Shown here: piece by piece, positions 1-64,000 of the stretch | Layout: every line of letters begins with the position of its first letter | Numbering within the stretch: the first letter of the stretch is position 1 | Origin: Desulfobacterales bacterium | GTDB taxonomy: Bacteria; Desulfobacterota; Desulfobacteria; Desulfobacterales; SURF-7 | Assembly (NCBI GenBank): GCA_028277765.1 | Contig: JANQFQ010000028.1 | Location: forward strand, 362 to 64,361 | Direction: 5' to 3' | Length of the DNA: 64,000 nt | The notes under the pieces: model-generated | The model's input: the letters and a program-made list of their open reading frames with translations, nothing else | What the model was told of the DNA's origin: nothing | Databases searched by the model: none | Position numbers and translations under genes: made by a program

Positions 1-803
1 AAGTTATTTGAATATTCAAGCAGTCTGGAGATGACCTCAGGTAGTGTATATCTTGAATAGTAAGTGAATATATGTTTGTCATTAAGTTTAACCCGCCCAA
101 GCCTGATGGTTCCTTTGGCGTTAACTTTTTCCTTGCCGAGAAAATAGTTGAATAGATGTCCGGCATATAGACTGGATTCATTATTGGTGTTTGTGAGAAC
201 GATTCTGCCATTTTTGAGGCCAGATGTTTTTATCTTTGTCAGCGCAAAGGGGAGAAGGGGGGTCTGGGATTCCGCGGAGATCCAGGCGCCGTTTGACTGT
301 TTAAAATTTACTGTGTTGAAGTTAGCGCACAGTGCTCCTATTGGTGCGTCATAAGGCTCTAGAGATATGGACCTTCCGGGTATTATTATCGGGTTTGTAA
401 AATAAGTATCATCTAAAACAATATCGTTGACCTGATTAATCTTCGTTTCAAGTCCCTTTGCAGCTTCCACGATAGTTTCAGAGATAAGGAGGGGATCGCC
501 GTAACCTTTTATCTTGAGGTTTGATTTACTGTCCAAAAAAAAATCTGTTTTAAACCGGTGCTTTTCTCCAAGATAATGGATAGCAATCAAGGATGTCAGA
601 ATTTTAAGGGTGGATGCAGGTATCCGTTTTTTTTCAGCATGTTTGGAAAAAACTATTTTTCCAAGATGGTCTGTAATCAGAATGGAATCATGGGGACCGA
701 TAAGACTGTCCAGTTTCAAATATCCTTGAACAGCAGCTACATCTGTCCGAAAAAATGATAAGCAAACAGATATAACGATAAGCAGGGTGGAAATAAATTT
801 CAT
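1..803 (-). CDS. dacB: D-alanyl-D-alanine carboxypeptidase/endopeptidase, PBP4 (peptidase S13) family; runs off the window start
   Basis: Not in the ORF track. Manual translation from ATG at 803: MKFISTLLIVISVCLSFF (signal peptide)...RIPASTLKILT (SxxK)...KIKGYGDPLL. Abuts the dtd stop. Confidence 0.85.
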   Translation of the reverse strand, partial: MKFISTLLIVISVCLSFFRTDVAAVQGYLKLDSLIGPHDSILITDHLGKIVFSKHAEKKRIPASTLKILTSLIAIHYLGEKHRFKTDFFLDSKSNLKIKGYGDPLLISETIVEAAKGLETKINQVNDIVLDDTYFTNPIIIPGRSISLEPYDAPIGALCANFNTVNFKQSNGAWISAESQTPLLPFALTKIKTSGLKNGRIVLTNTNNESSLYAGHLFNYFLGKEKVNAKGTIRLGRVKLNDKHIFTYYSRYTLPEVISRLLEYSNN

Positions 804-1244
804 TTACTTGCTCTCGATTATCAGGGTTACTGGTCCGTCATTCACAAGGGAGACATCCATCATGGCGCGAAACACGCCTGATTCTACCTTGATTCCTTTT
901 AGTTGTACCTGCTTGATGAAGTGTTCATAAAGCGCTTCAGCCTTGTCAGGGGCCGCGGCTTTTGCAAAAGAAGGCCGTCTCCCCTTACGGCAATCACCAA
1001 GGAGCGTGAACTGGGATACAACGAGCATTTCCCCTTCTGTTTCAAACAAAGACAGGTTCATTTTACCGTTTTCGTCTTCGAAAATCCTGAGATTTACTGT
1101 TTTATCGACCAGGAAGTCAGCCTCGTTTGTGGTGTCCCCTTCAGCTACTCCAAGGAGAACCAGCAGTCCGTTGTTGATATTCCCAATAATTTCATCATTT
1201 ACAGATACAGAACTTTTTTTTACTCTCTGGATAACAGCACGCAT
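804..1244 (-). CDS. dtd: D-aminoacyl-tRNA deacylase
   Basis: [20 protein letters not shown] and NDGPVT motifs. Confidence 0.97.
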
Positions 1245-1483
1245 ATTTGCCTTTCCGGACGGAAGTGTGAATGGTTTTAAGTTAAAATTCTAGTCCGATA
1301 TAAGCCTGGCCCTCTGGGCCAGACTTTTTTACTTAACTGGATTAAAGCGTGTATCAGAACATGTCAAGCAAAAACAATCTGGTATGATAGATGTATCAAA
1401 TATTAAAGTTAGGTTCTTGACAATCAGAGATATGAGTCATATCTATATAAACTGTTCGATTTAATAATGATGAAAGGATAATA

Positions 1484-2617
1484 ATGAAAGAGTATAAAAT
1501 TGTTTTAGCAGTTCTGTTTATTTACTGTGTCATTTTTTCTTCAACAGGATTTTGTGGAGAAAAAGACGTGAGCACAGATGGTAAAGTGCCCAAAGCTGAA
1601 TTTCCAGAACTCTTATACACTTTTAACGAGGTGCTGGAGGGCGATGACATACTTCATGATTTTATCGTTAAGAATGTTGGGGATGCTGTGCTTGAAATTA
1701 CAAAAGTCAAACCCGGCTGAGGCTGCGCAGCTGTTTCCTATACGAAACAGATCCCTCCGGGCGAAGAGGGAAAAATATCGATAAAAGTAACCACCAACAA
1801 TAGCGGTGGTAAAAAACTCACAAAAAAGATCCAGGTTTTTACAAATGACAAGCGGAAACAGAATGTAAAACTAAAGGTGTCCGGAAAGGTTAAAAAATTC
1901 GCTGATATCAAGCCGCATTATGTGAGGCTTTCAGGGACAGAAGGTGATGATATTCATAGAACCGTAAAAATTGCTCCCTTGGATAAGTATCCGTTTAAAA
2001 TAAAAAAGGTCCGCGCAAAAACCGGAGAAAATATCAAACTTTCATTTAAAAAAGTAAAAGCAGAAGAAAAAAAGACATATGAGGTGTCTGTTGAAAACCT
2101 GAAAAAGACACCTGGAAGTTACAGGGATGTTATCTATATTGATACCAACAGCAAATTAAGACCGGTTTTGTCGCTCAATGTAAGCGGCACGATCAAAGCA
2201 AAGAAACCGCCCCAAAGGATTAAGGACGGAATCTCAAAGAAAGAGATGCCTGAGTTTACATTTTATTATAATGAAAAATCGGACTTTCTTGAAAAATCGT
2301 TTACATCCAGGCTTGAAGATATCGCTAAAGAGTTAACATCAGGGAAATTACATGACAAGCGAATTTTAATACAAGGACATTCGGATAATTTAAAGCCGGA
2401 ACCAGAGAGTATAAAAGCTTCTTTTGAGCGGGCTAAGGAGATAAAGGACATACTCGTTGATCAACACGGCATAAAGGAGACACGTATAAATATCGAAGGG
2501 GTTGGGTTTGAAAAGCCGGTTGCCAGCAATAAAACCGAGAAAGGACGCGCAAAGAACCGGCGGGCTGTTATTCATATTCTAGAGGGCTTTAAAAGCGGAA
2601 AACCCAAACTCAAATAA
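1484..2617 (+). CDS. Secreted DUF1573-domain protein with C-terminal OmpA-like domain; in-frame UGA at 1718-1720 (probable selenocysteine)
   Basis: ORFs 1484..1720 and 1877..2617 are in one frame and the bridge is open: KVKPG-[TGA]-GCAAVSYTKQIPPGEEGKISI, matching the DUF1573 CGC...IPPG motif. C-terminus has OmpA-like IQGHSD...S.ERA...GRAKNRR. Confidence 0.8.
1731..1771 (+). promoter_or_regulatory. Candidate SECIS-like hairpins downstream of the UGA
   Basis: CTGTTTC-ctatac-GAAACAG (1731-1750), then TCCCTC-cgggcgaa-GAGGGA (1752-1771). Confidence 0.45.
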
Positions 2618-2715
2618 TAGGAGATCGCGCAGGATAAATTTTTCATCACCAGAAGATATAATAGCCCTTTCTATTGCCATTCAATGTCGGCATTCTGATC
2701 AGGTTACATCCAGTT

Positions 2716-3372
2716 ATGTATATTAAAATTGTCATTTTTGACTGTGACGGAGTTATGTTTGATACCCGTGAGGCCAATAAGGCTTATTATAACAGTATAT
2801 TGAAGCATTTCAACAAGCCTGAAATGACATCGGAACAGTTCGGTTTTGCCCAGATGCATACAGCAGAAAACTCCCTTGACTACCTTTTCAAGGGTGATGA
2901 AAAGAACCTTGAAAAGGCGCGTCTGTTTCGTAAGAAAATGAGTTATTTTCCGTTCATTAAGCAGATGGAGATAGAGCCACACCTGAAACCGCTTCTCAAT
3001 AAGCTGAGGGCGTCCTATAAAACAGCTGTAGCCACTAACCGGACAGATACAATGGGGCGCGTGCTTCAAGATCACGGTCTTGAAGGGCTTTTTGACATGG
3101 TTGTAACCGCCCTTGATGTTGACCAGCCCAAACCCCATCCTGAGCAGCTTCTCAAGATACTGACGCGTTACAGCATCAAGCCGGACCAGGCTGTCTATGT
3201 GGGAGATTCAAAGCTTGATGAGATGGCGGCTTCTGCCGCTAATGTACCCCTTGTTGCTTTTCAAAACACCTCTCTGGTGGCAGCTTATCACATTACAAGT
3301 TTAAAGGAGTTAGAGGGAATCCTTAAAGCTCGGCAGGATGAATGTTCTGATACGCAGGAAGCGGATTTGTAG
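2716..3372 (+). CDS. HAD-family hydrolase (phosphoglycolate phosphatase-like)
   Basis: IFDCDGV (DxD), ATN, KPHP and VGDS..D motifs; ATG 2716 preferred to TTG 2674. Confidence 0.9.
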   Translation: MYIKIVIFDCDGVMFDTREANKAYYNSILKHFNKPEMTSEQFGFAQMHTAENSLDYLFKGDEKNLEKARLFRKKMSYFPFIKQMEIEPHLKPLLNKLRASYKTAVATNRTDTMGRVLQDHGLEGLFDMVVTALDVDQPKPHPEQLLKILTRYSIKPDQAVYVGDSKLDEMAASAANVPLVAFQNTSLVAAYHITSLKELEGILKARQDECSDTQEADL

Positions 3373-3375
3373 CAG

Positions 3376-4563
3376 ATGACTTTATCAGACAGGAAAATAT
3401 TCGGCACCCTTTTTTTTTCAGTTTTTACGGTTGTTACCGGCATCGGAATTGTTGTGCCGCTCCTGCCGATATATGCCCATGACCTGGGCGCAAGCGGCTT
3501 CTATATCAGCATGATATTCGGAATTTTTTCCCTTTCAAGGACCTTTCTTCTCCCTTATTTCGGTCGAGCTTCAGACAAAAATGGACGGAAGCATTTTATT
3601 GTTGCCGGCCTCATGGGGCATGCTGTTGTTTCAGCGGCGTTTATCTATACCACAGATGTCAACACACTACTGATTATACGATTTTTCCAGGGGGCTACAT
3701 CCGCCATGGTGATGCCGGTGGTTCAGGCGTATATAGGCGATATCACGCCAGAGGGAAAAGAAGGTTTTTTTATGGGGATTATTAACCTTTCCATGTTCCT
3801 GGGCCTAAGTCTCGGCCCTCTTGCCGGTGGATTAATCAGTGATAGTTTTAGTCTTGACGCTGCATTTGCATGCATGGGCATTCTCTCGATAATAAGCGCT
3901 CTTTTCAGCCTTTTTTTCCTCCCGCCAGTTAAATCTGAACGAATTGTTATGAAAAAAAAGGAACCAGAAACGTATGGCAGGCTCTTAAGGGACAAGGTTA
4001 TTGCCGGGATTGTGTTTACAAGATTTGCATATGTTTCAAGCATCGGCATTATATGGTGTTTCCTGCCGGTTTTTGCTGACGCGGAATTCGAGCTATCAAG
4101 TCCAGCAATCGGAATTCTGGTTATGCTGGCAATCTTTATAAGCGGCATTCTGCAGCTTCCCATGGGCTGGTTGGCTGACAGGATCAACAAAAATTACATG
4201 ATCATTGGGGGATTTCTGTTGGTTGCTTATGCGTCCTGTTCGTTTGCCTGGGCAGATGGATTTTACGATATCCTTATGGCAGACATTTTGTTCGGTATTG
4301 GCGGGGGGATTGCCATGCCGCCTCTGATGGCCATATCAGTTATAAAGGGACAGGAAACCGGATCCATGGGATCGGTAATGGGACTCCTGACAACCGGACA
4401 CAGCATGGGCATGCTGATCGGGCCTATTATCGCTGGGATAACCATGGACTTCTTTGAATTGCACTATGCCTTTCCCATGGGGTCGGTAGTGATGATGGCA
4501 GGTGTGTTAGTGTTTGTCTATTGTATGTATGAAAAAGATAAGAGTAGTGAGCTTAAGGCGTAG
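3376..4563 (+). CDS. MFS transporter
   Basis: About 12 hydrophobic segments; motif A (GRASDKNGRK; GWLADRINK). Confidence 0.9.
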   Translation: MTLSDRKIFGTLFFSVFTVVTGIGIVVPLLPIYAHDLGASGFYISMIFGIFSLSRTFLLPYFGRASDKNGRKHFIVAGLMGHAVVSAAFIYTTDVNTLLIIRFFQGATSAMVMPVVQAYIGDITPEGKEGFFMGIINLSMFLGLSLGPLAGGLISDSFSLDAAFACMGILSIISALFSLFFLPPVKSERIVMKKKEPETYGRLLRDKVIAGIVFTRFAYVSSIGIIWCFLPVFADAEFELSSPAIGILVMLAIFISGILQLPMGWLADRINKNYMIIGGFLLVAYASCSFAWADGFYDILMADILFGIGGGIAMPPLMAISVIKGQETGSMGSVMGLLTTGHSMGMLIGPIIAGITMDFFELHYAFPMGSVVMMAGVLVFVYCMYEKDKSSELKA

Positions 4564-4565
4564 GA

Positions 4566-5486
4566 CTATAACTCTTCAGGTATAAAAGCAACAACATCGG
4601 CAACATCAGCCGTGCCCGCCAGAAGCATGATAAGCCTGTCAATGCCAAGAGCATTTCCTGCGGCTTCAGGCATATTTTCTAATACGTTCAAAAAAATGTC
4701 TGGTATGGGCCATACGCGGGCCATGGTTTTTTCGCGTATGGCGAGGTCTTTTTCAAAACGTTTTCTCTGCTCATCAGGATCTGTCAGCTCAGTATATGCA
4801 TTACATATTTCAAGCCCGCCAATATACAGTTCAAATCTTTCAGCCAGAGAATTGTCTTCCGGCTTAAGCCGGGAAAGGGCTGATTTTGAGGCTGGATAGT
4901 CATACAGAAAAACAGGCTGATCCAGGCCAAGTTTTTTTTCGATGTCACCGTCCATGATGTCGTCAAACCGGTTTTCATCAATCGCCTGTTCCATTGAAAC
5001 CGGAGCGTAACTTTCAAAAGCTTCGGCTACAGTTATCCTTTGCCAGGGGCTGTCCAGGATGATGGTGTTCCCCTTGAATTGAATATACTTTCCAAAACCT
5101 ATTTCAGACACGACAAATTGTATCAGGTTTTCACATTGCTTCATCATGTCAAGATAGTCTTGACCGGCAGTATACCATTCAAGGAGTGTAAACTCAGGAA
5201 GGTGTTTTTTTCCCCGCTCATTGGCTCGGAAACACTTGCAGATTTGAAAGATTCTGTTATAGCCCGCGGCAAGGAGCTGTTTCATGCATAGCTCGGGTGA
5301 TGTCTGAAGGAACCATTTTTCTGAGGCATAAGGGTCGATATATGCTTCAGGGGCAGGTGCCGGAACCCTGACCGGTGTTTCAACTTCAAGGAAATCGTTA
5401 CTGATAAAGAAAGTACGGATTGCCTGGATCGTCCGGGCTCTCAACCGCAGGTTTTTTTTTATGGATGTTTGCCTGTAAAGGTCCAT
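4566..5486 (-). CDS. epmA: EF-P lysine aminoacylase EpmA/GenX
   Basis: LysRS catalytic domain only: FLEVETP, LQTSPELCMK, HLPEFTLLEWY, ERFELY, ALGIDRL. Confidence 0.93.
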   Translation of the reverse strand: MDLYRQTSIKKNLRLRARTIQAIRTFFISNDFLEVETPVRVPAPAPEAYIDPYASEKWFLQTSPELCMKQLLAAGYNRIFQICKCFRANERGKKHLPEFTLLEWYTAGQDYLDMMKQCENLIQFVVSEIGFGKYIQFKGNTIILDSPWQRITVAEAFESYAPVSMEQAIDENRFDDIMDGDIEKKLGLDQPVFLYDYPASKSALSRLKPEDNSLAERFELYIGGLEICNAYTELTDPDEQRKRFEKDLAIREKTMARVWPIPDIFLNVLENMPEAAGNALGIDRLIMLLAGTADVADVVAFIPEEL

Positions 5487-5676
5487 GCTGCGTTTACCTC
5501 ATGTATGAACCGCTGTGCATTATTGTTAACTCTTCCAGACAGGAATCGTAAACCACAATATAAGGGTTTTTATCATAATTACCCAGCAAATACAAAAAAA
5601 GTCAATAATCTCAGTTGAATGATGCCAAATTGGGCAGAGGTGATGAACTTTCAAGGTGTGGAATTTTTCTTAGTAT

Positions 5677-6219
5677 ATGATGAAAGATGTTTTCGATAAA
5701 CAACGAAGGAGGTCATTACGCCTGAAAGGTTATGATTATTCTCAACCCGGATATTATTATATTACGATCTGTGCGCAAAACCGAGAATGTCTGTTCGGGG
5801 ATATAAACCATCCTCATATGAATCTCAATGACTCTGGTAAAACAATAAATAGGATCTGGAAGGAAATTCCCCAATTCTAAAATGGAGTATGCATTGATGA
5901 ATATATAATTATGCCTAACCATATTCATGGGATTATAATAATTAAGGATAGCGACCCTATTGGGCAGGCACAGGGGCCTGCCCCTACGATTAATTTGCCT
6001 GATTTGATTAAAAGATTTAAAACATTAACCACACACAGATATATTGACGGTGTACGAAATAATTCATGGAAAACCTTTAAAAAACGATTGTGGCAGCGCA
6101 ATTATTATGAGCATATTATCAGGAACGATATTGAACTGGACGAAATCAGAAAATATATCACGGGAAATCCCATAAAATGGGTTGAAGATAAAGACAATCC
6201 CATTAATATCAAACGGTAA
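5677..6219 (+). pseudogene. REP-associated tyrosine transposase (RAYT, IS200-like Y1 HUH) interrupted by an in-frame TAA
   Basis: RRSLRLKGYDYSQPGYYYITIC...EIPQF-[TAA 5878-5880]-NGVCIDEYIIMPNHIHGII...LWQRNYYEHIIR; both ORF pieces share one frame. Confidence 0.88.
5962..5987 (-). repeat. GTAG-type REP palindrome inside the RAYT gene
   Basis: GGGCAGGC-acaggg-GCCTGCCC-CTAC (GTAG leader on the minus strand). Confidence 0.7.
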
Positions 6220-6447
6220 TATTTGATATGGAAAGACACGCATACTGTGCGAATGACGCCATCTGCCACTAGTATGTATACAAAAATCAGAAAGCAAATT
6301 AGTTGAGCATTCCATTTCTATGCTGAATTTTCAGAATGGTTTGAAAAATCAGAGGTTTTGTTATATTGAATAAAAAATCAGTGAAGACAATCAATAAAAA
6401 AGAAAATTACGGCTGTTGTAACTGTAGATTATTCAATGAAGTAGACC

Positions 6448-6534
6448 ACATAAAAATGGGATGAACCAGACAGGAAAAAGCTGCACTCCTAATGTCGTAT
6501 TACTTTTTCCTGCTAATTATCCAAAATGTTAGAC
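6448..6534 (+). mobile_element. attC-like site 1 (degenerate R'')
   Basis: ACATAAA...GGATGAACCAGACAGGAAAAAG / CTTTTTCCTGCTAATTATCC...GTTAGAC: imperfect inverted repeat ending in GTTRRRY. Confidence 0.7.
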
Positions 6535-6542
6535 AAAGAATT

Positions 6543-6932
6543 ATGAATTATGATTTAAAATTGATTTCTGAAATGTGCGCTGAATTAGGATTTGAAAATG
6601 TAAATGAAACAGATAATTCAGTAGAAATTTCCTTATTTGATGAGGGCATTTTGGTATTTCAGAATCTTCAAGATGAAAACGATTCTTTAATAGGATTTCT
6701 TAATACACCCTGGCATAATCATGGAAATATTATGTTTTCAGGCAAAGATGGTAATTATACTGAAATGGATTACCTTGATATTCTCGAAGGACTAAAAAAA
6801 GGTACGGTTCTTATCTGTGAAATATTACTTGAAAATGAACTAAAGGATCGTTACTTAGTCCACAGGGACTATTTTGACGAATTAATGTTCATTCAAGCAG
6901 GAGAAGAAATCAGATTAAGAAGAATTGCCTAA
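6543..6932 (+). CDS. Hypothetical gene-cassette protein
   Basis: AT-rich ORF; starts just after GTTAGAC, stop codon lies inside the next R'' (GCCTAAC). Confidence 0.75.
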   Translation: MNYDLKLISEMCAELGFENVNETDNSVEISLFDEGILVFQNLQDENDSLIGFLNTPWHNHGNIMFSGKDGNYTEMDYLDILEGLKKGTVLICEILLENELKDRYLVHRDYFDELMFIQAGEEIRLRRIA

Positions 6933-6986
6933 CCTGTTGGTAGGAACGAGGAAAAACGCAAGCGTTCCACATCAGCACCGTTATGT
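6927..6986 (+). mobile_element. attC site 2
   Basis: GCCTAAC...CTGTTGGTAGGAACG / CGTTCCACATCAG...GTTATGT; 60 bp with unpaired extra bases on the left arm. Confidence 0.8.
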
Positions 6987-7001
6987 TGATAGAAATACAC
7001 A

Positions 7002-7442
7002 ATGAATAAACCCGTATCAGTATATTTTATAAGCGGCTTTTTTATCATAATTGCTTTTGCAGTATATATTGCGGCTATATGGAATTATTATTCAATTTAT
7101 AAACTTGGCATGTTGAACCGGGAATATTTTTCACAGCACGGTATGATTGATTTGGCTAAATTTATTTTTTTCGGTCTGTGCGCAATATTCTCGTTTATGT
7201 TTTTTAAGTTAAATCCTTGGGGCCGCACTGGACTTGAGATTCTATCTTATATATTTATTTGTTTTACTTTATTATCTTGTATTTCAACTTTAATCTTTAC
7301 CCAAGACCTAATTGAATTGGGTGGCAAATCAATAGCTATGGGACAAATATTAATTATTGCTGTTGTTAGTGTAATTTTTGGTTTAATAATCGTATTGCTT
7401 AGAAGTGACACCATTAGAGATGCTATACAAAACTCAACATAA
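7002..7442 (+). CDS. Hypothetical membrane protein (about 4 TM), gene cassette
   Basis: Four hydrophobic segments; stop lies within ACATAAC (7437-7443), the exact complement of upstream GTTATGT. Confidence 0.78.
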   Translation: MNKPVSVYFISGFFIIIAFAVYIAAIWNYYSIYKLGMLNREYFSQHGMIDLAKFIFFGLCAIFSFMFFKLNPWGRTGLEILSYIFICFTLLSCISTLIFTQDLIELGGKSIAMGQILIIAVVSVIFGLIIVLLRSDTIRDAIQNST

Positions 7443-7655
7443 CCAGCACGTGGACCACATAATAGAGAAGGGTGACTTTCAAAAAGCATAGTCATTGTTT
7501 CCAAATTATGTGTCAATTTTAGAAAGGTATGAAAATGTTAAAAATGCCTCAACTTCATAAAAAATTCTTGGGATGACTGGCAAAATATAATTGTCAAGAT
7601 AATTATATTTTGTTAGTTATAACGTTGTGTTCAGCAGAACGATGTCGCTGTCAAT

Positions 7656-7874
7656 ATGAAAGAGAAAGATATGAGAAAAGAATTATTTGATTTAAAAATG
7701 GAAAAAAAGTCATTTACGGTGATATCATTATCAGATACTTCTGATGATAAAACTTATTGGTTTGGAAGAAAGCCGATTGAAAGATTAAAACATGTTGAAA
7801 TGTTGAGAAGGATAAATTATGGACATGGTGCTACCTCCAGACTTCAAAGATTTTTTGAAGTTGCTGAACGCTAA
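7656..7874 (+). CDS. Small hypothetical protein, partner of the nucleotidyltransferase
   Basis: 72 aa, YWFGRKPIERLKHVEMLR...RLQRFFE; overlaps the next gene, a common two-gene arrangement. Confidence 0.65.
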   Translation: MKEKDMRKELFDLKMEKKSFTVISLSDTSDDKTYWFGRKPIERLKHVEMLRRINYGHGATSRLQRFFEVAER

Positions 7875-8265
7875 GAATATCAGATACTTGTTAATTGGCG
7901 GCTATGCAGTTGGATATCATGGTTATCCGCGAGCAACGAATGATATGGATATTTGGATTGCCATTGATTCCGAAACTGCATTACTTATGGTTGAAGCCAT
8001 GAAGGAGTTTGGCTTTGATACGCCACAACTGACGAAAGATCTTTTTCTTAAAAAAGACAAAATTATTCGTATGGGCGTAGTTCCTATGAGAATTGAGATA
8101 TTAACATCAATTTCAGGTGTTAATTTCGAAGAATGCTATCAAAAAAAAATTGTCGATAAAATAGATGGAATACAAGTCAATATAATCAATTTGGAACAAT
8201 TGAAAATCAATAAAAAAGCAAGCGGGCGGCATAAGGATTTAGATGATTTCGAAAACCTACCTTAA
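7819..8265 (+). CDS. Nucleotidyltransferase-fold protein
   Basis: YLLIGGYAV.YHG.PRATNDMDIWI (GG...DxD); C-terminal K.ASGR.KD..D. Confidence 0.85.
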   Translation: MDMVLPPDFKDFLKLLNAKNIRYLLIGGYAVGYHGYPRATNDMDIWIAIDSETALLMVEAMKEFGFDTPQLTKDLFLKKDKIIRMGVVPMRIEILTSISGVNFEECYQKKIVDKIDGIQVNIINLEQLKINKKASGRHKDLDDFENLP

Positions 8266-8326
8266 CATGCGGCTGTAGCAGATCGCTGATAGAAGGCCGG
8301 GGCTGCTAAGCCGCGCTCCATTATGT
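8260..8326 (+). mobile_element. attC-like site (mutated R')
   Basis: CCTTAAC-at-GCGGCTgTAGCAG / CTGCTAAGCCGC...ATTATGT; extra G on the left arm; core GTT changed to ATT. Confidence 0.7.
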
Positions 8327-8520
8327 TTTTTTGCTTTCATGGTACGGATAAAATAAAATTATTAGTAAAGAAAGCATTCTTGCTTATTTTCATCATGTTT
8401 GTCTTTATCTGAATTTTAATATACATAAAATTTGTTATCTTTCTTGATATCAAAGAACATTTTACGTAGTGTCAAACAACCGGGCAGGAGAAGATCTGAA
8501 CAAGTAGCAGAACTTATGTC

Positions 8521-10761
8521 ATGAACGGAAAAGTAAAAAACAAATTCGGTACTTTCGCGGGTGTTTATACCCCTTCTATTCTTACGATACTCGGCATTAT
8601 CATGTTCATGAACGCCGGGACGGTTGTGGGTTACGCTGGTCTGTTTGGTGGGCTCGCTATCCTGGTCTTGTGTAAGGCGATCACAACCCTGACAAGCTTG
8701 TCTATATCAGCCATATCCACGAACACGAAGGTGAAAGGTGGGGGGTCTTATTACCTGATTACTCGATCCATTGGCGCGGAGCCGGGTGGCGCTATTGGTG
8801 TTACGCTTTATCTTGCGCTTGCTCTGTCGGTCCCTTTTTATATCATCGGTCTGGTGGACGCGCTTAAAGCGTTTGATGCACTGAGACCGTTTATAACAGA
8901 AAACTATCTTGCTGTCTGCCTCTGTTTTGCGGGATTTTTTTTCTTTGTCACTTATGTGGGCGCGGGGATCGCTTTAAAAGTTCAGTTTTTAATACTTATC
9001 ATACTCGGCACATCCATTTTGACGTTTATGACTGGGCTGGTGATCCATTTTGACGGTGCGCGTTTTGCTGCGAATATCATGCCTGCGTCAGCAGGTCTTT
9101 CCGGTAGTATGTCTTTCTGGGTTCTATTCGCGATATATTTTCCCGCGGTCACCGGGATTACAGCAGGTGTGAGCATGTCCGGCGACCTGAAGGAGCCTGC
9201 TAAATCGATCCCGATTGGCACACTTGCAGCGGTCGGCACGGGTTTTCTGATTTACGTCCTACAGATGGTGTTGATGGCCGGCGGGTTGGAACGTGTAGCA
9301 GCTGAAGGGGTGCCGTCCTTGGTGCACAATCCGTATTTAGCATTAAAAATGGTTTCCGGAAAGTTCGGCATACTGGTGGCCATGGGTGCCATCGCAGCCA
9401 CAGCTTCAAGCACCATTGGATCCTTTGTGAGCGCGCCGAGGATCCTTCAGGCGCTTTCACGGGACCATCTTTATAAAATACTGTCCCCTTTTGGCAAGGG
9501 GGCGCTGAGAGGGGATGAGCCGAGGCGCGCGTTATGGCTTACTCTAGTAATTACTGTGATCACACTGGTGACCGCCGCTAAGCTGTCTGAAAACGCGCTG
9601 AATGCAGTAGCGGTCATCCTGACCATGTTTTTTCTGGCGTCTTACGGCACGGTAAATATCAGTGCGTTTGTGGAAGCGTTCGGTGGGAATCCTTCGTTTA
9701 GGCCGAGATTTAAACTGTTTCATTGGAGTACGGCATTAGCGGGCGCGGCTGGGTGTTTTGCCGCGGCAGTACTGATAAGCTGGATAGCTGCATTGGCCGC
9801 TGCAGCAATTATCGCGGGGCTTTATTTTTATCTTGTTAAAAAGAAAATGGAGGCGACGTTCGGTGATGCCCGGCGGGGCTTTACATTCACAAAGGCGAGA
9901 AACGCGATACTGCAGCTGAGAAATATGCCGGATGACGCGAAGAACTGGCGTCCAAACATCATTGTCCTGTGCGGCAATCCTGATATAAGACATACGCTGG
10001 TAAGGTACGCATCATGGATGGAAGCTGATCGTGGATTGCTGACGCTGGTAAACTTTATCGTCGGTGAGATCAGTGAAAAAAGCGTTCAGCGTGAGCGGTT
10101 GGAAAAAGAATTGGCAGAGTTTATCGACAAGCACAACATGCCCGCCCTGGCTGAGGTGAATGTAACGTCCGACTTTGACAAAGCCCTTTCAATATTTCTA
10201 CAGTCGCATTCTTTAAGGCCTTTGCGCGCTAATGTGCTGATGCTCGGCTGGACAAGACACAAAGACCGGGCTGAAGCGCTGGTTGCCCGTATTAACGTGG
10301 CGTATAAAATCGGCATGAGCCTCCTTCTGCTTCACGACCGAGGTTTACCGGATTTCAATCGCTCATTAAGGCTGGATGTCTGGTGGCGCGGTCTGCATAA
10401 TGGGTCGCTGATGCTTATCCTTGCGCATCTTATCACGTTAACGGAGAGATGGAAACACGCAAAGATAAGGCTGCTCCGCCTGGTAGGGACTGAAGTAGAA
10501 AAAGACCCTGCTGAAGAAGAGTTGAGAGGGCTGGCAGAGTACGGCAGGATGAACGCGGAGTGCAAAGCCGTGGTCTCTGATAGACCGTTTTTAGATATTT
10601 TGCATGAAGAGTCATTTGATGCATCAGTGGTGTTCCTCGGTTTTCGTTTGCCAGAAGTTAAAGACTCTGATGAGTTCCATTCAACCTATGAGAAATTGAT
10701 AAAAGGGATGCCGACGACAATCGTGGCATGTTCATCAGGCGAGGCGAATCTTTTTGCCTGA
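8521..10761 (+). CDS. APC-superfamily permease, cation-chloride cotransporter (SLC12-like)
   Basis: KFGTFAGVYTPSILTILG, GGGSYYLITRS, FPAVTGI.AG..MSGDL, PSFRP.F, KNWRPNI, DVWW. Confidence 0.88.
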   Translation: MNGKVKNKFGTFAGVYTPSILTILGIIMFMNAGTVVGYAGLFGGLAILVLCKAITTLTSLSISAISTNTKVKGGGSYYLITRSIGAEPGGAIGVTLYLALALSVPFYIIGLVDALKAFDALRPFITENYLAVCLCFAGFFFFVTYVGAGIALKVQFLILIILGTSILTFMTGLVIHFDGARFAANIMPASAGLSGSMSFWVLFAIYFPAVTGITAGVSMSGDLKEPAKSIPIGTLAAVGTGFLIYVLQMVLMAGGLERVAAEGVPSLVHNPYLALKMVSGKFGILVAMGAIAATASSTIGSFVSAPRILQALSRDHLYKILSPFGKGALRGDEPRRALWLTLVITVITLVTAAKLSENALNAVAVILTMFFLASYGTVNISAFVEAFGGNPSFRPRFKLFHWSTALAGAAGCFAAAVLISWIAALAAAAIIAGLYFYLVKKKMEATFGDARRGFTFTKARNAILQLRNMPDDAKNWRPNIIVLCGNPDIRHTLVRYASWMEADRGLLTLVNFIVGEISEKSVQRERLEKELAEFIDKHNMPALAEVNVTSDFDKALSIFLQSHSLRPLRANVLMLGWTRHKDRAEALVARINVAYKIGMSLLLLHDRGLPDFNRSLRLDVWWRGLHNGSLMLILAHLITLTERWKHAKIRLLRLVGTEVEKDPAEEELRGLAEYGRMNAECKAVVSDRPFLDILHEESFDASVVFLGFRLPEVKDSDEFHSTYEKLIKGMPTTIVACSSGEANLFA

Positions 10762-10793
10762 TTATTTTTATAAAATAATATGATAGAATATAT

Positions 10794-10900
10794 AAGTGCC
10801 TAGAGTGCCTAAAGTGCGCTAAAGTGCCTAAAGTTGTGGAATTCTGACAATTATATATTAAAAATGTTAGAGCGAAGCGATACATTAACTTTAGGCACTT
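10794..10900. repeat. AAGTGCCTA 9-mer tandem/inverted repeat element
   Basis: About 4 copies at 10794-10834 and inverted arm ACTTTAGGCACTT ending at 10900; homologous copy at 52896-52957. Confidence 0.8.
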
Positions 10901-10964
10901 ATTTGGTTAATATCATATCCCTTCCCTTGGCAACAAAAGTCGAGTTTCCTTTCCTGAATTGTTT

Positions 10965-13691
10965 CTACACTTTCCCGGGCAGCTCAAAAAAGAAGGTCGC
11001 CCCTTTCCCTGGTTCACTTTCTGCCCATATTTTTCCGTCATGCCTCTCTATGATCCGCTTTGTCAGGGCAAGACCTATGCCTGTGCCTTCAAACTCATTT
11101 TCATTGTGGAGACGCTGGAAAACATTAAACAACTTGCTGGCATATTTCATTTTAAATCCAACACCATTGTCTTTTACATAATATATAGTTGAATTGTTGT
11201 CCCCCGGCAGGAAACTGGTTTCAATTACCGCTGTTTTTTCTTTTTCAGTATATTTGACGGCATTTGATATGAGGTTGAAGAAAACCTGACTCAGTAGCAT
11301 CAGGTCACCTTCTGTTTCAGGGAGTTCCGCTATATGCCATTTTATATTTCTGTTTGCAGTGTAATGTTCTGTTTCGTTAACCGCGCTTTTTACAAGCAGG
11401 TTCATGTCAACTCTTTTTCTTTTAATCTTTGCACGGCCAGCCCTTGAGAATTTCAGGAGACCGTCTATGAGGTCGGTCATTTTCCTACTGGTTTTAATGA
11501 TTGAGTCAAGGTTTTCAAACGTGCGTTCATTAACACCAGATGCCAGATCTTTTTTTATAAATTCCGCGAAGTCTTTGATATAACGAGCTGGCGACCTGAG
11601 GTCATGGGATACGGAAAAGGCAAAGGCTTCTATCTCTTTATTCGCCTCAAGGAGCTGTGCTGTGCGTTTTTCCACGCGTTGTTCAAGCTCAATGTTAAGT
11701 TTTAGCACTTCCTGCTGGGCCGCTATTCTGTCGGTCATATCGTTAGCGGTAGTCAGCAAGCATTTTCGGCCATCAATATCCTGGAGTTGGCCGGAGATTA
11801 TCATTGTTCGAATCCGTCCAGACTTTGTCCTTATTTTGGCTTCCAACTCAATATTTCCTTCATTATCCTGTATCGCTTTAATCATCTTGGCCCGCTGGAT
11901 AGGATCTACCCATAGATCGAGTTCAAGAACTGTATGCCCGATCAATTGTTCCCTTGGAAATTCAATAGCCTTGCAGAAGCTGTCGTTTACGTTAATCATA
12001 CGGCCGTCTAACGAGGTGATGGCAAACGGGACAGGGCTGGAATAAAATGCTTTTGAGAATTTTTCTTCAGAACAACGGAGTTCCTCTTGCATACGCTTTC
12101 GTTCTCTTTCATCAAGGACTACCCCCCTCTGGCCAATAACACGACCATGTTTTTTTACGGGCACGGCCTGTTCTATTACCGGGAATGTTTTACCGTCTTT
12201 CCGTAGAACAGTGTACTCGTTTTTCAGAATATCAGCACCATTAAGGATTTTTTTAATGTTTTCCCGTGCCCTGTCCCTGTCTTCAGGGACAAGAATATCC
12301 AGTCCGCTCATACCTTTTTGAATATCTTCCTCTGTATAGCCGGTAAGTTCAAAAGCAAGATTATTAAGAAAGTTCAGCTTCCCTTTGTCATCAATTTCAT
12401 AAACAAGACCGGGAAGGATTTTTGCAAACTCCCTGAACTGATCTTCGCTTTGCCTGAGCTTTTCTTCAGCCCGTTTCCTTTTGGAAATGTCCTGAAAAGA
12501 GCTAATAACCTTTAAAGGTTCGCTGGTATCCTCTATTACGAGATATGCCGTCAGTGAACCTGTAACATGATTTCCATTTTTGTGCTTCAGAACCACTTCA
12601 TAATCTGTGACTTTCCCGTCTTTTTGAATTAATTTTATAAATTCTTCTCTTTTTTCAGGAAAGGCATAAAAATTACTTATGGATGAGCCGATCACATCAT
12701 CCCTTTTATATCCCAGTATTTTTTCGATTGAGGGGCTTACCTCAAGGAGAGTACTGTCAAGAGCCACTTCAGCATAAATGGACTGTATATTTTCAAATAT
12801 GGTCCGATATTTTTTTTCTGACTCTTTTAAGGCTTGTTCAACCAGCTTCAGCCGGGTAATATCCGGAAAGACAATAAAGCCCGCTATAATATTTCCATCC
12901 TTGTCATATACTGGTACGCCGTCTACCAGTTCCCATCTTTCTGTCCCATCCTGCCTGACGATTCTATACTCCACGCCTTTTGTCGATTCTCCCTGTAACG
13001 CGCGTGCTAGGGGAAGATTTTCGATCGGAACAAAGTTGCCGTCTGTATCATAATTTTTCCAGGTCGGTTCTATTTGTAAAAGATTGATGCCAGGCTTGGC
13101 TTCAGATTCATTTTCAACGCCCAGGATTTCCAGGCAGGCATCATTCAATACTTCAAGAGTGCCGTCTATTTTAGCCAGCGCCATTGGTATGGGAGACTGG
13201 TCCATTACTGATTTAAACAGAGTCTGGGTTCGTATCAATTTTTCTTCTATTTTTTTCTGCTCCGTAATATCATAAATAGTCCCTGTCATACCAACAGGTT
13301 TGTTGTTTTCATCTTTAACAAGAGAATTGTTCATCAATGTCGGAAAAACTGTGCCGTCCCGTCTCACATGCCATATTTCTCCTGAAAAAATACCGTTCTC
13401 TTTGAGCTGGCGGTTTGCTTCCTCAACTGACGGTATCTGTTTTTCATTGTGAAAAATAGACAGATTTTTCCCGACGAGTTCTTCAGGAAGATATCCATGC
13501 ATTTCAGCAAAGGCATTGTTTAAAACCTGCAGATTGCCATCCAAATCGGTTACAGCAAACCCTATGCTGCTTTGTCCAATGGCAATAGTGAGGAGGTTAG
13601 CCTGATCAGCAGGACGGGCAGCTTTTGAGGTATCCGCTTCTAAAACCTTAATTCTTTGCTCTAATTCTTCATATGTGGGCTTGCCGGGCAT
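10965..13691 (-). CDS. Multi-PAS sensor histidine kinase
   Basis: Five PAS/PAC repeats, SVSHDLRSP H-box, NLISNAVKY, DNGVG, GTGIGL; likely start MPGKPTYEELEQR (13691). Confidence 0.93.
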   Translation of the reverse strand: MPGKPTYEELEQRIKVLEADTSKAARPADQANLLTIAIGQSSIGFAVTDLDGNLQVLNNAFAEMHGYLPEELVGKNLSIFHNEKQIPSVEEANRQLKENGIFSGEIWHVRRDGTVFPTLMNNSLVKDENNKPVGMTGTIYDITEQKKIEEKLIRTQTLFKSVMDQSPIPMALAKIDGTLEVLNDACLEILGVENESEAKPGINLLQIEPTWKNYDTDGNFVPIENLPLARALQGESTKGVEYRIVRQDGTERWELVDGVPVYDKDGNIIAGFIVFPDITRLKLVEQALKESEKKYRTIFENIQSIYAEVALDSTLLEVSPSIEKILGYKRDDVIGSSISNFYAFPEKREEFIKLIQKDGKVTDYEVVLKHKNGNHVTGSLTAYLVIEDTSEPLKVISSFQDISKRKRAEEKLRQSEDQFREFAKILPGLVYEIDDKGKLNFLNNLAFELTGYTEEDIQKGMSGLDILVPEDRDRARENIKKILNGADILKNEYTVLRKDGKTFPVIEQAVPVKKHGRVIGQRGVVLDERERKRMQEELRCSEEKFSKAFYSSPVPFAITSLDGRMINVNDSFCKAIEFPREQLIGHTVLELDLWVDPIQRAKMIKAIQDNEGNIELEAKIRTKSGRIRTMIISGQLQDIDGRKCLLTTANDMTDRIAAQQEVLKLNIELEQRVEKRTAQLLEANKEIEAFAFSVSHDLRSPARYIKDFAEFIKKDLASGVNERTFENLDSIIKTSRKMTDLIDGLLKFSRAGRAKIKRKRVDMNLLVKSAVNETEHYTANRNIKWHIAELPETEGDLMLLSQVFFNLISNAVKYTEKEKTAVIETSFLPGDNNSTIYYVKDNGVGFKMKYASKLFNVFQRLHNENEFEGTGIGLALTKRIIERHDGKIWAESEPGKGATFFFELPGKV

Positions 13692-14035
13692 TGAGGTTCT
13701 CCACATCTTAAATATAAAAAACGGACAGATGACAACTGCCGCTTTAGAATAATTGCAAAGCAAGTGTTGATGATTCAAATAACATATTTTTAATTCATTG
13801 GCAATATTGACAAAGAGCGGAAAAATTTGAAGTTGTTATTGTATTCATTTACTTTTTGACTGTTGCGTTTACATATTGTATATGTATTACGTTTGAAGTG
13901 ATATGTCTCCTGATATTTATATGAAAATAAACAGTTCGTCCTGACCGGGAACATATCTTGTTTTTATCTTTTCAAACGTTCTGTTGTCTAAGTATCAAAA
14001 TTAATAAAACTAGAGGAAAGGAAAAGTATATTGAA

Positions 14036-14863
14036 ATGAAACCGGAAATTGAGCAGATACTGGAATACCTGAATGAAAGGAGAGGTTTTGATTTCACTGA
14101 TTACCGCCCTTCACTGGTCGTACGAAAAATAGGAAAAAAGCTGTTTGAGACAAGTTGTGAAGATTATAGTGACTATCTTGAAATTATTTATAAAGATGAT
14201 GAAGAGTTGGACAGCCTTATTGACGAGTTGATGGTCAGAACTAGTGGATTTTATAGAGATCCGTTTGTTTCTGAGTATATTGCCCAAAAAATTCTGCCAA
14301 CGATCAGTCCAGAAAAAAGGTTGTCTGGAGAGAATACGCTAAAGATATGGTCCGTGGGATGTGGGGAGGGAGAAGAAGCATATTCCTTAGCAATTTTAGT
14401 AAATGAATTGAAGGAGAAAGAGAACCTGGATTTTGAGATCAGTATTATTGGAACAGATATTGACAACAGTTCTTTGAAAAGGGCCGAAGCTGGCCTGTAT
14501 TCTTCTGGGAGCATTAAAAACGTAAAATACGGGCTGTTTGAAAAATATTTCACAAAAGAAGGAAGCATGTTCCGGCTGAATTCTGAGGTGAAAGAAAATG
14601 TGACTTTTTCAGTTTACGATATTCTTTACTCAGACAACAGTTTGCCGCTGAAAAGTGAATTTGGTGCATTTGACATGGTGTTCTACAGGAATCATTTAAT
14701 TTTTTTGAACAAGGATCTCCAAAAGATGGTGTTTAAAAAACTGTACCAGGCAATCAAGGAAAACGGGTATCTTGTTCTTGGGACATCAGAGACCCCATTA
14801 TCCGAATATAAAGACAAATTTAACCGGATAAACGGAGACTGCCACATATATCGCAGGATATAA
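14036..14863 (+). CDS. cheR: CheR-type SAM-dependent methyltransferase (stand-alone)
   Basis: GFDF..YR, FYRDP, IWSVGCGEGEEAYSLA, GTDID, GYLVLG.SE. Confidence 0.85.
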   Translation: MKPEIEQILEYLNERRGFDFTDYRPSLVVRKIGKKLFETSCEDYSDYLEIIYKDDEELDSLIDELMVRTSGFYRDPFVSEYIAQKILPTISPEKRLSGENTLKIWSVGCGEGEEAYSLAILVNELKEKENLDFEISIIGTDIDNSSLKRAEAGLYSSGSIKNVKYGLFEKYFTKEGSMFRLNSEVKENVTFSVYDILYSDNSLPLKSEFGAFDMVFYRNHLIFLNKDLQKMVFKKLYQAIKENGYLVLGTSETPLSEYKDKFNRINGDCHIYRRI

Positions 14864-14881
14864 ACGGGTAGGAAAATAGAA

Positions 14882-17185
14882 TTGATGTGTTCAAAACCGA
14901 CTCAATTGGAAGAACAATTGCGCCTTCTCTCTTTAGCTATTGAGCAGAGCAGTGAAGGTATTGCAGTGGTTGATATGAATGGCGATCTTCAGTATTTAAA
15001 TAAGACATTTGCAGAGATGCATGGATATACCACTGAAGAGCTTATCGGCCGTAATCTTTCTATTTTTCATACACCTGAGCAGATGGATTCGGTTAACAGC
15101 GCCAACAAACAGATTAAAGAAACAGGTGAATTCAAAGGGGAAATCTGGCATGTCAGGCGGGACGGCACGGTTTTCCCGACATTGATGCATAACTCGATTA
15201 TAAAAGATGATACCGGTAAACCCATTGGCATGACAGGGACGATTCGCGACATTACTGAACATAAACTGATGGAAAAGGAACTAAAGGAGAGTGAGGAACG
15301 TCTGCAGATCGCTGGAAAACTTGCATTTGATTTAATATATGAATGGTCTGTTGCAGACGACAATCTTATATGGCTCGGTGATATTGAGGCCGCACTTGGA
15401 TACGAACCCGGGACCATCGATGATACTATTGAAGGATGGATAAAACTTATCCATCCTGATGACAGACAAGGCCTTAATAATGCTGTGGAATTTCACCGAA
15501 CATCAATTGAACCGATATCATATGCATACAGGGTGTTGCATGGAAACGGATCATGGAGATACTGGAGCGATAAAGCTATGCCACAGCTGAACGATAAGGG
15601 GCTCCCGCAAAAATGGATTGGTGTGTGCACAGACATCACTGAACAGAAAGAAAGAGAGGAAGATCAACAGAAGCTTATTACTCTGATTGAGACCAGCAGG
15701 GACTTTATTGGAATGGCATCTTTGGAAGGCGAGGTCCTGTATTTAAACAGAGCCGGACAGGAACTGGCTGGAATAAACGATGGTCAGATCAAGTCAACCA
15801 GAATCCAGGATTATATGAATGCAACAGGAAAAGATATAATTGAAAATGAGGCTATCCCCAGAGTGATATCGACTGGTTCGTGGGAAGGAGATGGTCTTCT
15901 TTATAACTATGAGACAATGGCAGAAATTCCGGTAGATATTACACTTTTTTTGATAAATCATCCTAGTACCGGTGTGTCCTTGTGTCTTGCCATAGTTATG
16001 CGTGATGTTACAGAAAGAAAAAAAGTTGAAAAAGAAAAAGAGCGGCTGGAAGTCCAGCTGCGGCAGTCGCAGAAAATGGAATCTCTCGGTACGCTTGCCG
16101 GAGGAATTGCCCATGATTTTAATAATATACTATCAGCCATAATAGGTTTCACGGAAGTATCCATGTATGATGTGAGTGAAGGTTCTACCCTGGAGATGCA
16201 CTTAAAAGAAATATTAAAGTCCTCAATAAGAGCTGCGGATCTTGTTGAGCAGATTTTAACATTCAGCCGTCGGACTGAACAGGTGTGCCAGCCAGTTATA
16301 ATAAAAGATGTTGTCACGGAGGCCGTAAAACTTCTAAAAGCCTCTCTACCGTCCAGCATAGAGATAAGAGAAAAAGTTGATAGTGAATCTGCAATTATGG
16401 CTGATCCCACCCAGATACATCAGGTCTTTATAAACCTTTGTACTAACGCTGCTTATGCTATGGAAGAAAAAGGGGGGATACTGGAGATATGCGTGGTTGA
16501 TGTTGATTTAGATGAAAAAATAGTAGCCCAACCTCATAAATTAAAGCCTGGGCAGTACATAAAACTTACCGTTAGCGATACAGGAAAAGGAATTCATCCT
16601 GAAATCAGGAACCGAATTTTTGATCCTTATTTTACAACAAACAAACTCGGTAAAGGGACCGGGCTTGGACTTTCAGTTGTTCATGGTATTATCAGTTCCC
16701 TTGGCGGAAGCATAGTCGTGGAAAGTGAACCGGATGAAGGAACTGTGTTTAATGTTTTACTTCCTGTTGCAGAAAACACATCTCCGGCAAGAGAAGAGGA
16801 TTATAAAGGGCAAAATGAAAGGATCCTTTTTGTGGATGATGAACCAGCACTTACCCGCTCTTCAGAATTACTATTGGACAGCCTTGGCTATAAAGTTGTC
16901 ACAGCGAGCGGTTCCATTGAAGCCTTTGAAATATTCCGTTCTGGGCCTGACAATTTTGACATTGTTATCACAGATGCAACCATGCCAGGCATGCCAGGTA
17001 TCGAACTTTCTAAAGAGCTTTTAAAAATCAGGCCGGATATCCCGATCATCATCTGTACAGGCCACGGCCATCTTATTTCTGAAGTGCATATCAGGGAAGT
17101 CGGCATAAAAGAATTATTAAAGAAACCAGTAAACAAGGAACGTTTAGCTGTAACCATCAGAAAGGTTCTTAATGAAAACAACTAA
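14882..17185 (+). CDS. Hybrid PAS histidine kinase with C-terminal receiver domain
   Basis: 3 PAS domains, GGIAHDFNNIL, NLCTNA, GKGTGLGL, REC (VDDE, TDATMP). Confidence 0.95.
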   Translation: MMCSKPTQLEEQLRLLSLAIEQSSEGIAVVDMNGDLQYLNKTFAEMHGYTTEELIGRNLSIFHTPEQMDSVNSANKQIKETGEFKGEIWHVRRDGTVFPTLMHNSIIKDDTGKPIGMTGTIRDITEHKLMEKELKESEERLQIAGKLAFDLIYEWSVADDNLIWLGDIEAALGYEPGTIDDTIEGWIKLIHPDDRQGLNNAVEFHRTSIEPISYAYRVLHGNGSWRYWSDKAMPQLNDKGLPQKWIGVCTDITEQKEREEDQQKLITLIETSRDFIGMASLEGEVLYLNRAGQELAGINDGQIKSTRIQDYMNATGKDIIENEAIPRVISTGSWEGDGLLYNYETMAEIPVDITLFLINHPSTGVSLCLAIVMRDVTERKKVEKEKERLEVQLRQSQKMESLGTLAGGIAHDFNNILSAIIGFTEVSMYDVSEGSTLEMHLKEILKSSIRAADLVEQILTFSRRTEQVCQPVIIKDVVTEAVKLLKASLPSSIEIREKVDSESAIMADPTQIHQVFINLCTNAAYAMEEKGGILEICVVDVDLDEKIVAQPHKLKPGQYIKLTVSDTGKGIHPEIRNRIFDPYFTTNKLGKGTGLGLSVVHGIISSLGGSIVVESEPDEGTVFNVLLPVAENTSPAREEDYKGQNERILFVDDEPALTRSSELLLDSLGYKVVTASGSIEAFEIFRSGPDNFDIVITDATMPGMPGIELSKELLKIRPDIPIIICTGHGHLISEVHIREVGIKELLKKPVNKERLAVTIRKVLNENN

Positions 17186-18905
17186 GTCAACCATTTTGAT
17201 AGTAGATGATGAGGAACACATCCGCTATACGTTCCAGCAGTTACTTTCACGAGAAGGGTATGAGATACTTGAGGCTGATGGTTATTCGTCAGCCATTGAA
17301 ATTATCTCAAACACACCACTGGACCTGATGTTTGTTGACATTATCCTTGGAGAGTGTACGGGGATTGATGTTCTAAGGGAAGTAAAAAAATTGGAACTGT
17401 CCTGCCCTGTTGTAATGATAACCGGCATGCCCAACCTGGAAACATCCGCTGAAGCTGTGCGCGGTGGCGCATTCGACTACATAGCAAAACCTGTTAGAAA
17501 GGAGATCCTCTTAAGGGTAACGGAGCTGGCGCTTCGACATAAAGCCCTTTCAGATGAAAAAACAAGGGCAGAAGAAGAAAAAGACCGCTACCGCAGGAAC
17601 CTTGACGCGATTTTCAGCAGCCTAAAAGATGGTATTATTACCGTTGACCGGGGACTCAATGTTTTAGAAGTAAACCGTGCTGTAGATGATATCTGCGGCC
17701 TCAAGCAAAAAGACATAGCCGGGAAGTGTTTCTCAGATGTAAAAGTAGATTGTCAGCATCGCTGTCTAAGAGTCCTGAGGGAAACCATAAAAACGAAAAG
17801 CCCTGTGAAAGAATATCGTATTGAGTGCAAACATAAAAACAGACCCCGACAGGTAGCCCTGTTGACGAGTTCACCCTTAAACGATCCTGAGAAAGGCTTT
17901 ATGGGAACAGTGCTGGTTGTCAGAGATATTTCAAGATTGACTTTTCTTGAAAAAGAGCTTATAGAAAAGCATAAATACTTTAATCTTATAGGAAAAAGCA
18001 AAAACATACAGAAGGTCTATCATCTTCTTGAAGACCTTTTTGATTCAGACACCACTGTTCTTGTTACAGGGGAAAGCGGTACAGGTAAGGAGGTCGTTGC
18101 ACGTACCCTGCATTACGGGGGTGTTCGCGCGTCCCGTGCCCTGATAACGATTAACTGTAGCGCTCTTGCGGAAAATCTACTGGAGAGTGAACTTTTTGGA
18201 CATGTAAAAGGGGCGTTTACAGGGGCAGTCGCGGATAAAGCGGGAAGGTTTCAAGCTGCAGACGGGGGAACGGTTTTCCTTGATGAGATTGGTGATATTT
18301 CTCCTTATATCCAGCTAAAGCTTCTCAGGTTTCTACAGGAACATAAGTTTGAGAGAGTAGGCGATTCAAAGACCATAGAAGTGGATGTCCGGATCATCGC
18401 GGCAACCAACCAGAACTTAAAAGAAAAGGTGAGAAAAGGGGAATTCCGCGAAGACCTTTTTTACAGACTTAATGTTATAGAAATTCCACTCCCCCCGTTA
18501 AGAGAGAGGAGAGAAGATATTCCTCTTTTGACCGATCATTTCTGCAGGCAGTTCAATGTTAAACAGGAAAAAAATATTGAAGGAGTGTCTGATGAAGTTA
18601 TGGAAGCGTTTATGCGTTATCCATGGCCGGGCAATATAAGAGAGCTGGAACATGCTATTGAGCATGCTTTTGTTTTGTGCCGGGATAGGATTATCATGAC
18701 GGACCATCTCCCGATAGAGATTTTAGATGACTCTCAAAAGCCAAATAAGATAGAAACTAAAACACAAACTTTGGATTCCAAGGAGATACTGGCAGCCTTA
18801 AAAAATACTGACTGGAACAAGGCGAAAACTGCGAGAATTCTGGGTATCAGCCGTCCAACCCTATATAAAAAAATGAAAGAACTGAAAATAGAACTACATG
18901 ATTAA
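17172..18905 (+). CDS. Sigma-54-dependent activator (REC-PAS-AAA+-Fis HTH)
   Basis: GESGTGKE, ESELFGHVKGAFTGA, FLDEIG, WPGNIREL, C-terminal HTH. Confidence 0.96.
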   Translation: MKTTKSTILIVDDEEHIRYTFQQLLSREGYEILEADGYSSAIEIISNTPLDLMFVDIILGECTGIDVLREVKKLELSCPVVMITGMPNLETSAEAVRGGAFDYIAKPVRKEILLRVTELALRHKALSDEKTRAEEEKDRYRRNLDAIFSSLKDGIITVDRGLNVLEVNRAVDDICGLKQKDIAGKCFSDVKVDCQHRCLRVLRETIKTKSPVKEYRIECKHKNRPRQVALLTSSPLNDPEKGFMGTVLVVRDISRLTFLEKELIEKHKYFNLIGKSKNIQKVYHLLEDLFDSDTTVLVTGESGTGKEVVARTLHYGGVRASRALITINCSALAENLLESELFGHVKGAFTGAVADKAGRFQAADGGTVFLDEIGDISPYIQLKLLRFLQEHKFERVGDSKTIEVDVRIIAATNQNLKEKVRKGEFREDLFYRLNVIEIPLPPLRERREDIPLLTDHFCRQFNVKQEKNIEGVSDEVMEAFMRYPWPGNIRELEHAIEHAFVLCRDRIIMTDHLPIEILDDSQKPNKIETKTQTLDSKEILAALKNTDWNKAKTARILGISRPTLYKKMKELKIELHD

Positions 18906-19019
18906 AACAAGACATTCTGTTTTGGCATAATAATTAGTTTACAAGGAGGTGTAATACATACCAGGTAAACTGGAGTGAAGGCTGTGTCTGCGGCTATTTT
19001 GGCAGCCCTTTCCACCCTT

Positions 19020-19061
19020 TTTACACAATTGTAATTTACACGTATGTAAACTTTACACTTT
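19020..19061. promoter_or_regulatory. Putative enhancer (UAS) for a sigma-54 activator
   Basis: TGTAA-T-TTACA (19030-19040) and TGTAAA-C-TTTACA (19045-19057); 36/42 identical, ungapped, to 31516-31557. Confidence 0.7.
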
Positions 19062-19155
19062 CATTTGACACCACTATACGTTCTTGAAATAAAGCGAAAA
19101 GCAAAAGTTATTAAAAAACAGTAGGATAGGGAATAATATTTATTTTATAATTCGT

Positions 19156-19170
19156 TGGCATGCCTTTTGA
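19156..19170 (+). promoter_or_regulatory. Sigma-54 (-24/-12) promoter of the chemosensory operon
   Basis: TGGCATGCCTTTTGA vs consensus TGGCACGNNNNTTGC. Confidence 0.7.
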
Positions 19171-19225
19171 TTCTATTCAGGTATGAATGAAAATTATATA
19201 ATAAATAACTCTGGAGGATACTGAT

Positions 19226-19546
19226 TTGTTAATGACGATTGCGGCAACTGACTTTGATCCTGAAATTATTAAAATTCAGAAGTTTATCCTGTTTGCATAT
19301 ATTCGGAGGGACTATGATTTTAAAAGCCAGACAGATGTTCTGAAAAATGTGTCCAAAGATCTGAGAGACGATATGAAAATATATCTTCTGGATGAAGAGA
19401 CTGTAAACACATTTGACTGGCTTGATTTAGGCGGGTCTCCGACGTTTATACTTTTTTATAATGGGACAGAAAAAGGACGGCTTCTCGGTAAAGCAGACAT
19501 AAAAACGTTAACAGTATTTCTTAAAAAACATTTGCGGGAAACATGA
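19226..19546 (+). CDS. Thioredoxin-like fold protein without CxxC
   Basis: DFDPEI...LGGSPTFILFYNGTEKGRLLG matches the Trx C-terminal pattern; no Cys. Confidence 0.55.
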   Translation: MLMTIAATDFDPEIIKIQKFILFAYIRRDYDFKSQTDVLKNVSKDLRDDMKIYLLDEETVNTFDWLDLGGSPTFILFYNGTEKGRLLGKADIKTLTVFLKKHLRET

Positions 19547-19597
19547 TTTATATTAAAGGGTTTATTTAGGAAACGAAACCGCAGAGGGAGTAATTAT

Positions 19598-21310
19598 TTG
19601 TTTCAGCAAGATACAGACAGGGATACAATGGAAACATCTGGAAAAAGCATAGACGGATTTATCGAAACGCTAAACGAGCTCACGGAAGGAGCGGAGAACG
19701 ACTTTATGCTGCTTGGTCTCGGTCTTCAGACAGTGCATGTCAATGTAAAGGAGCTGACCCAGCTTATGCTCGATACAGTAAAACGGATTGGCGGTCATGA
19801 AGAAGGTGGTATTATTAAAAGGGTGGATCATACAGTTAATGAATCTCTAAAAGAGATCAGGAATTTTCACGCGGAAGTGAATACTAATTTAACCCAGATC
19901 AATACAGTTGTTGGAAAAATAAGTGACCTTTATGCGACAAGTGAGCAGATTAAAAAATTTGCCAAATTTCTTAACGCGGTTGCCTTTAATATGTTTGTGG
20001 AGAACGCACGGGTTATGGATTCAGCAAACATCTTTTCAGATATCGCCCAAGAGATTAAGGACCTTGCCTTTAAGATTACGGGTATTGCCAATGATGTTTA
20101 TGACAATGTTGAGCGTTCCCGTGAAATTCATATGGGGATTCATGAAAAAATATCAAAAGGTATGGACATGTTGCAGGAGTTGACAGGTGATGTACAAACA
20201 GCCGTGCGTGCTTCAGTTATGGAGACGGAACAACTGATGTATTTTTCTCTTGATACCATTGAGCAGGCTGGTGTGCGTTCCCAAGAGATAACACAACAGG
20301 TGGGAGAGATAGTGGTCGGCGTTCAGTATCATGACAACATGAGACAGCAGCTTCTGAAAATAACAGATACGCTGACAAATATTGAAAACATATCTGATAA
20401 GGTCTCAGACAACTATGAGTTTCTTTTTGCCGAGATAATAAGCGAGGTGGAGGATGTTTATCATAAGAATCTTAATGCCATATATGAGATTAAAAATGAG
20501 GTTGAAGTGCTAGTAGAAAGTTTTCTCGGCCTTAAGTCAGATGATATGGAAAGCAGTGGGGTATCCAATATCTTATCAGACGATCCGTTTTCCTCACTTA
20601 AATCAGTTCTCATGCAGCTTTATGATCTCCTTGACCAGGGCCGCGGTCTTTTTGAGCAGCTTCAGGAAGCTGCGGGTCAGGCTGCAGATATAGCTACAAA
20701 ACTTTCTGATCTGCTGAATATTATTAGGGGGATCAGCAGTGAAACGCATAATAAGGCCCTTAATTCAATAATAGCAGCACAGCGAATGGGAGATAAAGGG
20801 AGAACGCTGAAACTGCTTGCCCAGGAGATGAATGATCTTGCAACCAAGTCAGACGTATTTGTAGATGAAGTTGAAGAGATCATTGAAACAATTGTCGTGT
20901 CTGCCACAGAGATTGGCCAACGGGATATAAAGGGTTTTGAAACCATGAGTTCCGATGGCGGTGCCATCAGTAAAATGGATGAGGTTATCAATAATATTTC
21001 AGGCGAATATGACCAGTTCAGGCAGGATTCAATTGACGCTTACGAGCGTGCCAAAGCGTTGAAAAAGGCTATAAATACAACAATCGTCAGCCTGGAATTT
21101 TTCAATGGTCTGTCAAAAGGCCTGACAACCCATAAAGAGCAGCTGAAAGAGATTTTATTTCATGAGAATGCCGGCATCAGAGAAGAGAAACGCATACCTA
21201 AAACGCGTACTGTTAAGAAAGAGAATGTTGTTATCTCTTTAAGTGAGGCTATGGAGAAGAGGAAAAAGACTGTTGAAAATGGATTAGGTGATAACGTGGA
21301 GATATTTTAG
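19598..21310 (+). CDS. Soluble atypical methyl-accepting chemotaxis-like protein
   Basis: Two degenerate MA-like hairpins (AFNMFVENAR..IAQEIKDLA; ALNSIIAAQRMG..LAQEMNDLA), QYHDNMRQQL, no TM, tail GDNVEIF. Confidence 0.7.
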   Translation: MFQQDTDRDTMETSGKSIDGFIETLNELTEGAENDFMLLGLGLQTVHVNVKELTQLMLDTVKRIGGHEEGGIIKRVDHTVNESLKEIRNFHAEVNTNLTQINTVVGKISDLYATSEQIKKFAKFLNAVAFNMFVENARVMDSANIFSDIAQEIKDLAFKITGIANDVYDNVERSREIHMGIHEKISKGMDMLQELTGDVQTAVRASVMETEQLMYFSLDTIEQAGVRSQEITQQVGEIVVGVQYHDNMRQQLLKITDTLTNIENISDKVSDNYEFLFAEIISEVEDVYHKNLNAIYEIKNEVEVLVESFLGLKSDDMESSGVSNILSDDPFSSLKSVLMQLYDLLDQGRGLFEQLQEAAGQAADIATKLSDLLNIIRGISSETHNKALNSIIAAQRMGDKGRTLKLLAQEMNDLATKSDVFVDEVEEIIETIVVSATEIGQRDIKGFETMSSDGGAISKMDEVINNISGEYDQFRQDSIDAYERAKALKKAINTTIVSLEFFNGLSKGLTTHKEQLKEILFHENAGIREEKRIPKTRTVKKENVVISLSEAMEKRKKTVENGLGDNVEIF

Positions 21311-21693
21311 TGAAAAAAGATATAAGCTTAAGAGTAAAAAAATCGGGTGAAGGGATGCTCTCCGTTACCTGCGGCCTGACAATTGAAAAGGCAGAGGAAT
21401 TTAAAACCGTTCTGCTTAAGGCCTTGGAAAAAACAAACAAATTGGTTGTGAACTTTAAGAGACTGACAGATGCTGATCTTACTTGCATTCAGCTCTTATG
21501 CTCAGCAAACCGCACATTTTCTGAAGAGAATAAACAGCTCTTGATTCAAGATAAAGGTGGTTCGGATGTACTTGATAAAGTACTGCGTGATGCTAGTTTT
21601 AATGTTTTACATTGTATGTCCGAAAAATATTGTAAAAAATGTTTATGGAAGGAGGCGAAACAGAATGACGAAAACGATAATGGTAGTAGATGA
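21310..21693 (+). CDS. STAS-domain protein
   Basis: LTIEKAEEFK..LL.AL...DLTCIQLLCSA; directly upstream of cheY. Confidence 0.8.
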   Translation: MKKDISLRVKKSGEGMLSVTCGLTIEKAEEFKTVLLKALEKTNKLVVNFKRLTDADLTCIQLLCSANRTFSEENKQLLIQDKGGSDVLDKVLRDASFNVLHCMSEKYCKKCLWKEAKQNDENDNGSR

Positions 21694-22033
21694 TTCTTCG
21701 AGTGTCCGCCAGATGATGGCTTTTACCTTGGAGAACGCTGGCTATGATGTTGTTGAGGCCGAGGATGGACAGGATGCCCTTAAAAAACTTAACAGTTCAC
21801 CTGTTAACATGATTGTAACAGACTTGAACATGCCGAATGTCAATGGTTTCGATCTTATCCGGTCTATACGCTCAAAACCAGAGTACAAGTACATCCCGAT
21901 AGTTGTACTTACCACAGAGTCCCATGATGAAAAAAAGCAGGAGAGTAAAGAGGCAGGTGCAACCGGTTGGATTACAAAGCCTTTCAAACCTGACCAGCTG
22001 ATCGGTGTTATTAATAAGGTAATGCCGCAGTAA
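21665..22033 (+). CDS. cheY: Chemotaxis response regulator CheY
   Basis: VDDS, TDLNMP, LTTES, GATGWITKPF; GGAGG RBS before ATG 21665. Confidence 0.93.
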   Translation: MTKTIMVVDDSSSVRQMMAFTLENAGYDVVEAEDGQDALKKLNSSPVNMIVTDLNMPNVNGFDLIRSIRSKPEYKYIPIVVLTTESHDEKKQESKEAGATGWITKPFKPDQLIGVINKVMPQ

Positions 22034-22104
22034 TGGAATAGCGGCCTGGCAGGATGGCGGATTAAAACAGATCGGTTATACGTTCATATGCAAGTATTAT
22101 AATC

Positions 22105-24207
22105 TTGAGGGATGTTGTGGACGCTCAAAAAGAAACATTTATGGAGGAAGCACGGGAACTCTTGGTCAAGCTTGAGTCTGCCCTGCTTGAGCTGGAGGTG
22201 GTACCTGACGATACAGATCAGATAGACCGCGCCTTCCGAGCCCTGCATACTATTAAAGGGTCGGGCGCGATGTTCGGTTTTGATGATATCGCGGAATTCA
22301 CTCATGATATTGAAACGGTTTTTGAACTGTTACGTGACCGTAAGATAGCTGTTACGGGTGAACTCGTCAGCCTTTCGCTTTCAGTATGTGACCAGATAAA
22401 GGTCATGCTCGAAGCTTACATAGGAGGGCCGCCTGCTGATAAGGACGAAGCAGAAAGGATACTCATGTCTTTCAGGGAGATGGTGCCTGAACAGGACATC
22501 GGTATAAAACAGCCTGAAGAAGCTCCTGAAAAACTACACCCGCATGAAGAGGATGAAAGCCTAGGCGCTGAAGTGACCTATCGTATCAGTTTCCGGCCGG
22601 ATAGAGATATCCTTAAAAATGGCACAAATCCTATCCATCTTTTAAACGAACTCCGAGCGTTAGGTGAATGCGATATAACTGCCCACATGGAAGAAACACC
22701 TCTCTTAAAGGACTATGCCCAGGAGGCTTGTTATATATACTGGGACATTGTCCTGACTACTGGCCGTGGATTAAATGCGATCAAGGATGTTTTTATTTTT
22801 GTAGAGGACACAAGTGACATTAAAATCAACGTGGTTGATGATGGCCAAGACGTAAATGTCAGTGTTGATACAAAGCGGCTCGGCGAGATACTGGTAGATA
22901 GGGGAGATGTCTCGAATGATAAGCTCCAGTCAATGCTCAAGAACCAGAAGCGGATTGGTGAAATTCTCGTGGAAAAAGATGTGGTATGCGGCGGCAAAGT
23001 GGAAGTCGCTCTTGCTGAGCAAAAGCACGTAAAAAGGACACATGAAAAAATATGGCGGGCAGCGCAGACAGCCAGCGTACGCGTGCCTGCGGAAAGACTT
23101 GATGAACTTGTGGACCTGGTAGGCGAGCTTGTGACTGTTCAGGCCCGTTTGACGCAGAAGGCTGTACATGAAAATGATCCTGAACTTACAGCTATAGCAG
23201 AGGATGTGGAAAATCTTACCGGCGGTCTCCGGGACAATACCATGAGTGTCAGGATGATCCAGATCGGCATAACCTTTACAAGTTTTCGAAGACTGGTACG
23301 CGACCTTTCCGCAGATCTTGGTAAGAATATAGTGCTTAAAACATCAGGGGGCGAGACCGAACTGGACAAAACGGTTATTGATCGACTGAATGATCCCATG
23401 GTGCACATTATACGCAACTGCATTGATCACGGTATTGAGTTCCCGGATGTACGAATTCAATCAAATAAGCCGGAGATGGGGACAATACATCTGTCCGCAG
23501 AGCATTCAGGAGCGCATGTACTTATAAAGATATCTGATGACGGTGCGGGTCTAGATCCTGTAGCTATTATGGAGAAGGCTGAAAAAAACAATATTATCTC
23601 AAAAGAAATCGAACTTTCTGAAAAAGAAATTGCCCAGCTTGTATTCGCGCCCGGTTTCTCAACAGCAAAAGAGGTTACAGATGTCTCTGGCCGGGGTGTC
23701 GGTCTTGATGTGGTGAAAAGGAATGTTGAGGCCCTGCGCGGTTCGGTTGACATAAATAGTAAAAAAGGGGAAGGGACCACGATCACTCTCAGACTCCCCC
23801 TGACCTTGGCAATTATCGAAGGATTCTTGGTGGAGATTGGGGGGGACAAGTATATCCTACCTCTTTCTTCTGTTGAAGAATGTGTAGAGCTGAGAAAAGA
23901 AGATAGTGACCAGATAGGCGACAGTAATATCTTAAATGTGCGGGGGGAAATAATACCGTACGTCCGTCTTAGAAAATCTTTTGAATCCCTGGGAGAGCCT
24001 CCTGAATTGGAGCATGTGGTTATAACGGATGTTAATGGTGATCGCGTGGGATTTGTGGTGGACAATGTAATAGGCAGCTACCAGACAGTGATAAAATCGC
24101 TTGGCCGTGCCATGAGACAGTCTGAGGATGTTTCCGGTGCAACCATACTTGGTGACGGTACGGTGGCGTTAATATTAAATATAGATAAACTTGTGAAAGC
24201 CGCATGA
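22105..24207 (+). CDS. cheA: Chemotaxis histidine kinase CheA
   Basis: Hpt FRALHTIKG, LVGELV, HIIRNCIDHG, SGRGVGLDVV, CheW domain; alternative start GTG 22117. Confidence 0.97.
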   Translation: MRDVVDAQKETFMEEARELLVKLESALLELEVVPDDTDQIDRAFRALHTIKGSGAMFGFDDIAEFTHDIETVFELLRDRKIAVTGELVSLSLSVCDQIKVMLEAYIGGPPADKDEAERILMSFREMVPEQDIGIKQPEEAPEKLHPHEEDESLGAEVTYRISFRPDRDILKNGTNPIHLLNELRALGECDITAHMEETPLLKDYAQEACYIYWDIVLTTGRGLNAIKDVFIFVEDTSDIKINVVDDGQDVNVSVDTKRLGEILVDRGDVSNDKLQSMLKNQKRIGEILVEKDVVCGGKVEVALAEQKHVKRTHEKIWRAAQTASVRVPAERLDELVDLVGELVTVQARLTQKAVHENDPELTAIAEDVENLTGGLRDNTMSVRMIQIGITFTSFRRLVRDLSADLGKNIVLKTSGGETELDKTVIDRLNDPMVHIIRNCIDHGIEFPDVRIQSNKPEMGTIHLSAEHSGAHVLIKISDDGAGLDPVAIMEKAEKNNIISKEIELSEKEIAQLVFAPGFSTAKEVTDVSGRGVGLDVVKRNVEALRGSVDINSKKGEGTTITLRLPLTLAIIEGFLVEIGGDKYILPLSSVEECVELRKEDSDQIGDSNILNVRGEIIPYVRLRKSFESLGEPPELEHVVITDVNGDRVGFVVDNVIGSYQTVIKSLGRAMRQSEDVSGATILGDGTVALILNIDKLVKAA

Positions 24208-24279
24208 AAAGCTAAGTAGATATGAATAAAACGTTTTTGGCGTATGTAATTAATTAGCTCTATTAATAATAAAAGGGGG

Positions 24280-24855
24280 ATGCAAAATATGACTGAAGAG
24301 GCGGCGGCCGAAAGTTGGCAGTACTTGTCTTTCAATCTGGACCAGGAAATCTACGCCCTGAATATTATCCAAGTGAAAGAGGTCCTGGATTATACAGAAA
24401 TCACAAAAGTGCCCAAGATGCCTGATTTTATGCGTGGGGTAATCAATCTGCGAGGTAAAGTAGTTCCAGTAGTTGACCTCAGGTTAAAGTTTGGTATGCC
24501 GGAAACTGAAAAAACTGTGGATACCTGCATTATCATCATAGAGATTACACTGGATGGTGAAAGCACTAGCCTCGGGGCGTTAGCTGATTCAGTGCGAGAA
24601 GTATTAACACTGAAACCTGACCTCATAGAGCCCCCTCCAAAGATCGGCATGCGTCTTAAAACGGAATTTATCAAAGGTATGGGCAAAAAGGATGATGAAT
24701 TTATTATCATCCTTGATGTAGACAGTGTGTTTTCTGCTGAAGAGTTGGTCAGTGTGCAGGATGCTGAGGAGGAAATTGATACAGTCAACAGTGAGGATCA
24801 GCCGGAACAAACAGAGACGGTACAAAAGGAGGGAGGACAAGTCTTGTCAACCTGA
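24280..24855 (+). CDS. cheW: CheW coupling protein
   Basis: QYLSF.L, GVINLRGKVVPVVDLR. Confidence 0.96.
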   Translation: MQNMTEEAAAESWQYLSFNLDQEIYALNIIQVKEVLDYTEITKVPKMPDFMRGVINLRGKVVPVVDLRLKFGMPETEKTVDTCIIIIEITLDGESTSLGALADSVREVLTLKPDLIEPPPKIGMRLKTEFIKGMGKKDDEFIIILDVDSVFSAEELVSVQDAEEEIDTVNSEDQPEQTETVQKEGGQVLST

Positions 24856-24938
24856 TTGAGTATCATGGTATGGACAACGTTTTTTTGACTATTATAGAAA
24901 ATGACGTCATCAAACCGTTGGGGAAATTATATGTTTAG

Positions 24939-25019
24939 TATTTTTGCAACCAAGCTGAAGATCCTATAAAAGTGGGTGCCAGCAGTGACGTGCTTGATGA
25001 TGAGTTTGAGAAGTTTTAA
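24939..25019 (+). pseudogene. C-terminal remnant of an MCP gene
   Basis: Translates ...VGASSDVLDDEFEKF-stop immediately before cheR; NWETF-class pentapeptide. Confidence 0.55.
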
Positions 25020-25028
25020 AGGGCGCTG

Positions 25029-25892
25029 ATGATGATTTCCGGTGTACGACATGAATATATGGAAGCCAGGCTGTCTGAAAGAGATTTCAAACGGTTGGGG
25101 GCATTAATTCAGACCCGTACTGGAATCAAGATGCCTCCACATAAAATAGCTATGCTCGAATCAAGGCTACGCAAGAGGCTGCGCAGGCTGAAGATTCCAT
25201 CGTATAATGATTATTGTAAGTACCTGTTCAGTCCGGAAGGCATGAAAGATGAGCTTGTTCATATGATTGATGAAGTAACAACCAACAAAACAGATTTTTT
25301 CAGGGAACCGGATCATTTTGATTTTCTTAGAGAGACAGTCCTTCCAGAAATGTTGAATGGCCGGTATCGGCGGATCTCCATATGGAGCGCTGCCTGTTCC
25401 ACCGGTGAAGAGCCGTATTCCTTGGCAATGGCCCTTGAGATATATTTGGAGAGCCATCCTGAGGTTAGTTTCGATTACAGTATTCTTGGGACAGACATAT
25501 CTGAAGAGGTGCTTGAGAAGGCTGCTACAGCCATCTATGATGAACAACTGGTCGATAGCATGCCGCTGGAACTCAAAAAAAGGTATCTCTTAAGATCAAA
25601 GGACAATGCCAAGCGGCTTGTCAGAGTCACTCCTGAGCTTAGAAATAAGGTGATATTCAGAAAGTTGAATCTTATGGACAAGTATTATGGCTTAGATAAA
25701 TACATGGACATTATCTTTTGCCGAAATGTAATCATATATTTTGAGAGGGAAACTCAGAAAGAGCTGCTTAACAAGATATGTGGGAGTCTTAATCAAGGGG
25801 GGTATCTTTTTATGGGGCACGCAGAGGTGCTGGCAGGTTTTGAACTGCCAGTGGAGTCGATAGCGCCGACGGTTTATAAGAAAACAGTTTAA
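25029..25892 (+). CDS. cheR: Chemotaxis methyltransferase CheR
   Basis: TTNKTDFFRE, WSAACSTGEEPYS, FCRNVIIYF, GHAE. Confidence 0.96.
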   Translation: MMISGVRHEYMEARLSERDFKRLGALIQTRTGIKMPPHKIAMLESRLRKRLRRLKIPSYNDYCKYLFSPEGMKDELVHMIDEVTTNKTDFFREPDHFDFLRETVLPEMLNGRYRRISIWSAACSTGEEPYSLAMALEIYLESHPEVSFDYSILGTDISEEVLEKAATAIYDEQLVDSMPLELKKRYLLRSKDNAKRLVRVTPELRNKVIFRKLNLMDKYYGLDKYMDIIFCRNVIIYFERETQKELLNKICGSLNQGGYLFMGHAEVLAGFELPVESIAPTVYKKTV

Positions 25893-25910
25893 GTGGATAG
25901 AGGGTTTAAT

Positions 25911-27023
25911 GTGAGCAAGAAGATTAAAGTTTTAGTAGTGGACGACTCGGCGGTTGTACGCCAGACTCTCAAAGAGGTGCTTGAATCAGACAAGCGCATT
26001 GAAGTGATGGGGATTGCTTCGGATCCATTTGTGGCTGCAAACAAGATGAGAAAAGTGAAGCCAGACGTTATCACACTTGATATTGAGATGCCTAATATGG
26101 ATGGTCTTACGTTTTTAAAGAAAATTATGACCCAGCACCCGATTCCAGTGGTTATCTGTTCAGGCCTTGTAAACAAAGGATCAGAGGAAGCTCTGATGGC
26201 ACTTGAATACGGCGCAGTTGAGATTATTCAAAAGCCAAGAGTTGGATCTAAGCTTTTTCTGGAAGAATCTCGGATACGGATATGCGATGCGGTTAGGGCG
26301 GCTACAGTTGCGAAAACAAAAAAGTTCCCTGAGCCTATGCCGGCTGAACCGAAACTTACGGCTGATGCGGTCCTTGCTCAGCCTAAAAAAAACACCATCA
26401 TAAATACAACCGAAAAAATTGTTGCTATCGGCACATCAACAGGCGGCACAGACGCACTACGTATGCTTCTTACATCTATGCCGATCGATTCCCCTGGCAT
26501 GGTGATTGTCCAGCACATGCCTGAGAATTTTACTAAAGCCTTTGCCCAGCGGCTGAACAATGACTGTAGGATTTCAATAAAAGAGGCTGAAAACAAAGAT
26601 ACTGTTATACGGGGTCGTGCGCTTATCGCGCCGGGTAACAATCACATGCTACTAAAAAGAAGCGGATCAAGATATTATGTTGAAGTCATATCAGGTCCGC
26701 TTGTTTGCAGACATCGGCCTTCAGTTGATGTGCTGTTTAGGTCAGTGGCGCGTTATGCTGGCAAAAACGCCATAGGTGTTATCATGACAGGCATGGGGGA
26801 TGACGGCGCCAACGGTCTTCTTGAGATGAAGACCGCTGGGGCATTTACAATAGCCCAGGATGAGTCGACATCGGTAATCTTCGGTATGCCGCATGAGGCA
26901 ATAAAACTAGGTGCAGTTGACAAGGTGCTTCCGCTTAATAATATTGCGGATACCATATTAAAGGCAGCTCAGTATAAGAAATTAGAGTCCGTCCATTCTC
27001 GAAAGAAAAAAATGTCATCATGA
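25911..27023 (+). CDS. cheB: Chemotaxis methylesterase CheB (REC + esterase)
   Basis: [28 protein letters not shown]. Confidence 0.97.
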
Positions 27024-27586
27024 AAAAAAAGATTACCATTCACACCGGGGAATCATATGCGAGTAAGGAGCCTTTAATTATAAGCACTATCCTAGGGTCA
27101 TGCGTGGCAGTATGCCTGTATGATCCTATAAACCGAATCGGCGGGATGAACCATATTCTGCTTCCTGGGCAGCCTGACATGAGGAGTTTTGATAATTCAG
27201 CAAAATATGGCATTAACGCGATGGATCTTCTGATTACACAGATCATGAAGCTGGGCGGAAACCGCAAACGATTAATCGCCAAGGCGTTCGGTGGTTCACA
27301 CATTCTTCCTGAAATAAGCAAGGAAAACGGGATTGGCAGAAAGATAGTAACATTTGTCAAAACATTTTTACATAACGAGAAAATACGGCTTATAAGTTCG
27401 GATGTTGGCGGTGTTGATACTAGAAAAATATTTTTTCATACAGACACTGGCGATGTGTTTCTCAAACGACGCAGACAGCTGAGAGATAAAGCTCAAGATA
27501 TTATTGCTGAGGAAAATAAACGGTTGAAAAAAATACAAAGGGAAATCAACAAGCCGACGGATGTTATCATTTTTAAACAGAATTGA
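27020..27586 (+). CDS. cheD: Chemoreceptor glutamine deamidase CheD
   Basis: [28 protein letters not shown]. Confidence 0.95.
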
Positions 27587-27752
27587 TCTGAAAAGGGGGC
27601 TAAAAGATTGTTGCCAATATGTCCGGTGATAAAGCCAAAAAAAGGTGCGGTGATAAAAAAACCCAATAAGGCTGAAACAGAAATTTTGAAGGAGGAAAAG
27701 GCTTCAAGCCGCGATAGCTTAATCCAATCTGCGGGTTGAGCCCATCAGAACC

Positions 27753-29348
27753 ATGGCCCGGAACAAATCAACAATACTTTGTGTAGAAGATGAGAAAAAG
27801 ATCCGTGAATTGTTTGGTATCTTTTTGAGACAATCAGGCTTCACCTTTTTTGAGGCTGAAAACGGAAAGGAAGGGCTAAGTATTTTTAGAGAAAAGAAAC
27901 CGGATGTGGTCCTCCTTGATTTAATGATGCCCGGTTTAAGTGGTATTGATGTATTATCAGAAATATCTAAAGAGTCCGCTGATACACCGGTAATCATTAT
28001 TTCAGCATCAAGGGATACGCCTGATATAATAAATGCACTTAGGCTTGGAGCGTTTGATTATTTTTCCAAGCCTCTGCCAAACCTGAATATTCTAAAACAT
28101 GCTGTGGAACGCGCTCTTGAAAAAGTGAATCTGATCCGTGAGAACAGTAGATACAGGCAACAACTTGAAAAAGCGAACAGTGAGCTTGAGAGCTACGTAA
28201 AACAACAGGAAGATGAGTTGACCGGTAAGAATGAGATACTTAAAAACGCGTTTGAGATACGGTCTCATGCTGAAAACACCGCACGTGAAGGCGAAGAAAA
28301 GTTCAGGATGATTTTTGATAACGCCAATGACGCCATCATTTATCTTGATAAAGATGGCGCGCTTATTGACGCGAATATGAGGGCGTTTGATCTTTTTGGC
28401 TTCAGCCCGGAGGATTCTCGGGGGAAAAATTTTGATGAGTTTGATTTCTTGGGAATAGATTACATGCAGGCCTTGGAGATTTATAAAGCTGCAAATCCGG
28501 ATATTCCCTTTCCGCTGTTTGAGCTGGAGGCTTTCCGAAGAGACGGTAAGAAACTATTTATTGAAATTAATTCCAGGGTGATTAAACGGAATGGTGATGT
28601 GGCAGGCATTGTCAATATTGTAAGGGATATTACTGAAAGGAAGCGGCTTGAAAGGGATATCCTGGAGTCTTATGATAATATTCACAGTGCGCGGACAGCC
28701 ACGATCATGGGTTTGGCGAAGCTTGCAGAGTACAGGGATAATGAGACAGGGAGACATCTTGAGAGGATACGTGAATATGTAAAGATAATTGCCGAGGAAC
28801 TTCGGAAATTGTCGGGATACAGTGATTATATAACAGCAGAATATATTGAGGATATTTACAATTCGTCCATTCTGCACGATATAGGGAAGGTAAGCACGCC
28901 TGATGCAATTCTTCTGAAACCGGGCAAGCTGTCTACTGAAGAGTTTGAGGTGATCAAGCGGCATACTATAGTGGGCGGAGATGCGCTCAAGGCTGCTGAT
29001 ACCACGGTTAGTGAGCGGTCTTTTCTCACCCTTGGCAGAGAGATCGCCTATTTCCATCATGAGTCATGGAACGGTACGGGATATCCTAAGGGCCTTAAGG
29101 GCGAAGAAATACCATTATCAGCAAGGATTGTATCCTTGGCTGACGTATATGATGCTCTGACATCTCCGCGTGTGTATAAGGCTGCTTATTCCCACGAGAA
29201 GGCCTCTGAGATTATTCTCAGAGAAAAAGGAGTCAAGTTTGCTCCTGATATCGTTGACATATTTTATGCCAACATTGAAAGGTTCAACAGGATACGTGAA
29301 ACAATGCATGATAATGCAGATGACGAAGAAAGAGTGGATAGCAAATAA
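27753..29348 (+). CDS. REC-PAS-HD-GYP cyclic di-GMP phosphodiesterase
   Basis: ETGRHLER, LHDIGK, HHE.WNGTGYP, ADVYDAL. Confidence 0.92.
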   Translation: MARNKSTILCVEDEKKIRELFGIFLRQSGFTFFEAENGKEGLSIFREKKPDVVLLDLMMPGLSGIDVLSEISKESADTPVIIISASRDTPDIINALRLGAFDYFSKPLPNLNILKHAVERALEKVNLIRENSRYRQQLEKANSELESYVKQQEDELTGKNEILKNAFEIRSHAENTAREGEEKFRMIFDNANDAIIYLDKDGALIDANMRAFDLFGFSPEDSRGKNFDEFDFLGIDYMQALEIYKAANPDIPFPLFELEAFRRDGKKLFIEINSRVIKRNGDVAGIVNIVRDITERKRLERDILESYDNIHSARTATIMGLAKLAEYRDNETGRHLERIREYVKIIAEELRKLSGYSDYITAEYIEDIYNSSILHDIGKVSTPDAILLKPGKLSTEEFEVIKRHTIVGGDALKAADTTVSERSFLTLGREIAYFHHESWNGTGYPKGLKGEEIPLSARIVSLADVYDALTSPRVYKAAYSHEKASEIILREKGVKFAPDIVDIFYANIERFNRIRETMHDNADDEERVDSK

Positions 29349-29363
29349 TAGGAGGCTATAGAA

Positions 29364-29918
29364 ATGGTTAACAAAAAAACACCGTCAGACGCTAAGAACC
29401 CTGATCTTGACTGGAGTCAGGTAAGAGAAACCGTATTAATGCTTAATCTCGCTCTCTCACAGGTTGAAAGGTCCATGACAGAGGGGGATGAATCTATTAA
29501 TGGATTGTCAAAGCTATTCACCTCATTAATCGGAAAAATGCAGGTAATCAATATGGCTTCAGAATCCCTGCCAAAAAGCAGGGAAAAACTTGCGATAATG
29601 GAAAACTGCGCTAATGTAGCAAAAAGGGTCAATGAGGTTATTGAATCCTTTCAGTTTTACGACAAACTGACCCAGCGTTTATCACATGTCTGTGTAAGCT
29701 TGGCAGCCCTTGCTGAACTGATTTCTGAGCCACACCGTCTATATGCTCCTTATGAATGGAAAGGTTTGCAAGAAATGATAAAATCAAAGTATTATATAGA
29801 TGTTGACCGGCAGATGTTTGATGCCATTTTAAACGGAGCGACGGTGAAGGAAGCTCTTGAAGTTGCAGAGTTTCACAAAATAAAAGAAGCCCAGAAGGAC
29901 AATGTGGAGCTGTTCTGA
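29364..29918 (+). CDS. Chemotaxis-associated helical protein (CheZ/MCP-fragment-like)
   Basis: FQFYDKLTQRL motif and DNVELF tail. Confidence 0.6.
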   Translation: MVNKKTPSDAKNPDLDWSQVRETVLMLNLALSQVERSMTEGDESINGLSKLFTSLIGKMQVINMASESLPKSREKLAIMENCANVAKRVNEVIESFQFYDKLTQRLSHVCVSLAALAELISEPHRLYAPYEWKGLQEMIKSKYYIDVDRQMFDAILNGATVKEALEVAEFHKIKEAQKDNVELF

Positions 29919-30051
29919 CCGGTTCCGTAAAGGCGGTTGTTACGGCTGTGCATGAGACTCTGTTGATAGACTAATTAGGAAGTATGTTGTGAATTTTTAT
30001 ACATGGAGCAGAACTGTGAGTTGAGTCATACTTGATTATAGGTGATGAGAG

Positions 30052-30381
30052 GTGAAAATGATTGAAGATGATCAAAAACGTACTGAGAAATTTGGTAAAA
30101 AGACAGGCACTCATGATAAAAGAAAACATCCCAGGAAAAATTGCGGCCTGAAAGTGAATCTGAAAAGCGGCGCCATTAATGATCTTAAAAGGGCACGTGA
30201 TATAAGCCTGGGAGGGATATTTATTGAAACTGATGAGGAATTTACCGTGGGCCAGGAGATCAGCCTTTCAATCCCTTTTACAAATCAGGACCATTATATC
30301 CAAGTGACGGGCAAAGTGGTAAGGATAGAAAAAGGTGGCGTTGGCATACAATTTGATGTACATTCAATAGATATAGAATAA
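30052..30381 (+). CDS. PilZ-domain protein
   Basis: RKHPR and DISLGG motifs. Confidence 0.9.
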   Translation: MKMIEDDQKRTEKFGKKTGTHDKRKHPRKNCGLKVNLKSGAINDLKRARDISLGGIFIETDEEFTVGQEISLSIPFTNQDHYIQVTGKVVRIEKGGVGIQFDVHSIDIE

Positions 30382-30407
30382 CTTGAATCATAGCAGTCCT
30401 CCCCCTG

Positions 30408-30473
30408 AATAATGGAGTATTGAAAAGTAACAAAACCCCCCGCCTTTATCTTCAAATTCAATACTCCATTATT
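30408..30473. repeat. 17-bp perfect inverted repeat between convergent genes
   Basis: AATAATGGAGTATTGAA (30408-30424) / TTCAATACTCCATTATT (30457-30473). Confidence 0.8.
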
Positions 30474-30481
30474 TTCCTTTT

Positions 30482-31219
30482 CTAATGTTTACATTTTAAT
30501 CTTGTATTTCTTAAATTATTCTGTCTTGTGAAGTCATCCAGCTGTTCTTTGGAGAGTATCCTTTTTGCTATAAAAAAATCACCTATGGGACGCTGAAGCC
30601 TTCGCTGTTTCCCAATTATAGCCATCTGTTGTAAGCGGGTTATATACCCCTTGCGGATTGCGCAGTCTCCGAATTTTTCCATTACTTCCCGTTCAAGAAG
30701 AATCCTGCTGATGTCAAGCACGGACAGGATGTCCCATTTACGGGCGATCTGGCCGAAAAGAGGGCGCTGTTTTTTCTGCCATGCGATAGCTTTTGAAAGT
30801 GTCTTCCAAGAAATGATACTTGAATAATAAAGGTATTGCCCTATCAACAGTTCCTTATGAGGCATGTGCCAGGTGTAATAATGATCATCTTTTGTATTTC
30901 TACGCCTGGGAGATTTTTTTTTGTTATATGTTTTCCGTTCCTGTTTTTTTTGAACATTCACATTAAATAGAAGACTGTATTCTCCACAGGCAACCGGGAG
31001 AAGTAGTTCGTACGCTGAAGAGATATCCTTAAACCGTTTCTCCATTTCTGTTTCAGTAATTCCTAGCGCGATGGAACGGTCTGGATGGGTCTCAAGAGCC
31101 TTTTTCCTGTAAGCGGCTTTTAGAGAGGTGGGCTCAAGATTTTTTAGAAAATTGATGGAAACATCATTATTCGATGGAAAAAGAAGCCGGCAGGCAGTTA
31201 AGAGATCAGGAATATGCAT
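30482..31219 (-). CDS. J-domain (DnaJ-like) protein with MshEN-like C-terminal repeats
   Basis: LKAAYRKKALETHPD...F..I..AYE.L; repeats IGQYL, FGQIA, FGDCAIRKGYIT, IGDFF; start uncertain (31219 or 31294). Confidence 0.8.
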   Translation of the reverse strand: MHIPDLLTACRLLFPSNNDVSINFLKNLEPTSLKAAYRKKALETHPDRSIALGITETEMEKRFKDISSAYELLLPVACGEYSLLFNVNVQKKQERKTYNKKKSPRRRNTKDDHYYTWHMPHKELLIGQYLYYSSIISWKTLSKAIAWQKKQRPLFGQIARKWDILSVLDISRILLEREVMEKFGDCAIRKGYITRLQQMAIIGKQRRLQRPIGDFFIAKRILSKEQLDDFTRQNNLRNTRLKCKH

Positions 31220-31428
31220 TATGAATAAGCAGTGCTTCGTTAAACAGTTTTTAGATAATTTTTTTAGTCTAGATTCACGAATAGCAATTAACATTATTTA
31301 TTATGAATTATATTTAATTATATAACACGATGTATAGTTAATATGTCAAGCAAAAATAAGAAGTATTTTTACAATTTTAACAAGGATACACAGGATGGTC
31401 AGGATAAAAAATATTCTATATTGAAGAA

Positions 31429-31487
31429 TTCCAACAAATAAATTCAGCTGATGCAAAAAAGCCGCGGTGCTGATTTAAATGTTAATT
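31429..31487 (+). mobile_element. Solitary attC-like site
   Basis: TTCCAAC...AAATTCAGC / GCTGATTT...GTTAATT; 59 bp with an extra base on the left arm. Confidence 0.55.
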
Positions 31488-31515
31488 CATTTTTCTTTCT
31501 CTGTCATGTGTTTAC

Positions 31516-31557
31516 TTTACACACCTGTAATTTTCACTTGTGTAAAGTTTACACTTT
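31516..31557. promoter_or_regulatory. Second copy of the putative UAS
   Basis: TGTAAA-G-TTTACA at 31541-31553. Confidence 0.7.
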
Positions 31558-31651
31558 TTTTTTAACACTGTAGAAGCTTGTTTGCCGGCATTGCCTTATT
31601 AACCATCTGAAAATATTATATTTTATAAAAAAATAATTTTTTCTTATCTTT

Positions 31652-31666
31652 TGGCACAATAATTGA
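31652..31666 (+). promoter_or_regulatory. Sigma-54 promoter
   Basis: TGGCACAATAATTGA; starts 111 bp after the start of the palindrome, as at 19156. Confidence 0.7.
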
Positions 31667-31732
31667 GAATAGTAAATATTAACATAAACAGGTTTTTGTT
31701 TCCTACAGAATTATGCAAAGGGGGAGATTACA

Positions 31733-31927
31733 ATGCTTCATTCACCATGTTTGAATTGCTGCTGGAAAGATTTGCCAAAAGAGGATTGCAGTAGAAAATG
31801 CGACAGGTTACACAGGGTACAGCGTTTTCAGAGCAACATTATTGATGCTGTATGTTCAACAAAGGCTGATTTCAGCATTAATGATGAAACAAGTATCAAG
31901 GTTAATGGAAGAGACATTGTGTTCTAG
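31733..31927 (+). CDS. Small Cys-rich hypothetical protein
   Basis: GGGGAG RBS; SPCLNCC...C...C; directly behind the sigma-54 promoter. Confidence 0.65.
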   Translation: MLHSPCLNCCWKDLPKEDCSRKCDRLHRVQRFQSNIIDAVCSTKADFSINDETSIKVNGRDIVF

Positions 31928-32091
31928 CATTAAGGATCAACGGTACGAAGAATGAGCGTCCGGTGCATCTGTTTGGGACTTGGCTTCATCTTTTTCGTGT
32001 CCAAGTCCCATATCTTTTTCCCACGGGATTTCCTTCGGTCATGATTTCGATAGCAATCCCGATTTCGATTAAAATTCTCCTAACAATCAGA

Positions 32092-32436
32092 TTAAGACTG
32101 GGTCTGGTTTACGGCATCTGATGTTGGAAAGGGGTATTTATTCCCTTTTGTATCAAAAATGGTTATTGTTTTGAATTTGTTCCAGACGTTTTCATCCATT
32201 GACGTGTAAAAAGCAAGTGTCCTTCCTGGCTGGATCGGCTGTTCCCAAGGCGGAAACAGGGTTTCACAGGTGTACGTCTCATCCTCATTTTCCAGAACAA
32301 ACCTCCCTGAAAGGGTAATCGATTGATCACCAGTGTTTGTTACCTGAAGTTCAAGATTCTGATTATGGAGTCCCACACACCTGGCGGAGAGGACTTCTTC
32401 CATGCTACTATTCATTATGATAGCTAAATCAAGCAT
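32092..32436 (-). CDS. Hypothetical protein
   Basis: 114-aa ORF with protein-like composition; no recognised motif. Confidence 0.65.
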   Translation of the reverse strand: MLDLAIIMNSSMEEVLSARCVGLHNQNLELQVTNTGDQSITLSGRFVLENEDETYTCETLFPPWEQPIQPGRTLAFYTSMDENVWNKFKTITIFDTKGNKYPFPTSDAVNQTQS

Positions 32437-32483
32437 GATAAATAATGTGCATAAAAATATGGTTAATATTGATCAGCGTTTTT

Positions 32484-32647
32484 AAAATCCGAAATCCGAA
32501 ACAAATACAAAGCTCTAATTCTCAAATGTTCAAAACAGTATGGCCTTTATTATACATAAAAATGATGTTTTGGTCATTTGAATTTTGAACATTTAATATT
32601 GTTTCGGCCAGATTTTATGATTTGGCGTGCTTCGTGCTTCGGATTTT
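32484..32647. repeat. AAATCCG/AGCACGA 7-mer inverted-arm element
   Basis: Left arm AAATCCGAAATCCGAAACAAAT..., right arm ...CGTGCTTCGTGCTTCGGATTTT; relatives at 45251, 50785, 53085, 58187. Confidence 0.8.
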
Positions 32648-32714
32648 ATTCGAGTTAATATATCAAGTGTAAATTACCTCTACCGTTGCGTTAAGAAGTA
32701 TATCACTGAAAGCT

Positions 32715-32746
32715 AAAAAGGGCTGCCGGCAAAGTGCCGGCAGCCC
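32715..32746 (-). terminator. Rho-independent terminator of the thiolase operon
   Basis: GGGCTGCCGGCA-aag-TGCCGGCAGCCC 12-bp stem followed by T5 on the minus strand. Confidence 0.85.
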
Positions 32747-32790
32747 GGAGGTTTAACGCTCGTAAAACGAGCTAGTGCTTCAAAACGTTA

Positions 32791-33990
32791 TTACAGCCTG
32801 CCAAAGATAGAGACAGACACAACACCTTTGGCTGGTTCGCCTCCCAGATTATGGGTCAGTCCAAGCTCCATATTCTTTACTTTACGCTCTTCAGGAATTC
32901 TGTCAAGAAGTTGTTCATAAACAGCGTAGACCATTCTCAAACCTGATGCCCCAATTGGATGACCGAAACATTTTAGCCCGCCGTCCACCTGGCAGGGAAC
33001 TTTGCCGTCAAGGTCATAAAAGCCGTCCATGATATCATCATACGCTTTTCCAAACGGTGATATAAAAAGGTCCTCCATGATGACAAATTCCGTAATAGAG
33101 AAGCAGTCGTGGACTTCCATCATACTGATTTCCGTCCTCGGGTCCTTAATACCAGCCTCTTCATAGGCTTTTTTCGCGGCTGTTTGGTTGGTGATCAGGT
33201 TCGCGCCATCCCAGGCAAAGGTCGTTTCCTGGCCTGAGGCCACGGAAATCTGGATCGCTTTAACAGTAACGATATCCTGGTTCGGTTTCAGGCTTTTGGC
33301 AATCTCCGGGGTTGTCACGATAGCGGCAGCCGCGCCGTCGCTGACACCACAACAGTCAAACAGCCCTAGTGGGTCGGCGATAATGGGCGAGTTTAATACC
33401 TGTTCCATGGTGACCGGCCTGCGGAGATGCGCCTTGGGGTTCATGGAACCGTTGGCATGGCTTTTTACAGAGATATGGGCCATGGCCTCTTTTACCTTGG
33501 GCATTTCAATCCCGTATTTTTTACAGTAAGCAGGGGCAAGTTGTGCGAACATGCCCGGGCCAGTGGCATCCGGATTTGCCAGGAGCGTATCTGTCCCGCC
33601 GCCGCCTGTTGGGAGGCCCGGGAAACCCGTGTCTTTTAGTTTCTCTGTACCGATGGCCAGGACCATGTCATAGGCACCTGCGGCAACAGCGTAACTCGCA
33701 GCCCTTAACGCCTCTGTTGCTGTGGCACAGTAGTTTTCTAGCCTTGTAACCGGGACATGGGGCAGTTTCAAGGCGTTGGCCAGATGTACGGCTGATTTGC
33801 CGATACCAACTTCATCATAACAGGATCCCATGTAGCAGGCCTGAATTTCTTTCTGTGCAATGCCGGCGTCTTCAAGGCATTCCTTATATGCTTCAATCGC
33901 AAGATCTTCACCGCTGCATTCCCAGCGTTCACCGAATCTTGTGCATCCCATACCTAATATAGCGACTTTATCTTTAATTCCATCAGCCAT
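32791..33990 (-). CDS. Thiolase (SCP2/archaeal-type acetyl-CoA acetyltransferase)
   Basis: ENYCAT catalytic Cys, EVHDCF, GHPIGASG. Confidence 0.9.
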   Translation of the reverse strand: MADGIKDKVAILGMGCTRFGERWECSGEDLAIEAYKECLEDAGIAQKEIQACYMGSCYDEVGIGKSAVHLANALKLPHVPVTRLENYCATATEALRAASYAVAAGAYDMVLAIGTEKLKDTGFPGLPTGGGGTDTLLANPDATGPGMFAQLAPAYCKKYGIEMPKVKEAMAHISVKSHANGSMNPKAHLRRPVTMEQVLNSPIIADPLGLFDCCGVSDGAAAAIVTTPEIAKSLKPNQDIVTVKAIQISVASGQETTFAWDGANLITNQTAAKKAYEEAGIKDPRTEISMMEVHDCFSITEFVIMEDLFISPFGKAYDDIMDGFYDLDGKVPCQVDGGLKCFGHPIGASGLRMVYAVYEQLLDRIPEERKVKNMELGLTHNLGGEPAKGVVSVSIFGRL

Positions 33991-35447
33991 TACGCCACCT
34001 CCTTTACCGGAACGCCTTTCCAGCAGTAACCGATGATGTCTCTCTGCTTATCATGGTATTTCCTGCGAAAGGTCATTGTTAACTTGGTTCCCTGAGCTAC
34101 CTCTTCCGGGGAGCAGTCTGTAATGTCGAGCATATTTCTGCCGCCGCCGTCAAATTCAACCCGCGCGTAGATAGCCGGCGGATCAAGAGTGGCCGCGAGC
34201 ATATCGTTTGTAAAGCTGGCGATAGTCCCGGTCTTATCTGCAAAACGGTAAGGTTCCGTCTGGTCGATGGCCCGACATTCGGGATTGGCGCATATCCGCT
34301 GGGGCGGATATTGGGGGGAATTACATGCTGTACATTTTGTGCCCCACATGCCCATGATCTGTTTCCGTTTTCGCCAGAGAGCTGAGAGTGCCGAGTAGTC
34401 AGTAACTTCACCGCGGAGCCCGATCTCTCCTTCGAGGGAGTCGCGCCATACAAGGAATTTCGTGTAATTATCAAGAGCGGCTTTGTTGGCCAGGCAGCCG
34501 GAGATACCCTTGGCTGGTTTGTAGTTCTTGATATTTTCAGTTACTTCAAAATACAGGGCATCGCATCCACTGCCGTAGCCTACAACAAGAAGCTTGTCGC
34601 CCGGCTCGGCGGTTTCAAGAGCTTGGGCGAGCATGACCAGCGGCTGGGCAGCACCGGCTTCTCCGATCTGATCCTGGAGATTGGGCTGGTCCTGTTCTGG
34701 TGTAACACCGAGTTTACCGCTTGTTTTTTTCCGTCCGCCCGCATTGCTGCATGCATAGATGACTTTGGAAAAGTCTTCCAGTTTCATGCTGTATTTGTCA
34801 AGCAGGCCATTGATTGATTCCATTATAAAATCGACATAGCCGAGATCACGGCACCATCTGTCTTCCCATTGGCGGTCATATTTTGTGTTCGCGCCGCGTA
34901 TATGATCCGGGAAGTCGTATGTTACTGAATAGGATCCTTTCAACTCGGCAATAACATCTGTGTCGCCCACAAGAAACGCCGCGGCAGCGTCACCGAATAT
35001 GATTTCTTGAGGTGATCCGGGCCGCCCCTGCCTTGTTTCAGCTGCAGTAACGACAATATTGTTTATCCTCTTAGACTCCACACCTTCAATGGCGGAGAGG
35101 AGTGCTGTTGTTCCAGCCTTCAGGCTTCCGCCGTAATCCGCGGACCTGATATTTTCATTTAAATTCATGGCCAGTGCTATTATCGCGGCGTTCTGCCGTT
35201 CAATATACGGCATGGTTGTGGATGCAAAATAGACACCTTCAACACTTGAAAGATCCTTGCCTGTAAGGGCATCCACGCCTGCGGCCATTCCCATTGTAAT
35301 GGGGTCTTCATCAAAATTTGCCACTGCTTTTTCACCCGCTGCATACATCATAATGATCGGGTTGATCCATGCCATGGCTCCGACGACTAAACCCCGGTTC
35401 ATGCGGTATCGCGGTACATATCCGCCATACGAACAGATTCCTGCCAT
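33990..35447 (-). CDS. HMG-CoA synthase-like domain fused to DUF35 (Zn-ribbon/OB-fold)
   Basis: GI.SYGGYVPRYR, EDPITM, GDAAAA, GYGSG; C-terminal CTAC...PPQRIC...C and OB fold. Confidence 0.85.
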   Translation of the reverse strand: MAGICSYGGYVPRYRMNRGLVVGAMAWINPIIMMYAAGEKAVANFDEDPITMGMAAGVDALTGKDLSSVEGVYFASTTMPYIERQNAAIIALAMNLNENIRSADYGGSLKAGTTALLSAIEGVESKRINNIVVTAAETRQGRPGSPQEIIFGDAAAAFLVGDTDVIAELKGSYSVTYDFPDHIRGANTKYDRQWEDRWCRDLGYVDFIMESINGLLDKYSMKLEDFSKVIYACSNAGGRKKTSGKLGVTPEQDQPNLQDQIGEAGAAQPLVMLAQALETAEPGDKLLVVGYGSGCDALYFEVTENIKNYKPAKGISGCLANKAALDNYTKFLVWRDSLEGEIGLRGEVTDYSALSALWRKRKQIMGMWGTKCTACNSPQYPPQRICANPECRAIDQTEPYRFADKTGTIASFTNDMLAATLDPPAIYARVEFDGGGRNMLDITDCSPEEVAQGTKLTMTFRRKYHDKQRDIIGYCWKGVPVKEVA

Positions 35448-35561
35448 GTTGCCTCCTTTTAAATATTAAATTATAAAATAAAACACCGCCGATGATAATC
35501 TTCTACCGGCGATGTTTGTGTATACATTTTTAAAAACGATAATTTTTGACTTCCTAAGTCA

Positions 35562-36692
35562 TTAAATTCCAATTTCAGCTTGAATTGTTTCAAGCTGTAC
35601 CGGGACTGTACCGAATTTAAGCTCAAAGTTTTTTGCCCTTGTAAAATACCAGTGAAGGTCATAATCAAGGTCCACACCTATACCGCCGTGTAGCTGTTGC
35701 GCGCTGAACGCAACCTCTCTGGCCGCGTTGTTTGTAATTACTTTTGCGATAGCGATTTCCTTTCTGCACGGCATCCCCTCTGAAAGCATCCATGCGGCCT
35801 GGTATGTTGTCCACCTCGCGCCCTGAACATGGATAAACATATCAGACACCCGGTGCTGTACAGTCTGGAAAGTGGCGATGGCACGCTTGAACTGGATCCT
35901 GGCTTTCGTATATTCAGCGGTCATTTCCAGCTCTTCCTGGGCGCCACCCACAGCTTCGGCGCACTGGATTGCGGTGGCCTTTTCAATAACGGATTTTACA
36001 AGAGAAAATCCTTTACCTACTTCACCAACCACATTATCGGCAGCCACGGTTACATTATCAAGATCGAGTTTAAACTGTCTTTCGCCGCCAATAACGGGCA
36101 TGGGGGTGAGTGTGACACCTTCCTCGCTGGGATCGATCATAACGATTGTAATGCCGTCTTCATCACCCGGAGAACCGTCTGTTCTGACACTTACGAGAAC
36201 CTTGTCCGCGATATTAGCATAGGGGACAAGGATCTTTGTCCCGGATAGAACATACCCGCCGTTTTTGCTTTCCGCTGTTGTCTCAATATAACTATGGTTG
36301 TAAGCAACACCAGGCTCATCATTTGCCATGGTCAGGATCATTTTACCGAGTCCAACTTTAGGAAGGATTTCTGATTTCTGATCTTCGGTTCCGCCTTCCA
36401 TCAAGGCGAATGTCCCCATCAGGTTACAGAGCATGGGGGAGTTAAACGCGGCCCTGCCTAATTCTTCAAACAGAACAGCCAGTTCAATAAATGACCAGCC
36501 GATGCCGTCGTAGTCTTCAGGGATGACGATGGCCATCCAGTCGAGCTTGGCCATACCCTTCCAGAGCTTTTTATCAAATCCGGTTTCGTTTTCAGAAAGC
36601 TCCTTGATAACGGCTTTGTCGACTTTTTTCTTGAGGAAATCCCGGGCTGCTTTCTGCAGCATTTCCTGCTCTTCATTAAATTTAAAATCCAT
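35562..36692 (-). CDS. Acyl-CoA dehydrogenase, FadE27/28-like subunit
   Basis: MDF.F.EEQ, R.QF.R.I..FQ.VQHR, QLHGGIG. Confidence 0.9.
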   Translation of the reverse strand: MDFKFNEEQEMLQKAARDFLKKKVDKAVIKELSENETGFDKKLWKGMAKLDWMAIVIPEDYDGIGWSFIELAVLFEELGRAAFNSPMLCNLMGTFALMEGGTEDQKSEILPKVGLGKMILTMANDEPGVAYNHSYIETTAESKNGGYVLSGTKILVPYANIADKVLVSVRTDGSPGDEDGITIVMIDPSEEGVTLTPMPVIGGERQFKLDLDNVTVAADNVVGEVGKGFSLVKSVIEKATAIQCAEAVGGAQEELEMTAEYTKARIQFKRAIATFQTVQHRVSDMFIHVQGARWTTYQAAWMLSEGMPCRKEIAIAKVITNNAAREVAFSAQQLHGGIGVDLDYDLHWYFTRAKNFELKFGTVPVQLETIQAEIGI

Positions 36693-36693
36693 A

Positions 36694-37113
36694 TTAATCC
36701 ACCTTTCTAAACTTTGGCAGGTTTAAATCATCTGTCAGGTTGTCAAAAACCACTTCAACCTGCATGCCAATTTTTATATCATCATTTTTGATATCTACCA
36801 TGTTGCTGATAAGTTTTAATCCTTCATCCAGCTCAACAAGCACTACGGTGAAAGGCGCTTTCATGCCCGGATGAGGGGATTTACGGTAGATGGTTTTACT
36901 GTAAATCGTCCCTTTGCCTGATGACGGTTCCCATTCAATATTCAGGGAACGGCATTTGGGGCATACTGGTCTCGGTGGATGTCTCAATCTGCCGCAATCA
37001 CCGCATTTTTGAAACACCAGTTCCTGATTTTGCACGGCATCCCAGAAGGCCTTGCTGTCCGGATCTACTACTGGTGCGGGTATCATTTCGTTTTTATTGT
37101 AGTTAACAGTCAT
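36694..37113 (-). CDS. DUF35 Zn-ribbon/OB-fold protein
   Basis: FW...QKCGDC...HPPRPVCPKC, G.GTIYS, VELDEG. Confidence 0.92.
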   Translation of the reverse strand: MTVNYNKNEMIPAPVVDPDSKAFWDAVQNQELVFQKCGDCGRLRHPPRPVCPKCRSLNIEWEPSSGKGTIYSKTIYRKSPHPGMKAPFTVVLVELDEGLKLISNMVDIKNDDIKIGMQVEVVFDNLTDDLNLPKFRKVD

Positions 37114-37116
37114 GCT

Positions 37117-38286
37117 TTACCTCCCTAGAATAAGACCGCCCGCAGGCCCGCCAGCCCCGGTTGCAACCAGTCCAATTTTCGCATTCTTGACCTGAAGGGT
37201 CGCTGTGCCTCTAATCTGGTGTACAGCTTCAATAACATGGTTCATCCCGTGGATGTGTCCTTCACCCAGTGAACCGCCGGCTGTGTTGACCGGCAGCCTG
37301 CCACCGGCTTTTATCTTTTTCCCGTCCCCACAGAAATTTACGCCCTTCCCCTTTTTACAAAAACCGAGGGCTTCAAGCTGCATCGGCACAAGGGGTGTGT
37401 ACGCGTCATCAAGCTGGGCGAACTTGATGTCTTTTGGTTTTACACCTGCCATCTTAAATAGCCGTTTTCCCATCACAGCCATTTCAGGCAGTCCTGTTAC
37501 ATCATCCCGATAATAACCGCACATGTTCTCGGTTTCAGGTACACTCCCCTGGGCGGCGCCCAGTATCATCACTGGAGGATGATTCAGGTACTTAGCCCGT
37601 TCAGGAGTGGTAACGATGAATGCTGCCGCGGCATCGAATTTTTCATAACAGTCCAGAGCACGCAGGGGATCGGTAACCATTTTTGATTCTTTATAATCTT
37701 TCATGGTTATCGGTTTTTTAAAATACGCGCTGTTCGGATTTTTTGCGCCGTTCTGCCGGCAAGTGACAGTTATGGGCCCGAACTGGTCTTTCTTAATATC
37801 GTATTCATACATATATCTTTCAGCAAGCATGGCCACAGCTCCTTGCTCAGTCATCAGACCAAACGGGGAATGGAATGCCCAATGAAGCAGGTCTGCTGTG
37901 GAGAGTTGGCCGGAAGACCGCATGCTTGGTGTGGACCGCAACCCTGAGCCACCGTTTACCGCCCTATAAATAACAGCGGTGTGGCACGCGCCAGCGGCAA
38001 CGCCGGTGGCTGCCTGCATCACCATGCCGCACGGGGCACCTGCCCAACGTGTTTCTCCATAGAATGTAAGGTTGGGCATTCCCATGGCGCTTGTTATTGC
38101 ATGCTCATCTGCCGAGTCATCTGTCTGCTTGATCATGCCGTCAATATCTCTCGGTGTAAGTCCGGCATCATCCAGCGCGTCCTTTATAGCTTCGCAGGCC
38201 ATGCGGAGTTCTGTCTTTTTGCAATCTTTTGAAAAGCCGGAAAGCCCGATGCCTACTATTGCCACCTTGTTCTTAATACTCTTCAT
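37117..38286 (-). CDS. Ltp2-like thiolase-fold protein (divergent active site)
   Basis: AIVGIG...PVNTAGGSLGEGHIHG; LDDAY in place of YDxF. Confidence 0.85.
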   Translation of the reverse strand: MKSIKNKVAIVGIGLSGFSKDCKKTELRMACEAIKDALDDAGLTPRDIDGMIKQTDDSADEHAITSAMGMPNLTFYGETRWAGAPCGMVMQAATGVAAGACHTAVIYRAVNGGSGLRSTPSMRSSGQLSTADLLHWAFHSPFGLMTEQGAVAMLAERYMYEYDIKKDQFGPITVTCRQNGAKNPNSAYFKKPITMKDYKESKMVTDPLRALDCYEKFDAAAAFIVTTPERAKYLNHPPVMILGAAQGSVPETENMCGYYRDDVTGLPEMAVMGKRLFKMAGVKPKDIKFAQLDDAYTPLVPMQLEALGFCKKGKGVNFCGDGKKIKAGGRLPVNTAGGSLGEGHIHGMNHVIEAVHQIRGTATLQVKNAKIGLVATGAGGPAGGLILGR

Positions 38287-38299
38287 CTCAGCCCCTTAT

Positions 38300-38728
38300 T
38301 TATTTTTTGACTTTTCTTTTTCTGAATTTTGGCAGTGTCAGGTCGTCAGATACTTTATCGAAGAATACCTCAACCGGCATTCCGATATACATCTCCTCAG
38401 ATGTGACGTCTTCAATATTACTGACCAGCCTTACCCCTTCTGACATTTCCACCAGTACGACAATATACGGTACCCTTATCCCTGGATATGCCGCCCTGTC
38501 GTACACAAAGGTGGTCCAGGAGTAAATCGTTCCAAGGCCGGTTGACTCTATCCATTCCATGTCCGTTGACAGACAGGCCGGGCACATTGGTTTTGGCCGA
38601 TGAATAATTTTCCCACAGTATGTGCATTTCTGGAAAACAAGTTTCTCCTCTCTATGGGCCAGCCAGAATTCCTGATTGTCATAATCAATATACGGCCTGA
38701 GCAGCGGCACTCCCTTTACATATTCCAT
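38300..38728 (-). CDS. DUF35 Zn-ribbon/OB-fold protein
   Basis: QKCTYC...HRPKPMCPAC, GTIYSW, LPKFR. Confidence 0.92.
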   Translation of the reverse strand: MEYVKGVPLLRPYIDYDNQEFWLAHREEKLVFQKCTYCGKIIHRPKPMCPACLSTDMEWIESTGLGTIYSWTTFVYDRAAYPGIRVPYIVVLVEMSEGVRLVSNIEDVTSEEMYIGMPVEVFFDKVSDDLTLPKFRKRKVKK

Positions 38729-38733
38729 GGTTA

Positions 38734-39960
38734 TTACCTCCTTAAAAGAATAGCGCTTGTTGGAACACCAAGTCCGCCGGTTACCAATGAAATTTCCACG
38801 TCATCCACCTGACCGGTTGATGTACCCCTAACCTGCCTGACCGCTTCATTGATCAGGTTCATTCCGTGAATGTATGCCTCTGACAGGTGGCCACCCGATG
38901 TGTTGCAGGGGAGTTCCCCGCCAATCCTGATTCGTTCGCCACCTTCACAAAAAAGCGCGCCTTCTCCTTCTTCCACAAAACCGTATTCTTCCATCTGCAT
39001 GGGGATAAGCGGTGAGAAAGCGTCATAAAATTGGGCAACATCCACATCTTTGGGGGTGACACCGGAGACGCGCCACAGTTCCTGGCCCGCATACCAGACC
39101 TCTGGGAGCAGGGATATTTTCGGCCGGTAAAGGCTGGTCATCATCTCGCCCTGCTCGGCAATCCCCTGTACCGCACCCATGATAACAGCGGGTGTCTGCT
39201 TAAGATCTTTTGCACGCTCCGTAGTGGTAACGATAATTGCACAGGCGCCGTCCGAATCAACACAGCAGTCATACAGCCGGAGCGGTTCAACGATCATCTT
39301 TGACGCCATATAGTCTTCAAGGGTGGCCGGCACGCCGTAGAACATGGCCTCTGGATTCATGCAGGCATGTTCCCTGAGGACAACAGATACCCAGCCGAGC
39401 TGTTCGGCAGTGACATTATAATCATGCATGTATCTGGTACCAAACAGAGCAACCCACGAAGGCGGCACAGCTAGCCCGTAAGGCATGATGTAGCCGTAAT
39501 GGTCGTTGGGAGCAGCCATGACCGTTTCCACGCCGGGTACGCGCCCATACCGCCTGCCCGAGCGTTCGTTCATGGCTCTATAGCACACAACGTACTTTGC
39601 CATGCCGGTGGCAACCGCTGCTGCCGCGTGAGAGATTGTGGAACAGCAGGCGCCGCCACCCCATCCGCATTCAGCAAAGAACGCCAGGTCTTTTATCCCT
39701 AAAGCGCTGACAAGATGCATCTCATCCGTGTAATCCATGGCAAACTTGACAAGGCCGTCGATCTGTTCCATCTTCAGCCCTGCATCCTCAACAGCGTCTA
39801 TAATCGCTTCACATGCCATCTGAAGTTCGCTTCGGCCCGAGTTTTTTGAAAATTCGGTGGCGCCGATGCCAGCAATCGCTGTCTTATCTTTTATCAGATA
39901 AGCTGACGGATCCGGCCTGCCGAATTTTTGATATCTTCTTGAAAGATACTGGTCGAACAC
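38734..39960 (-). CDS. Ltp2-like steroid side-chain aldolase (lipid-transfer protein family)
   Basis: AGIGATEFSKNSGRSEL, YRAMNERSG.R, YDAF, EAYIHG; lacks the thiolase GHP motif. Confidence 0.88.
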   Translation of the reverse strand: MFDQYLSRRYQKFGRPDPSAYLIKDKTAIAGIGATEFSKNSGRSELQMACEAIIDAVEDAGLKMEQIDGLVKFAMDYTDEMHLVSALGIKDLAFFAECGWGGGACCSTISHAAAAVATGMAKYVVCYRAMNERSGRRYGRVPGVETVMAAPNDHYGYIMPYGLAVPPSWVALFGTRYMHDYNVTAEQLGWVSVVLREHACMNPEAMFYGVPATLEDYMASKMIVEPLRLYDCCVDSDGACAIIVTTTERAKDLKQTPAVIMGAVQGIAEQGEMMTSLYRPKISLLPEVWYAGQELWRVSGVTPKDVDVAQFYDAFSPLIPMQMEEYGFVEEGEGALFCEGGERIRIGGELPCNTSGGHLSEAYIHGMNLINEAVRQVRGTSTGQVDDVEISLVTGGLGVPTSAILLRR

Positions 39961-40032
39961 AACATACCTCCTTAATGTTTAACTGCACAGTCAACACCTG
40001 ACTGGATGTTTCAATGCACGGCATTTAATTTA

Positions 40033-40470
40033 TTATTTAGGAATCGCCAGTGTCGCGGTCCCGCTGCCATGTGTACCATTACCTGTAGCGAGTGTATATT
40101 CAACATCCACCAGGTATTCATCCCCCTCAGTATATTTGTTCAGCACTTTGCCGTTGCTGGTCAGCGTGTCACCGGGATAACATGGCAGGGCAAGGTTGAT
40201 CACGATATTTTTCAGTTCTCCTTTGGGCCCTGTCCAGTCAGTCAGATATTTCCCGATCAAACCGCCGGTTGTCAGAATATTCAGGAAGATATCGGGTGTG
40301 CCGGAATTTTTCGCGGCTTCATGATCATGGTGCACATCCTGAAAGTCCCTTGAGGCGATAGCAGTTGAAATTACAGTCCTTCGCGTTATATCACGGCTTT
40401 GCTCAGGCAGTTTGGTCCCCTTTTTAATTTGGTCCCATTTTAAAGATTTGTACGTTTTCTTTTTGGCCAT
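40033..40470 (-). CDS. MaoC-like hydratase subunit (ChsH1-like)
   Basis: AIASRDFQDVHHD...DIFLNILTT.G...PCYPGD. Confidence 0.87.
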   Translation of the reverse strand: MAKKKTYKSLKWDQIKKGTKLPEQSRDITRRTVISTAIASRDFQDVHHDHEAAKNSGTPDIFLNILTTGGLIGKYLTDWTGPKGELKNIVINLALPCYPGDTLTSNGKVLNKYTEGDEYLVDVEYTLATGNGTHGSGTATLAIPK

Positions 40471-40488
40471 TTTTTTCCCCTTTTATGA

Positions 40489-40998
40489 TTAATTAGGTCT
40501 GAATTTGAAAATTGTAAATGGCTGTTTGCAGACCACTTCATCCTTCTGGTTGGAATAAGTATACACAACGGTCAGGAAATACCCCTGGCCGAGACGTGTT
40601 TTCTTTAACGGTGACGCAGTGATGAACGTCAGCGTGTATTTCAGCTTATCACCCGGACGCATTGGTTTGAAATATTCCTGGGATGTGGTTGTTGCCACCA
40701 CATATGGGTAACCTGCTTCTCCCATAATCTCCGTCAGTATCTCCAAGGTGTGCGGCTCACGGTCTTCTGGCGGCCACAGCCGGGGGACACAATACGCCTG
40801 CGCCATCGTCGGCGGCGCGATGATACCTTTATATTTGCTATTTTTCGCGTACTCTTCATCCGTGTAAAGAGGGTTGCCGTCCTGCATTGCTTCACTCCAG
40901 TGGCGGATCATCGGTTCATTAACCTCATCGTTTGCAGGATAAGGACCGGTTACCTGGCCGATCATGGACTGAAGTTTATCATATAGATCATCACTCAT
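40489..40998 (-). CDS. MaoC-like hydratase subunit (ChsH2 N-terminal-like)
   Basis: VNEPMIRHW.EAM.D.NP.Y, APPTM, K.T.LG.GYF. Confidence 0.87.
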   Translation of the reverse strand: MSDDLYDKLQSMIGQVTGPYPANDEVNEPMIRHWSEAMQDGNPLYTDEEYAKNSKYKGIIAPPTMAQAYCVPRLWPPEDREPHTLEILTEIMGEAGYPYVVATTTSQEYFKPMRPGDKLKYTLTFITASPLKKTRLGQGYFLTVVYTYSNQKDEVVCKQPFTIFKFRPN

Positions 40999-41017
40999 AT
41001 TCTTTACCTCCTGCTAT

Positions 41018-42193
41018 TTAACCGGCCATGGGCATAAAAAGACCTGCCATGGCGATAATGGTCTTCTGGACTTCGATAGCGCCGCCACCGAAAATAAAAA
41101 CAATATCTGCCCTGTAACCGATTTCAATATCTCCTTCAAGGGGGGCAAGATGGTCAGGATACTGTATCAGCCCCAGGGGTCCGAAGATTTCCAGGATGGA
41201 ATTGTTGACTTTCTGATAAAGCATGGAACCATACGCTTTAACTGTTGAGGCTTCTGCGTATACCATCTCCTCATTGGTTATTTTCATTGCCACCTGGAAA
41301 TTGAGCAGCTTAAGGACTTCGATTTCAGCCGTGAGTTCAGCAAATTTTGCCTTTACACCGGGATGTTCAATAATATACTTGCCGTCAGCCTTTGTTTCTT
41401 TCGCGAATTCAACTGCCAGTTCCACTCTGCGTCTTAACGGAGAAGACGTGCAGAGAGCAATCCGTTCTAGGTCGAGCTGATTGGTAATATATTTCCAGCC
41501 CCAATTTTCATCTCCCACAAGGCGGTCCTTATGGACCCTAACATTGTCGTAAAATGTTGAGTTTGTCTGCAAGTTGCCGACCGTGTGCAGGGGGACAATT
41601 TCGATGCCTGGAGAATCAGCATCAAGTAGAAAGATGGAAATTCCCCTTGATTTTTTTTCAGCATTTGGATCGGTTACTGCGGCAAACCATATATACTTGG
41701 CAAAATGAGCAAGACTGGTAAATGACTTTTGACCGTTCAGAATATAATAATCTCCATCCTTTTCAGCGGTCGCTTGAAGGGATGACAGGTCAGAACCCGC
41801 GTCAGGTTCGGTATAACCGATGGCGATTTCAATATTCCCTTTTAAAATCTCGGGCAGGACCATATCTTTCATTTCATCAGAACCGTATTTCATTATTGTC
41901 GGTCCGACTGTGTTCAGGGCAATGATGGGGAGGCGGGCATCATAGTAATCAGCGGTTTCAAAGAAAATATGCTGTTCCATGGGCGTGAGACCCTTACCGC
42001 CGTATTCCTTGGGCCATCCCAGACCGAGCCAGCCGTCTGAACCAAGTTTTTTCCAGAATTCCTGGCACAACGGACCACCGGTTTCACCCAGCTCAAGAAA
42101 CTCTTGTTGAAGTTCCGGCGTGATCGCTGTTTCAAGGTATTCAGCAAACTCTTTTTGAAAATTTTTCTGTTCTGATGTTAATGCAAAATCCAT
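41018..42193 (-). CDS. Acyl-CoA dehydrogenase, FadE26/29-like subunit
   Basis: GWPKEYGG, IGYTEP.AGSDL, QLDLER, FGGG..EVQK.II. Confidence 0.92.
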   Translation of the reverse strand: MDFALTSEQKNFQKEFAEYLETAITPELQQEFLELGETGGPLCQEFWKKLGSDGWLGLGWPKEYGGKGLTPMEQHIFFETADYYDARLPIIALNTVGPTIMKYGSDEMKDMVLPEILKGNIEIAIGYTEPDAGSDLSSLQATAEKDGDYYILNGQKSFTSLAHFAKYIWFAAVTDPNAEKKSRGISIFLLDADSPGIEIVPLHTVGNLQTNSTFYDNVRVHKDRLVGDENWGWKYITNQLDLERIALCTSSPLRRRVELAVEFAKETKADGKYIIEHPGVKAKFAELTAEIEVLKLLNFQVAMKITNEEMVYAEASTVKAYGSMLYQKVNNSILEIFGPLGLIQYPDHLAPLEGDIEIGYRADIVFIFGGGAIEVQKTIIAMAGLFMPMAG

Positions 42194-42830
42194 TATAATA
42201 CTCCCTGTTGGTTACTGGTTTTTGGGCTGTTTTGGGCTGCTGCTCATAAGGCATTGCCAAAAAACCTTGAAATTATAGATAGATATTAATGCCTATTGAT
42301 AATATTAATATTTATTAAAAATTCTTTCTAACCATGCTAATTGAGTTAAGTATTACATACTTGAATGTTGGGCTAAGATAACTGGTTCAGGAAACGCCAA
42401 AGTTTCAGCCAACCTGTCACAGACTGCGCCTCATAAAAATAACATTTAATATCAAGCAGATAGGAAGAAAAATTCATAAGCCAAGTACATTGCAATACAG
42501 AAAACTCAACAATTATTAATATTGTACACCCTAAAAAAATAGAATGTATTACTTACTTGTTTTAACGTTTTTGTCAAGCAATTTTTAAGTTTTCCCATGA
42601 TCGTTGCTTCAAAGCGATCTCGTTGCATATATCTGATTTTTTTGAACATATAAAAAATATAAATATCTTGATAAAAATTCTATAATTGGGTATGTAAAAA
42701 ATTTCAAATTTATAAGCGGTTTAGGATGACCCTGGGTAATAAGTTTATAGTGTTAAATCAGTTAATTATATTTATTCAATAATCATAAGGAAAGGCTGCT
42801 GTGTCGTCTTTCCGGAACGAGGAGGAATGT

Positions 42831-43589
42831 ATGGCAATTAACAAGATCGTTTCTACAATGGATGAAGCTGTTGCCGGTATGCATGACGGTGCCATGATAC
42901 ATGTGGGCGGTTTCGGCACTATTGCCAGTGCGCCGAGCTGTCTTCTTGAAGCTGTATCTGAGCTGAATATCAAGGACCTTACCGTTGTTTCCAACAGCGG
43001 TGGTTTTGGCAAGGAAATCTGGGGCGAACATGATGTGGCGGTTCTTCACCAGACAGGCAAGATAAAAAAACATATTGTGTCCGCTCCTACAAATCCCTTG
43101 ATTGTAAATGAACTGGAGACAAGGTTCAGAGCAAGGGAAATCGAAGTGGAGCTGGTCCCCCAGGGTACCATGGCGGAGCGGATAAGGGCAGCCAGAGTTG
43201 GCCTTGGTGGTATTTTAACGCCAGTGGGTATTGGTACGGTTATTGAGGAAGGTAAAGAGGTGAAGGAGATTAACGGTGTCAAATATCTGCTGGAACTACC
43301 CTTAATGGCTGATTTTTCTCTTATAAGGGGCGCAAAGGCCGATAGATGGGGCAACCTTGTTTATAACGGGACGTCAAGAACGTTTAATGCCACCATGGCT
43401 GGCGCAGCCAAGGTTACCATTGCTGAAGTTGATGAGGTCGTTGAACTTGGCGATTTGGATCCTGAAGAGATCATTACACCCGGTGTTTATGTTGATAGGA
43501 TTGTATTAAGGTCTGCTCCCAAAGCAAAAGATAACTACGAAGAGGTCGCTCAAAGAGCGGCTGACAAAAAAGAGAAAGAGGAGGCATAG
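42831..43589 (+). CDS. 3-oxoacid CoA-transferase subunit A
   Basis: VGGFG, VSN.G, PQGT.AERIRA, ADRWGNL; GGAGG RBS before ATG 42831. Confidence 0.93.
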   Translation: MAINKIVSTMDEAVAGMHDGAMIHVGGFGTIASAPSCLLEAVSELNIKDLTVVSNSGGFGKEIWGEHDVAVLHQTGKIKKHIVSAPTNPLIVNELETRFRAREIEVELVPQGTMAERIRAARVGLGGILTPVGIGTVIEEGKEVKEINGVKYLLELPLMADFSLIRGAKADRWGNLVYNGTSRTFNATMAGAAKVTIAEVDEVVELGDLDPEEIITPGVYVDRIVLRSAPKAKDNYEEVAQRAADKKEKEEA

Positions 43590-43590
43590 G

Positions 43591-44274
43591 ATGAACGATA
43601 AATTTAGTGACAAGTTTAGACTGGATGATCAGACTATGGCTCTCCGTGTGGCCAAGGAACTGGAAGACGGTATGGTTGTTAATCTGGGCATAGGAACCCC
43701 CTGCCTCGCGGCCAATTTAATTCCTACAGATAAAGAGGTCCTGTTTCATGCGGAAAACGGCTGCCTTGGGTTCGGACAGATATGCACTGCAGGCGAAGGG
43801 AGTCCGGATATTGTTAATGCGGGCGGACAGCCAGTTGAACCCAAACCAGGTATGTGTTTTCTTGAGCATTGTGATTCCTTTGCCATTGTCCGAAGAGGGC
43901 TACTTGACTATACGGTCCTGGGCGGCCTTCAGGTGTCTGAAAAAGGGGATCTTGCAAACTGGATGGTACCAAAGAAAGAGATCGGTACCATTGGCGGCGC
44001 AATGGACCTGGCGTTGTGCGCCAAAAACACAATCGTACTGATGACACATAACACAAAGGATAATCAGTTTAAAATTGTAAAGGAATGCAGTTACCCGCTT
44101 ACTGGTGAACGGTGTGTGAATATGGTCATAACCGATATCGCTGTTATGGTGATTACAGAGGATGGGATTGTACTCAAGGAAACAGCTCCTGGATGGACCG
44201 CTGAAGAGATACAGGAACTTACTGAACCAACGCTGATCATTGATCCGGATTTGCATGATATAGAACTGGTGTAG
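43591..44274 (+). CDS. 3-oxoacid CoA-transferase subunit B
   Basis: VNLGIG.P, AENG (catalytic Glu), GDLANW, GGAMDL. Confidence 0.93.
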   Translation: MNDKFSDKFRLDDQTMALRVAKELEDGMVVNLGIGTPCLAANLIPTDKEVLFHAENGCLGFGQICTAGEGSPDIVNAGGQPVEPKPGMCFLEHCDSFAIVRRGLLDYTVLGGLQVSEKGDLANWMVPKKEIGTIGGAMDLALCAKNTIVLMTHNTKDNQFKIVKECSYPLTGERCVNMVITDIAVMVITEDGIVLKETAPGWTAEEIQELTEPTLIIDPDLHDIELV

Positions 44275-44281
44275 TCAATAT

Positions 44282-45289
44282 ATGCGCGTACTTTTAACCG
44301 GCGCTTTTGGCAATCTTGGGATTGCCGCAATTGAGGAACTGCTCAGGCAAGATCATGATGTTCGATGTTTTGACATTGCCTCAAAAAAAAATAAAAAGAA
44401 AGCTAAGCAGTTTAACGGCCGGATAGAAATAATATGGGGTGATATCCGCAACAGGGAGACAGTGAACGGGGCTGTTGACGGGCAGGAGGCTATTATCCAT
44501 AATGCAGCTGTTTTGCCTCCGGTGACCGACCTTCAACCTGAACTTGCGCGGGCCATCAATGTTGAGGGAACACGATATGTTATTGATGCTGCAAAGGTAT
44601 CATCCCTTAAACCACTTGTTATATACGCATCATCTGTTGTCGTTCATGGTGCTGGTAAAGACAGCCGACCGCCGATAAAAGCAAGTAATCCCTTGAAACC
44701 GACGGACAATTATTCAACCCACAAGATTGAATGTGAAAAAATCATCGAAGAATCAGGAAATCCGTGGGTTGCGTTAAGAATTGGTGTGTCATTAGATCCT
44801 AACACTCGGGATGCAAACGGAGATGCGTTCAGGAAAATGTTTAATGTGACCCCTGAAACAAGGCTGGAATATGTTAATCCAAAGGATGTAGCGCTTGCGC
44901 AGGTGAATGCCCTGAAGTGCCCTGAAGCTGTTGGGAAGGCGTTTCTTATTGGAGGAGGGGAAACATGCCAGGTTACCTATCGTGATTTGTTTGATGCCAT
45001 TTTTAACGCGCTTGGTATTGGTATGCCGCCCATAGATGCGTTTGGAACTGATTCCTTTTACACGGACTGGATGGACACAGAAGAGAGTCAGCGGCTTTTG
45101 AAGTATCAACAAGGAACATTTGAAGAGTATCGAAAAGAGCTGATGCGCAGCATGGGCATCATCAGATGGTCAGTGTTTCTGTTCCGCCCTTTGGTGCGAT
45201 GGATGATTCTCAGGTATTCGGAGCCGTGGCAATCCAGAGGCAAGAAAAGCAAAATCCGGAATTCAAAGCACGAAACAATAATAAACTAA
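44282..45289 (+). CDS. Extended SDR (NAD-dependent epimerase / 3beta-HSD-like)
   Basis: TGAFGNLG, NVEGT, YSTHK (YxxxK). Confidence 0.85.
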   Translation: MRVLLTGAFGNLGIAAIEELLRQDHDVRCFDIASKKNKKKAKQFNGRIEIIWGDIRNRETVNGAVDGQEAIIHNAAVLPPVTDLQPELARAINVEGTRYVIDAAKVSSLKPLVIYASSVVVHGAGKDSRPPIKASNPLKPTDNYSTHKIECEKIIEESGNPWVALRIGVSLDPNTRDANGDAFRKMFNVTPETRLEYVNPKDVALAQVNALKCPEAVGKAFLIGGGETCQVTYRDLFDAIFNALGIGMPPIDAFGTDSFYTDWMDTEESQRLLKYQQGTFEEYRKELMRSMGIIRWSVFLFRPLVRWMILRYSEPWQSRGKKSKIRNSKHETIIN

Positions 45290-45435
45290 ATTTATAAAAT
45301 GATGCTAGATGGCTGGTCGTAGTGAAACGGAGATCCCGCTTCTTTTTAGCGGGAATGTTAGATAAAGGCTTAGAGAAAAATAACGGGGCAGGGTGCCCAT
45401 GCCACTAGAGTTTTTATCCAGTATCGAAATTTTCA

Positions 45436-46356
45436 ATGCCGAACAAACTCACAAAAAAAGAGCTTGAACAGCGCGTAAAAGAGCTTGAAAAAGATGTTAT
45501 TAAGCTCAAGAAGGCTGAAGAGGCGCTGAGAAAGAGTGAAGACAGATTTCGCGCTCAATATAAAGGTATACCTGTCCCCACTTACACATGGCAGAAGGTT
45601 GAAGACGATTTTGTCATGATAAACTGCAACAATGCGGCACGTATTTCAACACGGCGGTGGGCCACCAATAATATCGGGATTAGAGCCAGCAGGATATTCA
45701 AAGATACACCCAAAGACTATGAAGACGTTATTAAATGTTTTGAAACAAAAAAGAATATTCAGACGACCTGGAAATATACGGATATTGAAACCGGTAAACC
45801 ATCGGTTTTTGATGTAAAGATGGTGTTTATCCCGCCGGATCTTGTTCTGGTACATTCAGAGGATATCACTAAGCGGATGCAGGATGAAAAGGAAATCCTG
45901 GAGAAAGAGAAAAAACTGAAAAAGCAGGCCCACAATCTACAGGAATTCAATACTGCCTTAAATGTTTTGCTCGAACACAGGGAAAAAGAGAAAAAGGAGC
46001 TTGAGGAGAATATTGTCGCGAGTATAAAAAAACTTGTCCTCCCTTATCTTGATGAGTTTGATAAAGGGAAGCTCAGCTCAAAAAACCGTATGTATCTTGA
46101 TATCATCCGTTCAAATCTTGAAGAATTGCTCGCTCCGATTACAAAGAGACTCTCCTCAGAATACCTGAACCTCACACCTACTGAAATCAAGATCGCAGAT
46201 TTTATCAGAAGGGGTTTGACCAGCAAAGAGATCGCGTTACAGATTAACGTTTCTCCAAACGCTGTTCTATTCCATAGGAAGAATATCAGGAAGAAACTCG
46301 GGTTGGTGCATAAAAAAACAAACCTGAGTTCTTTTTTGCAGACATTGTCGGGATGA
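45436..46356 (+). CDS. PAS-LuxR transcriptional regulator
   Basis: PAS region, coiled coil, LTPTE...G.TSKEIA...HRKNIRKKLG HTH. Confidence 0.9.
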   Translation: MPNKLTKKELEQRVKELEKDVIKLKKAEEALRKSEDRFRAQYKGIPVPTYTWQKVEDDFVMINCNNAARISTRRWATNNIGIRASRIFKDTPKDYEDVIKCFETKKNIQTTWKYTDIETGKPSVFDVKMVFIPPDLVLVHSEDITKRMQDEKEILEKEKKLKKQAHNLQEFNTALNVLLEHREKEKKELEENIVASIKKLVLPYLDEFDKGKLSSKNRMYLDIIRSNLEELLAPITKRLSSEYLNLTPTEIKIADFIRRGLTSKEIALQINVSPNAVLFHRKNIRKKLGLVHKKTNLSSFLQTLSG

Positions 46357-46370
46357 ATTGGGTAGCGTAT

Positions 46371-46390
46371 CACTACCAATACACTACCAA
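46371..46390 (+). promoter_or_regulatory. Direct-repeat candidate operator upstream of the corrinoid operon
   Basis: CACTACCAA twice, 11-bp period. Confidence 0.45.
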
Positions 46391-46526
46391 CAGTTTATCA
46401 TTTAAATTTTTATGTTTTTATGCTATATAGAATTTTTTTAAATTTGATAGAAATACTATGTTTTCGATTTTATTGTATTTTTTTATGTATATAGTGAATC
46501 TCATAATAAACTAAGGAGACATAAAA

Positions 46527-47165
46527 ATGGATATTAAAGAAATCGCGGAATCGTTTGTAAAGCTCCAGACTGATCCTACCAAAGAGAAAATACAGGCTGC
46601 TTTGGACGAAGGGATGGATCCGGTTGACATTCTTCAGGAGGGGGTGATTGCCGGCCTGCAGGAGGTTGGAAAAAAGTTTGAGGCAGAGGAATACTTTTTA
46701 GCGGAACTGATGATGGCCGGGAAACTCGGAGAAGCCTGTATGGCAATTATCAATCCACATCTCCCCGAAAACACCGGACCCGCAAAAGGCACGGTAGTGC
46801 TGGGGGCAGTGGAAGGGGATCTTCATGACATCGGCTACGGTCTTGTGGCAAACCAGCTGAAACTGGCGGGTTATGACGTCCATCCAATAGGGGTTAATAT
46901 TCCGAGCCTTCAGTTTATTGAAAAAGCCCAGGAACTGAACGCTGATATCATTGGTCTTTCAGCCTTCCTGGTAACCACTATCCCAAACTGTTCAGAGGTC
47001 GTTAAATACTTAGTTGATATGAATATCAGGGACAAATTCAAGGTGATTATAGGTGGTGCGGAAACGACTAAGGCAAAAGCAGAAGAGATGGGGTGTGATG
47101 GTCAGGCGGATGATGCATTTGAAGCAGTGACTCTCTGTAATACATTGATGGGGCACACATCCTAA
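46527..47165 (+). CDS. Corrinoid (B12-binding) methyl-carrier protein
   Basis: Cap domain (G..F...EYFL.EL), GDLHDIG (DxHxxG), IGLSAFL, IIGGA. Confidence 0.93.
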   Translation: MDIKEIAESFVKLQTDPTKEKIQAALDEGMDPVDILQEGVIAGLQEVGKKFEAEEYFLAELMMAGKLGEACMAIINPHLPENTGPAKGTVVLGAVEGDLHDIGYGLVANQLKLAGYDVHPIGVNIPSLQFIEKAQELNADIIGLSAFLVTTIPNCSEVVKYLVDMNIRDKFKVIIGGAETTKAKAEEMGCDGQADDAFEAVTLCNTLMGHTS

Positions 47166-47221
47166 ACTTTTATAGAATTATTATTTGGTTCAGACATTTA
47201 CAAAAACGATGAGAGGGACAG

Positions 47222-48865
47222 ATGACAAACAAACCGGAAAAATGGGACATGGAAACCGATGTGCTGGTTATTGGAACAGGCGCTGCAGGGCTTACGTCAG
47301 CGATAGTTGCTAAAGATAACGGGGCAGCGGTGCTGGTGATAGAAAAATCAGGCCTGGTAGGCGGTACAACATCCGCTTCTGGGGGTGCTGTATGGGCACC
47401 CTGCAATCATCATATGACTGAAAAAGGGATAGATGATTCAAGGGAAGAGGCCTTGGTATATTGTAAACAGATAACCAAAGGGCGTGTGCCTGAGGAGCTT
47501 GTCGAGAAATATATTGATACGGTTCCGGAAATGCTAAAATTCATGGAAGATACTACGCCTTTGAAATTTGAAGTGGCCACAATGCCTGACTATCATCCCC
47601 AATTCGAGGGAGGACATGACGGGAAAGACTCACGGACATTAGGTCCGCTTACGTTTAATAAAATGGAACTGGGTGACAGCATGGCAAAACTTCGCCCAAA
47701 TCCCACGATGGGGCTGCCGCTTACCTTCGCGGAGATGGATGAGTGGGACTCGATCTGCAAGCCTCAGAATGTCGATTTTGAACTGATTGCCCAGCGTATG
47801 GGGGAGGGCCTGTGCGGCTTTGGCGAGGCCTTGATGGCTGCGCTGTACAAGGGATGCCTGGACAGGGATATTGATCCAATTGTTAACACCCGCGCATTGG
47901 AATTGGTTGTTGATGACGGAAAGGTAATAGGTATCATCGCCCGGCAGGAGGATAAAGAGATCTATATCAGTGCTAGCAAGGGCGTTATCCTTGCGAGTGG
48001 TGGTTTTGAATGGAACGAGGAATTGAAAAACACGTTTCTGCCGGGAGAAATTACCCATCCAAACAGCCCGCCCTACAATGAAGGCGACGGACTTAAGATG
48101 GCCATGTCTGTCAATGCAAAACTGGGAAATATGACAGAGCACTGGGGATGGGTATCCATGTCTATTCCAGGAGAAGAGGTTGACGGACGTCCCCTTAGCA
48201 GGGGAAGTCTTACCGAGCGGGCCCTTCCCCATGTGATCATTGTCAATAAAAAGGGGAAACGGTTTGTAAATGAAGCGGCAAGTTACAACGACATGTTCAA
48301 ACCTTTCTGGGAAGTTAATGAAAATACCCTTGAATACAAGAACCTTCCATCATGGCATGTGTTTGACCAGCAGTTCCATGACAAGTACGCTTTTTTAACA
48401 GTCATGCCGGGTGAAGATGTTCCTGATTACATCCTTCAAGCAGATACGATTAAGGAACTGGCTGAAAAAGCGGGTATTGACCCTGAGGGACTTGCCAATG
48501 AAGTTGAGAAATTTAACGGGTATGTTGAAAAAGGGGAGGACCCGGACTTTAACAGGGGTAAGGATGTTTTTGACCACTACTGGGGGGATGCTGATAACAA
48601 ACCGAATCCGTCTCTGGGATATATTAAAAAACCACCGTTTTACGCCATGCAGAATTACTGCGGGTCTCTTGGAACCAAAGGCGGTCCCAGAACCAGCACA
48701 GACGCGCAGGTGCTTCATATGTCCGGTGTTCCGATTCCCGGACTTTATGCAGCAGGTAATGTAACTGCAGTTGTCAGCGGGCCGAGCTATTTTGGCGCTG
48801 GCGGGACAATCGGCCCGGCAATGACGTTCGGTTATTTAGCCGCCAGGCATGCTGCAAAACAGTAA
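47222..48865 (+). CDS. kstD: FAD-dependent 3-ketosteroid Delta1-dehydrogenase-like flavoprotein
   Basis: GTGAAG, GGTTSASGG..W.P.N, PDYHP, RFVNEAASY, LGTKGG, YFGAGGTIGPAMTFGY. Confidence 0.72.
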   Translation: MTNKPEKWDMETDVLVIGTGAAGLTSAIVAKDNGAAVLVIEKSGLVGGTTSASGGAVWAPCNHHMTEKGIDDSREEALVYCKQITKGRVPEELVEKYIDTVPEMLKFMEDTTPLKFEVATMPDYHPQFEGGHDGKDSRTLGPLTFNKMELGDSMAKLRPNPTMGLPLTFAEMDEWDSICKPQNVDFELIAQRMGEGLCGFGEALMAALYKGCLDRDIDPIVNTRALELVVDDGKVIGIIARQEDKEIYISASKGVILASGGFEWNEELKNTFLPGEITHPNSPPYNEGDGLKMAMSVNAKLGNMTEHWGWVSMSIPGEEVDGRPLSRGSLTERALPHVIIVNKKGKRFVNEAASYNDMFKPFWEVNENTLEYKNLPSWHVFDQQFHDKYAFLTVMPGEDVPDYILQADTIKELAEKAGIDPEGLANEVEKFNGYVEKGEDPDFNRGKDVFDHYWGDADNKPNPSLGYIKKPPFYAMQNYCGSLGTKGGPRTSTDAQVLHMSGVPIPGLYAAGNVTAVVSGPSYFGAGGTIGPAMTFGYLAARHAAKQ

Positions 48866-48877
48866 GGAGGATACATC

Positions 48878-49327
48878 ATGCCGCAAGTTGAATATAAAAA
48901 TATTGTAAACGCGCCAATGGACGCAGTCTGGTCCTATGTGAGCGTTATTGATAAATGGGCGCCTTTTCTTAAAGGTTATGTAAAGCATGAGGAGCTGAAC
49001 GACAAGGAGTCGATCTGGACCCTTAAAGGTGATGTGGGGGTGCTCTGTCGTGTGGTTGAAATGAAAGTAAACATTACGGACTGGGATGATGACGCGAAAA
49101 AAGTCGCTTTTGAAATCGAAGGGATCAATGAAAAAGCGACTGGTGGCGGCACATTCATCGCCGTGTCACAGTCAGACAATGAAACAGAACTCACATTTAT
49201 TCTTGAAATCAATGCCGGGGGGATGATCGGCCCGGTTGTCAATGTACTTATGAAACCGATGCTTAAGCCTGTGGCTGCTGAAATGGCTAATAAGATTAAA
49301 GATGCCATAGAGAAAGAACAGGCATAG
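48878..49327 (+). CDS. SRPBCC/CoxG (START-fold) ligand-binding protein
   Basis: VNAP...VW.YV....W...L.GY pattern, 149 aa. Confidence 0.8.
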   Translation: MPQVEYKNIVNAPMDAVWSYVSVIDKWAPFLKGYVKHEELNDKESIWTLKGDVGVLCRVVEMKVNITDWDDDAKKVAFEIEGINEKATGGGTFIAVSQSDNETELTFILEINAGGMIGPVVNVLMKPMLKPVAAEMANKIKDAIEKEQA

Positions 49328-49380
49328 TCACAGGTTTCTTATTAAGATTTTAATCAATTTTATAAAATAGGAGAGAGAGA

Positions 49381-50730
49381 ATGATACCCTTAATCGATTT
49401 TCAGGATCGTGTTCTAAACGGTCCGGTAAAAAAGTCTGATGAGTTTGACCTGGAATTTTCAATGAAACTCCGTGAGCTGGTTGAAAAGTACGACATCAAA
49501 TATAATCCTGAAGAATTGATCGTCGATGATGAAACTGCTGATGCTGTTTTTGATGCAGGGGTGGATTTGCTCGCAGAAATCGGAATTTATCACATGGATA
49601 CCCAGCGTGTGATCATGTTCAATAAGCAGGAGATCCTTGATGTTGCAGACGAGTATAAGGAGACGCCCAGCAAGGTGGTCTTCGGGCAGGGTGATGATGA
49701 AATGACCATCGCTTACAGAACAGGTGAAGATAAAACACCGCCGGTTTTATACTCAGGTGCGCCGGCTGTGGCGACAGAAGAGGACTTTATGCCTTATGTT
49801 CAGTCCTTTGCACAGGAGGAGACGGTCGCGGGTATGGGGATCATGCCCGGCCTCGCGAAACTCGGGGATATTGAACCAAAGGCCGGCACACTGAGCGAAA
49901 TTCATGTTGCCCTGTGGGAACAAGAGCAGCTCCAGGAAGTGTTGAGACGGGTCGGCAGACCGGGAATGAACATGGGCCTGCTGGCGACGGCAAGCGAACT
50001 GGGCGCGATATATGAATGCATCAAGCCCGGACGCCGTGAAACATGGAACACCCAAATTGGAATTCATATCATACCGGAGATGAAGCTTGATTGGGCAGCA
50101 CTTTTAAAAGCTCATTTTTGTCAGGACAGGGGTATTGCACCGTGGCAGAGCGCCATGTCGATGATCGGCGGCCTCTGCCGTGACGCTGCTGACGCGGCTG
50201 TCGGTATGATCGCGAATATGCTTGGACAGATCTGTTATGGACATGGACCGACATGTAGTGTCTTCCCTAATCACATGGACGGAAGCTGGGGTACTCTCGC
50301 CACACACTGGTGCGCAGGCGCTGCGCTCAGGGCATCAGAGCGAAATATCAAAGTGGCTACCGGAAGTTCGGTTTCAGGACCTTACCAGACATGGAGACAT
50401 CCTGTTTCGCTGCTGAATTCAGCGGCCATTGCTACCATTTACACGGCTTGCGGTTTCTCATACTCCTGGATTGCCGGACACACAGGGCTTGAGGCCCGTC
50501 TTATAGGCGAAGTAATGAAGGTTACCGCTGGTATGGACAAGGCCAAGGCAAATGAGCTTGCCCTTAAAATCCAGGCAAAGGTTGATGAACAGCTCCCGGG
50601 AATAACAGAACAGATCCCGTTTTTAGGAGCATATGATTATGACGGTAAGGAAACAAAACCAAAGCCTGAATATGAGGCTGGTATGATGAAAGTTAAGGAA
50701 GAACTGGCTGCTCTTGGGATGCCGTACTAA
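49381..50730 (+). CDS. MtmB-family substrate:corrinoid methyltransferase, non-pyrrolysine
   Basis: GP....EFD, KYDIKY.PE, AD.VF.AG..LL, GRPGM, E.K.D, GLE.R...EV; no in-frame TAG. Confidence 0.85.
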   Translation: MIPLIDFQDRVLNGPVKKSDEFDLEFSMKLRELVEKYDIKYNPEELIVDDETADAVFDAGVDLLAEIGIYHMDTQRVIMFNKQEILDVADEYKETPSKVVFGQGDDEMTIAYRTGEDKTPPVLYSGAPAVATEEDFMPYVQSFAQEETVAGMGIMPGLAKLGDIEPKAGTLSEIHVALWEQEQLQEVLRRVGRPGMNMGLLATASELGAIYECIKPGRRETWNTQIGIHIIPEMKLDWAALLKAHFCQDRGIAPWQSAMSMIGGLCRDAADAAVGMIANMLGQICYGHGPTCSVFPNHMDGSWGTLATHWCAGAALRASERNIKVATGSSVSGPYQTWRHPVSLLNSAAIATIYTACGFSYSWIAGHTGLEARLIGEVMKVTAGMDKAKANELALKIQAKVDEQLPGITEQIPFLGAYDYDGKETKPKPEYEAGMMKVKEELAALGMPY

Positions 50731-50784
50731 GTTTAAAATCAAAACTGGATCCCGCTTTTAGCGGGACTGGGGACTGAGTTGTGG

Positions 50785-50944
50785 AAATCCGAAGCACGAA
50801 ACACGAAACAATATTAAATGATCAAAATTATAATGACCAAAACAATTAGGATCCTTCAAAACAATTGACAAACAAAAAGTTTTGAGAATTTGTAAATTTA
50901 ATATTCGAATTTGTTTCGTGCTTCGATATTCGAATTTCGGATTT
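50785..50944. repeat. 7-mer inverted-arm element
   Basis: AAATCCGAAGCACGAAACACGAAAC... / ...GTTTCGTGCTTCGATATTCGAATTTCGGATTT. Confidence 0.8.
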
Positions 50945-51031
50945 ATTTTTCATAAGATTAAGCTAAAGAAAATCTACGATCAGATTTTCCTGAGAGAGAT
51001 AGATATTTTTGAATAATCAGAGGGAAGATTT

Positions 51032-52012
51032 ATGAAAATTCTATTGACGGGTGCGTTTGGCAACCTTGGTGCATTTACGCTGGAAATCCTTCTGGCTCAG
51101 GGGGGCCATGACATACTCTGTTTTGATATTCAAACACCACAAAATGTAAAAACAATGAAACGGCTTGCCAGCAAGGGGCGTTTTGAAACCTATTGGGGAA
51201 ATATATCAGATCCTGATATTATACCTGATTTAGTGGAGGGGAAAGATTGTATCCTTCATCTTGCCGGTATCATTCCTCCGCCAAGTGAGAAGTTTCCTGA
51301 CCTTGTGCAAAAGGTTAACGTGGAAGGGACGCAAAACCTGGTAAATGCCGCGGTAAAGCTGGAGAATAAGCCAAAATTTATTTTTACAAGTTCGGTTACC
51401 GTACATGGGAACATGTATTCTACGCCGCCGCCAAGGCATGCGGATGAACCTATAAAGGGCACTGATAATTATACTCATTCAAAGATAGCAGGAGAGAAAT
51501 TTATCAGGGAAAGCGGAGTCCCCTATACGATTTTACGGGTAGCAGCTGCGATGCCGCTGGATATGATGGAGCGGGATATAAAAACATCCATGACGCAATT
51601 GTTTGAGATTCCTTATGACCAGCGTATAGAAGCTATCCACCCACGGGATGTTGCTACAGGTATCGTGAATTCAATAACAGCAGATACGGTCGGCAAGATT
51701 CTGTACCTGGGGGGCGGCAAAGACTGCCAGATGTTGTACTGTGAATTTATTGAAAGACTGCTTGGGTCACTTGGGATGGGGATGCCGCCTAAATCCGCTT
51801 TCCGGCAACCGAAAGATAATAGCGAATACTGGTATACTGATTATATGGATACTGAGGAGTCGCAGAAACTCCTTAAATTTCAAAACAACAGTTTTGATGA
51901 TTTTCTCAAGGAGATGAATAAAGATTTTGGATGGAAGGGCTTTTTTACAAAGCTGTTCAACCCAATTATTGGGCGTTTTATTCTGAGGTATTCAGCGTAT
52001 TATAAACAATAA
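51032..52012 (+). CDS. Extended SDR (3beta-HSD-like), paralog of 44282..45289
   Basis: TGAFGNLG, YTHSK, shared YTD.MDTEESQ.LLK.Q. Confidence 0.85.
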   Translation: MKILLTGAFGNLGAFTLEILLAQGGHDILCFDIQTPQNVKTMKRLASKGRFETYWGNISDPDIIPDLVEGKDCILHLAGIIPPPSEKFPDLVQKVNVEGTQNLVNAAVKLENKPKFIFTSSVTVHGNMYSTPPPRHADEPIKGTDNYTHSKIAGEKFIRESGVPYTILRVAAAMPLDMMERDIKTSMTQLFEIPYDQRIEAIHPRDVATGIVNSITADTVGKILYLGGGKDCQMLYCEFIERLLGSLGMGMPPKSAFRQPKDNSEYWYTDYMDTEESQKLLKFQNNSFDDFLKEMNKDFGWKGFFTKLFNPIIGRFILRYSAYYKQ

Positions 52013-52064
52013 GCCGCCATGACGGAAATTAAAATAAATAATAAAAACATTTTTAGAGGTACAT

Positions 52065-52892
52065 ATGGAATATCAGCACAAACTACTATATATCGGTGAA
52101 TCACTTAATGCCAGCATCCCTAAAGTTAAAGAAGCTGTCACAACCCATGATGAGGATACGATAAAGGGACTGGCACAGCGCCAGGAAGAATGCGGCGCCC
52201 ATATGCTTGATGTGAATGCTGCAGTAACAGGTCAGAACGAAATCGAGGACCTTGTATGGATGGTTGAACTTGTACAGGACGTAACTGATCTGCCCCTGGT
52301 TTTAGACAGTTCAAACCCCGAGGCACTTCAGGCGGCGCTTAAAGTATATAAAGGTGAAAGGGCTATTATCAGTTCTGTTACCGGGGAATGGACTGAGGGG
52401 CATGAAAACCTACTCGCGCTCGCAGTTGAAAATAATTGCGGACTGGTAGCTATGAGCATGGATAAATCCGGCATATCGAATGATGCTGAGGAACGTTTTA
52501 AAGTTGCCGAAGAACTATTTGAACATACCACAAAGGCCGGTCTCAAACCGGAGAACCTGTATATTGACCCGCTGGTGATGACGATATCAGCGGATACAAA
52601 GGCTGGCGCTACTTTCCTGAACCTTATGACGATGCTGGATGAGCGCCTTCCGGATGCACGTAAGTTCTGCGGTGCGAGCAATGTCAGTTACGGCATGCCC
52701 CTCCGTAAACTAATCAACCATACGTTTATACCCATGATTGTTGCTCTTGGCATGGATGCGTTTCTTGTGAATGTGCGGGACCAGGGACTGATGGCTATTT
52801 TTCGCGCGTGTGCAACCCTTATCGGTCAGGATGAGTGGAGTATGGAATATATTACAGCGTTCAGGGAAGGGAAACTGGATGTGAAGAAGTAA
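52065..52892 (+). CDS. Methyltetrahydrofolate:corrinoid methyltransferase (pterin-binding TIM barrel, AcsE/MetH-like)
   Basis: IGESLNAS, LDVNA, LVLDSS, YIDPLV, GASNVSYGMP.R. Confidence 0.9.
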   Translation: MEYQHKLLYIGESLNASIPKVKEAVTTHDEDTIKGLAQRQEECGAHMLDVNAAVTGQNEIEDLVWMVELVQDVTDLPLVLDSSNPEALQAALKVYKGERAIISSVTGEWTEGHENLLALAVENNCGLVAMSMDKSGISNDAEERFKVAEELFEHTTKAGLKPENLYIDPLVMTISADTKAGATFLNLMTMLDERLPDARKFCGASNVSYGMPLRKLINHTFIPMIVALGMDAFLVNVRDQGLMAIFRACATLIGQDEWSMEYITAFREGKLDVKK

Positions 52893-53270
52893 AAAAAGTG
52901 CCTAAAGTGCCTAAAATGCGCTAAAGTGCCTAAAGTTGATGTATCGCTCCGCTCTACCTTTATAATTTCGTGGTCGTGATCAGCGAAGCGGTGGTCGTGG
53001 TTGATTATTTAAAGCAACATAATTATGGGGCTTTGCTTTCAGCTACGCCCTCACAAGTGGGCAAAATAATTAAATACAAATAGGCGTTTTGGAAATTTGA
53101 ACATTTGATATTCGAATTTGTTTCGAGTTTCGTGCTTCGGGTTTCGAATTTTAGTGTGTAGGGTGGGCTGTGCCCACCAAATTATCGAAATCGCTATCGA
53201 AATCGGAAAGACATGGGGCTTTGGACACAAAAATTGATGGAACCGAGCAATTCGATTTCGATCCCAATGA
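52893..53270. repeat. Mosaic of several repeat families
   Basis: 9-mer arm 52896-52957, 7-mer arm 53085-53151, GTAG-REP 53158-53178 (GGTGGGC-tgt-GCCCACC), ATCGAA 6-mer element 53183-53265. Confidence 0.75.
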
Positions 53271-53330
53271 AACCAAGTCACAATAAAAAAATATATACTT
53301 GTACCATCTTAATTTGCCTGGGGTAAATAC

Positions 53331-55289
53331 ATGGAGACGTATAAAATTCTGCTTGCGGATGATGATCCTGCCTTTCTTGGGAGCCTGAAAGAGGAGTTTG
53401 AAAGACACGGATTCACTGTGCACACTGCCAGCATGAAAAATGTTCTTAAACCCCTGGAAACAGAGATATATGACCTGGTTGTCGCGGCACCAGTGATGGA
53501 TGAAGCCGAGCGGTTTTCAATATTGAATACAATCAAGACGTTTGGGCCTGACATCCCGGTAATCATTATGGCGAACAATGCAAATATAGACACCGCGATT
53601 GAGGCATTCAGAAAGGGGGCGTGCGATTTTTACGTAAAACCGTGTGAACCAGAGGAGATTCGTGTAAGGGTGATGAGTGTCCTTAAAAACCGCAGAACTA
53701 TGCAACAGGAGAGGGATCAGAGCGGAAGTGAGGAAAAGTTCAGAACTATCTTTGAAAACGCGAATGATGAGATAGCGATTACGACAACGGACGGCACCTT
53801 TATTGAGGTGAACAGCAGGGTGGAGGATATCTTTGGTTATAAAAGAGAAGAGATTATAGGAAAGAATATCTATGATCTTAATGTTCTGAAAACAGAAGAC
53901 AGGGATCGGTCTGTCAAGCTTTTTGGGGATGTAACTAATGGAATAAACGTTCCGATTATGGAATTTGAGGCTTTCCGCAAGGACGGGAGCATCGTAGATG
54001 TTGAAGTCAATTCAAAGCTGATTGAAAAAGATGGTGTTAAAAGCGGTATTCTTCACATTATCAGGGATGTGAGTGACAGGAAACGGGCGGAAAAAAAGCT
54101 GAAGCAGAGCAGGGAAAATCTTGGCGCTATACTTGAAAATATTCCTGATATTATTTTTACTGTGGCGCCTGATGGGACATTTTTAACATTGAACAGGGCG
54201 CCGATGAAAGGTGTTACGGTTAATGAAGCCATTGGCACAAAGATATATGACTGGATGCCGCCTGAGCATGCAGCGGTAACAAGGAAAAACATTGATCGGG
54301 TGTTTAAGACCGGAAAGCCTGATACATATGAAGAGATAGGGCCGGGCCCTGACGGAGAATATAATGCGGTTTATCAGGCACGGGCTATCCCGATAAAAGA
54401 AGGAGATAACGTTGTCGCAGTGATGAATATCAGTACGGATGTTACTGAGAAACGGTATGCGGAAGAAAAATGGCTTCTTTTTATGAAGGCGGCGACTGAC
54501 AGTTTTACACTATATGATTCAGATCTTAACCTGGTGGAAGTAAACCAGGCTGCCCTTGAGATATTTCCCCCCGGAACTACCAAAAAAGATATTGCTGGAA
54601 AAAACCTGATGGAGATTGTGCCGGAGATTTACGGGACCGGCAGGTATGAGAAGTTCAAAGAGGTGATAGATACAGAAAAACCGTATGTTGAGGATGCGAT
54701 TGTACCGCCGGAATCCTTTGGCCATGACCGTTACTTGAAGATACGGGCATTTAAGGTGGGGGATGGCCTTGGAATCATCACAACCGATATCTCGGAACGG
54801 AAACAGGCTGAAAAGGAACTCCGCGCCCACAGGGACCATCTTGAGGAGCTTGTCAGGGAGAGAACCCTTAGCCTTGAGGAGACAAATACTGCCTTGGAAA
54901 TACTTCTGAAAAAAAGAGATAAAGACAAAAAGGATCTTGAAGAGAATATGCTCGTCAATGTAAAGGAGCTTATCCTCCCTTATCTGGACAAGCTGAGGGA
55001 GAGTCGGCTTGATGAACGACAGCGGGTGTTTGTGGAACTGCTTGAACATAACCTGAATGACATTATATCACCTTTTATTCGTGAACTCTCACTTGAATAC
55101 CTTAACCTTACACCGTCTGAGATCCAGTTGACCGATTATATCAAACAGGGTAAAACAACAAAAGAGATTGCCAACCTGCTCAATCTTGCCACAAGCACCA
55201 TCGATTTCCACAGGGATAATATACGGAAGAAACTTGGGATCAAAAACAAAAAAATTAACCTTAAAACCTATTTACTGTCACTGCAGTAA
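53331..55289 (+). CDS. REC-PAS(x3)-LuxR transcriptional regulator
   Basis: N-terminal REC, three PAS, LTPSE...GKTTKEIA...[10 protein letters not shown]. Confidence 0.92.
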
Positions 55290-55555
55290 TTTTACAATAA
55301 TAATTATCGGTTTTTCCCCCATATATCCCCCCTAATATTCTCATGTTGCAATCATGATGATTTTACATTATGAAAACTATTTTAATATATTATACGATGT
55401 AATTACCTGTTTTGTTGATAAATATAAATAGTATATAAATTCAAAACATTACCCTTGCAGAGGGGTGAATATTTCTATCTGTTTCTTAAACTAAAGAAGC
55501 TTGCAATCAGCTTTACTGAAAAGAACAAAAGACGGTTATCCCCAGGGGAATACTC

Positions 55556-55930
55556 ATGGAAGAGATAAAAAAAGTAGAGCGCAGGCAAAATAAACGTTTT
55601 CAGGCAAATGAAGGTCTCTTTATCGTAACAGAGCCTTATACCTCTGTTCATGGAAGGATAATTGATATAAGCAAAGGGGGGCTTGCTTTTCAGTATATTG
55701 AAAGCAGGGACCGGCCGGATAAGCGTTTTAAATTAAGTATATTTTTAAAAAAACATGGATTTTTGATTGAAAATGTGAATGTAGAAACTGTTTCAGACAT
55801 TGAAATAACATATTTTTCTCAGATCACTTTTTTAAGTCTAAGGCGGTGTGGGGTTCGGTTTGTCGGACTGAAAAAGAAACAGGTTTTACAGCTTGAGAAT
55901 ATTATAGAATTCCATACAACCGAAGAATAA
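55556..55930 (+). CDS. PilZ-domain protein
   Basis: RRQNKR and DISKGG motifs. Confidence 0.88.
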   Translation: MEEIKKVERRQNKRFQANEGLFIVTEPYTSVHGRIIDISKGGLAFQYIESRDRPDKRFKLSIFLKKHGFLIENVNVETVSDIEITYFSQITFLSLRRCGVRFVGLKKKQVLQLENIIEFHTTEE

Positions 55931-56014
55931 AGATAATAGAAGTATAGTAAAAGCTAATATGACTTTTTTTAAATACTAGTGCGGGCGGGGACATTCCAAA
56001 AAGGAGGAATAAAA

Positions 56015-58105
56015 TTGAAAAAACTAAAAAAACTGCTTGAACCGCTTGATATTGCCGGGATCAAGTTTAAAAACCGTATGTTCAAAGCAGCATCCGGCTC
56101 CAGGATGTTTTTCGAGAATGACGGGTTTGTTAATGAAAGAGGGAAACGGTGGTATGAAGCCCTGGCCAAGGGGGGTGTCGGGTGTGTTATTGTTGAATCC
56201 CCTGCCATTGATGAGCCGTTAAGTCTTAAAAAACCTGGGGATTTCCGCCTTGATGATGACAAGTACATTCCGGGGATGAAGGACCTGGTTGATACCATTC
56301 ATAAGCATGACTGCCCAGCAATCCTGCAACTCTACCATGCAGGCCCATGGCACCAGAGAGAAGAATCCGGCCTGACACCGGTCTCTGCGTCGCCTCACGG
56401 CGAACCGGAATTCAAGGGACATGAAACACTCGCGCCGTGCGAGGAATTGACCATAGAAAAGATTAAAGAGATTGAGGAGCAGTTTATCAGCGCTGCAGTA
56501 AGAGGGAAAGAAGCTGGATTTGACGGTGTGGAGGTAAATGCCGGCGGTAATCACTTGCTGTCCACCTTTATGTCCCGGTATTGGAACTACAGGCATGATG
56601 AATACGGCTGTGACACCATGGAAAACCGGGCACGGATTGTTGTAAATATAATTGAAGGTATCAAAGAACGGTGTGGACAGGATTATCCTGTGCCGGTTCT
56701 TTTTAACGGACTTGAACTGGCTATGGGTGAGCTCGGGCAGACCATTGAAGAATCCCAGGATTTCACGAAAATATTTGAGGAGGCAGGTGCGGATGCTTTT
56801 CATATAAGGGTTTTTGAGCTTGATAACTGCGCGTGCTACTGGCCGGAGTTTAACTACTATCCCCAGGCAAGAAATCCTATGCCGGAGGGGATGGATTGGA
56901 GCCATAAGGGTGCAGGTTCATTTACCCCTGCTGCGTACGCTATTAAACAGGTGACATCAAAGCCGGTGCTTACAGTAGGTCGTTGGGACTACAGCCTTGA
57001 ATTCGCAGAGGAGAGTCTGGAAAAAGGGCATGTGGACGGCATCGGTTTGGTTAGGGGCCTTCAGGCGGATACAGAACTTCCAAACAAAATCGTTGAAGGG
57101 CGGATAGATGATATTGTGCCGTGTACGTCATGTATGACATGCATTGAAGGACACCAGTTCCCCATACCGCCTCCGATTAAATGCAGGATAAACGCGTTTC
57201 TAGGAACAGAGCTTGACTATTGGAGCTATCCTCCCATTGAGAAGAAAAAGAAAGTCTTGGTGGCAGGGGGTGGATCTGCCGGTCTTGAGGCTGCCAGGGT
57301 TGCTGCGATAAGGGGGCATGATGTAACCCTCTATTCACAGGACAGCTACCTAGGCGGCCTGATGAATATGGCTGCTGTTATCAAGGGCAACTATCCTGAA
57401 GATATGGAGAAGATAATAGATTACTATAAAATTCAGCTCAAGAAGCTGGGTGTAAAGATCAAGAAAGGTAAGGAAGTTACGCAAAAGGTTATTGAAAAGT
57501 TAAAACCAGATGTGTTGATTATCGCCACAGGCGGACATGCAACAGATTCGGTGCTTCCCGGCAGTGACAACAAGAAAGTGGTGGATGCCAATGTGCTCCG
57601 TTCCCAGCTTGGTCTTGCCCTAAAGGTGTCCAGTCCCAGCAAGTTGAGCAAAGCGACAAAATTATGGATGCCTATTGGCAAAAAAGTGGTAGTTATGGGC
57701 GGGGATATAAAAGGCGCTCAGCTTGCTGAGTTCCTGGTAAAAAGGGGGAAGCAAGTGACGATCGTCTGGGAAGGTGACCTGATGGCATTTGGTGACGGAA
57801 TGAACCTGATGAATGTTTACCTGCTTGGGCTCTGGCTTACGGAAAAAGGCGCAGTAATGATACCTGAAGTCAAATACGAGGAGATTAATGACGAGGGATT
57901 GGTGATTACAACACCGGACGGGAATAGACAGACCCTTGAAGCTGATTCTATTGTGCCGGTCCTACCGCTCAAGAAAAATGATGATCTTTATGATGCCGCA
58001 CAGGGAATGGTCCCGGAGATCTATAAAATCGGCGCCTGCAAGGATCCGAATGAACTGATCGTACACGCGGTTGCCGAAGGTGCTGAGGTGGCGTACGAGA
58101 TCTAA
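56015..58105 (+). CDS. Old yellow enzyme / 2,4-dienoyl-CoA-reductase-like Fe-S flavoenzyme (BaiCD/H architecture)
   Basis: KNR, AKGGVG, AGFDGVE, DEYG...ENRAR, CTSCMTC...C Fe-S motif, GGGSAGLE; GGAGG RBS before TTG 56015. Confidence 0.9.
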   Translation: MKKLKKLLEPLDIAGIKFKNRMFKAASGSRMFFENDGFVNERGKRWYEALAKGGVGCVIVESPAIDEPLSLKKPGDFRLDDDKYIPGMKDLVDTIHKHDCPAILQLYHAGPWHQREESGLTPVSASPHGEPEFKGHETLAPCEELTIEKIKEIEEQFISAAVRGKEAGFDGVEVNAGGNHLLSTFMSRYWNYRHDEYGCDTMENRARIVVNIIEGIKERCGQDYPVPVLFNGLELAMGELGQTIEESQDFTKIFEEAGADAFHIRVFELDNCACYWPEFNYYPQARNPMPEGMDWSHKGAGSFTPAAYAIKQVTSKPVLTVGRWDYSLEFAEESLEKGHVDGIGLVRGLQADTELPNKIVEGRIDDIVPCTSCMTCIEGHQFPIPPPIKCRINAFLGTELDYWSYPPIEKKKKVLVAGGGSAGLEAARVAAIRGHDVTLYSQDSYLGGLMNMAAVIKGNYPEDMEKIIDYYKIQLKKLGVKIKKGKEVTQKVIEKLKPDVLIIATGGHATDSVLPGSDNKKVVDANVLRSQLGLALKVSSPSKLSKATKLWMPIGKKVVVMGGDIKGAQLAEFLVKRGKQVTIVWEGDLMAFGDGMNLMNVYLLGLWLTEKGAVMIPEVKYEEINDEGLVITTPDGNRQTLEADSIVPVLPLKKNDDLYDAAQGMVPEIYKIGACKDPNELIVHAVAEGAEVAYEI

Positions 58106-58125
58106 ATAATAACGTATTGACAATA

Positions 58126-58153
58126 TCTGCCCCTGTTAAACAACAGGGGCAGA
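58126..58153 (+). terminator. Hairpin after the OYE gene
   Basis: TCTGCCCCTGTT-aaac-AACAGGGGCAGA; weak U-tract. Confidence 0.55.
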
Positions 58154-58186
58154 GTTGTCTGCGGACGCATGCACACTCGTAAGTGC

Positions 58187-58252
58187 AAAATCCGAAATCC
58201 GAATATCGAAGCACGAAACAAATCCGAACAACCTAAATTCAAATGTTCAAAA
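58187..58252. repeat. Single arm of the 7-mer element
   Basis: AAAATCCGAAATCCGAATATCGAAGCACGAAACAAATCCG...AATGTTCAAAAC. Confidence 0.75.
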
Positions 58253-58458
58253 CGATGCTGGAAACTGATCGAAGACGGAAACGGGCCCCTGCACTGCATA
58301 ACAGCATCTTAGAGAAAAGAGAAACAACATGCAGTCGCTTTGTCCCTGAACCTTAAATCTTAAAGCCTATACCCTTTACTATTCTTTCACCAATGCCATT
58401 CCAACTCATACGCGGAATATCTGTTTGTATGAAAAATTGAAGAGCCACAAAAAAAACC

Positions 58459-58487
58459 TTGACCTTAAATGAACGATCGTTTATTTT
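58459..58487 (+). promoter_or_regulatory. Sigma-70 promoter overlapped by a palindromic TetR operator
   Basis: TTGACC-17 bp-TATTTT; near-palindrome AAATGAACG-at-CGTTTATTT at 58467-58486. Confidence 0.65.
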
Positions 58488-58493
58488 AGACTT

Positions 58494-59066
58494 ATGAGAA
58501 CCAAGGATGATATTAAGCAGGAAGCTTTGTTTCAGGCGACAGTCAAACTGGTTAATGACATTGGATTTGTTTCCAGTTCAGTGGCTAAAATCGCGAAAGA
58601 GGCCGATGTTTCACCAGCAACCATCTATGTATATTATAAGAATAAAGAAGATCTGCTGGTGTCAACCTATATTGATATTAAGCAGAAGTTCAGCAAAGCG
58701 GTGCTGAAAAATTTTGGTGAGGATCTGCCCATCAGGGATGTCTTGAGAAATATATGGTACAGTATGTTTAGATACGCATCTAAGTTTCCGGAATATTTTA
58801 AGTTTACTGAACAATTCGCTGCTTCGCCATATGATTCGTTGGTCAATAAGGAAGAAGTTGAAAAGTATTTTGATCCCATGGTGAATTTGATGCAGATAGG
58901 GATTGAACAGAAGATTATTAAAGATGTAAATGTGGACCTGCTCATGGCATTCATGTTTTACCCGATCATGGGGCTTTCAAACGCGCGGTCGTGTAAGAAC
59001 TTTGAGATTAATGATGATAATATCGAGACCGCTTTTACAATGGCCTGGGATGCCATAAAGCTATAA
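58494..59066 (+). CDS. TetR/AcrR regulator
   Basis: IAKEADVSPATIYVYYKNKEDL HTH. Confidence 0.95.
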   Translation: MRTKDDIKQEALFQATVKLVNDIGFVSSSVAKIAKEADVSPATIYVYYKNKEDLLVSTYIDIKQKFSKAVLKNFGEDLPIRDVLRNIWYSMFRYASKFPEYFKFTEQFAASPYDSLVNKEEVEKYFDPMVNLMQIGIEQKIIKDVNVDLLMAFMFYPIMGLSNARSCKNFEINDDNIETAFTMAWDAIKL

Positions 59067-59202
59067 TTTTTTTGTATTAAAACTAAATGATTATTCATTT
59101 ATAAGGAGGCAATATTTTAAGTTTATTAGGAATTTTTTAAACTGAATTGCCTGGGACCAGCATCCCGGGAAACATATTAACATACATTAGGAGGGAATAA
59201 TT

Positions 59203-60684
59203 ATGAGTGACGAAGTTTATGACTTAATAGCAGTAGGGGCAGGTGGCGCTGGGCTGGCCGCGGCAGTAACCGTTGCAGAAGGCGGAGGAAAAGCTTTAAT
59301 CCTTGACAGACTCGGGGTTACAGGCGGAGCAAGTGTATTCGCGAAAGGGTTATTTGCCACTCAAAGCCACATTCAGAAGCAAGAAGGTGTTGAAACCGAT
59401 CCGGATGAAATATTTCTTCAGCACATGGAATACACACACTATCTTTCAAATGCCAGGCTTGTTCGGGCGATTATCGACAAATCCGCTGATACCATCAAAT
59501 GGATTGAAGACAGGGGCGCGGTCATTCTAGGTGTTCCCCCGCTCTATCCCGGAGCCCCCCAGACATGGCATACAACAAAACAGGAAGGTAAGGGAATAAC
59601 AAAGGCGCTTACGGCAACAGCAAAAGACCTGGGCATACCCATCCAACTCAAGACAAGAGCCAGAAAACTGATCATAGAAGACGGTAAAGTAGCCGGCGTT
59701 ATCTGTGACGATAAACAAGGGAACACCTTAACATTCCGCTCGAAAACTGTTGTGATCGCTTCAGGCGGTTTTGCGAACAACTTTGATATGATGCGTAAAT
59801 ATACAAATTGCGGTGAGCCCACAGTACAAATGGCTTTCGGGCAGGTCGGCAAGGAAGGCGACGGTGTAAAAATGGCATGGGAAGCAGGTGCCGCTGAAGA
59901 AGGTGTCAGCGTCATCCAGCGCGGCCTTGCGGGTGTGCTGAAGAAAAAAGAGGTCCTGAAAGAAGCGCCTAAAAAGAGCCAGTTCGATAAGTACATTACA
60001 GCCATCCTGAAACAGCCAACCTTCTGGGTTAACGCGAACGGCGAACGTTTCTTCAATGAATCAGAATTCTCTTTCGCGCATATCGGCAACGCCATGTCCA
60101 AACAGCCTTTTCAGATCCTGTTTAACATGTTTGATGATGACTACAGGAAACTGATGGAAGAAGAAGGTATCCAGGTGGGGCTGGGCGTGTTTGCGCCTAC
60201 CGGGACAAAAGTGCCGGATGTCAAAGATGCCCTGCAGGCAAGCATGGACAAGGATGAAGCGTGGATATGCGACACTATTGAAGAGCTGGCAGAAAAAACA
60301 GGCCAGAATCTTGAAGTATTAAAAACTAATATTGATGAGTATAATGAATCCTGTGATAAGGGGCGTGACGCGCTTTTCGCAAAAAACCCGGATTTTATGA
60401 GGCCGTTCAGGACACCGCCTTTTTATGCGATCAAGGGACATCCGACCCATGTTGGATCTCTCGGCGGCATTAAAATCAACCATAAGTGCGAAGTCATCAA
60501 AAAGAGCAGCAAGACATTCCTGGATGTGATCCCGGGGCTGTACGCAGCAGGGAATGTGGCCGGCGGCATGTACAGTGATTCATATGATGCTTCTCATACA
60601 CTCGGCCTGACACTCGCTTTTGCTTATAATTCAGGTCGTATCGCGGGTGAGGAAGCGCTAAAGTATGTTGGTATAGACGAGTAG
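59203..60684 (+). CDS. FAD-binding oxidoreductase (fumarate reductase/flavocytochrome c superfamily)
   Basis: GAGGAG, IASGGF, GDG, VN.NGERF.NE, LGGIKIN, GLYAAG, SGRIAG. Confidence 0.88.
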   Translation: MSDEVYDLIAVGAGGAGLAAAVTVAEGGGKALILDRLGVTGGASVFAKGLFATQSHIQKQEGVETDPDEIFLQHMEYTHYLSNARLVRAIIDKSADTIKWIEDRGAVILGVPPLYPGAPQTWHTTKQEGKGITKALTATAKDLGIPIQLKTRARKLIIEDGKVAGVICDDKQGNTLTFRSKTVVIASGGFANNFDMMRKYTNCGEPTVQMAFGQVGKEGDGVKMAWEAGAAEEGVSVIQRGLAGVLKKKEVLKEAPKKSQFDKYITAILKQPTFWVNANGERFFNESEFSFAHIGNAMSKQPFQILFNMFDDDYRKLMEEEGIQVGLGVFAPTGTKVPDVKDALQASMDKDEAWICDTIEELAEKTGQNLEVLKTNIDEYNESCDKGRDALFAKNPDFMRPFRTPPFYAIKGHPTHVGSLGGIKINHKCEVIKKSSKTFLDVIPGLYAAGNVAGGMYSDSYDASHTLGLTLAFAYNSGRIAGEEALKYVGIDE

Positions 60685-60711
60685 TACAGTTTTTTATCTT
60701 AAAACAGATAT

Positions 60712-60742
60712 AAGGGGCTGGCCGTTTTTGGCCGGCCCTTTT
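60712..60742 (+). terminator. Rho-independent terminator
   Basis: AAGGGGCTGGCC-gttttt-GGCCGGCCCTTTT. Confidence 0.75.
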
Positions 60743-60837
60743 CTGTTTCTGGGATATGGCGCATCTTCCTGATTGACACTTTTCAGCCATTTCATTACAA
60801 TAGAAACTTGATAAAAGCTCGATTATTGTGTTTACCA

Positions 60838-60894
60838 GTAGGTTGGATTGAACTGATGTACTTTTGTTGGGTTGAACATCATAATCCAACCTAC
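60838..60894. repeat. GTAG-bounded REP-like inverted repeat
   Basis: GTAGGTTGGATT (60838-60849) / AATCCAACCTAC (60883-60894). Confidence 0.75.
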
Positions 60895-61002
60895 AGAAAA
60901 TCAGCATTTGCATGATAGGAAGTTAGAAAGGCGATACCCAACATCGCTTTATGAGGATAGTCAACAAACACTAACAATAACAGCCTGCATTTAAGAGGAA
61001 AC

Positions 61003-61488
61003 GTGCCAGGAACAAGAATAAAAAAATTTCATTCCTTTTCAGACTTCATCTCCTCATTTTTTGATCTCTTCAGGGGTCCGACGTTTATCATGACCTTCCT
61101 TAAGATTGACAGCCTGTTTCGCGAAAAAATTATTCTTGCGGCTGCGATGGCGAATAATTGTGCTACCTGAGTTAATGTTCATTCTGCCGCAGGTAAGCGG
61201 CTTGGGATGACAAAAGAGGAGATTGAAAACCTAATCAGCCTGGAGAAGTCAGATTTTGAATACAGGGAATGGCTTGCGTTAAAATTCGCAAGAGATTTGG
61301 TGTACGCGGACGGAAAAGCACCCAAAGGAGAGTATCTCAAAGAGTTCAAGGAACAGTATTCAGAAAAAGACCGCGGGTATATACTGAAACTGGCAAAAAT
61401 GCAGTATTTTCTGACAAGGGTTATGCACACCATAAAGCGGCAGCCGTGGCGTGAGTATAGTTTTGATGACAAGGATATGATTATGTAG
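61003..61488 (+). CDS. AhpD/carboxymuconolactone-decarboxylase-family selenoprotein (CxxU), UGA at 61168-61170
   Basis: GTG 61003 after AGAGGA; REKIILAAAMANNCAT-[TGA]-VNVHSAAGKRLGMTKEEI aligns with AhpD RE.I...NxCxxCxxxH; in frame with ORF 61207..61488. Confidence 0.85.
61180..61209 (+). promoter_or_regulatory. Bacterial SECIS-like hairpin
   Basis: CATTCT-GCCGC-aggtaa-GCGGC-tt-GGGATG; G-containing apical loop about 20 nt after the UGA. Confidence 0.7.
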
Positions 61489-61523
61489 GGGAGCACGGCT
61501 AAGCTGTTTATTGATAGGTGATC

Positions 61524-61627
61524 CTAGTTGCTAGATGCTGGATGCTAGATAAAACCTTCTGGGCGGGGATACCCCGCAGCATTCTTTTCTTTACGCCTTT
61601 ATCTAGCATCTAGCATCCAGGATCTAG
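61524..61627. repeat. GATGCTR 7-mer inverted-arm element
   Basis: CTAGATGCTGGATGCTAGATAAA / TTTATCTAGCATCTAGCATCCAG. Confidence 0.8.
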
Positions 61628-61688
61628 TAACGGTTTATTTGGATGCTGAAAATTTGATCCACTGATTTTACAAGAGGAAACAGACACC

Positions 61689-62555
61689 ATGTGTGAAGCA
61701 TGTTTAAGACACGGGACAGCAGGTAAGTGGTATTTGAACGCTGAAAATTATTCCAATGAGATAGTCGAGAAATATAACCTTCGTGATTTTCTCATGGAGC
61801 AGTACCTTAATTTTGAGCAGATGTCTGTGAGGAAGGTGGGCGGCATGAATGCGGTGGGGCTTGGGTATAAGCTCCAGATGCCTCTCATCGGAAAAGTGGT
61901 CAAGCATTTTGCTGAAAATGTAGTCCACAGTCAAAGGCCGCCGAAAAACCCCCTACAGGCTGAAGGCCACATCGGACAGGTTATACCGCTTGATGACGGC
62001 ATCGCAATCCTTGAGACTTGTGCTGCTGAACCGATTATCCTGAAGAACTGCATGTGCCGGTATATGTCACGAGGTATAAAAGAGGCCTGCTGCATCAATT
62101 TTGGTGTGATGTCTGAAATCGTTGACAAGCTCCCGCGGTTTATTCCTGATGATGATAAATATTTCCTGACCCGTGAGCAGGCAATTGAAAAACTGGCCGA
62201 GTTTAACAAAAAAGGGTATATCGGTTCCATCTGGTATGCTCCTTATCCATATATTAACAACCTTTGTTCGTGCGCTAACCCTGAATGCGCGGGGCTAAGG
62301 CCGCGGGTCGATTTTGACATGAAATCCGTTTACAAGTCTGAATATATCATAGAGACACAGCATGATAACTGTAAGGGGTGTAAGAAATGCGTGGCCATGT
62401 GCCAGTTCAAGGCTATTTCATATAATATCACCATAAAAAAAGCGGTCATTGACCGTGCAAAATGTTTTGGCTGCGGTGTATGTATTCACGCGTGTAAAAA
62501 TGAAGCGCTTTATTTGCGGCCAAGGGATGAGGTGCCGAGGTATAAGGAAAGATAA
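61689..62555 (+). CDS. 4Fe-4S dicluster protein
   Basis: MCEAC..HG...KWYL, CMCR, NLCSC...C, CKGCKKC...C and CFGCGVC...C. Confidence 0.88.
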   Translation: MCEACLRHGTAGKWYLNAENYSNEIVEKYNLRDFLMEQYLNFEQMSVRKVGGMNAVGLGYKLQMPLIGKVVKHFAENVVHSQRPPKNPLQAEGHIGQVIPLDDGIAILETCAAEPIILKNCMCRYMSRGIKEACCINFGVMSEIVDKLPRFIPDDDKYFLTREQAIEKLAEFNKKGYIGSIWYAPYPYINNLCSCANPECAGLRPRVDFDMKSVYKSEYIIETQHDNCKGCKKCVAMCQFKAISYNITIKKAVIDRAKCFGCGVCIHACKNEALYLRPRDEVPRYKER

Positions 62556-62557
62556 TT

Positions 62558-62796
62558 CTAGATGCTAGATGCTGGATACTAGATGCTGGATGGCTGGTCG
62601 AAGTGAAACGTAGATCCCGCTGTTTTTTAGCGGGGATACTGGATGCTGGTCGGAGAGAGACCACGCAGAGCCTGACAAGCGAAGATCACGTTGGTGATTA
62701 GCGGGGATAGAAAAGATTTGGAGATTGAGGAATTGTAGGAACGGGTTCCCTGCCCAATAGACTTTCATCTAGTATCCAGTATCTAGGATCTGGTAT
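62558..62796. repeat. GATGCTR 7-mer element with nested inserts
   Basis: Left arm of GATGCTA/GATGCTG/GATACTA, right arm CATCTAGTATCCAGTATCTAG; insert GGTCG.AGTGAAACG.AGATCCCGC...GCGGG also at about 45315-45354. Confidence 0.75.
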
Positions 62797-62854
62797 CGAT
62801 GGTTTTTTTGCAAACACTTCACTCATCAGCTAAAACAGGCAAAAGAGAAATAGT

Positions 62855-63112
62855 ATGGCCTCAAAAACAAAGATTACCATTGATCATTCAATATGCAGCG
62901 GCGGGAAAAAGGTAGATCCCAGGGCATGCTGCAAGTGTATGCAGATATGTGAACCCGCGGTTTTTCTTCTTCACCAGACCCTGGATGCGGAAGAAGAGAA
63001 CCCCTATGATCCCCAGTTGTGGAGTATTACACCCCTTTGGCTCTCCCTCTGCACGCGTTGTATGAAGTGTGTTGACGTGTGTCCGGAGAGGGCGGTCCGT
63101 GTTAGTTGGTAA
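62855..63112 (+). CDS. Small ferredoxin-like protein
   Basis: C...CCKCMQIC and CTRCMKCVDVCP. Confidence 0.8.
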   Translation: MASKTKITIDHSICSGGKKVDPRACCKCMQICEPAVFLLHQTLDAEEENPYDPQLWSITPLWLSLCTRCMKCVDVCPERAVRVSW

Positions 63113-64000
63113 AAAAATAGTTTTTAAAATACGCTATCGTCCTATTCCTTGCCTCTTCTTCAGAATAGACAGGACGGTAACCGAGACCTTTTACGGCTTT
63201 ATCACCTTTAAAATAGAAATCTTTGCAAGTCATGAGGACGCTTACCCTTGTAATCGCGGGATGAAATTTGAAAAAGGGCCTGCAGATAAACGCTGTGAGT
63301 TCGAGAAACGCGCCTATGGCGTATACCAAGGGAAAGGGGAGACTGCGGTTTTTGGGTGGAAGCGGATATCCCAGTTCCGTCATGATTGGGTCAAGAAATT
63401 CAAAAAAGTTTGAGGGTGGCGCATCTGTTATAAGATATGTCTGGCCGGGAACAGTAGTGTCTTGCTCAAGCAGTTTTTTTGCGGCAAGGATGTGGCCGTG
63501 TGCTACATTGCCAACGTACACATGCTGAAATACTGCTTTGCCGTTGCCGATCCTGAAAGGCATTTTCCCTTTTTTTACAAGGTTCAGTGTTTCGGTTATG
63601 TGGTAAGGATCAGCTTCGCCGTACATCCCGCAGGGGCGGATCACGGCTGTAAGGAGGCGCGGATCATCCTCTCCATCACACGCGGCCCTTTTTGAGTTGT
63701 TTGCCTTTAGAACTGCCTGTTCAGCTACTGCCTTTGTTCTGGCATAATCGAGTGTAAAGTTTTCAGGATACGGCAGGGTTTCATCCCCATCAATGATAGG
63801 TGTTCCGTCATAAACGACATCCATTGTACTTGTGGCTACAAGCGCTTTTACGCCCGTTTCTTTGCAGGCCCTGATGACGTTTTCTGTTCCAGTGATATTC
63901 ACTGAATCAAGGACTTCTTTTGGGCACAGACCCCAGTCGACAATAGCAGCTGCATGTATAACAATATCCACTCCTTCAAACGCTCTAAGCACTTCATCAT
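63102..64000 (-). CDS. 3beta-hydroxysteroid dehydrogenase/isomerase-family SDR; N-terminus beyond the window
   Basis: VIHAAA, VNITGT.NV..AC, GDETLPY, YARTKA.AE, IRPCGMYG. Confidence 0.88.
   Translation of the reverse strand, partial: DEVLRAFEGVDIVIHAAAIVDWGLCPKEVLDSVNITGTENVIRACKETGVKALVATSTMDVVYDGTPIIDGDETLPYPENFTLDYARTKAVAEQAVLKANNSKRAACDGEDDPRLLTAVIRPCGMYGEADPYHITETLNLVKKGKMPFRIGNGKAVFQHVYVGNVAHGHILAAKKLLEQDTTVPGQTYLITDAPPSNFFEFLDPIMTELGYPLPPKNRSLPFPLVYAIGAFLELTAFICRPFFKFHPAITRVSVLMTCKDFYFKGDKAVKGLGYRPVYSEEEARNRTIAYFKNYFFTN

Follow-up and report, generated by a model that had tools for sequence, protein, structure and literature searches.

The 64,000-nt stretch of contig JANQFQ010000028.1 analyzed here (assembly GCA_028277765.1; hereafter the window, whose coordinates we use) carries, at positions 32791-64000, genes that an initial annotation had described as a steroid-catabolism island in a probable sulfate reducer, raising the question of which steps of steroid conversion such a bacterium might carry out without oxygen. 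The assembly is a bin of 156 contigs, 91.8% complete, and contains dsrB together with a dsrA scoring 619 bits where the cut-off is 393; among the named relatives of EpmA, encoded on the window's contig, the best are Desulfobacterales proteins. Because dsrA exceeds its cut-off and because of these EpmA relatives, the host is supported as a sulfate reducer, as had been suspected, and as a member of the Desulfobacterales. The genome also encodes a full Wood-Ljungdahl pathway, with CODH/ACS, the corrinoid Fe-S protein, AcsE and RACo on contig C82, and with MTHFR (three matches) and FTHFS.

Pfam was run on 29 proteins. All 27 ORFs submitted from the island had Pfam families, and the other two lie outside it, a DnaJ-domain protein (30482-31294) and an ORF lacking any Pfam family (32092-32436). 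The gene content listed earlier was recovered in full, including an igr-like operon, three 3beta-HSD-like SDRs, a KstD-like protein, an OYE enzyme, a second flavoprotein, a START-like protein and a CoA-transferase, and no oxygenase families occur among the 27 island ORFs. The whole window was searched for tRNA genes and Rfam matches and has none of either. GC content reaches 0.46-0.51 over 32-40 kb, compared with 0.418 genome-wide.

The operon occupies 32791-42193 on the minus strand and is igr-like in its Pfam make-up, with two acyl-CoA dehydrogenases, a FAS1_DH hotdog and a MaoC protein, an HMG-CoA-synthase-like OB fusion, a thiolase, and two pairs made up of an Ltp-type thiolase-fold protein and the DUF35/OB protein that follows it. 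The 391-aa ChsE-type acyl-CoA dehydrogenase (41018..42193) is best matched by 4x28_A (296 bits) and 6wy8_B (286 bits), the next match being a generic acyl-CoA dehydrogenase at 138 bits. The other dehydrogenase (376 aa; 35562..36692; Pfam N, M and C domains) scores 191.6 bits with pimD_small and 155 bits with IpdE2, both below the NCBIfam cut-off, and is likely the second subunit of a ChsE-type heteromer formed with the product of 41018-42193. The 169-aa ChsH1-like FAS1_DH hotdog subunit (40489..40998) has as its sole solved relatives 4w78 'Hydratase ChsH1' and 4wnb 'Hydratase ChsH2' (E 1.4e-21), and a ChsH2-like MaoC-type hydratase subunit of 145 aa lies at 40033..40470 (PF01575). The 408-aa Ltp2-like steroid side-chain aldolase (38734..39960) is most similar to 6ok1_A 'Lipid-transfer protein' (E 1.4e-129, 436 bits; runner-up 187 bits) and scores 540.7 bits with NF005892, above the cut-off of 469; the second Ltp-type (SCP-x thiolase-fold) protein (389 aa; 37117..38286), 43% identical to this paralogue, reaches 438 bits with the same model, below cut-off. 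The DUF35 proteins are of 142 aa (38300..38728; PF01796, PF12172) and 139 aa (36694..37113; zinc ribbon plus OB fold of the ChsH2 C-terminal type; PF01796 3e-18, PF12172 5.5e-15). Also in the operon are a 399-aa thiolase-fold protein (32791..33990; Pfam Thiolase_N and Thiolase_C_1; NF004810 623.6 bits, cut-off 403) and the 485-aa HMG-CoA-synthase-like protein with a C-terminal DUF35/OB domain (33990..35447; PF01796 at residues 403-461; NF003274 219 bits, below the cut-off of 244).

On the plus strand, a 547-aa flavoprotein resembling 3-oxosteroid delta-1-dehydrogenases (KstD-like; 47222..48865) has 7p18_A '3-oxosteroid 1-dehydrogenase' as its best solved relative (E 1.7e-100, 340 bits). It shares with the AcmB/KstD enzymes (7p18, 4c3x) four catalytic-site residues, its Tyr124, Tyr355, Tyr523 and Gly527 aligning with Tyr118, Tyr363, Tyr536 and Gly540 of 7p18_A. 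It differs from them in falling below the NCBIfam equivalog cut-offs (451 bits with the KstD models, cut-off 789) and in its gene position, between the genes for a corrinoid protein and an SRPBCC protein. The latter (CoxG/SRPBCC, START-like; 149 aa; 48878..49327; PF06240 CoxG, PF10604 Polyketide_cyc2) is a possible carrier of hydrophobic ligands; a sequence search gave no solved relatives. Of 69 related loci, 11 have a homologue of it next to the KstD-like gene, including one in Phosphitispora sp. TUW77, the sole characterized anaerobic estrogen maker.

The region 46527-52892 encodes a corrinoid methyltransferase system similar to AbeABC of TUW77. The corrinoid protein (CoP, AbeB-like; 212 aa; 46527..47165, plus strand; PF02310, PF02607) has the motif D98-x-H100-x-x-G103 and shares 57% identity across 211 aa with its counterpart in a TUW77 abe cluster. 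The first methyltransferase (MT1; 449 aa; 49381..50730, plus strand; PF05369 1.4e-43) is an MtmB-family protein of the AbeA/EmtA lineage, 45% identical to TUW77 AbeA over 458 aligned columns (E 2e-134), and is pyrrolysine-free, the pyrrolysine position of MtmB1 aligning to a gap. The AbeC-like methyl-tetrahydrofolate:corrinoid methyltransferase (MT2; 275 aa; 52065..52892, plus strand; NF005719 289 bits, cut-off 259) shares 42% identity across 266 aa with the pterin-binding protein encoded in a TUW77 abe cluster. These identities to an abeC-abeB-abeA cluster span essentially the full length of each protein, and the sizes are consistent with the masses of about 50, 23 and 28 kDa given for AbeA, AbeB and AbeC in PMC11912376. 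The window's genome has five MT1 genes, and a FAD_binding_2/KstD-type gene directly adjoins four of the five. AbeABC-like cobalamin systems are so far known from steroid C-19 methyl transfer only, and this system is the strongest steroid marker in the island. The corrinoid protein, the MtmB-family protein and the pterin-binding methyltransferase had been absent from the initial annotation.

The other island genes are less specific. The claim that nearly every enzyme here is of a steroid family held for the core genes and failed for three generic members: a class I CoA-transferase (subunits A and B of 262 and 227 aa; 42801..44274, plus strand; TIGR02429 and TIGR02428 above cut-offs), whose best solved relatives are of the ScoA/AtoD, 3-oxoacid type; a 493-aa FAD_binding_2 flavoprotein (59203..60684, plus strand), closest to fumarate and urocanate reductases; and a 708-aa OYE plus FAD/NAD-binding flavoenzyme of the FadH/BaiCD/NCR family (55979..58105, plus strand; Pfam OYE and Pyr_redox_2), listed earlier as BaiCD/H-type. 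All NCBIfam matches of this OYE enzyme are below cut-off; it is closest to 2,4-dienoyl-CoA reductase and to 'NCR' (6qkg, its best solved relative at 278 bits), which we take to be an aryl-CoA reductase, and genes of its family occur in 17 of the 69 related loci, three of them TUW77 abe clusters. The 493-aa flavoprotein is a tentative member of the island; a terminator-like hairpin (60712-60741) follows its gene. The SDRs comprise two plus-strand extended members, of 335 aa (3beta-HSD/epimerase family; 44282..45289; PF01073 3.6e-21, PF01370) and 326 aa (51032..52012; PF01370, PF01073 4.5e-17), and a minus-strand 3beta-HSD family member cut at the window end (63102..64000; PF01073 1.4e-58 for the in-window part), which is complete on the contig at 375 aa, to window coordinate 64229 (PF01073 6.5e-69). 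A 56%-identical paralogue of the 326-aa SDR adjoins an MT1 paralogue on contig C96. Four regulators, which the initial annotation had also lacked, are a LuxR-type protein (306 aa; 45436..46356; PF00196 at residues 245-292, N-terminal part unassigned), a 652-aa response regulator that combines PAS domains with a LuxR output domain (53331..55289; Pfam), a PilZ-domain protein (124 aa; 55556..55930; PF07238) and a TetR-family protein (190 aa; 58494..59066; Pfam), all on the plus strand; on contig C74 an MT1 paralogue is followed by another PilZ gene. A 288-aa protein with a C-terminal 2x[4Fe-4S] domain lies at 61689..62555 (plus strand).

The reading to which we give somewhat better than even weight is an oxygen-free, partial conversion of steroids, in which side-chain cleavage would yield androgens, dehydrogenation and C-19 demethylation would turn these into estrogens, and the methyl group would be oxidized with sulfate as acceptor. 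The ChsE-type pair, the ChsH1/ChsH2-type hydratase and the Ltp2-type aldolase with its free-standing DUF35 partners would cut off the last three-carbon piece of the side chain, giving propionyl-CoA and a 17-keto C19 androgen. The KstD-like flavoprotein would then add the 1,2 double bond, producing a 1,4-dien-3-one, from which MT1 would move the C-19 angular methyl to the cob(I)alamin of the neighboring corrinoid protein, leaving ring A aromatic, an estrogen. MT2 would hand the methyl to tetrahydrofolate for oxidation through the Wood-Ljungdahl pathway, with sulfate as electron acceptor, and the SRPBCC protein, SDRs and OYE enzyme would probably carry or trim substrates (3- and 17-hydroxyl/keto groups, ene reduction). 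Built on directly observed gene content, homologies, phylogenetic position and neighborhoods, and on the presence of dsrAB and the Wood-Ljungdahl pathway, this model takes its substrate, its direction of methyl transfer and every reaction from homology and gene context. The C-19 methyl is the group that separates male from female sex hormones, and its removal here would use vitamin B12; if the model is true, a marine sulfate-reducing bacterium may make estrogens without oxygen.

Could methyl transfer run the other way, as in Emt systems? Methyl-tetrahydrofolate would then supply, by way of MT2 and the corrinoid protein, the methyl group that turns estrogens into androgens of the androsta-1,4-diene type, and these androgens would subsequently be degraded. 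Corrinoid proteins can in principle pass methyl groups in either direction. In one tree, the clade shared by MT1 and the TUW77 AbeA copies holds 76 of 110 rows, and in another 78 of 99 (SH-aLRT 100 in both; trees built without the characterized EmtA of Denitratisoma). Since MT1 lies outside the AbeA subclade and is closer to MT1 of an Emt-type locus (55% identity, versus 45% to AbeA), phylogeny alone does not give the direction of transfer. That locus, in a closed 3.47-Mb genome from the family of a Steroidobacteraceae MAG, has a corrinoid protein 59% identical to the window's, along with luciferase-like (EmtD-like), small hypothetical (EmtC-like), RACo and SAM synthetase genes, and lacks MT2. 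The island resembles EmtABCD, the system that methylates estrogens to androgens in Denitratisoma spp. and Steroidobacter denitrificans (10.1101/714501), in MT1 lineage and corrinoid-protein type, but has MT2 and none of the four accompanying kinds of gene. Its lack of a corrinoid-activating RACo gene counts against the demethylation model, although the genome has three elsewhere. MT1 also falls outside the Emt-context clade (SH-aLRT 100), in which neither MT2 nor KstD is nearby at any of 12 loci (six having at least 8.4 kb on both sides), whereas in the window's own three-row clade both other loci have MT2 and both have KstD. PMC11912376 uses the presence of MT2 and the Wood-Ljungdahl pathway to separate demethylating Abe systems from Emt, whose denitrifying hosts are said there to lack both. 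Linkage to androgen-producing side-chain genes also fits the forward, demethylating direction better. One contig of a Fibrobacterota MAG (L019) joins the side-chain and methyltransferase sets in twelve same-strand genes, namely ChsH-type hotdog, DUF35, Ltp2, DUF35, Ltp, CoP, MT2, KstD, CoxG and MT1, plus two ORFs with no Pfam family; the products of ten of these genes share 43-83% identity with island proteins. The anaerobic ring-A route known so far requires AtcABC, and a search of the 91.8%-complete genome for PF02738 gave no molybdenum hydroxylase of the AtcA type. We therefore regard the reverse direction as rather improbable.

The missing AtcA-type enzyme also weighs against the fullest form of the earlier claim, that the island is part of a complete anaerobic mineralization with an undescribed ring-opening route. 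Elsewhere the genome does offer material for one: eight KstD-like paralogues (identity of 33% or more across 60% or more of the query), another Ltp2+DUF35 pair, located on contig C24, and, on contig C128, a pair of ChsE-like acyl-CoA dehydrogenases encoded next to genes for NMO, a family III CoA-transferase, ECH and ETF. This last set could serve steroid C- and D-ring degradation, including after a reverse run, so estrogen may not be the end product. Pfam and NCBIfam recognize no ring-cleaving enzyme families in the island, however, and complete mineralization seems to us distinctly improbable; because nothing in the island points to ring breakdown, 'catabolism island' overstated its content, and its genes fit a partial conversion comprising the last side-chain cycle, delta-1 dehydrogenation and C-19 demethylation. 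An unlikely alternative is a substrate other than a steroid, with the operon acting on a different acyl-CoA, branched or alicyclic, while the corrinoid system demethylates another cyclic enone or terpenoid. Every assignment is homology-based, the KstD-like protein scores nearly as well with the 4-oxocyclohexanecarboxylate 2-dehydrogenase model (446 bits, also below cut-off) as with the KstD models, and the OYE enzyme's relation to 'NCR' and the generic CoA-transferase and 493-aa flavoprotein agree with such a substrate. Across the MT1 lineage, KstD-like neighbors occur at 18 of 69 loci (9 of 37 when flanks of 5 kb or more on either side are required) and Ltp2-like neighbors at two of 69, so some members may have other substrates; whole subclades lack steroid-type neighbors, as in a Pseudomonadales-rich clade with KstD nearby at one of 11 loci. 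Against this, the best solved relatives of four independent island proteins are, by wide margins, steroid enzymes; scores on the island with the BbsA and BbsB models lie far under their cut-offs (44.5 bits versus 250 and 138 versus 750); and the only characterized MT1-lineage members act on steroids (PMC11912376, 10.1101/714501). Because of those four proteins and the AbeABC-like system, a steroid remains the most likely substrate, as first proposed; of the steroid reading as a whole, the core genes stood and ring catabolism did not.

Partial conversion by way of C-19 demethylation is our preferred account of the island, to which two further known systems are close. With the igr operon of Mycobacterium tuberculosis and ChsH-Ltp2 of Thermomonospora curvata, which we take to perform the last cycle of steroid side-chain removal, it shares two acyl-CoA dehydrogenases, two hotdog hydratases, an Ltp2-type aldolase and DUF35. 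It differs in that DUF35 is free-standing and present in two copies, each with its own Ltp paralogue, that cyp125 and other oxygenases are absent, that the operon additionally contains a thiolase gene and one for an HMG-CoA-synthase-like OB fusion, and that the host is a strict anaerobe. With AbeABC of TUW77 it shares a three-component cobalamin system of MtmB-family MT1, corrinoid protein and methyl-tetrahydrofolate MT2, a Wood-Ljungdahl pathway in the host, an adjoining OYE-type flavoenzyme at the TUW77 cluster, a cassette of SRPBCC, FAD_binding_2 and MtmB genes, and multicopy MT1 (five here, four abeA genes being named in PMC11912376). In contrast to that system, its MT1 stands apart from the AbeA subclade, a single CoP and a single MT2 accompany the five MT1 genes, the TUW77 FAD_binding_2 gene product is only 25% identical to the KstD-like protein, the host is a Desulfobacterales sulfate reducer rather than a fermenting Peptococcaceae, and the methyltransferase genes are linked to an igr-like side-chain operon and an AcmB-type KstD.

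The island at 32791-64000 is real and coherent. We listed open reading frames over 30000-64000 and scanned 29 proteins against Pfam and 27 against NCBIfam; all 27 proteins from 32791-64000 received a Pfam family (27/27). Ten minus-strand genes (32791-42193) encode a thiolase, an HMG-CoA-synthase-like protein that ends in an OB/DUF35 domain, an ACAD, a DUF35 protein followed by an Ltp-type thiolase-fold protein, then one more DUF35 protein with one more Ltp-type protein after it, a MaoC protein, a FAS1_DH hotdog protein and a second ACAD. On the plus strand follow, in order, CoA-transferase A and B, an extended SDR, a LuxR protein, a B12-binding corrinoid protein (CoP, 46527-47165), a KstD-like flavoprotein (47222-48865), a CoxG/SRPBCC protein (48878-49327), an MtmB-family methyltransferase (MT1, 49381-50730), a second extended SDR, a pterin-binding methyltransferase (MT2, 52065-52892), a response regulator with PAS and LuxR domains, a PilZ protein, an OYE flavoenzyme with a Pyr_redox_2 domain (55979-58105), TetR, a second FAD_binding_2 protein and a 4Fe-4S protein. 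The final gene, a 3beta-HSD family SDR on the minus strand, is truncated at the window end. Pfam recovered every item that the initial annotation had named in this stretch and found no oxygenase family among the island proteins, as that annotation had also stated. The corrinoid protein, the MtmB-family protein and the pterin-binding methyltransferase are present as well and had gone unmentioned.

The surroundings of the island were also inspected. In the first 30 kb of the window lie genes for housekeeping functions, chemotaxis and two-component systems. The chemotaxis/two-component block 5' of the island (13958-29348; two CheR, CheA, CheW, CheB, CheD, MCP, STAS, hybrid kinases and an HD-domain response regulator) has no evident link to it. 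Past the window end, after the 3beta-HSD gene, lie a glyoxalase/dioxygenase-superfamily protein (149 aa) and a 776-aa ORF without a Pfam family (L006:4559-8185). Small PilZ-domain proteins occur both 3' of the corrinoid cluster (55556-55930) and right after an MT1 paralogue on contig C74 of the host genome (L009:2440-2832). An Rfam search of the window gave zero matches, and therefore no cobalamin riboswitch; no tRNA gene was found at the island border, and sigma-70-like promoter matches were not above chance (42 vs 38.1 +/- 6.9 in shuffles).

The description of the minus-strand operon as an igr-like side-chain operon is well supported at the level of homology. All four component types lie in one operon, and steroid enzymes are the best solved relatives of the three operon proteins that were searched against solved structures, the 391-aa ACAD, the 169-aa hotdog and the 408-aa Ltp-type protein. 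The Ltp-type protein matched 6ok1_A ('Lipid-transfer protein') at E 1.4e-129 and 436 bits in a sequence search, with the runner-up at 187 bits; we take 6ok1 to be the Ltp2-ChsH2(DUF35) aldolase complex of Thermomonospora curvata. The only solved relatives of the hotdog were 4w78 ('Hydratase ChsH1') and 4wnb ('Hydratase ChsH2'), presumably the ChsH1-ChsH2 hydratase of M. tuberculosis. The ACAD scored 296 bits against 4x28_A, which we understand to be the M. tuberculosis ChsE4-ChsE5 dehydrogenase, and 286 bits against 6wy8_B, a steroid ACAD from T. curvata; the top generic ACAD reached 138 bits. Models for the benzylsuccinate pathway (BbsA and BbsB) fell far under their cut-offs. A ChsE/ChsH/Ltp2 module converts 3-oxo-pregn-4-ene-20-carboxyl-CoA to androstenedione, removing the last propionyl-CoA unit.

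Not every enzyme that had been assigned to a steroid family kept that assignment. The CoA-transferase is an ordinary 3-oxoacid enzyme, and an IpdAB-type identity was discarded, its best relatives being of the ScoA/AtoD types. The second flavoprotein (493 aa) is closest to fumarate/urocanate reductases, and a steroid-specific role was rejected on its scores (4at0 75 bits vs 128 bits for fumarate reductases). Nearest to the OYE enzyme are 'NCR' (278 bits) and 2,4-dienoyl-CoA reductase, and OYE-family genes recur beside abe-type clusters. For the CoxG-like protein, no significant solved relative was found by sequence (best E 0.17). The KstD-like protein has 7p18 ('3-oxosteroid 1-dehydrogenase') as its top solved relative (E 1.7e-100), after which come three KstD entries led by 4c3x (215 bits). 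Its Tyr124, Tyr355, Tyr523 and Gly527 align with Tyr118, Tyr363, Tyr536 and Gly540 of 7p18, the residues that we take to form the catalytic active site of KstD. It lies below the equivalog cut-offs (NF009478, 451 bits vs 789; NF005882, 436 bits vs 788), and a 4-oxocyclohexanecarboxylate dehydrogenase model scored about as high as the KstD models (446 bits).

The three genes that had gone unmentioned resemble the AbeABC system, described in 2025 in Phosphitispora sp. TUW77, which demethylates androgens to estrogens. According to that description, AbeA (~50 kDa) removes the C-19 methyl group of 1-dehydrotestosterone, itself made by a 3-oxosteroid 1-dehydrogenase; AbeB (~23 kDa) is the corrinoid protein; and AbeC (~28 kDa) passes the methyl group to tetrahydrofolate and on to the oxidative Wood-Ljungdahl pathway (PMC11912376). 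MT1 (449 aa) has the full-length MtmB fold (PF05369 over residues 5-446) without pyrrolysine: no stop codon interrupts its frame, and where MtmB1 (1l2q) has pyrrolysine the alignment shows a gap in MT1 GRPGMNM-GLL. In pairwise BLASTP against one TUW77 cluster, MT1 was 45% identical over 458 columns (E 2e-134), CoP 57% over 211 residues and MT2 42% over 266 residues. CoP, the cognate corrinoid protein in the MT1 cluster, carries the DxHxxG motif as D98-x-H100-x-x-G103, MT2 scores 289 bits against NF005719 (cut-off 259), and the KstD-like gene, whose product would supply the 1,4-dien-3-one substrate, lies two genes 5' of MT1.

Relatives of MT1 are numerous. A word-indexed search gave 308 at E ≤ 0.001 among 8000 scored candidates. 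Of the 120 best, the 119 other than the window's own protein are 54-84% identical; the few with names are called 'monomethylamine:corrinoid methyltransferase' and come from MAGs of Chloroflexi, Dehalococcoidia and Deltaproteobacteria. Representatives at 50% identity, searched exhaustively, yielded 585 relatives at E ≤ 0.001, 65 of them at E ≤ 1e-30. Scanning species-representative genomes with a 14-sequence MT1 alignment identified 69 loci, four of which lie on the Phosphitispora sp. TUW77 chromosome, each 45% identical over residues 1-448.

We built two quick maximum-likelihood trees (LG+G4; 110 rows in tree 1, 99 rows in tree 2); in tree 2, the MT1 of an Emt-type locus, assigned by gene context only, stood in for Denitratisoma EmtA. 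In both trees, the window MT1 fell in a clade with the TUW77 AbeA copies and an Emt-context protein, with SH-aLRT 100. The clade in tree 1 has 76 rows, comprising five TUW77 copies, the host's five MT1 paralogues and MAG homologues, and stands apart from more distant MtmB-family representatives. The sister of the window MT1 is a Desulfobacteraceae MAG protein (78% identity), followed by a Fibrobacterota MAG protein. AbeA itself sits in a nine-row subclade (SH-aLRT 99) that excludes the window MT1 and is sister to the other 67 rows, so MT1 is not an AbeA orthologue in the sense of sharing its subclade.

An alternative to demethylation is the reverse reaction, the Emt type, in which estrogens are methylated. 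The stand-in locus for that system comes from a closed 3.47-Mb genome, one of six with an MT1 match among 401 genomes searched in the family of a MAG titled Steroidobacteraceae. One strand of the locus carries genes for a luciferase-like oxidoreductase, a 102-aa ORF, CoP and an MtmB-family protein, and the divergent strand TetR, a 2Fe-2S ferredoxin, RACo, a 244-aa ORF and SAM synthetase, with no MT2. This arrangement fits the description of emtABCD and its neighbors in 10.1101/714501, whose authors also report them from Steroidobacter denitrificans. Its MT1 is 55% identical to the window MT1, which lies outside the 15-row Emt-context clade in tree 2 (SH-aLRT 100). Luciferase-like and RACo genes are absent from the island, which has MT2; the island thus differs from the methylating type, in which emtC/emtD-like and RACo genes accompany MT1 and CoP and MT2 is lacking. 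Three RACo-type activators occur elsewhere in the genome. Neighborhoods also differ by clade: MT2 and KstD-like genes were each near 0/12 Emt-context loci (6/12 of which have at least 8.4 kb on both sides), and near 2/2 and 2/2 of the other loci in the window's three-row clade, 8/23 and 11/23 in the Dehalococcoidia-rich clade, 8/11 and 1/11 in the Pseudomonadales-rich clade and 4/5 and 0/5 in the AbeA clade. The presence of MT2 and of the Wood-Ljungdahl pathway separates demethylating from methylating systems, as stated in PMC11912376. This criterion places the window's system with the Abe type, since MT2 lies in the cluster and ACS/CODH, MTHFR and FTHFS genes lie in the genome, even though its MT1 is no orthologue of AbeA.

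A related possibility is that the host methylates steroids and then degrades them. The anaerobic ring-A route known so far, the 2,3-seco pathway, needs AtcABC, and AtcABC-type molybdenum hydroxylases belong to the xanthine-oxidase family. PF02738 (AtcA-type molybdenum hydroxylase) had 0 matches in the host genome, which argues against a methylate-then-degrade strategy in a genome that is 91.8% complete.

The host had been called a probable sulfate reducer, and both its placement and its genes confirm this. The assembly to which the window's contig (C13, 68,696 bp) belongs spans 4.89 Mb in 156 contigs, with 91.8% completeness and 1.74% contamination. Among the named relatives of EpmA on the same contig (4566-5486), proteins from Desulfobacterales MAGs come first (60-66% identity), then those of Desulfonema magnum (63%) and a Desulfococcaceae bacterium (62%); a 'Pseudomonadota' MAG (62%) is also among them. 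No relative is above 67%, and EpmA thereby points to Desulfobacterales. The genome encodes dsrA (619 bits vs a cut-off of 393), adjoined by a dsrB-like gene. It also has the Wood-Ljungdahl pathway: contig C82 carries a row of RACo, corrinoid Fe-S protein small subunit, CODH, ACS, large subunit and AcsE, and MTHFR and FTHFS gave three matches and one strong match, respectively. Pyrrolysine use in this genome was considered and dropped, with no PylB above the cut-off (130 bits vs 348).

By tblastn the host has five MT1 paralogues, 54-56% identical to the window copy. The four outside the window lie at C147:21902-23230, C96:26928-28268, C74:824-2155 and C92:7259-8581 (L007-L010). Four of the five host MT1 genes are directly beside a FAD_binding_2/KstD-type gene, and the fifth is beside a classical SDR. 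The C147 copy adjoins two such flavoprotein genes, the C96 copy one plus an extended SDR and the C74 copy one that is cut at the contig start; the C92 copy, next to the classical SDR, is near sulfatase-TPR, Memo-like and CobW proteins. The next-best host homologues of CoP (38-40% identity) and MT2 (32-33%) are only distant, so the five MT1 proteins probably share one CoP and one MT2. Distant CoP and MT2 homologues at C48:30076-30678 and C79:58362-59147 have one TAG each inside the matched frame. A ring-reducing enzyme at C147 was dismissed, as the HGD-D genes 3' of the MT1 paralogue are not followed by BcrAD-type ATPase genes.

Other contigs carry related clusters. On C128 (24001-44000, L095), a second ChsE-like ACAD pair, sharing 52% and 48% identity with that of the island, is accompanied by three NMO-family genes, two family III CoA-transferases, an enoyl-CoA hydratase, two ETF pairs and a MerR-TetR fusion, a set that to us resembles those for steroid C/D ring (HIP) degradation. 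MerR_1+TetR_N fusion regulators of 281-292 aa lie beside KstD-like/ACAD clusters on C96 (L008:8085-8963), C128 (L095:12378-13223) and C88 (L098:6820-7692) and may form a paralogous family of pathway regulators. On C61 (40492-44038, L092:10492-14038), a KstD-like gene whose product is 60% identical to the window's adjoins FAD_binding_2, SnoaL-like and FGE-sulfatase (sulfatase-maturing) genes, which may hint at steroid sulfate use. Contig C24 holds a second Ltp2+DUF35 pair, 50% identical (3060-4689, L093), and elsewhere (28001-43580, L094) a beta-oxidation cluster with an SCP-x-type thiolase, an HMGCS-like ORF, a CoA-transferase and two BcrAD/BadFG-type ATPases.

The joining of the side-chain operon to the methyl-transfer genes recurs in another phylum. 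An 11.3-kb contig of a Fibrobacterota MAG (L019) carries twelve genes on one strand, in the order ChsH1-type hotdog, 141-aa ORF, 190-aa ORF, DUF35, Ltp2, DUF35, Ltp, CoP, MT2, KstD, CoxG and MT1. It is near-syntenic with 36694-52892 of the window: 10/12 genes match at 43-83% protein identity, the DUF35 proteins being 44% and 47% identical to the corresponding island proteins and the 190-aa ORF having no island match. Side-chain cleavage and methyl transfer have therefore been inherited together in two phyla. Near-synteny across phyla, together with an island G+C content of 0.46-0.51 (32-40 kb) vs 0.418 for the genome, suggests horizontal transfer of the whole module. On one Steroidobacteraceae MAG contig, an MT1 fragment likewise lies beside ChsH-DUF35, Ltp2 and ACAD genes. 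Among the 69 loci, neighbors resembling window genes were CoP in 41, MT2 in 24, KstD-like in 18, OYE in 17, CoxG in 11 and Ltp2 in 2; narrowing the set to the 37 loci flanked by 5 kb or more on each side left CoP 25, MT2 16, KstD-like 9, OYE 12 and CoxG 8. The steroid-type association is therefore real but far from universal. In Pseudomonadales/Cellvibrionales MAGs, an MT1 subclade (L065-L074 and L086) has CoP and MT2 nearby; the only one of these loci scanned against Pfam, L072, has TetR, RACo, CoP, MT1 and MT2 and no steroid-type neighbor, and the substrate of this subclade may differ.

Taken together, steroids are the likely substrate of the island, a view that we hold with good confidence. 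We lean, with some reserve, toward a pathway predicted from the genes in which cleavage of the side chain would come first, then delta-1 dehydrogenation, then a cobalamin-dependent loss of the C-19 methyl group that yields estrogens; sulfate respiration would serve to oxidise the methyl group. The androgen-making step, side-chain cleavage, would thus be physically joined to the step that would yield estrogens. A broader picture is speculative and, in our judgment, rather unlikely: that this sulfate reducer lives partly by stripping steroids, not degrading them, and excretes estrogens as waste; that its five MT1 proteins, four with a KstD-type gene, aromatise several steroid classes via one CoP and one MT2; and that it is an aromatase-independent estrogen source in corals. 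Only one public sequencing run with this DNA was found, labelled 'coral metagenome' and possibly the assembly source, and no RNA run was listed. PMC13739741 describes estrogens and 'aromatase activity' as reported from corals, in whose genomes the vertebrate enzymes that carry out the last steps of estrogen/androgen synthesis have no clear orthologues. If the broader picture is true, such bacteria would be an aromatase-independent source of both.

Four aspects are new: the sulfate-reducing Desulfobacterales host, the physical linkage of the methyl-transfer genes with a side-chain operon of the igr-like kind, a set of five MT1 genes, four of them next to a KstD-type gene, that probably share one CoP and one MT2, and the context-based separation of Abe-type clades from the Emt-type clade. 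A literature search on sulfate reduction with steroid degradation or estrogenesis, and on abeABC, found nothing tying steroid genes to sulfate reducers, most subscription journals lying outside its coverage; for abeABC, the relevant hits were the TUW77 study, in two versions, and one review of estrogen biodegradation. The island provides a concrete set of genes on which steroid conversion during sulfate reduction can be tested, merits work in culture and on its enzymes, and suggests that marine sulfate reducers could be an estrogen source in anoxic, including animal-associated, niches. The contrast between MT2-bearing clades and the MT2-free Emt-context clade offers a genomic rule of thumb for telling estrogen makers from consumers.

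Homologues of AbeABC in marine-sediment MAGs were noted by its authors (PMC11912376). By Pfam, the TUW77 cluster that we compared encodes two SDRs, a pterin-binding, a B12-binding and an MtmB protein, OYE+Pyr_redox and ETF, and another TUW77 locus encodes SRPBCC, FAD_binding_2, a 178-aa ORF and MtmB. To our knowledge, only a single bacterium, a fermenting Peptococcaceae, is so far shown to form estrogens without oxygen. The TUW77 loci echo both the KstD-CoxG-MT1 run of the window and its downstream OYE gene.

What the first reader, a model, noticed from the sequence alone, without database searches (positions are those of the whole stretch)
46527..52892. Candidate cobalamin-dependent steroid C19 methyl-transfer system (anaerobic androgen/estrogen interconversion) in a Desulfobacterota-like genome
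Seen: one co-oriented run of corrinoid protein, KstD-like flavoprotein, SRPBCC protein, non-Pyl MtmB-like methyltransferase, 3beta-HSD-like SDR and methyl-THF:corrinoid methyltransferase, flanked by PAS-LuxR regulators. That is a complete MT1/corrinoid/MT2 set interleaved with steroid A-ring enzymes. Known (from memory): Denitratisoma EmtAB, an MtmB-like enzyme plus corrinoid protein, methylates estradiol to a 1,4-dien-3-one androgen; a reverse, THF-coupled estrogen-forming system (abe genes) has been reported in the firmicute Phosphitispora. Inference: 3beta-HSD and KstD make a 1,4-dien-3-one, whose C19 methyl passes via cobalamin to THF (Wood-Ljungdahl), aromatising ring A without O2, or the reverse. 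I know of no such system described in this lineage. No corrinoid-reactivating ATPase is visible in the window.
Basis: partly seen in the sequence, partly recalled or inferred. Interest (0 to 1): 0.92.

Follow-up and report, generated by a model that had tools for sequence, protein, structure and literature searches.

The report
Cobalamin steroid-demethylase module in a sulfate reducer
A sulfate-reducing bacterium carries a gene set that closely parallels the one system known to turn androgens into estrogens without oxygen, which suggests this chemistry is far more widespread in anoxic habitats than the single cultured example shows.

Summary
All six co-oriented ORFs sit at the stated coordinates and carry the stated domains. 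No corrinoid activator lies on this contig; three lie elsewhere in the genome.

The non-Pyl MtmB-like MT1 is 45% identical to AbeA of Phosphitispora sp. TUW77. It falls inside a 100/100-supported clade that holds all AbeA copies and excludes the other MtmB-like representatives.

Gene neighbourhood supports the same reading:
- Corrinoid protein, methyl-THF MT2, KstD-like flavoprotein, SRPBCC protein and OYE-type reductase recur beside this MT1 family in Dehalococcoidia, Desulfobacterota and Phosphitispora.
- A sister clade with an emtDCBA-like arrangement has MT2 and KstD beside 0 of 17 genes.
- In this genome, 4 of 5 MT1 paralogs have a KstD-like gene within 2 kb. No random placement out of 200,000 reached that.
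- The genome encodes dsrA, ACS, FTHFS and MTHFR.

Best reading: an Abe-type module that removes the angular methyl group, aromatises ring A and passes the methyl to THF.

AbeABC was published in 2025 and its authors noted homologs in sediment MAGs, so this is a new member, not a new kind. Substrate and direction are inferred, not shown. EmtA and MtqB could not be fetched by name.

The parts
44282..45289 (+). Extended SDR, 3beta-HSD-like (second copy, upstream)
   Evidence: PF01073 3.6e-21, PF01370 1.7e-18. It is 39-40% identical to the SDR at 51032-52012.
45436..46356 (+). LuxR-type regulator; GerE HTH at the C-terminus, N-terminal part not matched by Pfam
   Evidence: PF00196 1.3e-10. Many paralogs in the genome.
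46527..47165 (+). Corrinoid protein (CoP, AbeB-like)
   Evidence: PF02310 and PF02607. DLHDIG motif. It is 57% identical to the CoP genes beside abeA in Phosphitispora loci L058-L064, and 78% to the CoP of L007.
47222..48865 (+). KstD/AcmB-like FAD flavoprotein, candidate 3-oxosteroid delta-1-dehydrogenase
   Evidence: PF00890 7.8e-67. NF009478 KstD 451 bits, cut-off 789. Best solved relative is 7p18 '3-oxosteroid 1-dehydrogenase', 1.7e-100. Y124, Y355, Y523 and G527 align with the KstD1 residues.
48878..49327 (+). SRPBCC (CoxG / polyketide-cyclase-like) small protein; role unknown, possibly a hydrophobic ligand carrier
   Evidence: PF06240 and PF10604. No solved relative below E 0.1. Homologs lie beside 11 of 29 Dehalococcoidia MT1 genes and 2 of 6 AbeA-clade genes.
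49381..50730 (+). Non-Pyl MtmB-family methyltransferase (MT1, AbeA/Emt lineage)
   Evidence: PF05369 1.4e-43. 45% identical to AbeA copies. Inside the 100/100 clade with AbeA. No in-frame stop, and a gap at the MtmB Pyl position.
50785..50945 (.). Inverted and dispersed repeat in the 301-nt MT1-SDR spacer; contigs of the DNA holder break here
   Evidence: Inverted repeats I1 and I2. The motif occurs 7 times in the window against 0.04 expected. Contig ends at 50916-50938 and raised depth.
51032..52012 (+). Extended SDR (weakly 3beta-HSD-like), candidate hydroxysteroid dehydrogenase
   Evidence: PF01370 1.3e-18, PF01073 4.5e-17. A 56% paralog lies beside the MT1/KstD pair on C96.
52065..52892 (+). 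Methyl-THF:corrinoid methyltransferase (MT2, AbeC-like)
   Evidence: NF005719 289 bits, above its cut-off of 259. 42-43% identical to the MT2 genes beside abeA in Phosphitispora loci, and 82-83% to those of L006 and L007.
53331..55289 (+). Response-regulator receiver + PAS + LuxR regulator
   Evidence: PF00072, PAS families and PF00196.
55979..58105 (+). Three-domain OYE-type Fe-S flavoenzyme (FMN + NAD(P)/FAD domains), candidate ene-reductase
   Evidence: PF00724 3.7e-42, PF07992 4.2e-19. Best solved relative is 6qkg 'NCR', 2.2e-81. Homologs (31-33% identical) flank three of the four Phosphitispora loci (L059, L060, L064; none within coverage in L058) and lie beside 17 of 29 Dehalococcoidia MT1 genes.
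59203..60684 (+). Second FAD_binding_2 flavoprotein (fumarate-reductase / KstD superfamily); its link to the module is uncertain
   Evidence: PF00890 2.6e-52. The best NCBIfam model is vinyl phenol reductase, 316 bits, below its cut-off of 600.

Best explanation
This is an Abe-type, cobalamin-dependent module that removes an angular methyl group from a steroid-like ring.

Proposed steps (all inferred):
1. The SDR(s) oxidise a 3-hydroxy steroid to the 3-ketone.
2. The KstD/AcmB-like flavoprotein introduces the delta-1 double bond, giving a 1,4-dien-3-one.
3. The non-Pyl MtmB-family MT1 transfers the C-10 angular methyl (C19) to Co(I) of the corrinoid protein. Ring A aromatises to a phenol.
4. 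MT2 passes the methyl from CH3-Co(III) to tetrahydrofolate.
5. Methyl-THF is oxidised through the methyl branch of the Wood-Ljungdahl pathway, with sulfate as the electron sink.
6. The OYE-type reductase may reduce enone steroids, as proposed for androstanediol formation in Phosphitispora.
7. One of the three RACo-type activators encoded elsewhere in the genome would re-reduce Co(II).

Shown here: gene content, homology, phylogenetic position, conserved neighbourhood, and the genomic presence of the downstream pathway.
Inferred: the substrate (androgen or sterol-derived 3-oxo-steroid), the direction, and every catalytic step.
For: 1. All parts are present and co-oriented. MT2 passes NCBI's curated cut-off for methyl-THF:corrinoid methyltransferase (289 vs 259 bits).

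2. MT1 is 45% identical to AbeA copies of the named record Phosphitispora sp. TUW77. The paper gives about 40% for AbeA vs EmtA (PMC11912376, section read).

3. Careful IQ-TREE of 73 rows: a 60-row clade with 100/100 support contains the AbeA group and the window MT1. The 13 more distant MtmB-like representatives lie outside it.

4. Neighbours within 8 kb of 77 public MT1 genes:
- MT2 beside 24 of 60 genes outside the Emt-type clade, and beside 0 of 17 inside it.
- KstD-like (at least 30% identity) beside 22 of 60 and 0 of 17.
- OYE beside 17 of 29 and SRPBCC beside 11 of 29 Dehalococcoidia genes.
- CoP-MT1-MT2-KstD-KstD-SRPBCC-OYE recurs in eight Dehalococcoidia loci, L017, L027, L032, L033, L036, L037 (cut short at its end), L039 and L073.

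5. Phosphitispora loci show MT2-CoP-MT1 flanked by OYE genes. L058 has SRPBCC, then a FAD flavoprotein, upstream of an abeA-like gene.

6. In this genome, 4 of 5 MT1 paralogs have a KstD-like gene within 2 kb. In 200,000 random placements none reached 4.

7. The flavoprotein's best solved relative is a 3-oxosteroid 1-dehydrogenase (7p18, 1.7e-100). The four residues I recall as catalytic in KstD1 are conserved in the alignment.

8. The genome has ACS/CdhC, FTHFS, three MTHFR matches, dsrA (619 bits, above its cut-off) and three RACo genes.

9. Direction: the D. oestradiolicum study states that methyl transfer from methylcobalamin to the phenolic ring is endergonic and is driven by SAM (PMC7448270, abstract passage). 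A THF-linked MT2 therefore fits demethylation.
Against: - No experiment and no expression data.
- MT1 is not in the AbeA subclade. It sits in a 15-row clade (95/86) that is sister (94/90) to a clade with an Emt-like arrangement.
- EmtA itself could not be retrieved by name.
- The flavoprotein is below NCBI's KstD cut-offs (451 vs 789). It scores nearly the same to 4-oxocyclohexanecarboxylate 2-dehydrogenase (446 bits), so the family does not by itself imply a steroid.
- In the AbeA loci no KstD-like gene of at least 30% identity lies within 8 kb (0 of 6). The flavoprotein there is 24% identical.
- The SDR's closest solved relatives are generic or sugar-epimerase SDRs. The OYE's closest solved relative is 'NCR'.
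- Four of the five MT1 paralogs have no CoP or MT2 beside them.
- A characterised non-Pyl MtmB homolog, MtqB, demethylates tetramethylammonium and choline (PMC13044021). It could not be placed in my tree.
- The MT1-to-SDR/MT2 junction crosses a repeat at which the holder's contigs break.
- The paper's 66%-identical bin.164 protein was not reproduced. The five bin.164 copies I retrieved are 43-50% identical to the two AbeA queries (46-50% to L064, 43-49% to L058_3304).
Confidence: 0.6

Rival explanations
1. The chemistry is the same (KstD-type desaturation, then cobalamin-dependent removal of a quaternary methyl with aromatisation, methyl to THF), but the substrates are not C19 androgens. They could be C27-C29 sterol-derived dienones, sulfated sterols, or other polycyclic terpenoid ketones with an angular methyl. 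Different MT1/KstD pairs would serve different skeletons.
For: - There are five MT1 paralogs 54-57% identical to the window copy. Three of the other four have their own KstD-like gene, and only one CoP/MT2 set exists beside an MT1.
- Up to three tandem MT1 genes occur with several OYE genes in Dehalococcoidia loci (L013).
- The flavoprotein's best solved relative is 7p18, which I recall as the cholest-4-en-3-one enzyme of an anaerobic sterol degrader.
- An upstream minus-strand operon encodes Ltp-type thiolases, DUF35/ChsH2-type OB proteins, MaoC hydratases and paired acyl-CoA dehydrogenases.
- Sulfatase or FGE-sulfatase genes lie near the C92 MT1 and the C61 KstD paralog.
- The only DNA holder is labelled coral metagenome.
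Against: - The only biochemically supported substrates in this lineage are testosterone/1-dehydrotestosterone (Abe) and estradiol/estrone (Emt).
- Thiolase/DUF35/MaoC sets also occur in non-steroid alicyclic and aromatic pathways. BbsB is among the weaker matches.
- The habitat label comes from one run that may be the source sample.
Confidence: 0.2
2. The module runs in reverse, Emt-like. MT2 loads the corrinoid from methyl-THF, MT1 methylates estrogens at C-10 to 1,4-dien-3-one androgens, and these are then degraded.
For: - MT1 is sister to the clade with the emtDCBA-like arrangement, and is closer to it (53-58% identity) than to AbeA (45%).
- AcsE-type MT2 enzymes work in the methyl-THF-to-corrinoid direction in the Wood-Ljungdahl pathway (established knowledge).
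- Beta-oxidation-like genes lie upstream.
Against: - The Emt-type clade has MT2 beside 0 of 17 genes. It carries luciferase-like oxidoreductase (7 of 17) and RACo (6 of 17) genes instead. The window locus has MT2 and KstD and no luciferase-like gene within 8 kb.
- Methylation of the phenolic ring from methylcobalamin is reported to be endergonic and to need SAM as driver (PMC7448270).
Confidence: 0.08
3. MT1/CoP/MT2 is an ordinary amine, quaternary-amine or O-demethylase system (MtqB-like). Its position beside steroid-type redox genes is coincidental.
For: - The one in-vitro-assayed non-Pyl MtmB homolog I found, MtqB, uses tetramethylammonium and choline (PMC13044021).
- The corrinoid protein's best NCBIfam models are glycine-betaine and dimethylamine corrinoid proteins, all below their cut-offs.
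- Sources annotate family members as 'monomethylamine:corrinoid methyltransferase'.
Against: - Adjacency to KstD-like genes is far beyond chance in this genome: 4 of 5 observed, and 0 of 200,000 random placements reached that.
- The adjacency recurs across phyla.
- MT1 clusters with AbeA at 100/100 support, apart from 13 other MtmB-like representatives.
- The source annotations are automatic family names.
Confidence: 0.05
4. The six-gene run is partly an assembly artefact. The CoP-KstD-SRPBCC-MT1 segment and the SDR-MT2 segment are not adjacent in the real chromosome.
For: Contigs of the only DNA holder end at the repeat between MT1 and the SDR. Alternative joints between the repeat copies at about 45.3, 50.9, 53.1 and 58.2 kb are seen.
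Against: - The segments have similar depth (13.3-15.6).
- Relatives show the same genes adjacent without that repeat: L006 has MT1 (78%) followed directly by MT2 (82%), and L007 has CoP-MT2-KstD-SRPBCC-MT1.
- Even if reordered, all segments are bounded by the same repeat family within about 13 kb.
Confidence: 0.05

Closest known systems
AbeABC of Phosphitispora sp. TUW77 (anaerobic bacterial estrogenesis; PMC11912376)
   Same: - Non-Pyl MtmB-family MT1, a corrinoid protein and a THF-type MT2 lie together.
- OYE-type reductase genes lie alongside.
- An SRPBCC gene and a FAD flavoprotein lie upstream of one abeA copy.
- The Wood-Ljungdahl pathway is in the genome.
- MT1 falls in the same 100/100 clade.
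   Different: - Identity is 45% for MT1, 57% for CoP and 42-43% for MT2.
- The window MT1 lies in a different subclade.
- Here a KstD/AcmB-type flavoprotein, the SRPBCC gene and an SDR sit inside the MT run. The Phosphitispora flavoprotein is only 24% identical.
- The host has dsrA, so an external electron acceptor is available instead of steroid dismutation.
- There are five MT1 paralogs but only one CoP/MT2 set beside an MT1, whereas the paper reports four MT1, four CoP and three MT2 genes in Phosphitispora.
EmtABCD of Denitratisoma spp. (estradiol methyltransferase; 10.1101/714501, PMC7448270)
   Same: Non-Pyl MtmB-family MT1 plus a corrinoid protein acting on C-10 of steroid ring A. The window MT1 is 53-58% identical to, and sister of, the clade whose members carry the arrangement described for emtDCBA: luciferase-like oxidoreductase, small ORF, CoP, MT1, with RACo nearby.
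   Different: - The window has MT2 and KstD and no luciferase-like EmtD homolog within 8 kb.
- The Emt-type clade has MT2 and KstD beside 0 of 17 genes.
- Emt uses SAM and works in the methylating direction.
MtmB monomethylamine methyltransferase (Methanosarcina barkeri; PDB 1l2q)
   Same: Same Pfam family (PF05369). Aligns over residues 5-446 (7.6e-26).
   Different: About 30% identity or less. There is no pyrrolysine codon, and the Pyl position aligns to a gap. Partners are MT2-THF and steroid-type redox enzymes, not MtbA/CoM.
MtqB of Methanococcoides methylutens Q3c (tetramethylammonium/choline methyltransferase; PMC13044021)
   Same: A non-Pyl MtmB homolog with a cognate corrinoid protein.
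   Different: Archaeal and CoM-linked, with quaternary-amine substrates.
AcmB/KstD 3-oxosteroid delta-1-dehydrogenases (PDB 7p18, 4c3x)
   Same: The flavoprotein at 47222-48865 aligns over almost its full length: 1.7e-100 to 7p18 and 1.1e-62 to 4c3x. The aligned Tyr/Tyr/Tyr/Gly positions are conserved.
   Different: It is below NCBIfam's KstD cut-offs and scores about equally to a monocyclic ketone dehydrogenase model. It is encoded inside a methyltransferase operon.

Membership tests
AbeABC-type steroid C-10 demethylase system | MT1 is a non-Pyl MtmB-family protein of the AbeA/EmtA lineage | tested here: met
   PF05369 1.4e-43. No in-frame stop. Inside the 100/100 clade with five AbeA-like copies of the named Phosphitispora record. 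45% identity.
AbeABC-type steroid C-10 demethylase system | A cognate corrinoid protein is encoded beside MT1 | tested here: met
   46527-47165 has B12-binding and B12-binding_2 domains and the DLHDIG motif. 57% identical to the CoP beside abeA.
AbeABC-type steroid C-10 demethylase system | An MT2 that passes the methyl to tetrahydrofolate lies in the cluster | tested here: met
   52065-52892: NF005719 289 bits, above its cut-off of 259. 42-43% identical to the MT2 beside abeA. The junction to MT1 crosses a repeat.
AbeABC-type steroid C-10 demethylase system | The genome has a Wood-Ljungdahl pathway to oxidise methyl-THF | tested here: met
   CdhC/ACS 224.7 bits on C82, FTHFS 698.5 bits, and three MTHFR matches. 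FolD and formate dehydrogenase were not searched.
AbeABC-type steroid C-10 demethylase system | A 3-oxosteroid delta-1-dehydrogenase makes the dienone substrate | tested here: inconclusive
   A KstD/AcmB-like gene is adjacent, with conserved aligned catalytic positions. It is below the curated KstD cut-offs, and activity is untested.
AbeABC-type steroid C-10 demethylase system | Demethylation of 1-dehydrotestosterone to estradiol | not testable with these tools
   Needs an anaerobic enzyme assay or culture work.
EmtABCD-type estrogen methyltransferase | EmtC/EmtD partners (hypothetical protein plus F420/FMN-type oxidoreductase) lie beside CoP and MT1 | tested here: not met
   No luciferase-like homolog within 8 kb of the window MT1. 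It is present beside 7 of 17 genes of the Emt-type clade.
EmtABCD-type estrogen methyltransferase | No THF-type MT2; SAM is the methyl donor | tested here: not met
   MT2 is present in the window. MT2 lies beside 0 of 17 Emt-type clade genes. SAM dependence is not testable here.
Pyl-type MtmB monomethylamine methyltransferase | In-frame UAG encoding pyrrolysine at the active site | tested here: not met
   The ORF is open under table 11. The Pyl position of 1l2q aligns to a gap.
MtqB-type quaternary amine methyltransferase | Clusters with Methanococcoides MtqB | not tested
   The MtqB sequence could not be fetched with the tools available. Only passages of PMC13044021 were read.
KstD (3-ketosteroid delta-1-dehydrogenase) | Scores above the curated family cut-off | tested here: not met
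   NF009478 451 bits vs 789; NF005882 436 vs 788.
KstD (3-ketosteroid delta-1-dehydrogenase) | Catalytic Tyr119/Tyr318/Tyr487/Gly491 (KstD1 numbering; roles recalled, not from a call) | tested here: met
   Y124, Y355, Y523 and G527 of the window protein align with those positions of 4c3x, after its 20-residue offset.

The most novel reading that the evidence does not exclude
A sulfate reducer, whose only DNA holder is labelled coral metagenome, lives partly on the angular methyl groups of steroids. Several MT1/KstD pairs, sharing one corrinoid protein and one MT2, would strip C19 from different 3-oxo-steroid skeletons: androgens, sterol-derived dienones, perhaps desulfated sterols. The methyl would be oxidised with sulfate, and phenolic ring-A-aromatic 19-nor steroids (estrogens and estrogen-like sterols) would be released.

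Together with the much larger Dehalococcoidia gene family, this would make microbial methyl harvesting a general anoxic source of estrogens. From my own recollection of the geochemical literature, it could also explain the ring-A monoaromatic steroids found in sediments.
Probability: 0.25. Interest if true: 0.85.

Novelty: new member of a known kind. Interest (0 to 1): 0.6.

Why it matters
Anaerobic estrogen formation is known from one fastidious isolate that grows only on testosterone (PMC11912376).

A September 2026 review states that sulfate-reducing systems have so far shown only C17 redox and stereochemical changes of estrogens. It adds that no coupling between steroid oxidation and sulfate respiration has been established (PMC13707411, passages).

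A dsrA-positive genome with a full Abe-type set would give a concrete candidate for that coupling.

The comparative result here also gives a usable genomic rule for telling likely estrogen producers from estrogen consumers in metagenomes:
- MT2/KstD/SRPBCC/OYE-linked clades look like producers.
- The clade linked to luciferase-like oxidoreductase and RACo genes, without MT2, looks like consumers.

The family appears much commoner in uncultured Dehalococcoidia and Desulfobacterota than the published phrase 'rarity of abeAB genes' suggests.

Tried and rejected
- **EmtA by name.** Two profile searches with the representatives closest in identity to the published figure (A3; A4) returned no protein named for Denitratisoma or Steroidobacter. 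The scan of genome contigs returned no Denitratisoma record either.
- **MtqB and NQT71483.1.** Neither could be fetched.
- **RNA families.** Rfam at gathering threshold found nothing in the window, so no cobalamin riboswitch.
- **Promoters and terminators.** Sites in 45.2-56 kb were not above the shuffled expectation: 17 vs 19.7 and 13 vs 8.6.
- **Expression.** No RNA holder was listed for the stretch, so nothing can be said about expression.
- **SRPBCC.** No informative solved relative.
- **Not run.** I ran no structure prediction, fold search or complex prediction, because none would decide substrate or direction. I did not search for AtcABC-type or ring-cleaving enzymes of the 2,3-seco pathway. 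Whether the steroid core is degraded further is open.
- **Supplements.** Supplementary tables of the Abe and Emt papers (accession lists, identity tables) were not opened. They may hold the sequences and identities I could not check.

Full report
**What is there**

The window is G000:C13:362-64361 of a 4.89 Mb, 156-contig genome, 91.8% complete.

One search lists six co-oriented ORFs at exactly the coordinates given. assign them as follows:
- A corrinoid protein, 46527-47165. It has the B12-binding and B12-binding_2 domains, and the DLHDIG motif is seen.
- A FAD flavoprotein of the KstD type, 47222-48865.
- An SRPBCC protein, 48878-49327.
- An MtmB-family methyltransferase, 49381-50730 (PF05369, 1.4e-43).
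- An extended SDR, 51032-52012.
- A methyl-THF:corrinoid methyltransferase, 52065-52892. It is the only one of the six that passes a curated NCBIfam cut-off (NF005719, 289 bits against 259).

The MT1 reading frame has no internal stop. In the alignment to MtmB1 (1l2q, 7.6e-26) the pyrrolysine position faces a gap.

The flanks are these:
- Downstream lie a receiver-PAS-LuxR regulator, a PilZ protein, a three-domain OYE-type flavoenzyme, a TetR regulator, a second FAD_binding_2 protein, a ferredoxin and a 3beta-HSD-family gene on the minus strand.
- Upstream lie a LuxR-type regulator, a second 3beta-HSD-like SDR, a 3-oxoacid CoA-transferase pair and a minus-strand operon. That operon encodes paired acyl-CoA dehydrogenases, MaoC-type hydratases, Ltp-type thiolases, DUF35/ChsH2-type OB proteins and an HMG-CoA-synthase-like protein.
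- The first 30 kb of the window encodes signalling and chemotaxis proteins.

No RACo/RamA gene lies on C13. Three lie on C82, C147 and C90.

**Is the gene run real?**

One public DNA run holds all sampled words of 46527-52892. It is labelled coral metagenome and may be the source of the assembly.

Its contigs cover 42-60 kb without differences, but they break at about 45.33, 50.92-50.94, 52.92-53.18 and 58.2 kb. At those places the depth rises to between 36 and 300 against about 14 elsewhere, and alternative joints between those places appear. These sites carry a dispersed repeat. A 14-base core occurs 7 times in the window against 0.04 expected, and 44 times on 25 contigs of the genome.

CoP-KstD-SRPBCC-MT1 lie on one 5.6 kb contig and SDR-MT2 on a 2.0 kb contig of similar depth. 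The junction therefore rests on an assembly path through a repeat. Relatives show the same genes adjacent without it: L006 has MT1 (78% identical) followed directly by MT2 (82%), and L007 has CoP-MT2-KstD-SRPBCC-MT1.

**Relatives of MT1**

- A word-indexed search found 308 proteins at E of 0.001 or better among 8000 scored candidates. The 119 other listed proteins are 54-84% identical, and some are named for Chloroflexi, Dehalococcoidia and Deltaproteobacteria MAGs.
- Among representatives clustered at 50% identity, 585 matched at E of 0.001 or better and 65 at 1e-30 or better. Identity falls quickly from 54% to about 30%.
- A scan of one genome per species gave 77 loci. The nearest is a Desulfobacteraceae MAG (78%). 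Four loci lie in the named record Phosphitispora sp. TUW77 (45%), the organism in which AbeABC was described (PMC11912376; abstract and sections 7, 8 and 10 read).
- That genome has six matches at 43-47%.

**Phylogeny**

A quick tree of 116 rows and a careful IQ-TREE of 73 rows (LG+G4) agree.

For the 73-row set I dropped 45 of the 116 rows, namely 30 locus-derived MT1 rows and 15 far representatives. I added two rows, L042 and L096.

The results are these:
- A 60-row clade with 100/100 support holds a 10-row AbeA group (five Phosphitispora copies, a Moorellales MAG and four unnamed representatives) and a 50-row group.
- The 13 more distant MtmB-like representatives lie outside that clade.
- Within the 50-row group, the window MT1 sits in a 15-row clade (95/86). 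Its companions are two Desulfobacteraceae and one Fibrobacterota-labelled MAG genes, its own four paralogs, and Chloroflexota, Myxococcota, Binatia and Pseudomonadota genes.
- That clade is sister (94/90) to a 14-row clade (100/100).

I could not fetch EmtA by name. A search of 201 genomes of the family of the Steroidobacteraceae-labelled MAG behind L079 found MT1 homologs in 6 of them.

In one unnamed complete genome, G048, the MT1 (55% identical) lies in this order: luciferase-like oxidoreductase, a 102-codon ORF, CoP, MT1, then a second luciferase-like gene. A RACo gene lies about 3 kb away. That is the arrangement the Emt preprint describes for emtDCBA and its neighbours (10.1101/714501, passages).

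G048's MT1 falls in the 14-row clade. I call this the Emt-type arrangement. The label is an inference from arrangement, not from a named sequence.

**Neighbourhoods**

I laid the window's proteins, plus the luciferase-like and RACo proteins of L096, on all loci by tblastn. A neighbour had to cover at least 50% of the query, and a KstD-like neighbour had to reach at least 30% identity. I counted neighbours within 8 kb of each of 77 full-length public MT1 genes. Copies covering less than 93% of the query were left out.

| Clade | MT1 genes (assemblies) | CoP | MT2 | KstD | SRPBCC | OYE | Luciferase-like | RACo |
|---|---|---|---|---|---|---|---|---|
| AbeA | 6 (2) | 6 | 4 | 0 | 2 | 3 | 0 | 1 |
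| Mixed Thermodesulfobacteriota / Myxococcota / Pseudomonadales | 14 (14) | 13 | 9 | 3 | 0 | 1 | 0 | 6 |
| Dehalococcoidia | 29 (9) | 9 | 8 | 11 | 11 | 17 | 0 | 0 |
| Emt-type | 17 (13) | 11 | 0 | 0 | 0 | 0 | 7 | 6 |
| Window clade, without G000 | 11 (9) | 4 | 3 | 8 | 1 | 1 | 1 | 0 |

Many loci end at contig ends, so these are lower bounds. Loci from one assembly are not independent.

Eight Dehalococcoidia loci repeat the order CoP-MT1-MT2-KstD-KstD-SRPBCC-OYE: L017, L027, L032, L033, L036, L037, L039 and L073. L037 is cut short at its end.

In Phosphitispora, MT2-CoP-MT1 is flanked by OYE genes. In L058 an SRPBCC gene and a 505-residue FAD flavoprotein precede an abeA-like gene. That flavoprotein is only 24% identical to the window's.

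**Within this genome**

There are five MT1 paralogs and nine KstD-like genes.

Four of the five MT1 genes have a KstD-like gene within 2 kb. Of 200,000 random placements, none reached four and 2.5e-5 of them reached three.

Only the window copy has a CoP and an MT2 beside it. The other contexts are:
- The C96 copy also has an SDR 56% identical to the window's.
- The C92 copy has a classical SDR directly upstream of it on the same (minus) strand and a sulfatase nearby.
- The 60% KstD paralog on C61 lies near an FGE-sulfatase gene.

**The partner enzymes**

The flavoprotein's best solved relative is 7p18, '3-oxosteroid 1-dehydrogenase' (1.7e-100), ahead of 4c3x (1.1e-62). Y124, Y355, Y523 and G527 align with the positions I recall as catalytic in KstD1.

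Against this, it is below the curated KstD cut-offs and scores almost the same to a 4-oxocyclohexanecarboxylate dehydrogenase model. The SDR and the OYE protein are not diagnostic.

**Downstream capacity and host**

The genome has the following:
- ACS/CdhC beside a RACo gene and an AcsE-like gene on C82.
- FTHFS.
- Three MTHFR matches.
- dsrA at 619 bits, above its cut-off.

In its GTDB family, 2 of 18 genomes (2 of 9 genera) have the MT1. The other one gives the same matches as the Desulfobacteraceae-labelled MAG of L006. The trait is therefore patchy within the family.

**Mechanism and direction**

The parts fit the scheme proposed for AbeABC (PMC11912376, passage). A delta-1-dehydrogenase makes the dienone, MT1 moves C19 to Co(I) with aromatisation, and MT2 moves it to THF.

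Demethylation is favoured for two reasons. The window has MT2 and KstD, as the non-Emt clades do. Also, ring methylation from methylcobalamin is reported to be endergonic and driven by SAM (PMC7448270).

The substrate is inferred. Multiple MT1/KstD pairs, the side-chain-type beta-oxidation genes upstream and the habitat label leave room for sterol-derived or other angular-methyl ketones.

**Novelty**

I found no description of such a system in Desulfobacterota or under sulfate reduction.
- Searches found none. 'Anaerobic estrogenesis' occurs in 4 held papers.
- A 2026 review says steroid oxidation has not been coupled to sulfate respiration (PMC13707411, passages).
- The Abe paper already notes homologs in marine-sediment MAGs.

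This is therefore a new member of a known kind.

A discrepancy remains. The paper reports a bin.164 protein about 66% identical to AbeA. The five bin.164 copies I retrieved are 43-50% identical to the two AbeA queries.

A non-Pyl MtmB homolog with quaternary-amine substrates, MtqB, exists (PMC13044021). It could not be placed in the tree.

Noticed in passing
window 32628, 45264, 50790-50810, 50912, 53126, 58207 (14-base core); repeats around 45.3, 50.8-50.95, 52.9-53.2 and 58.2 kb: A dispersed intergenic repeat brackets every module of the region. Its core occurs 7 times in the window against 0.04 expected, and 44 times on 25 contigs of the genome. Contigs of the DNA holder break there, and depth rises to between 36 and 300 against about 14 elsewhere. 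It may be a MITE/REP-like element that shuffles these modules.
   Followed up: partly
window 32791-44274: A minus-strand operon encodes paired acyl-CoA dehydrogenases, two MaoC-type hydratase subunits, Ltp-type thiolases each with a DUF35/ChsH2-type OB protein, and an HMG-CoA-synthase-like/DUF35 fusion with a thiolase. A plus-strand 3-oxoacid CoA-transferase pair follows. The set resembles steroid side-chain or alicyclic-acid beta-oxidation gene sets. Its substrate was not examined.
   Followed up: partly
L061-L068, L070, L081 (Pseudomonadales / Cellvibrionales MAGs): A long-branched subclade in marine-type Gammaproteobacteria has CoP-MT1-MT2 in fixed order, with no KstD-like gene within 8 kb. 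A THF-linked system in these lineages is unexpected, given the paper's statement that proteobacterial carriers lack MT2.
   Followed up: no
L013 8001-12086, and L010, L012 (Dehalococcoidia MAGs): Two or three MT1 genes stand in tandem, preceded by up to three OYE-type reductase genes. The Chloroflexota bin.164 genome has six MT1 matches. This suggests a broad substrate range in Dehalococcoidia.
   Followed up: no
G000:C92 (L101 4973-9569) and G000:C61 (L103 6493-11185): A sulfatase/TPR protein and a classical SDR lie beside the C92 MT1 paralog. An FGE-sulfatase gene and a second FAD flavoprotein lie beside the 60%-identical KstD paralog on C61. This is a possible link to sulfated steroids.
   Followed up: no
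window MT1 residues G153, W179, T203, G227, N279: Five positions are at least 95% conserved in the 60-row Abe/Emt/window clade and rare in 13 outgroup representatives. T203 lies next to the gap that faces the MtmB pyrrolysine. They are candidates for mutagenesis.
   Followed up: partly
window 13958-29348: A chemotaxis and signalling block (two CheR genes, CheA/CheW fusion, CheB, MCP, several PAS histidine kinases, a sigma-54 activator, an HD-domain response regulator) precedes the catabolic region. No link to it was tested.
   Followed up: no
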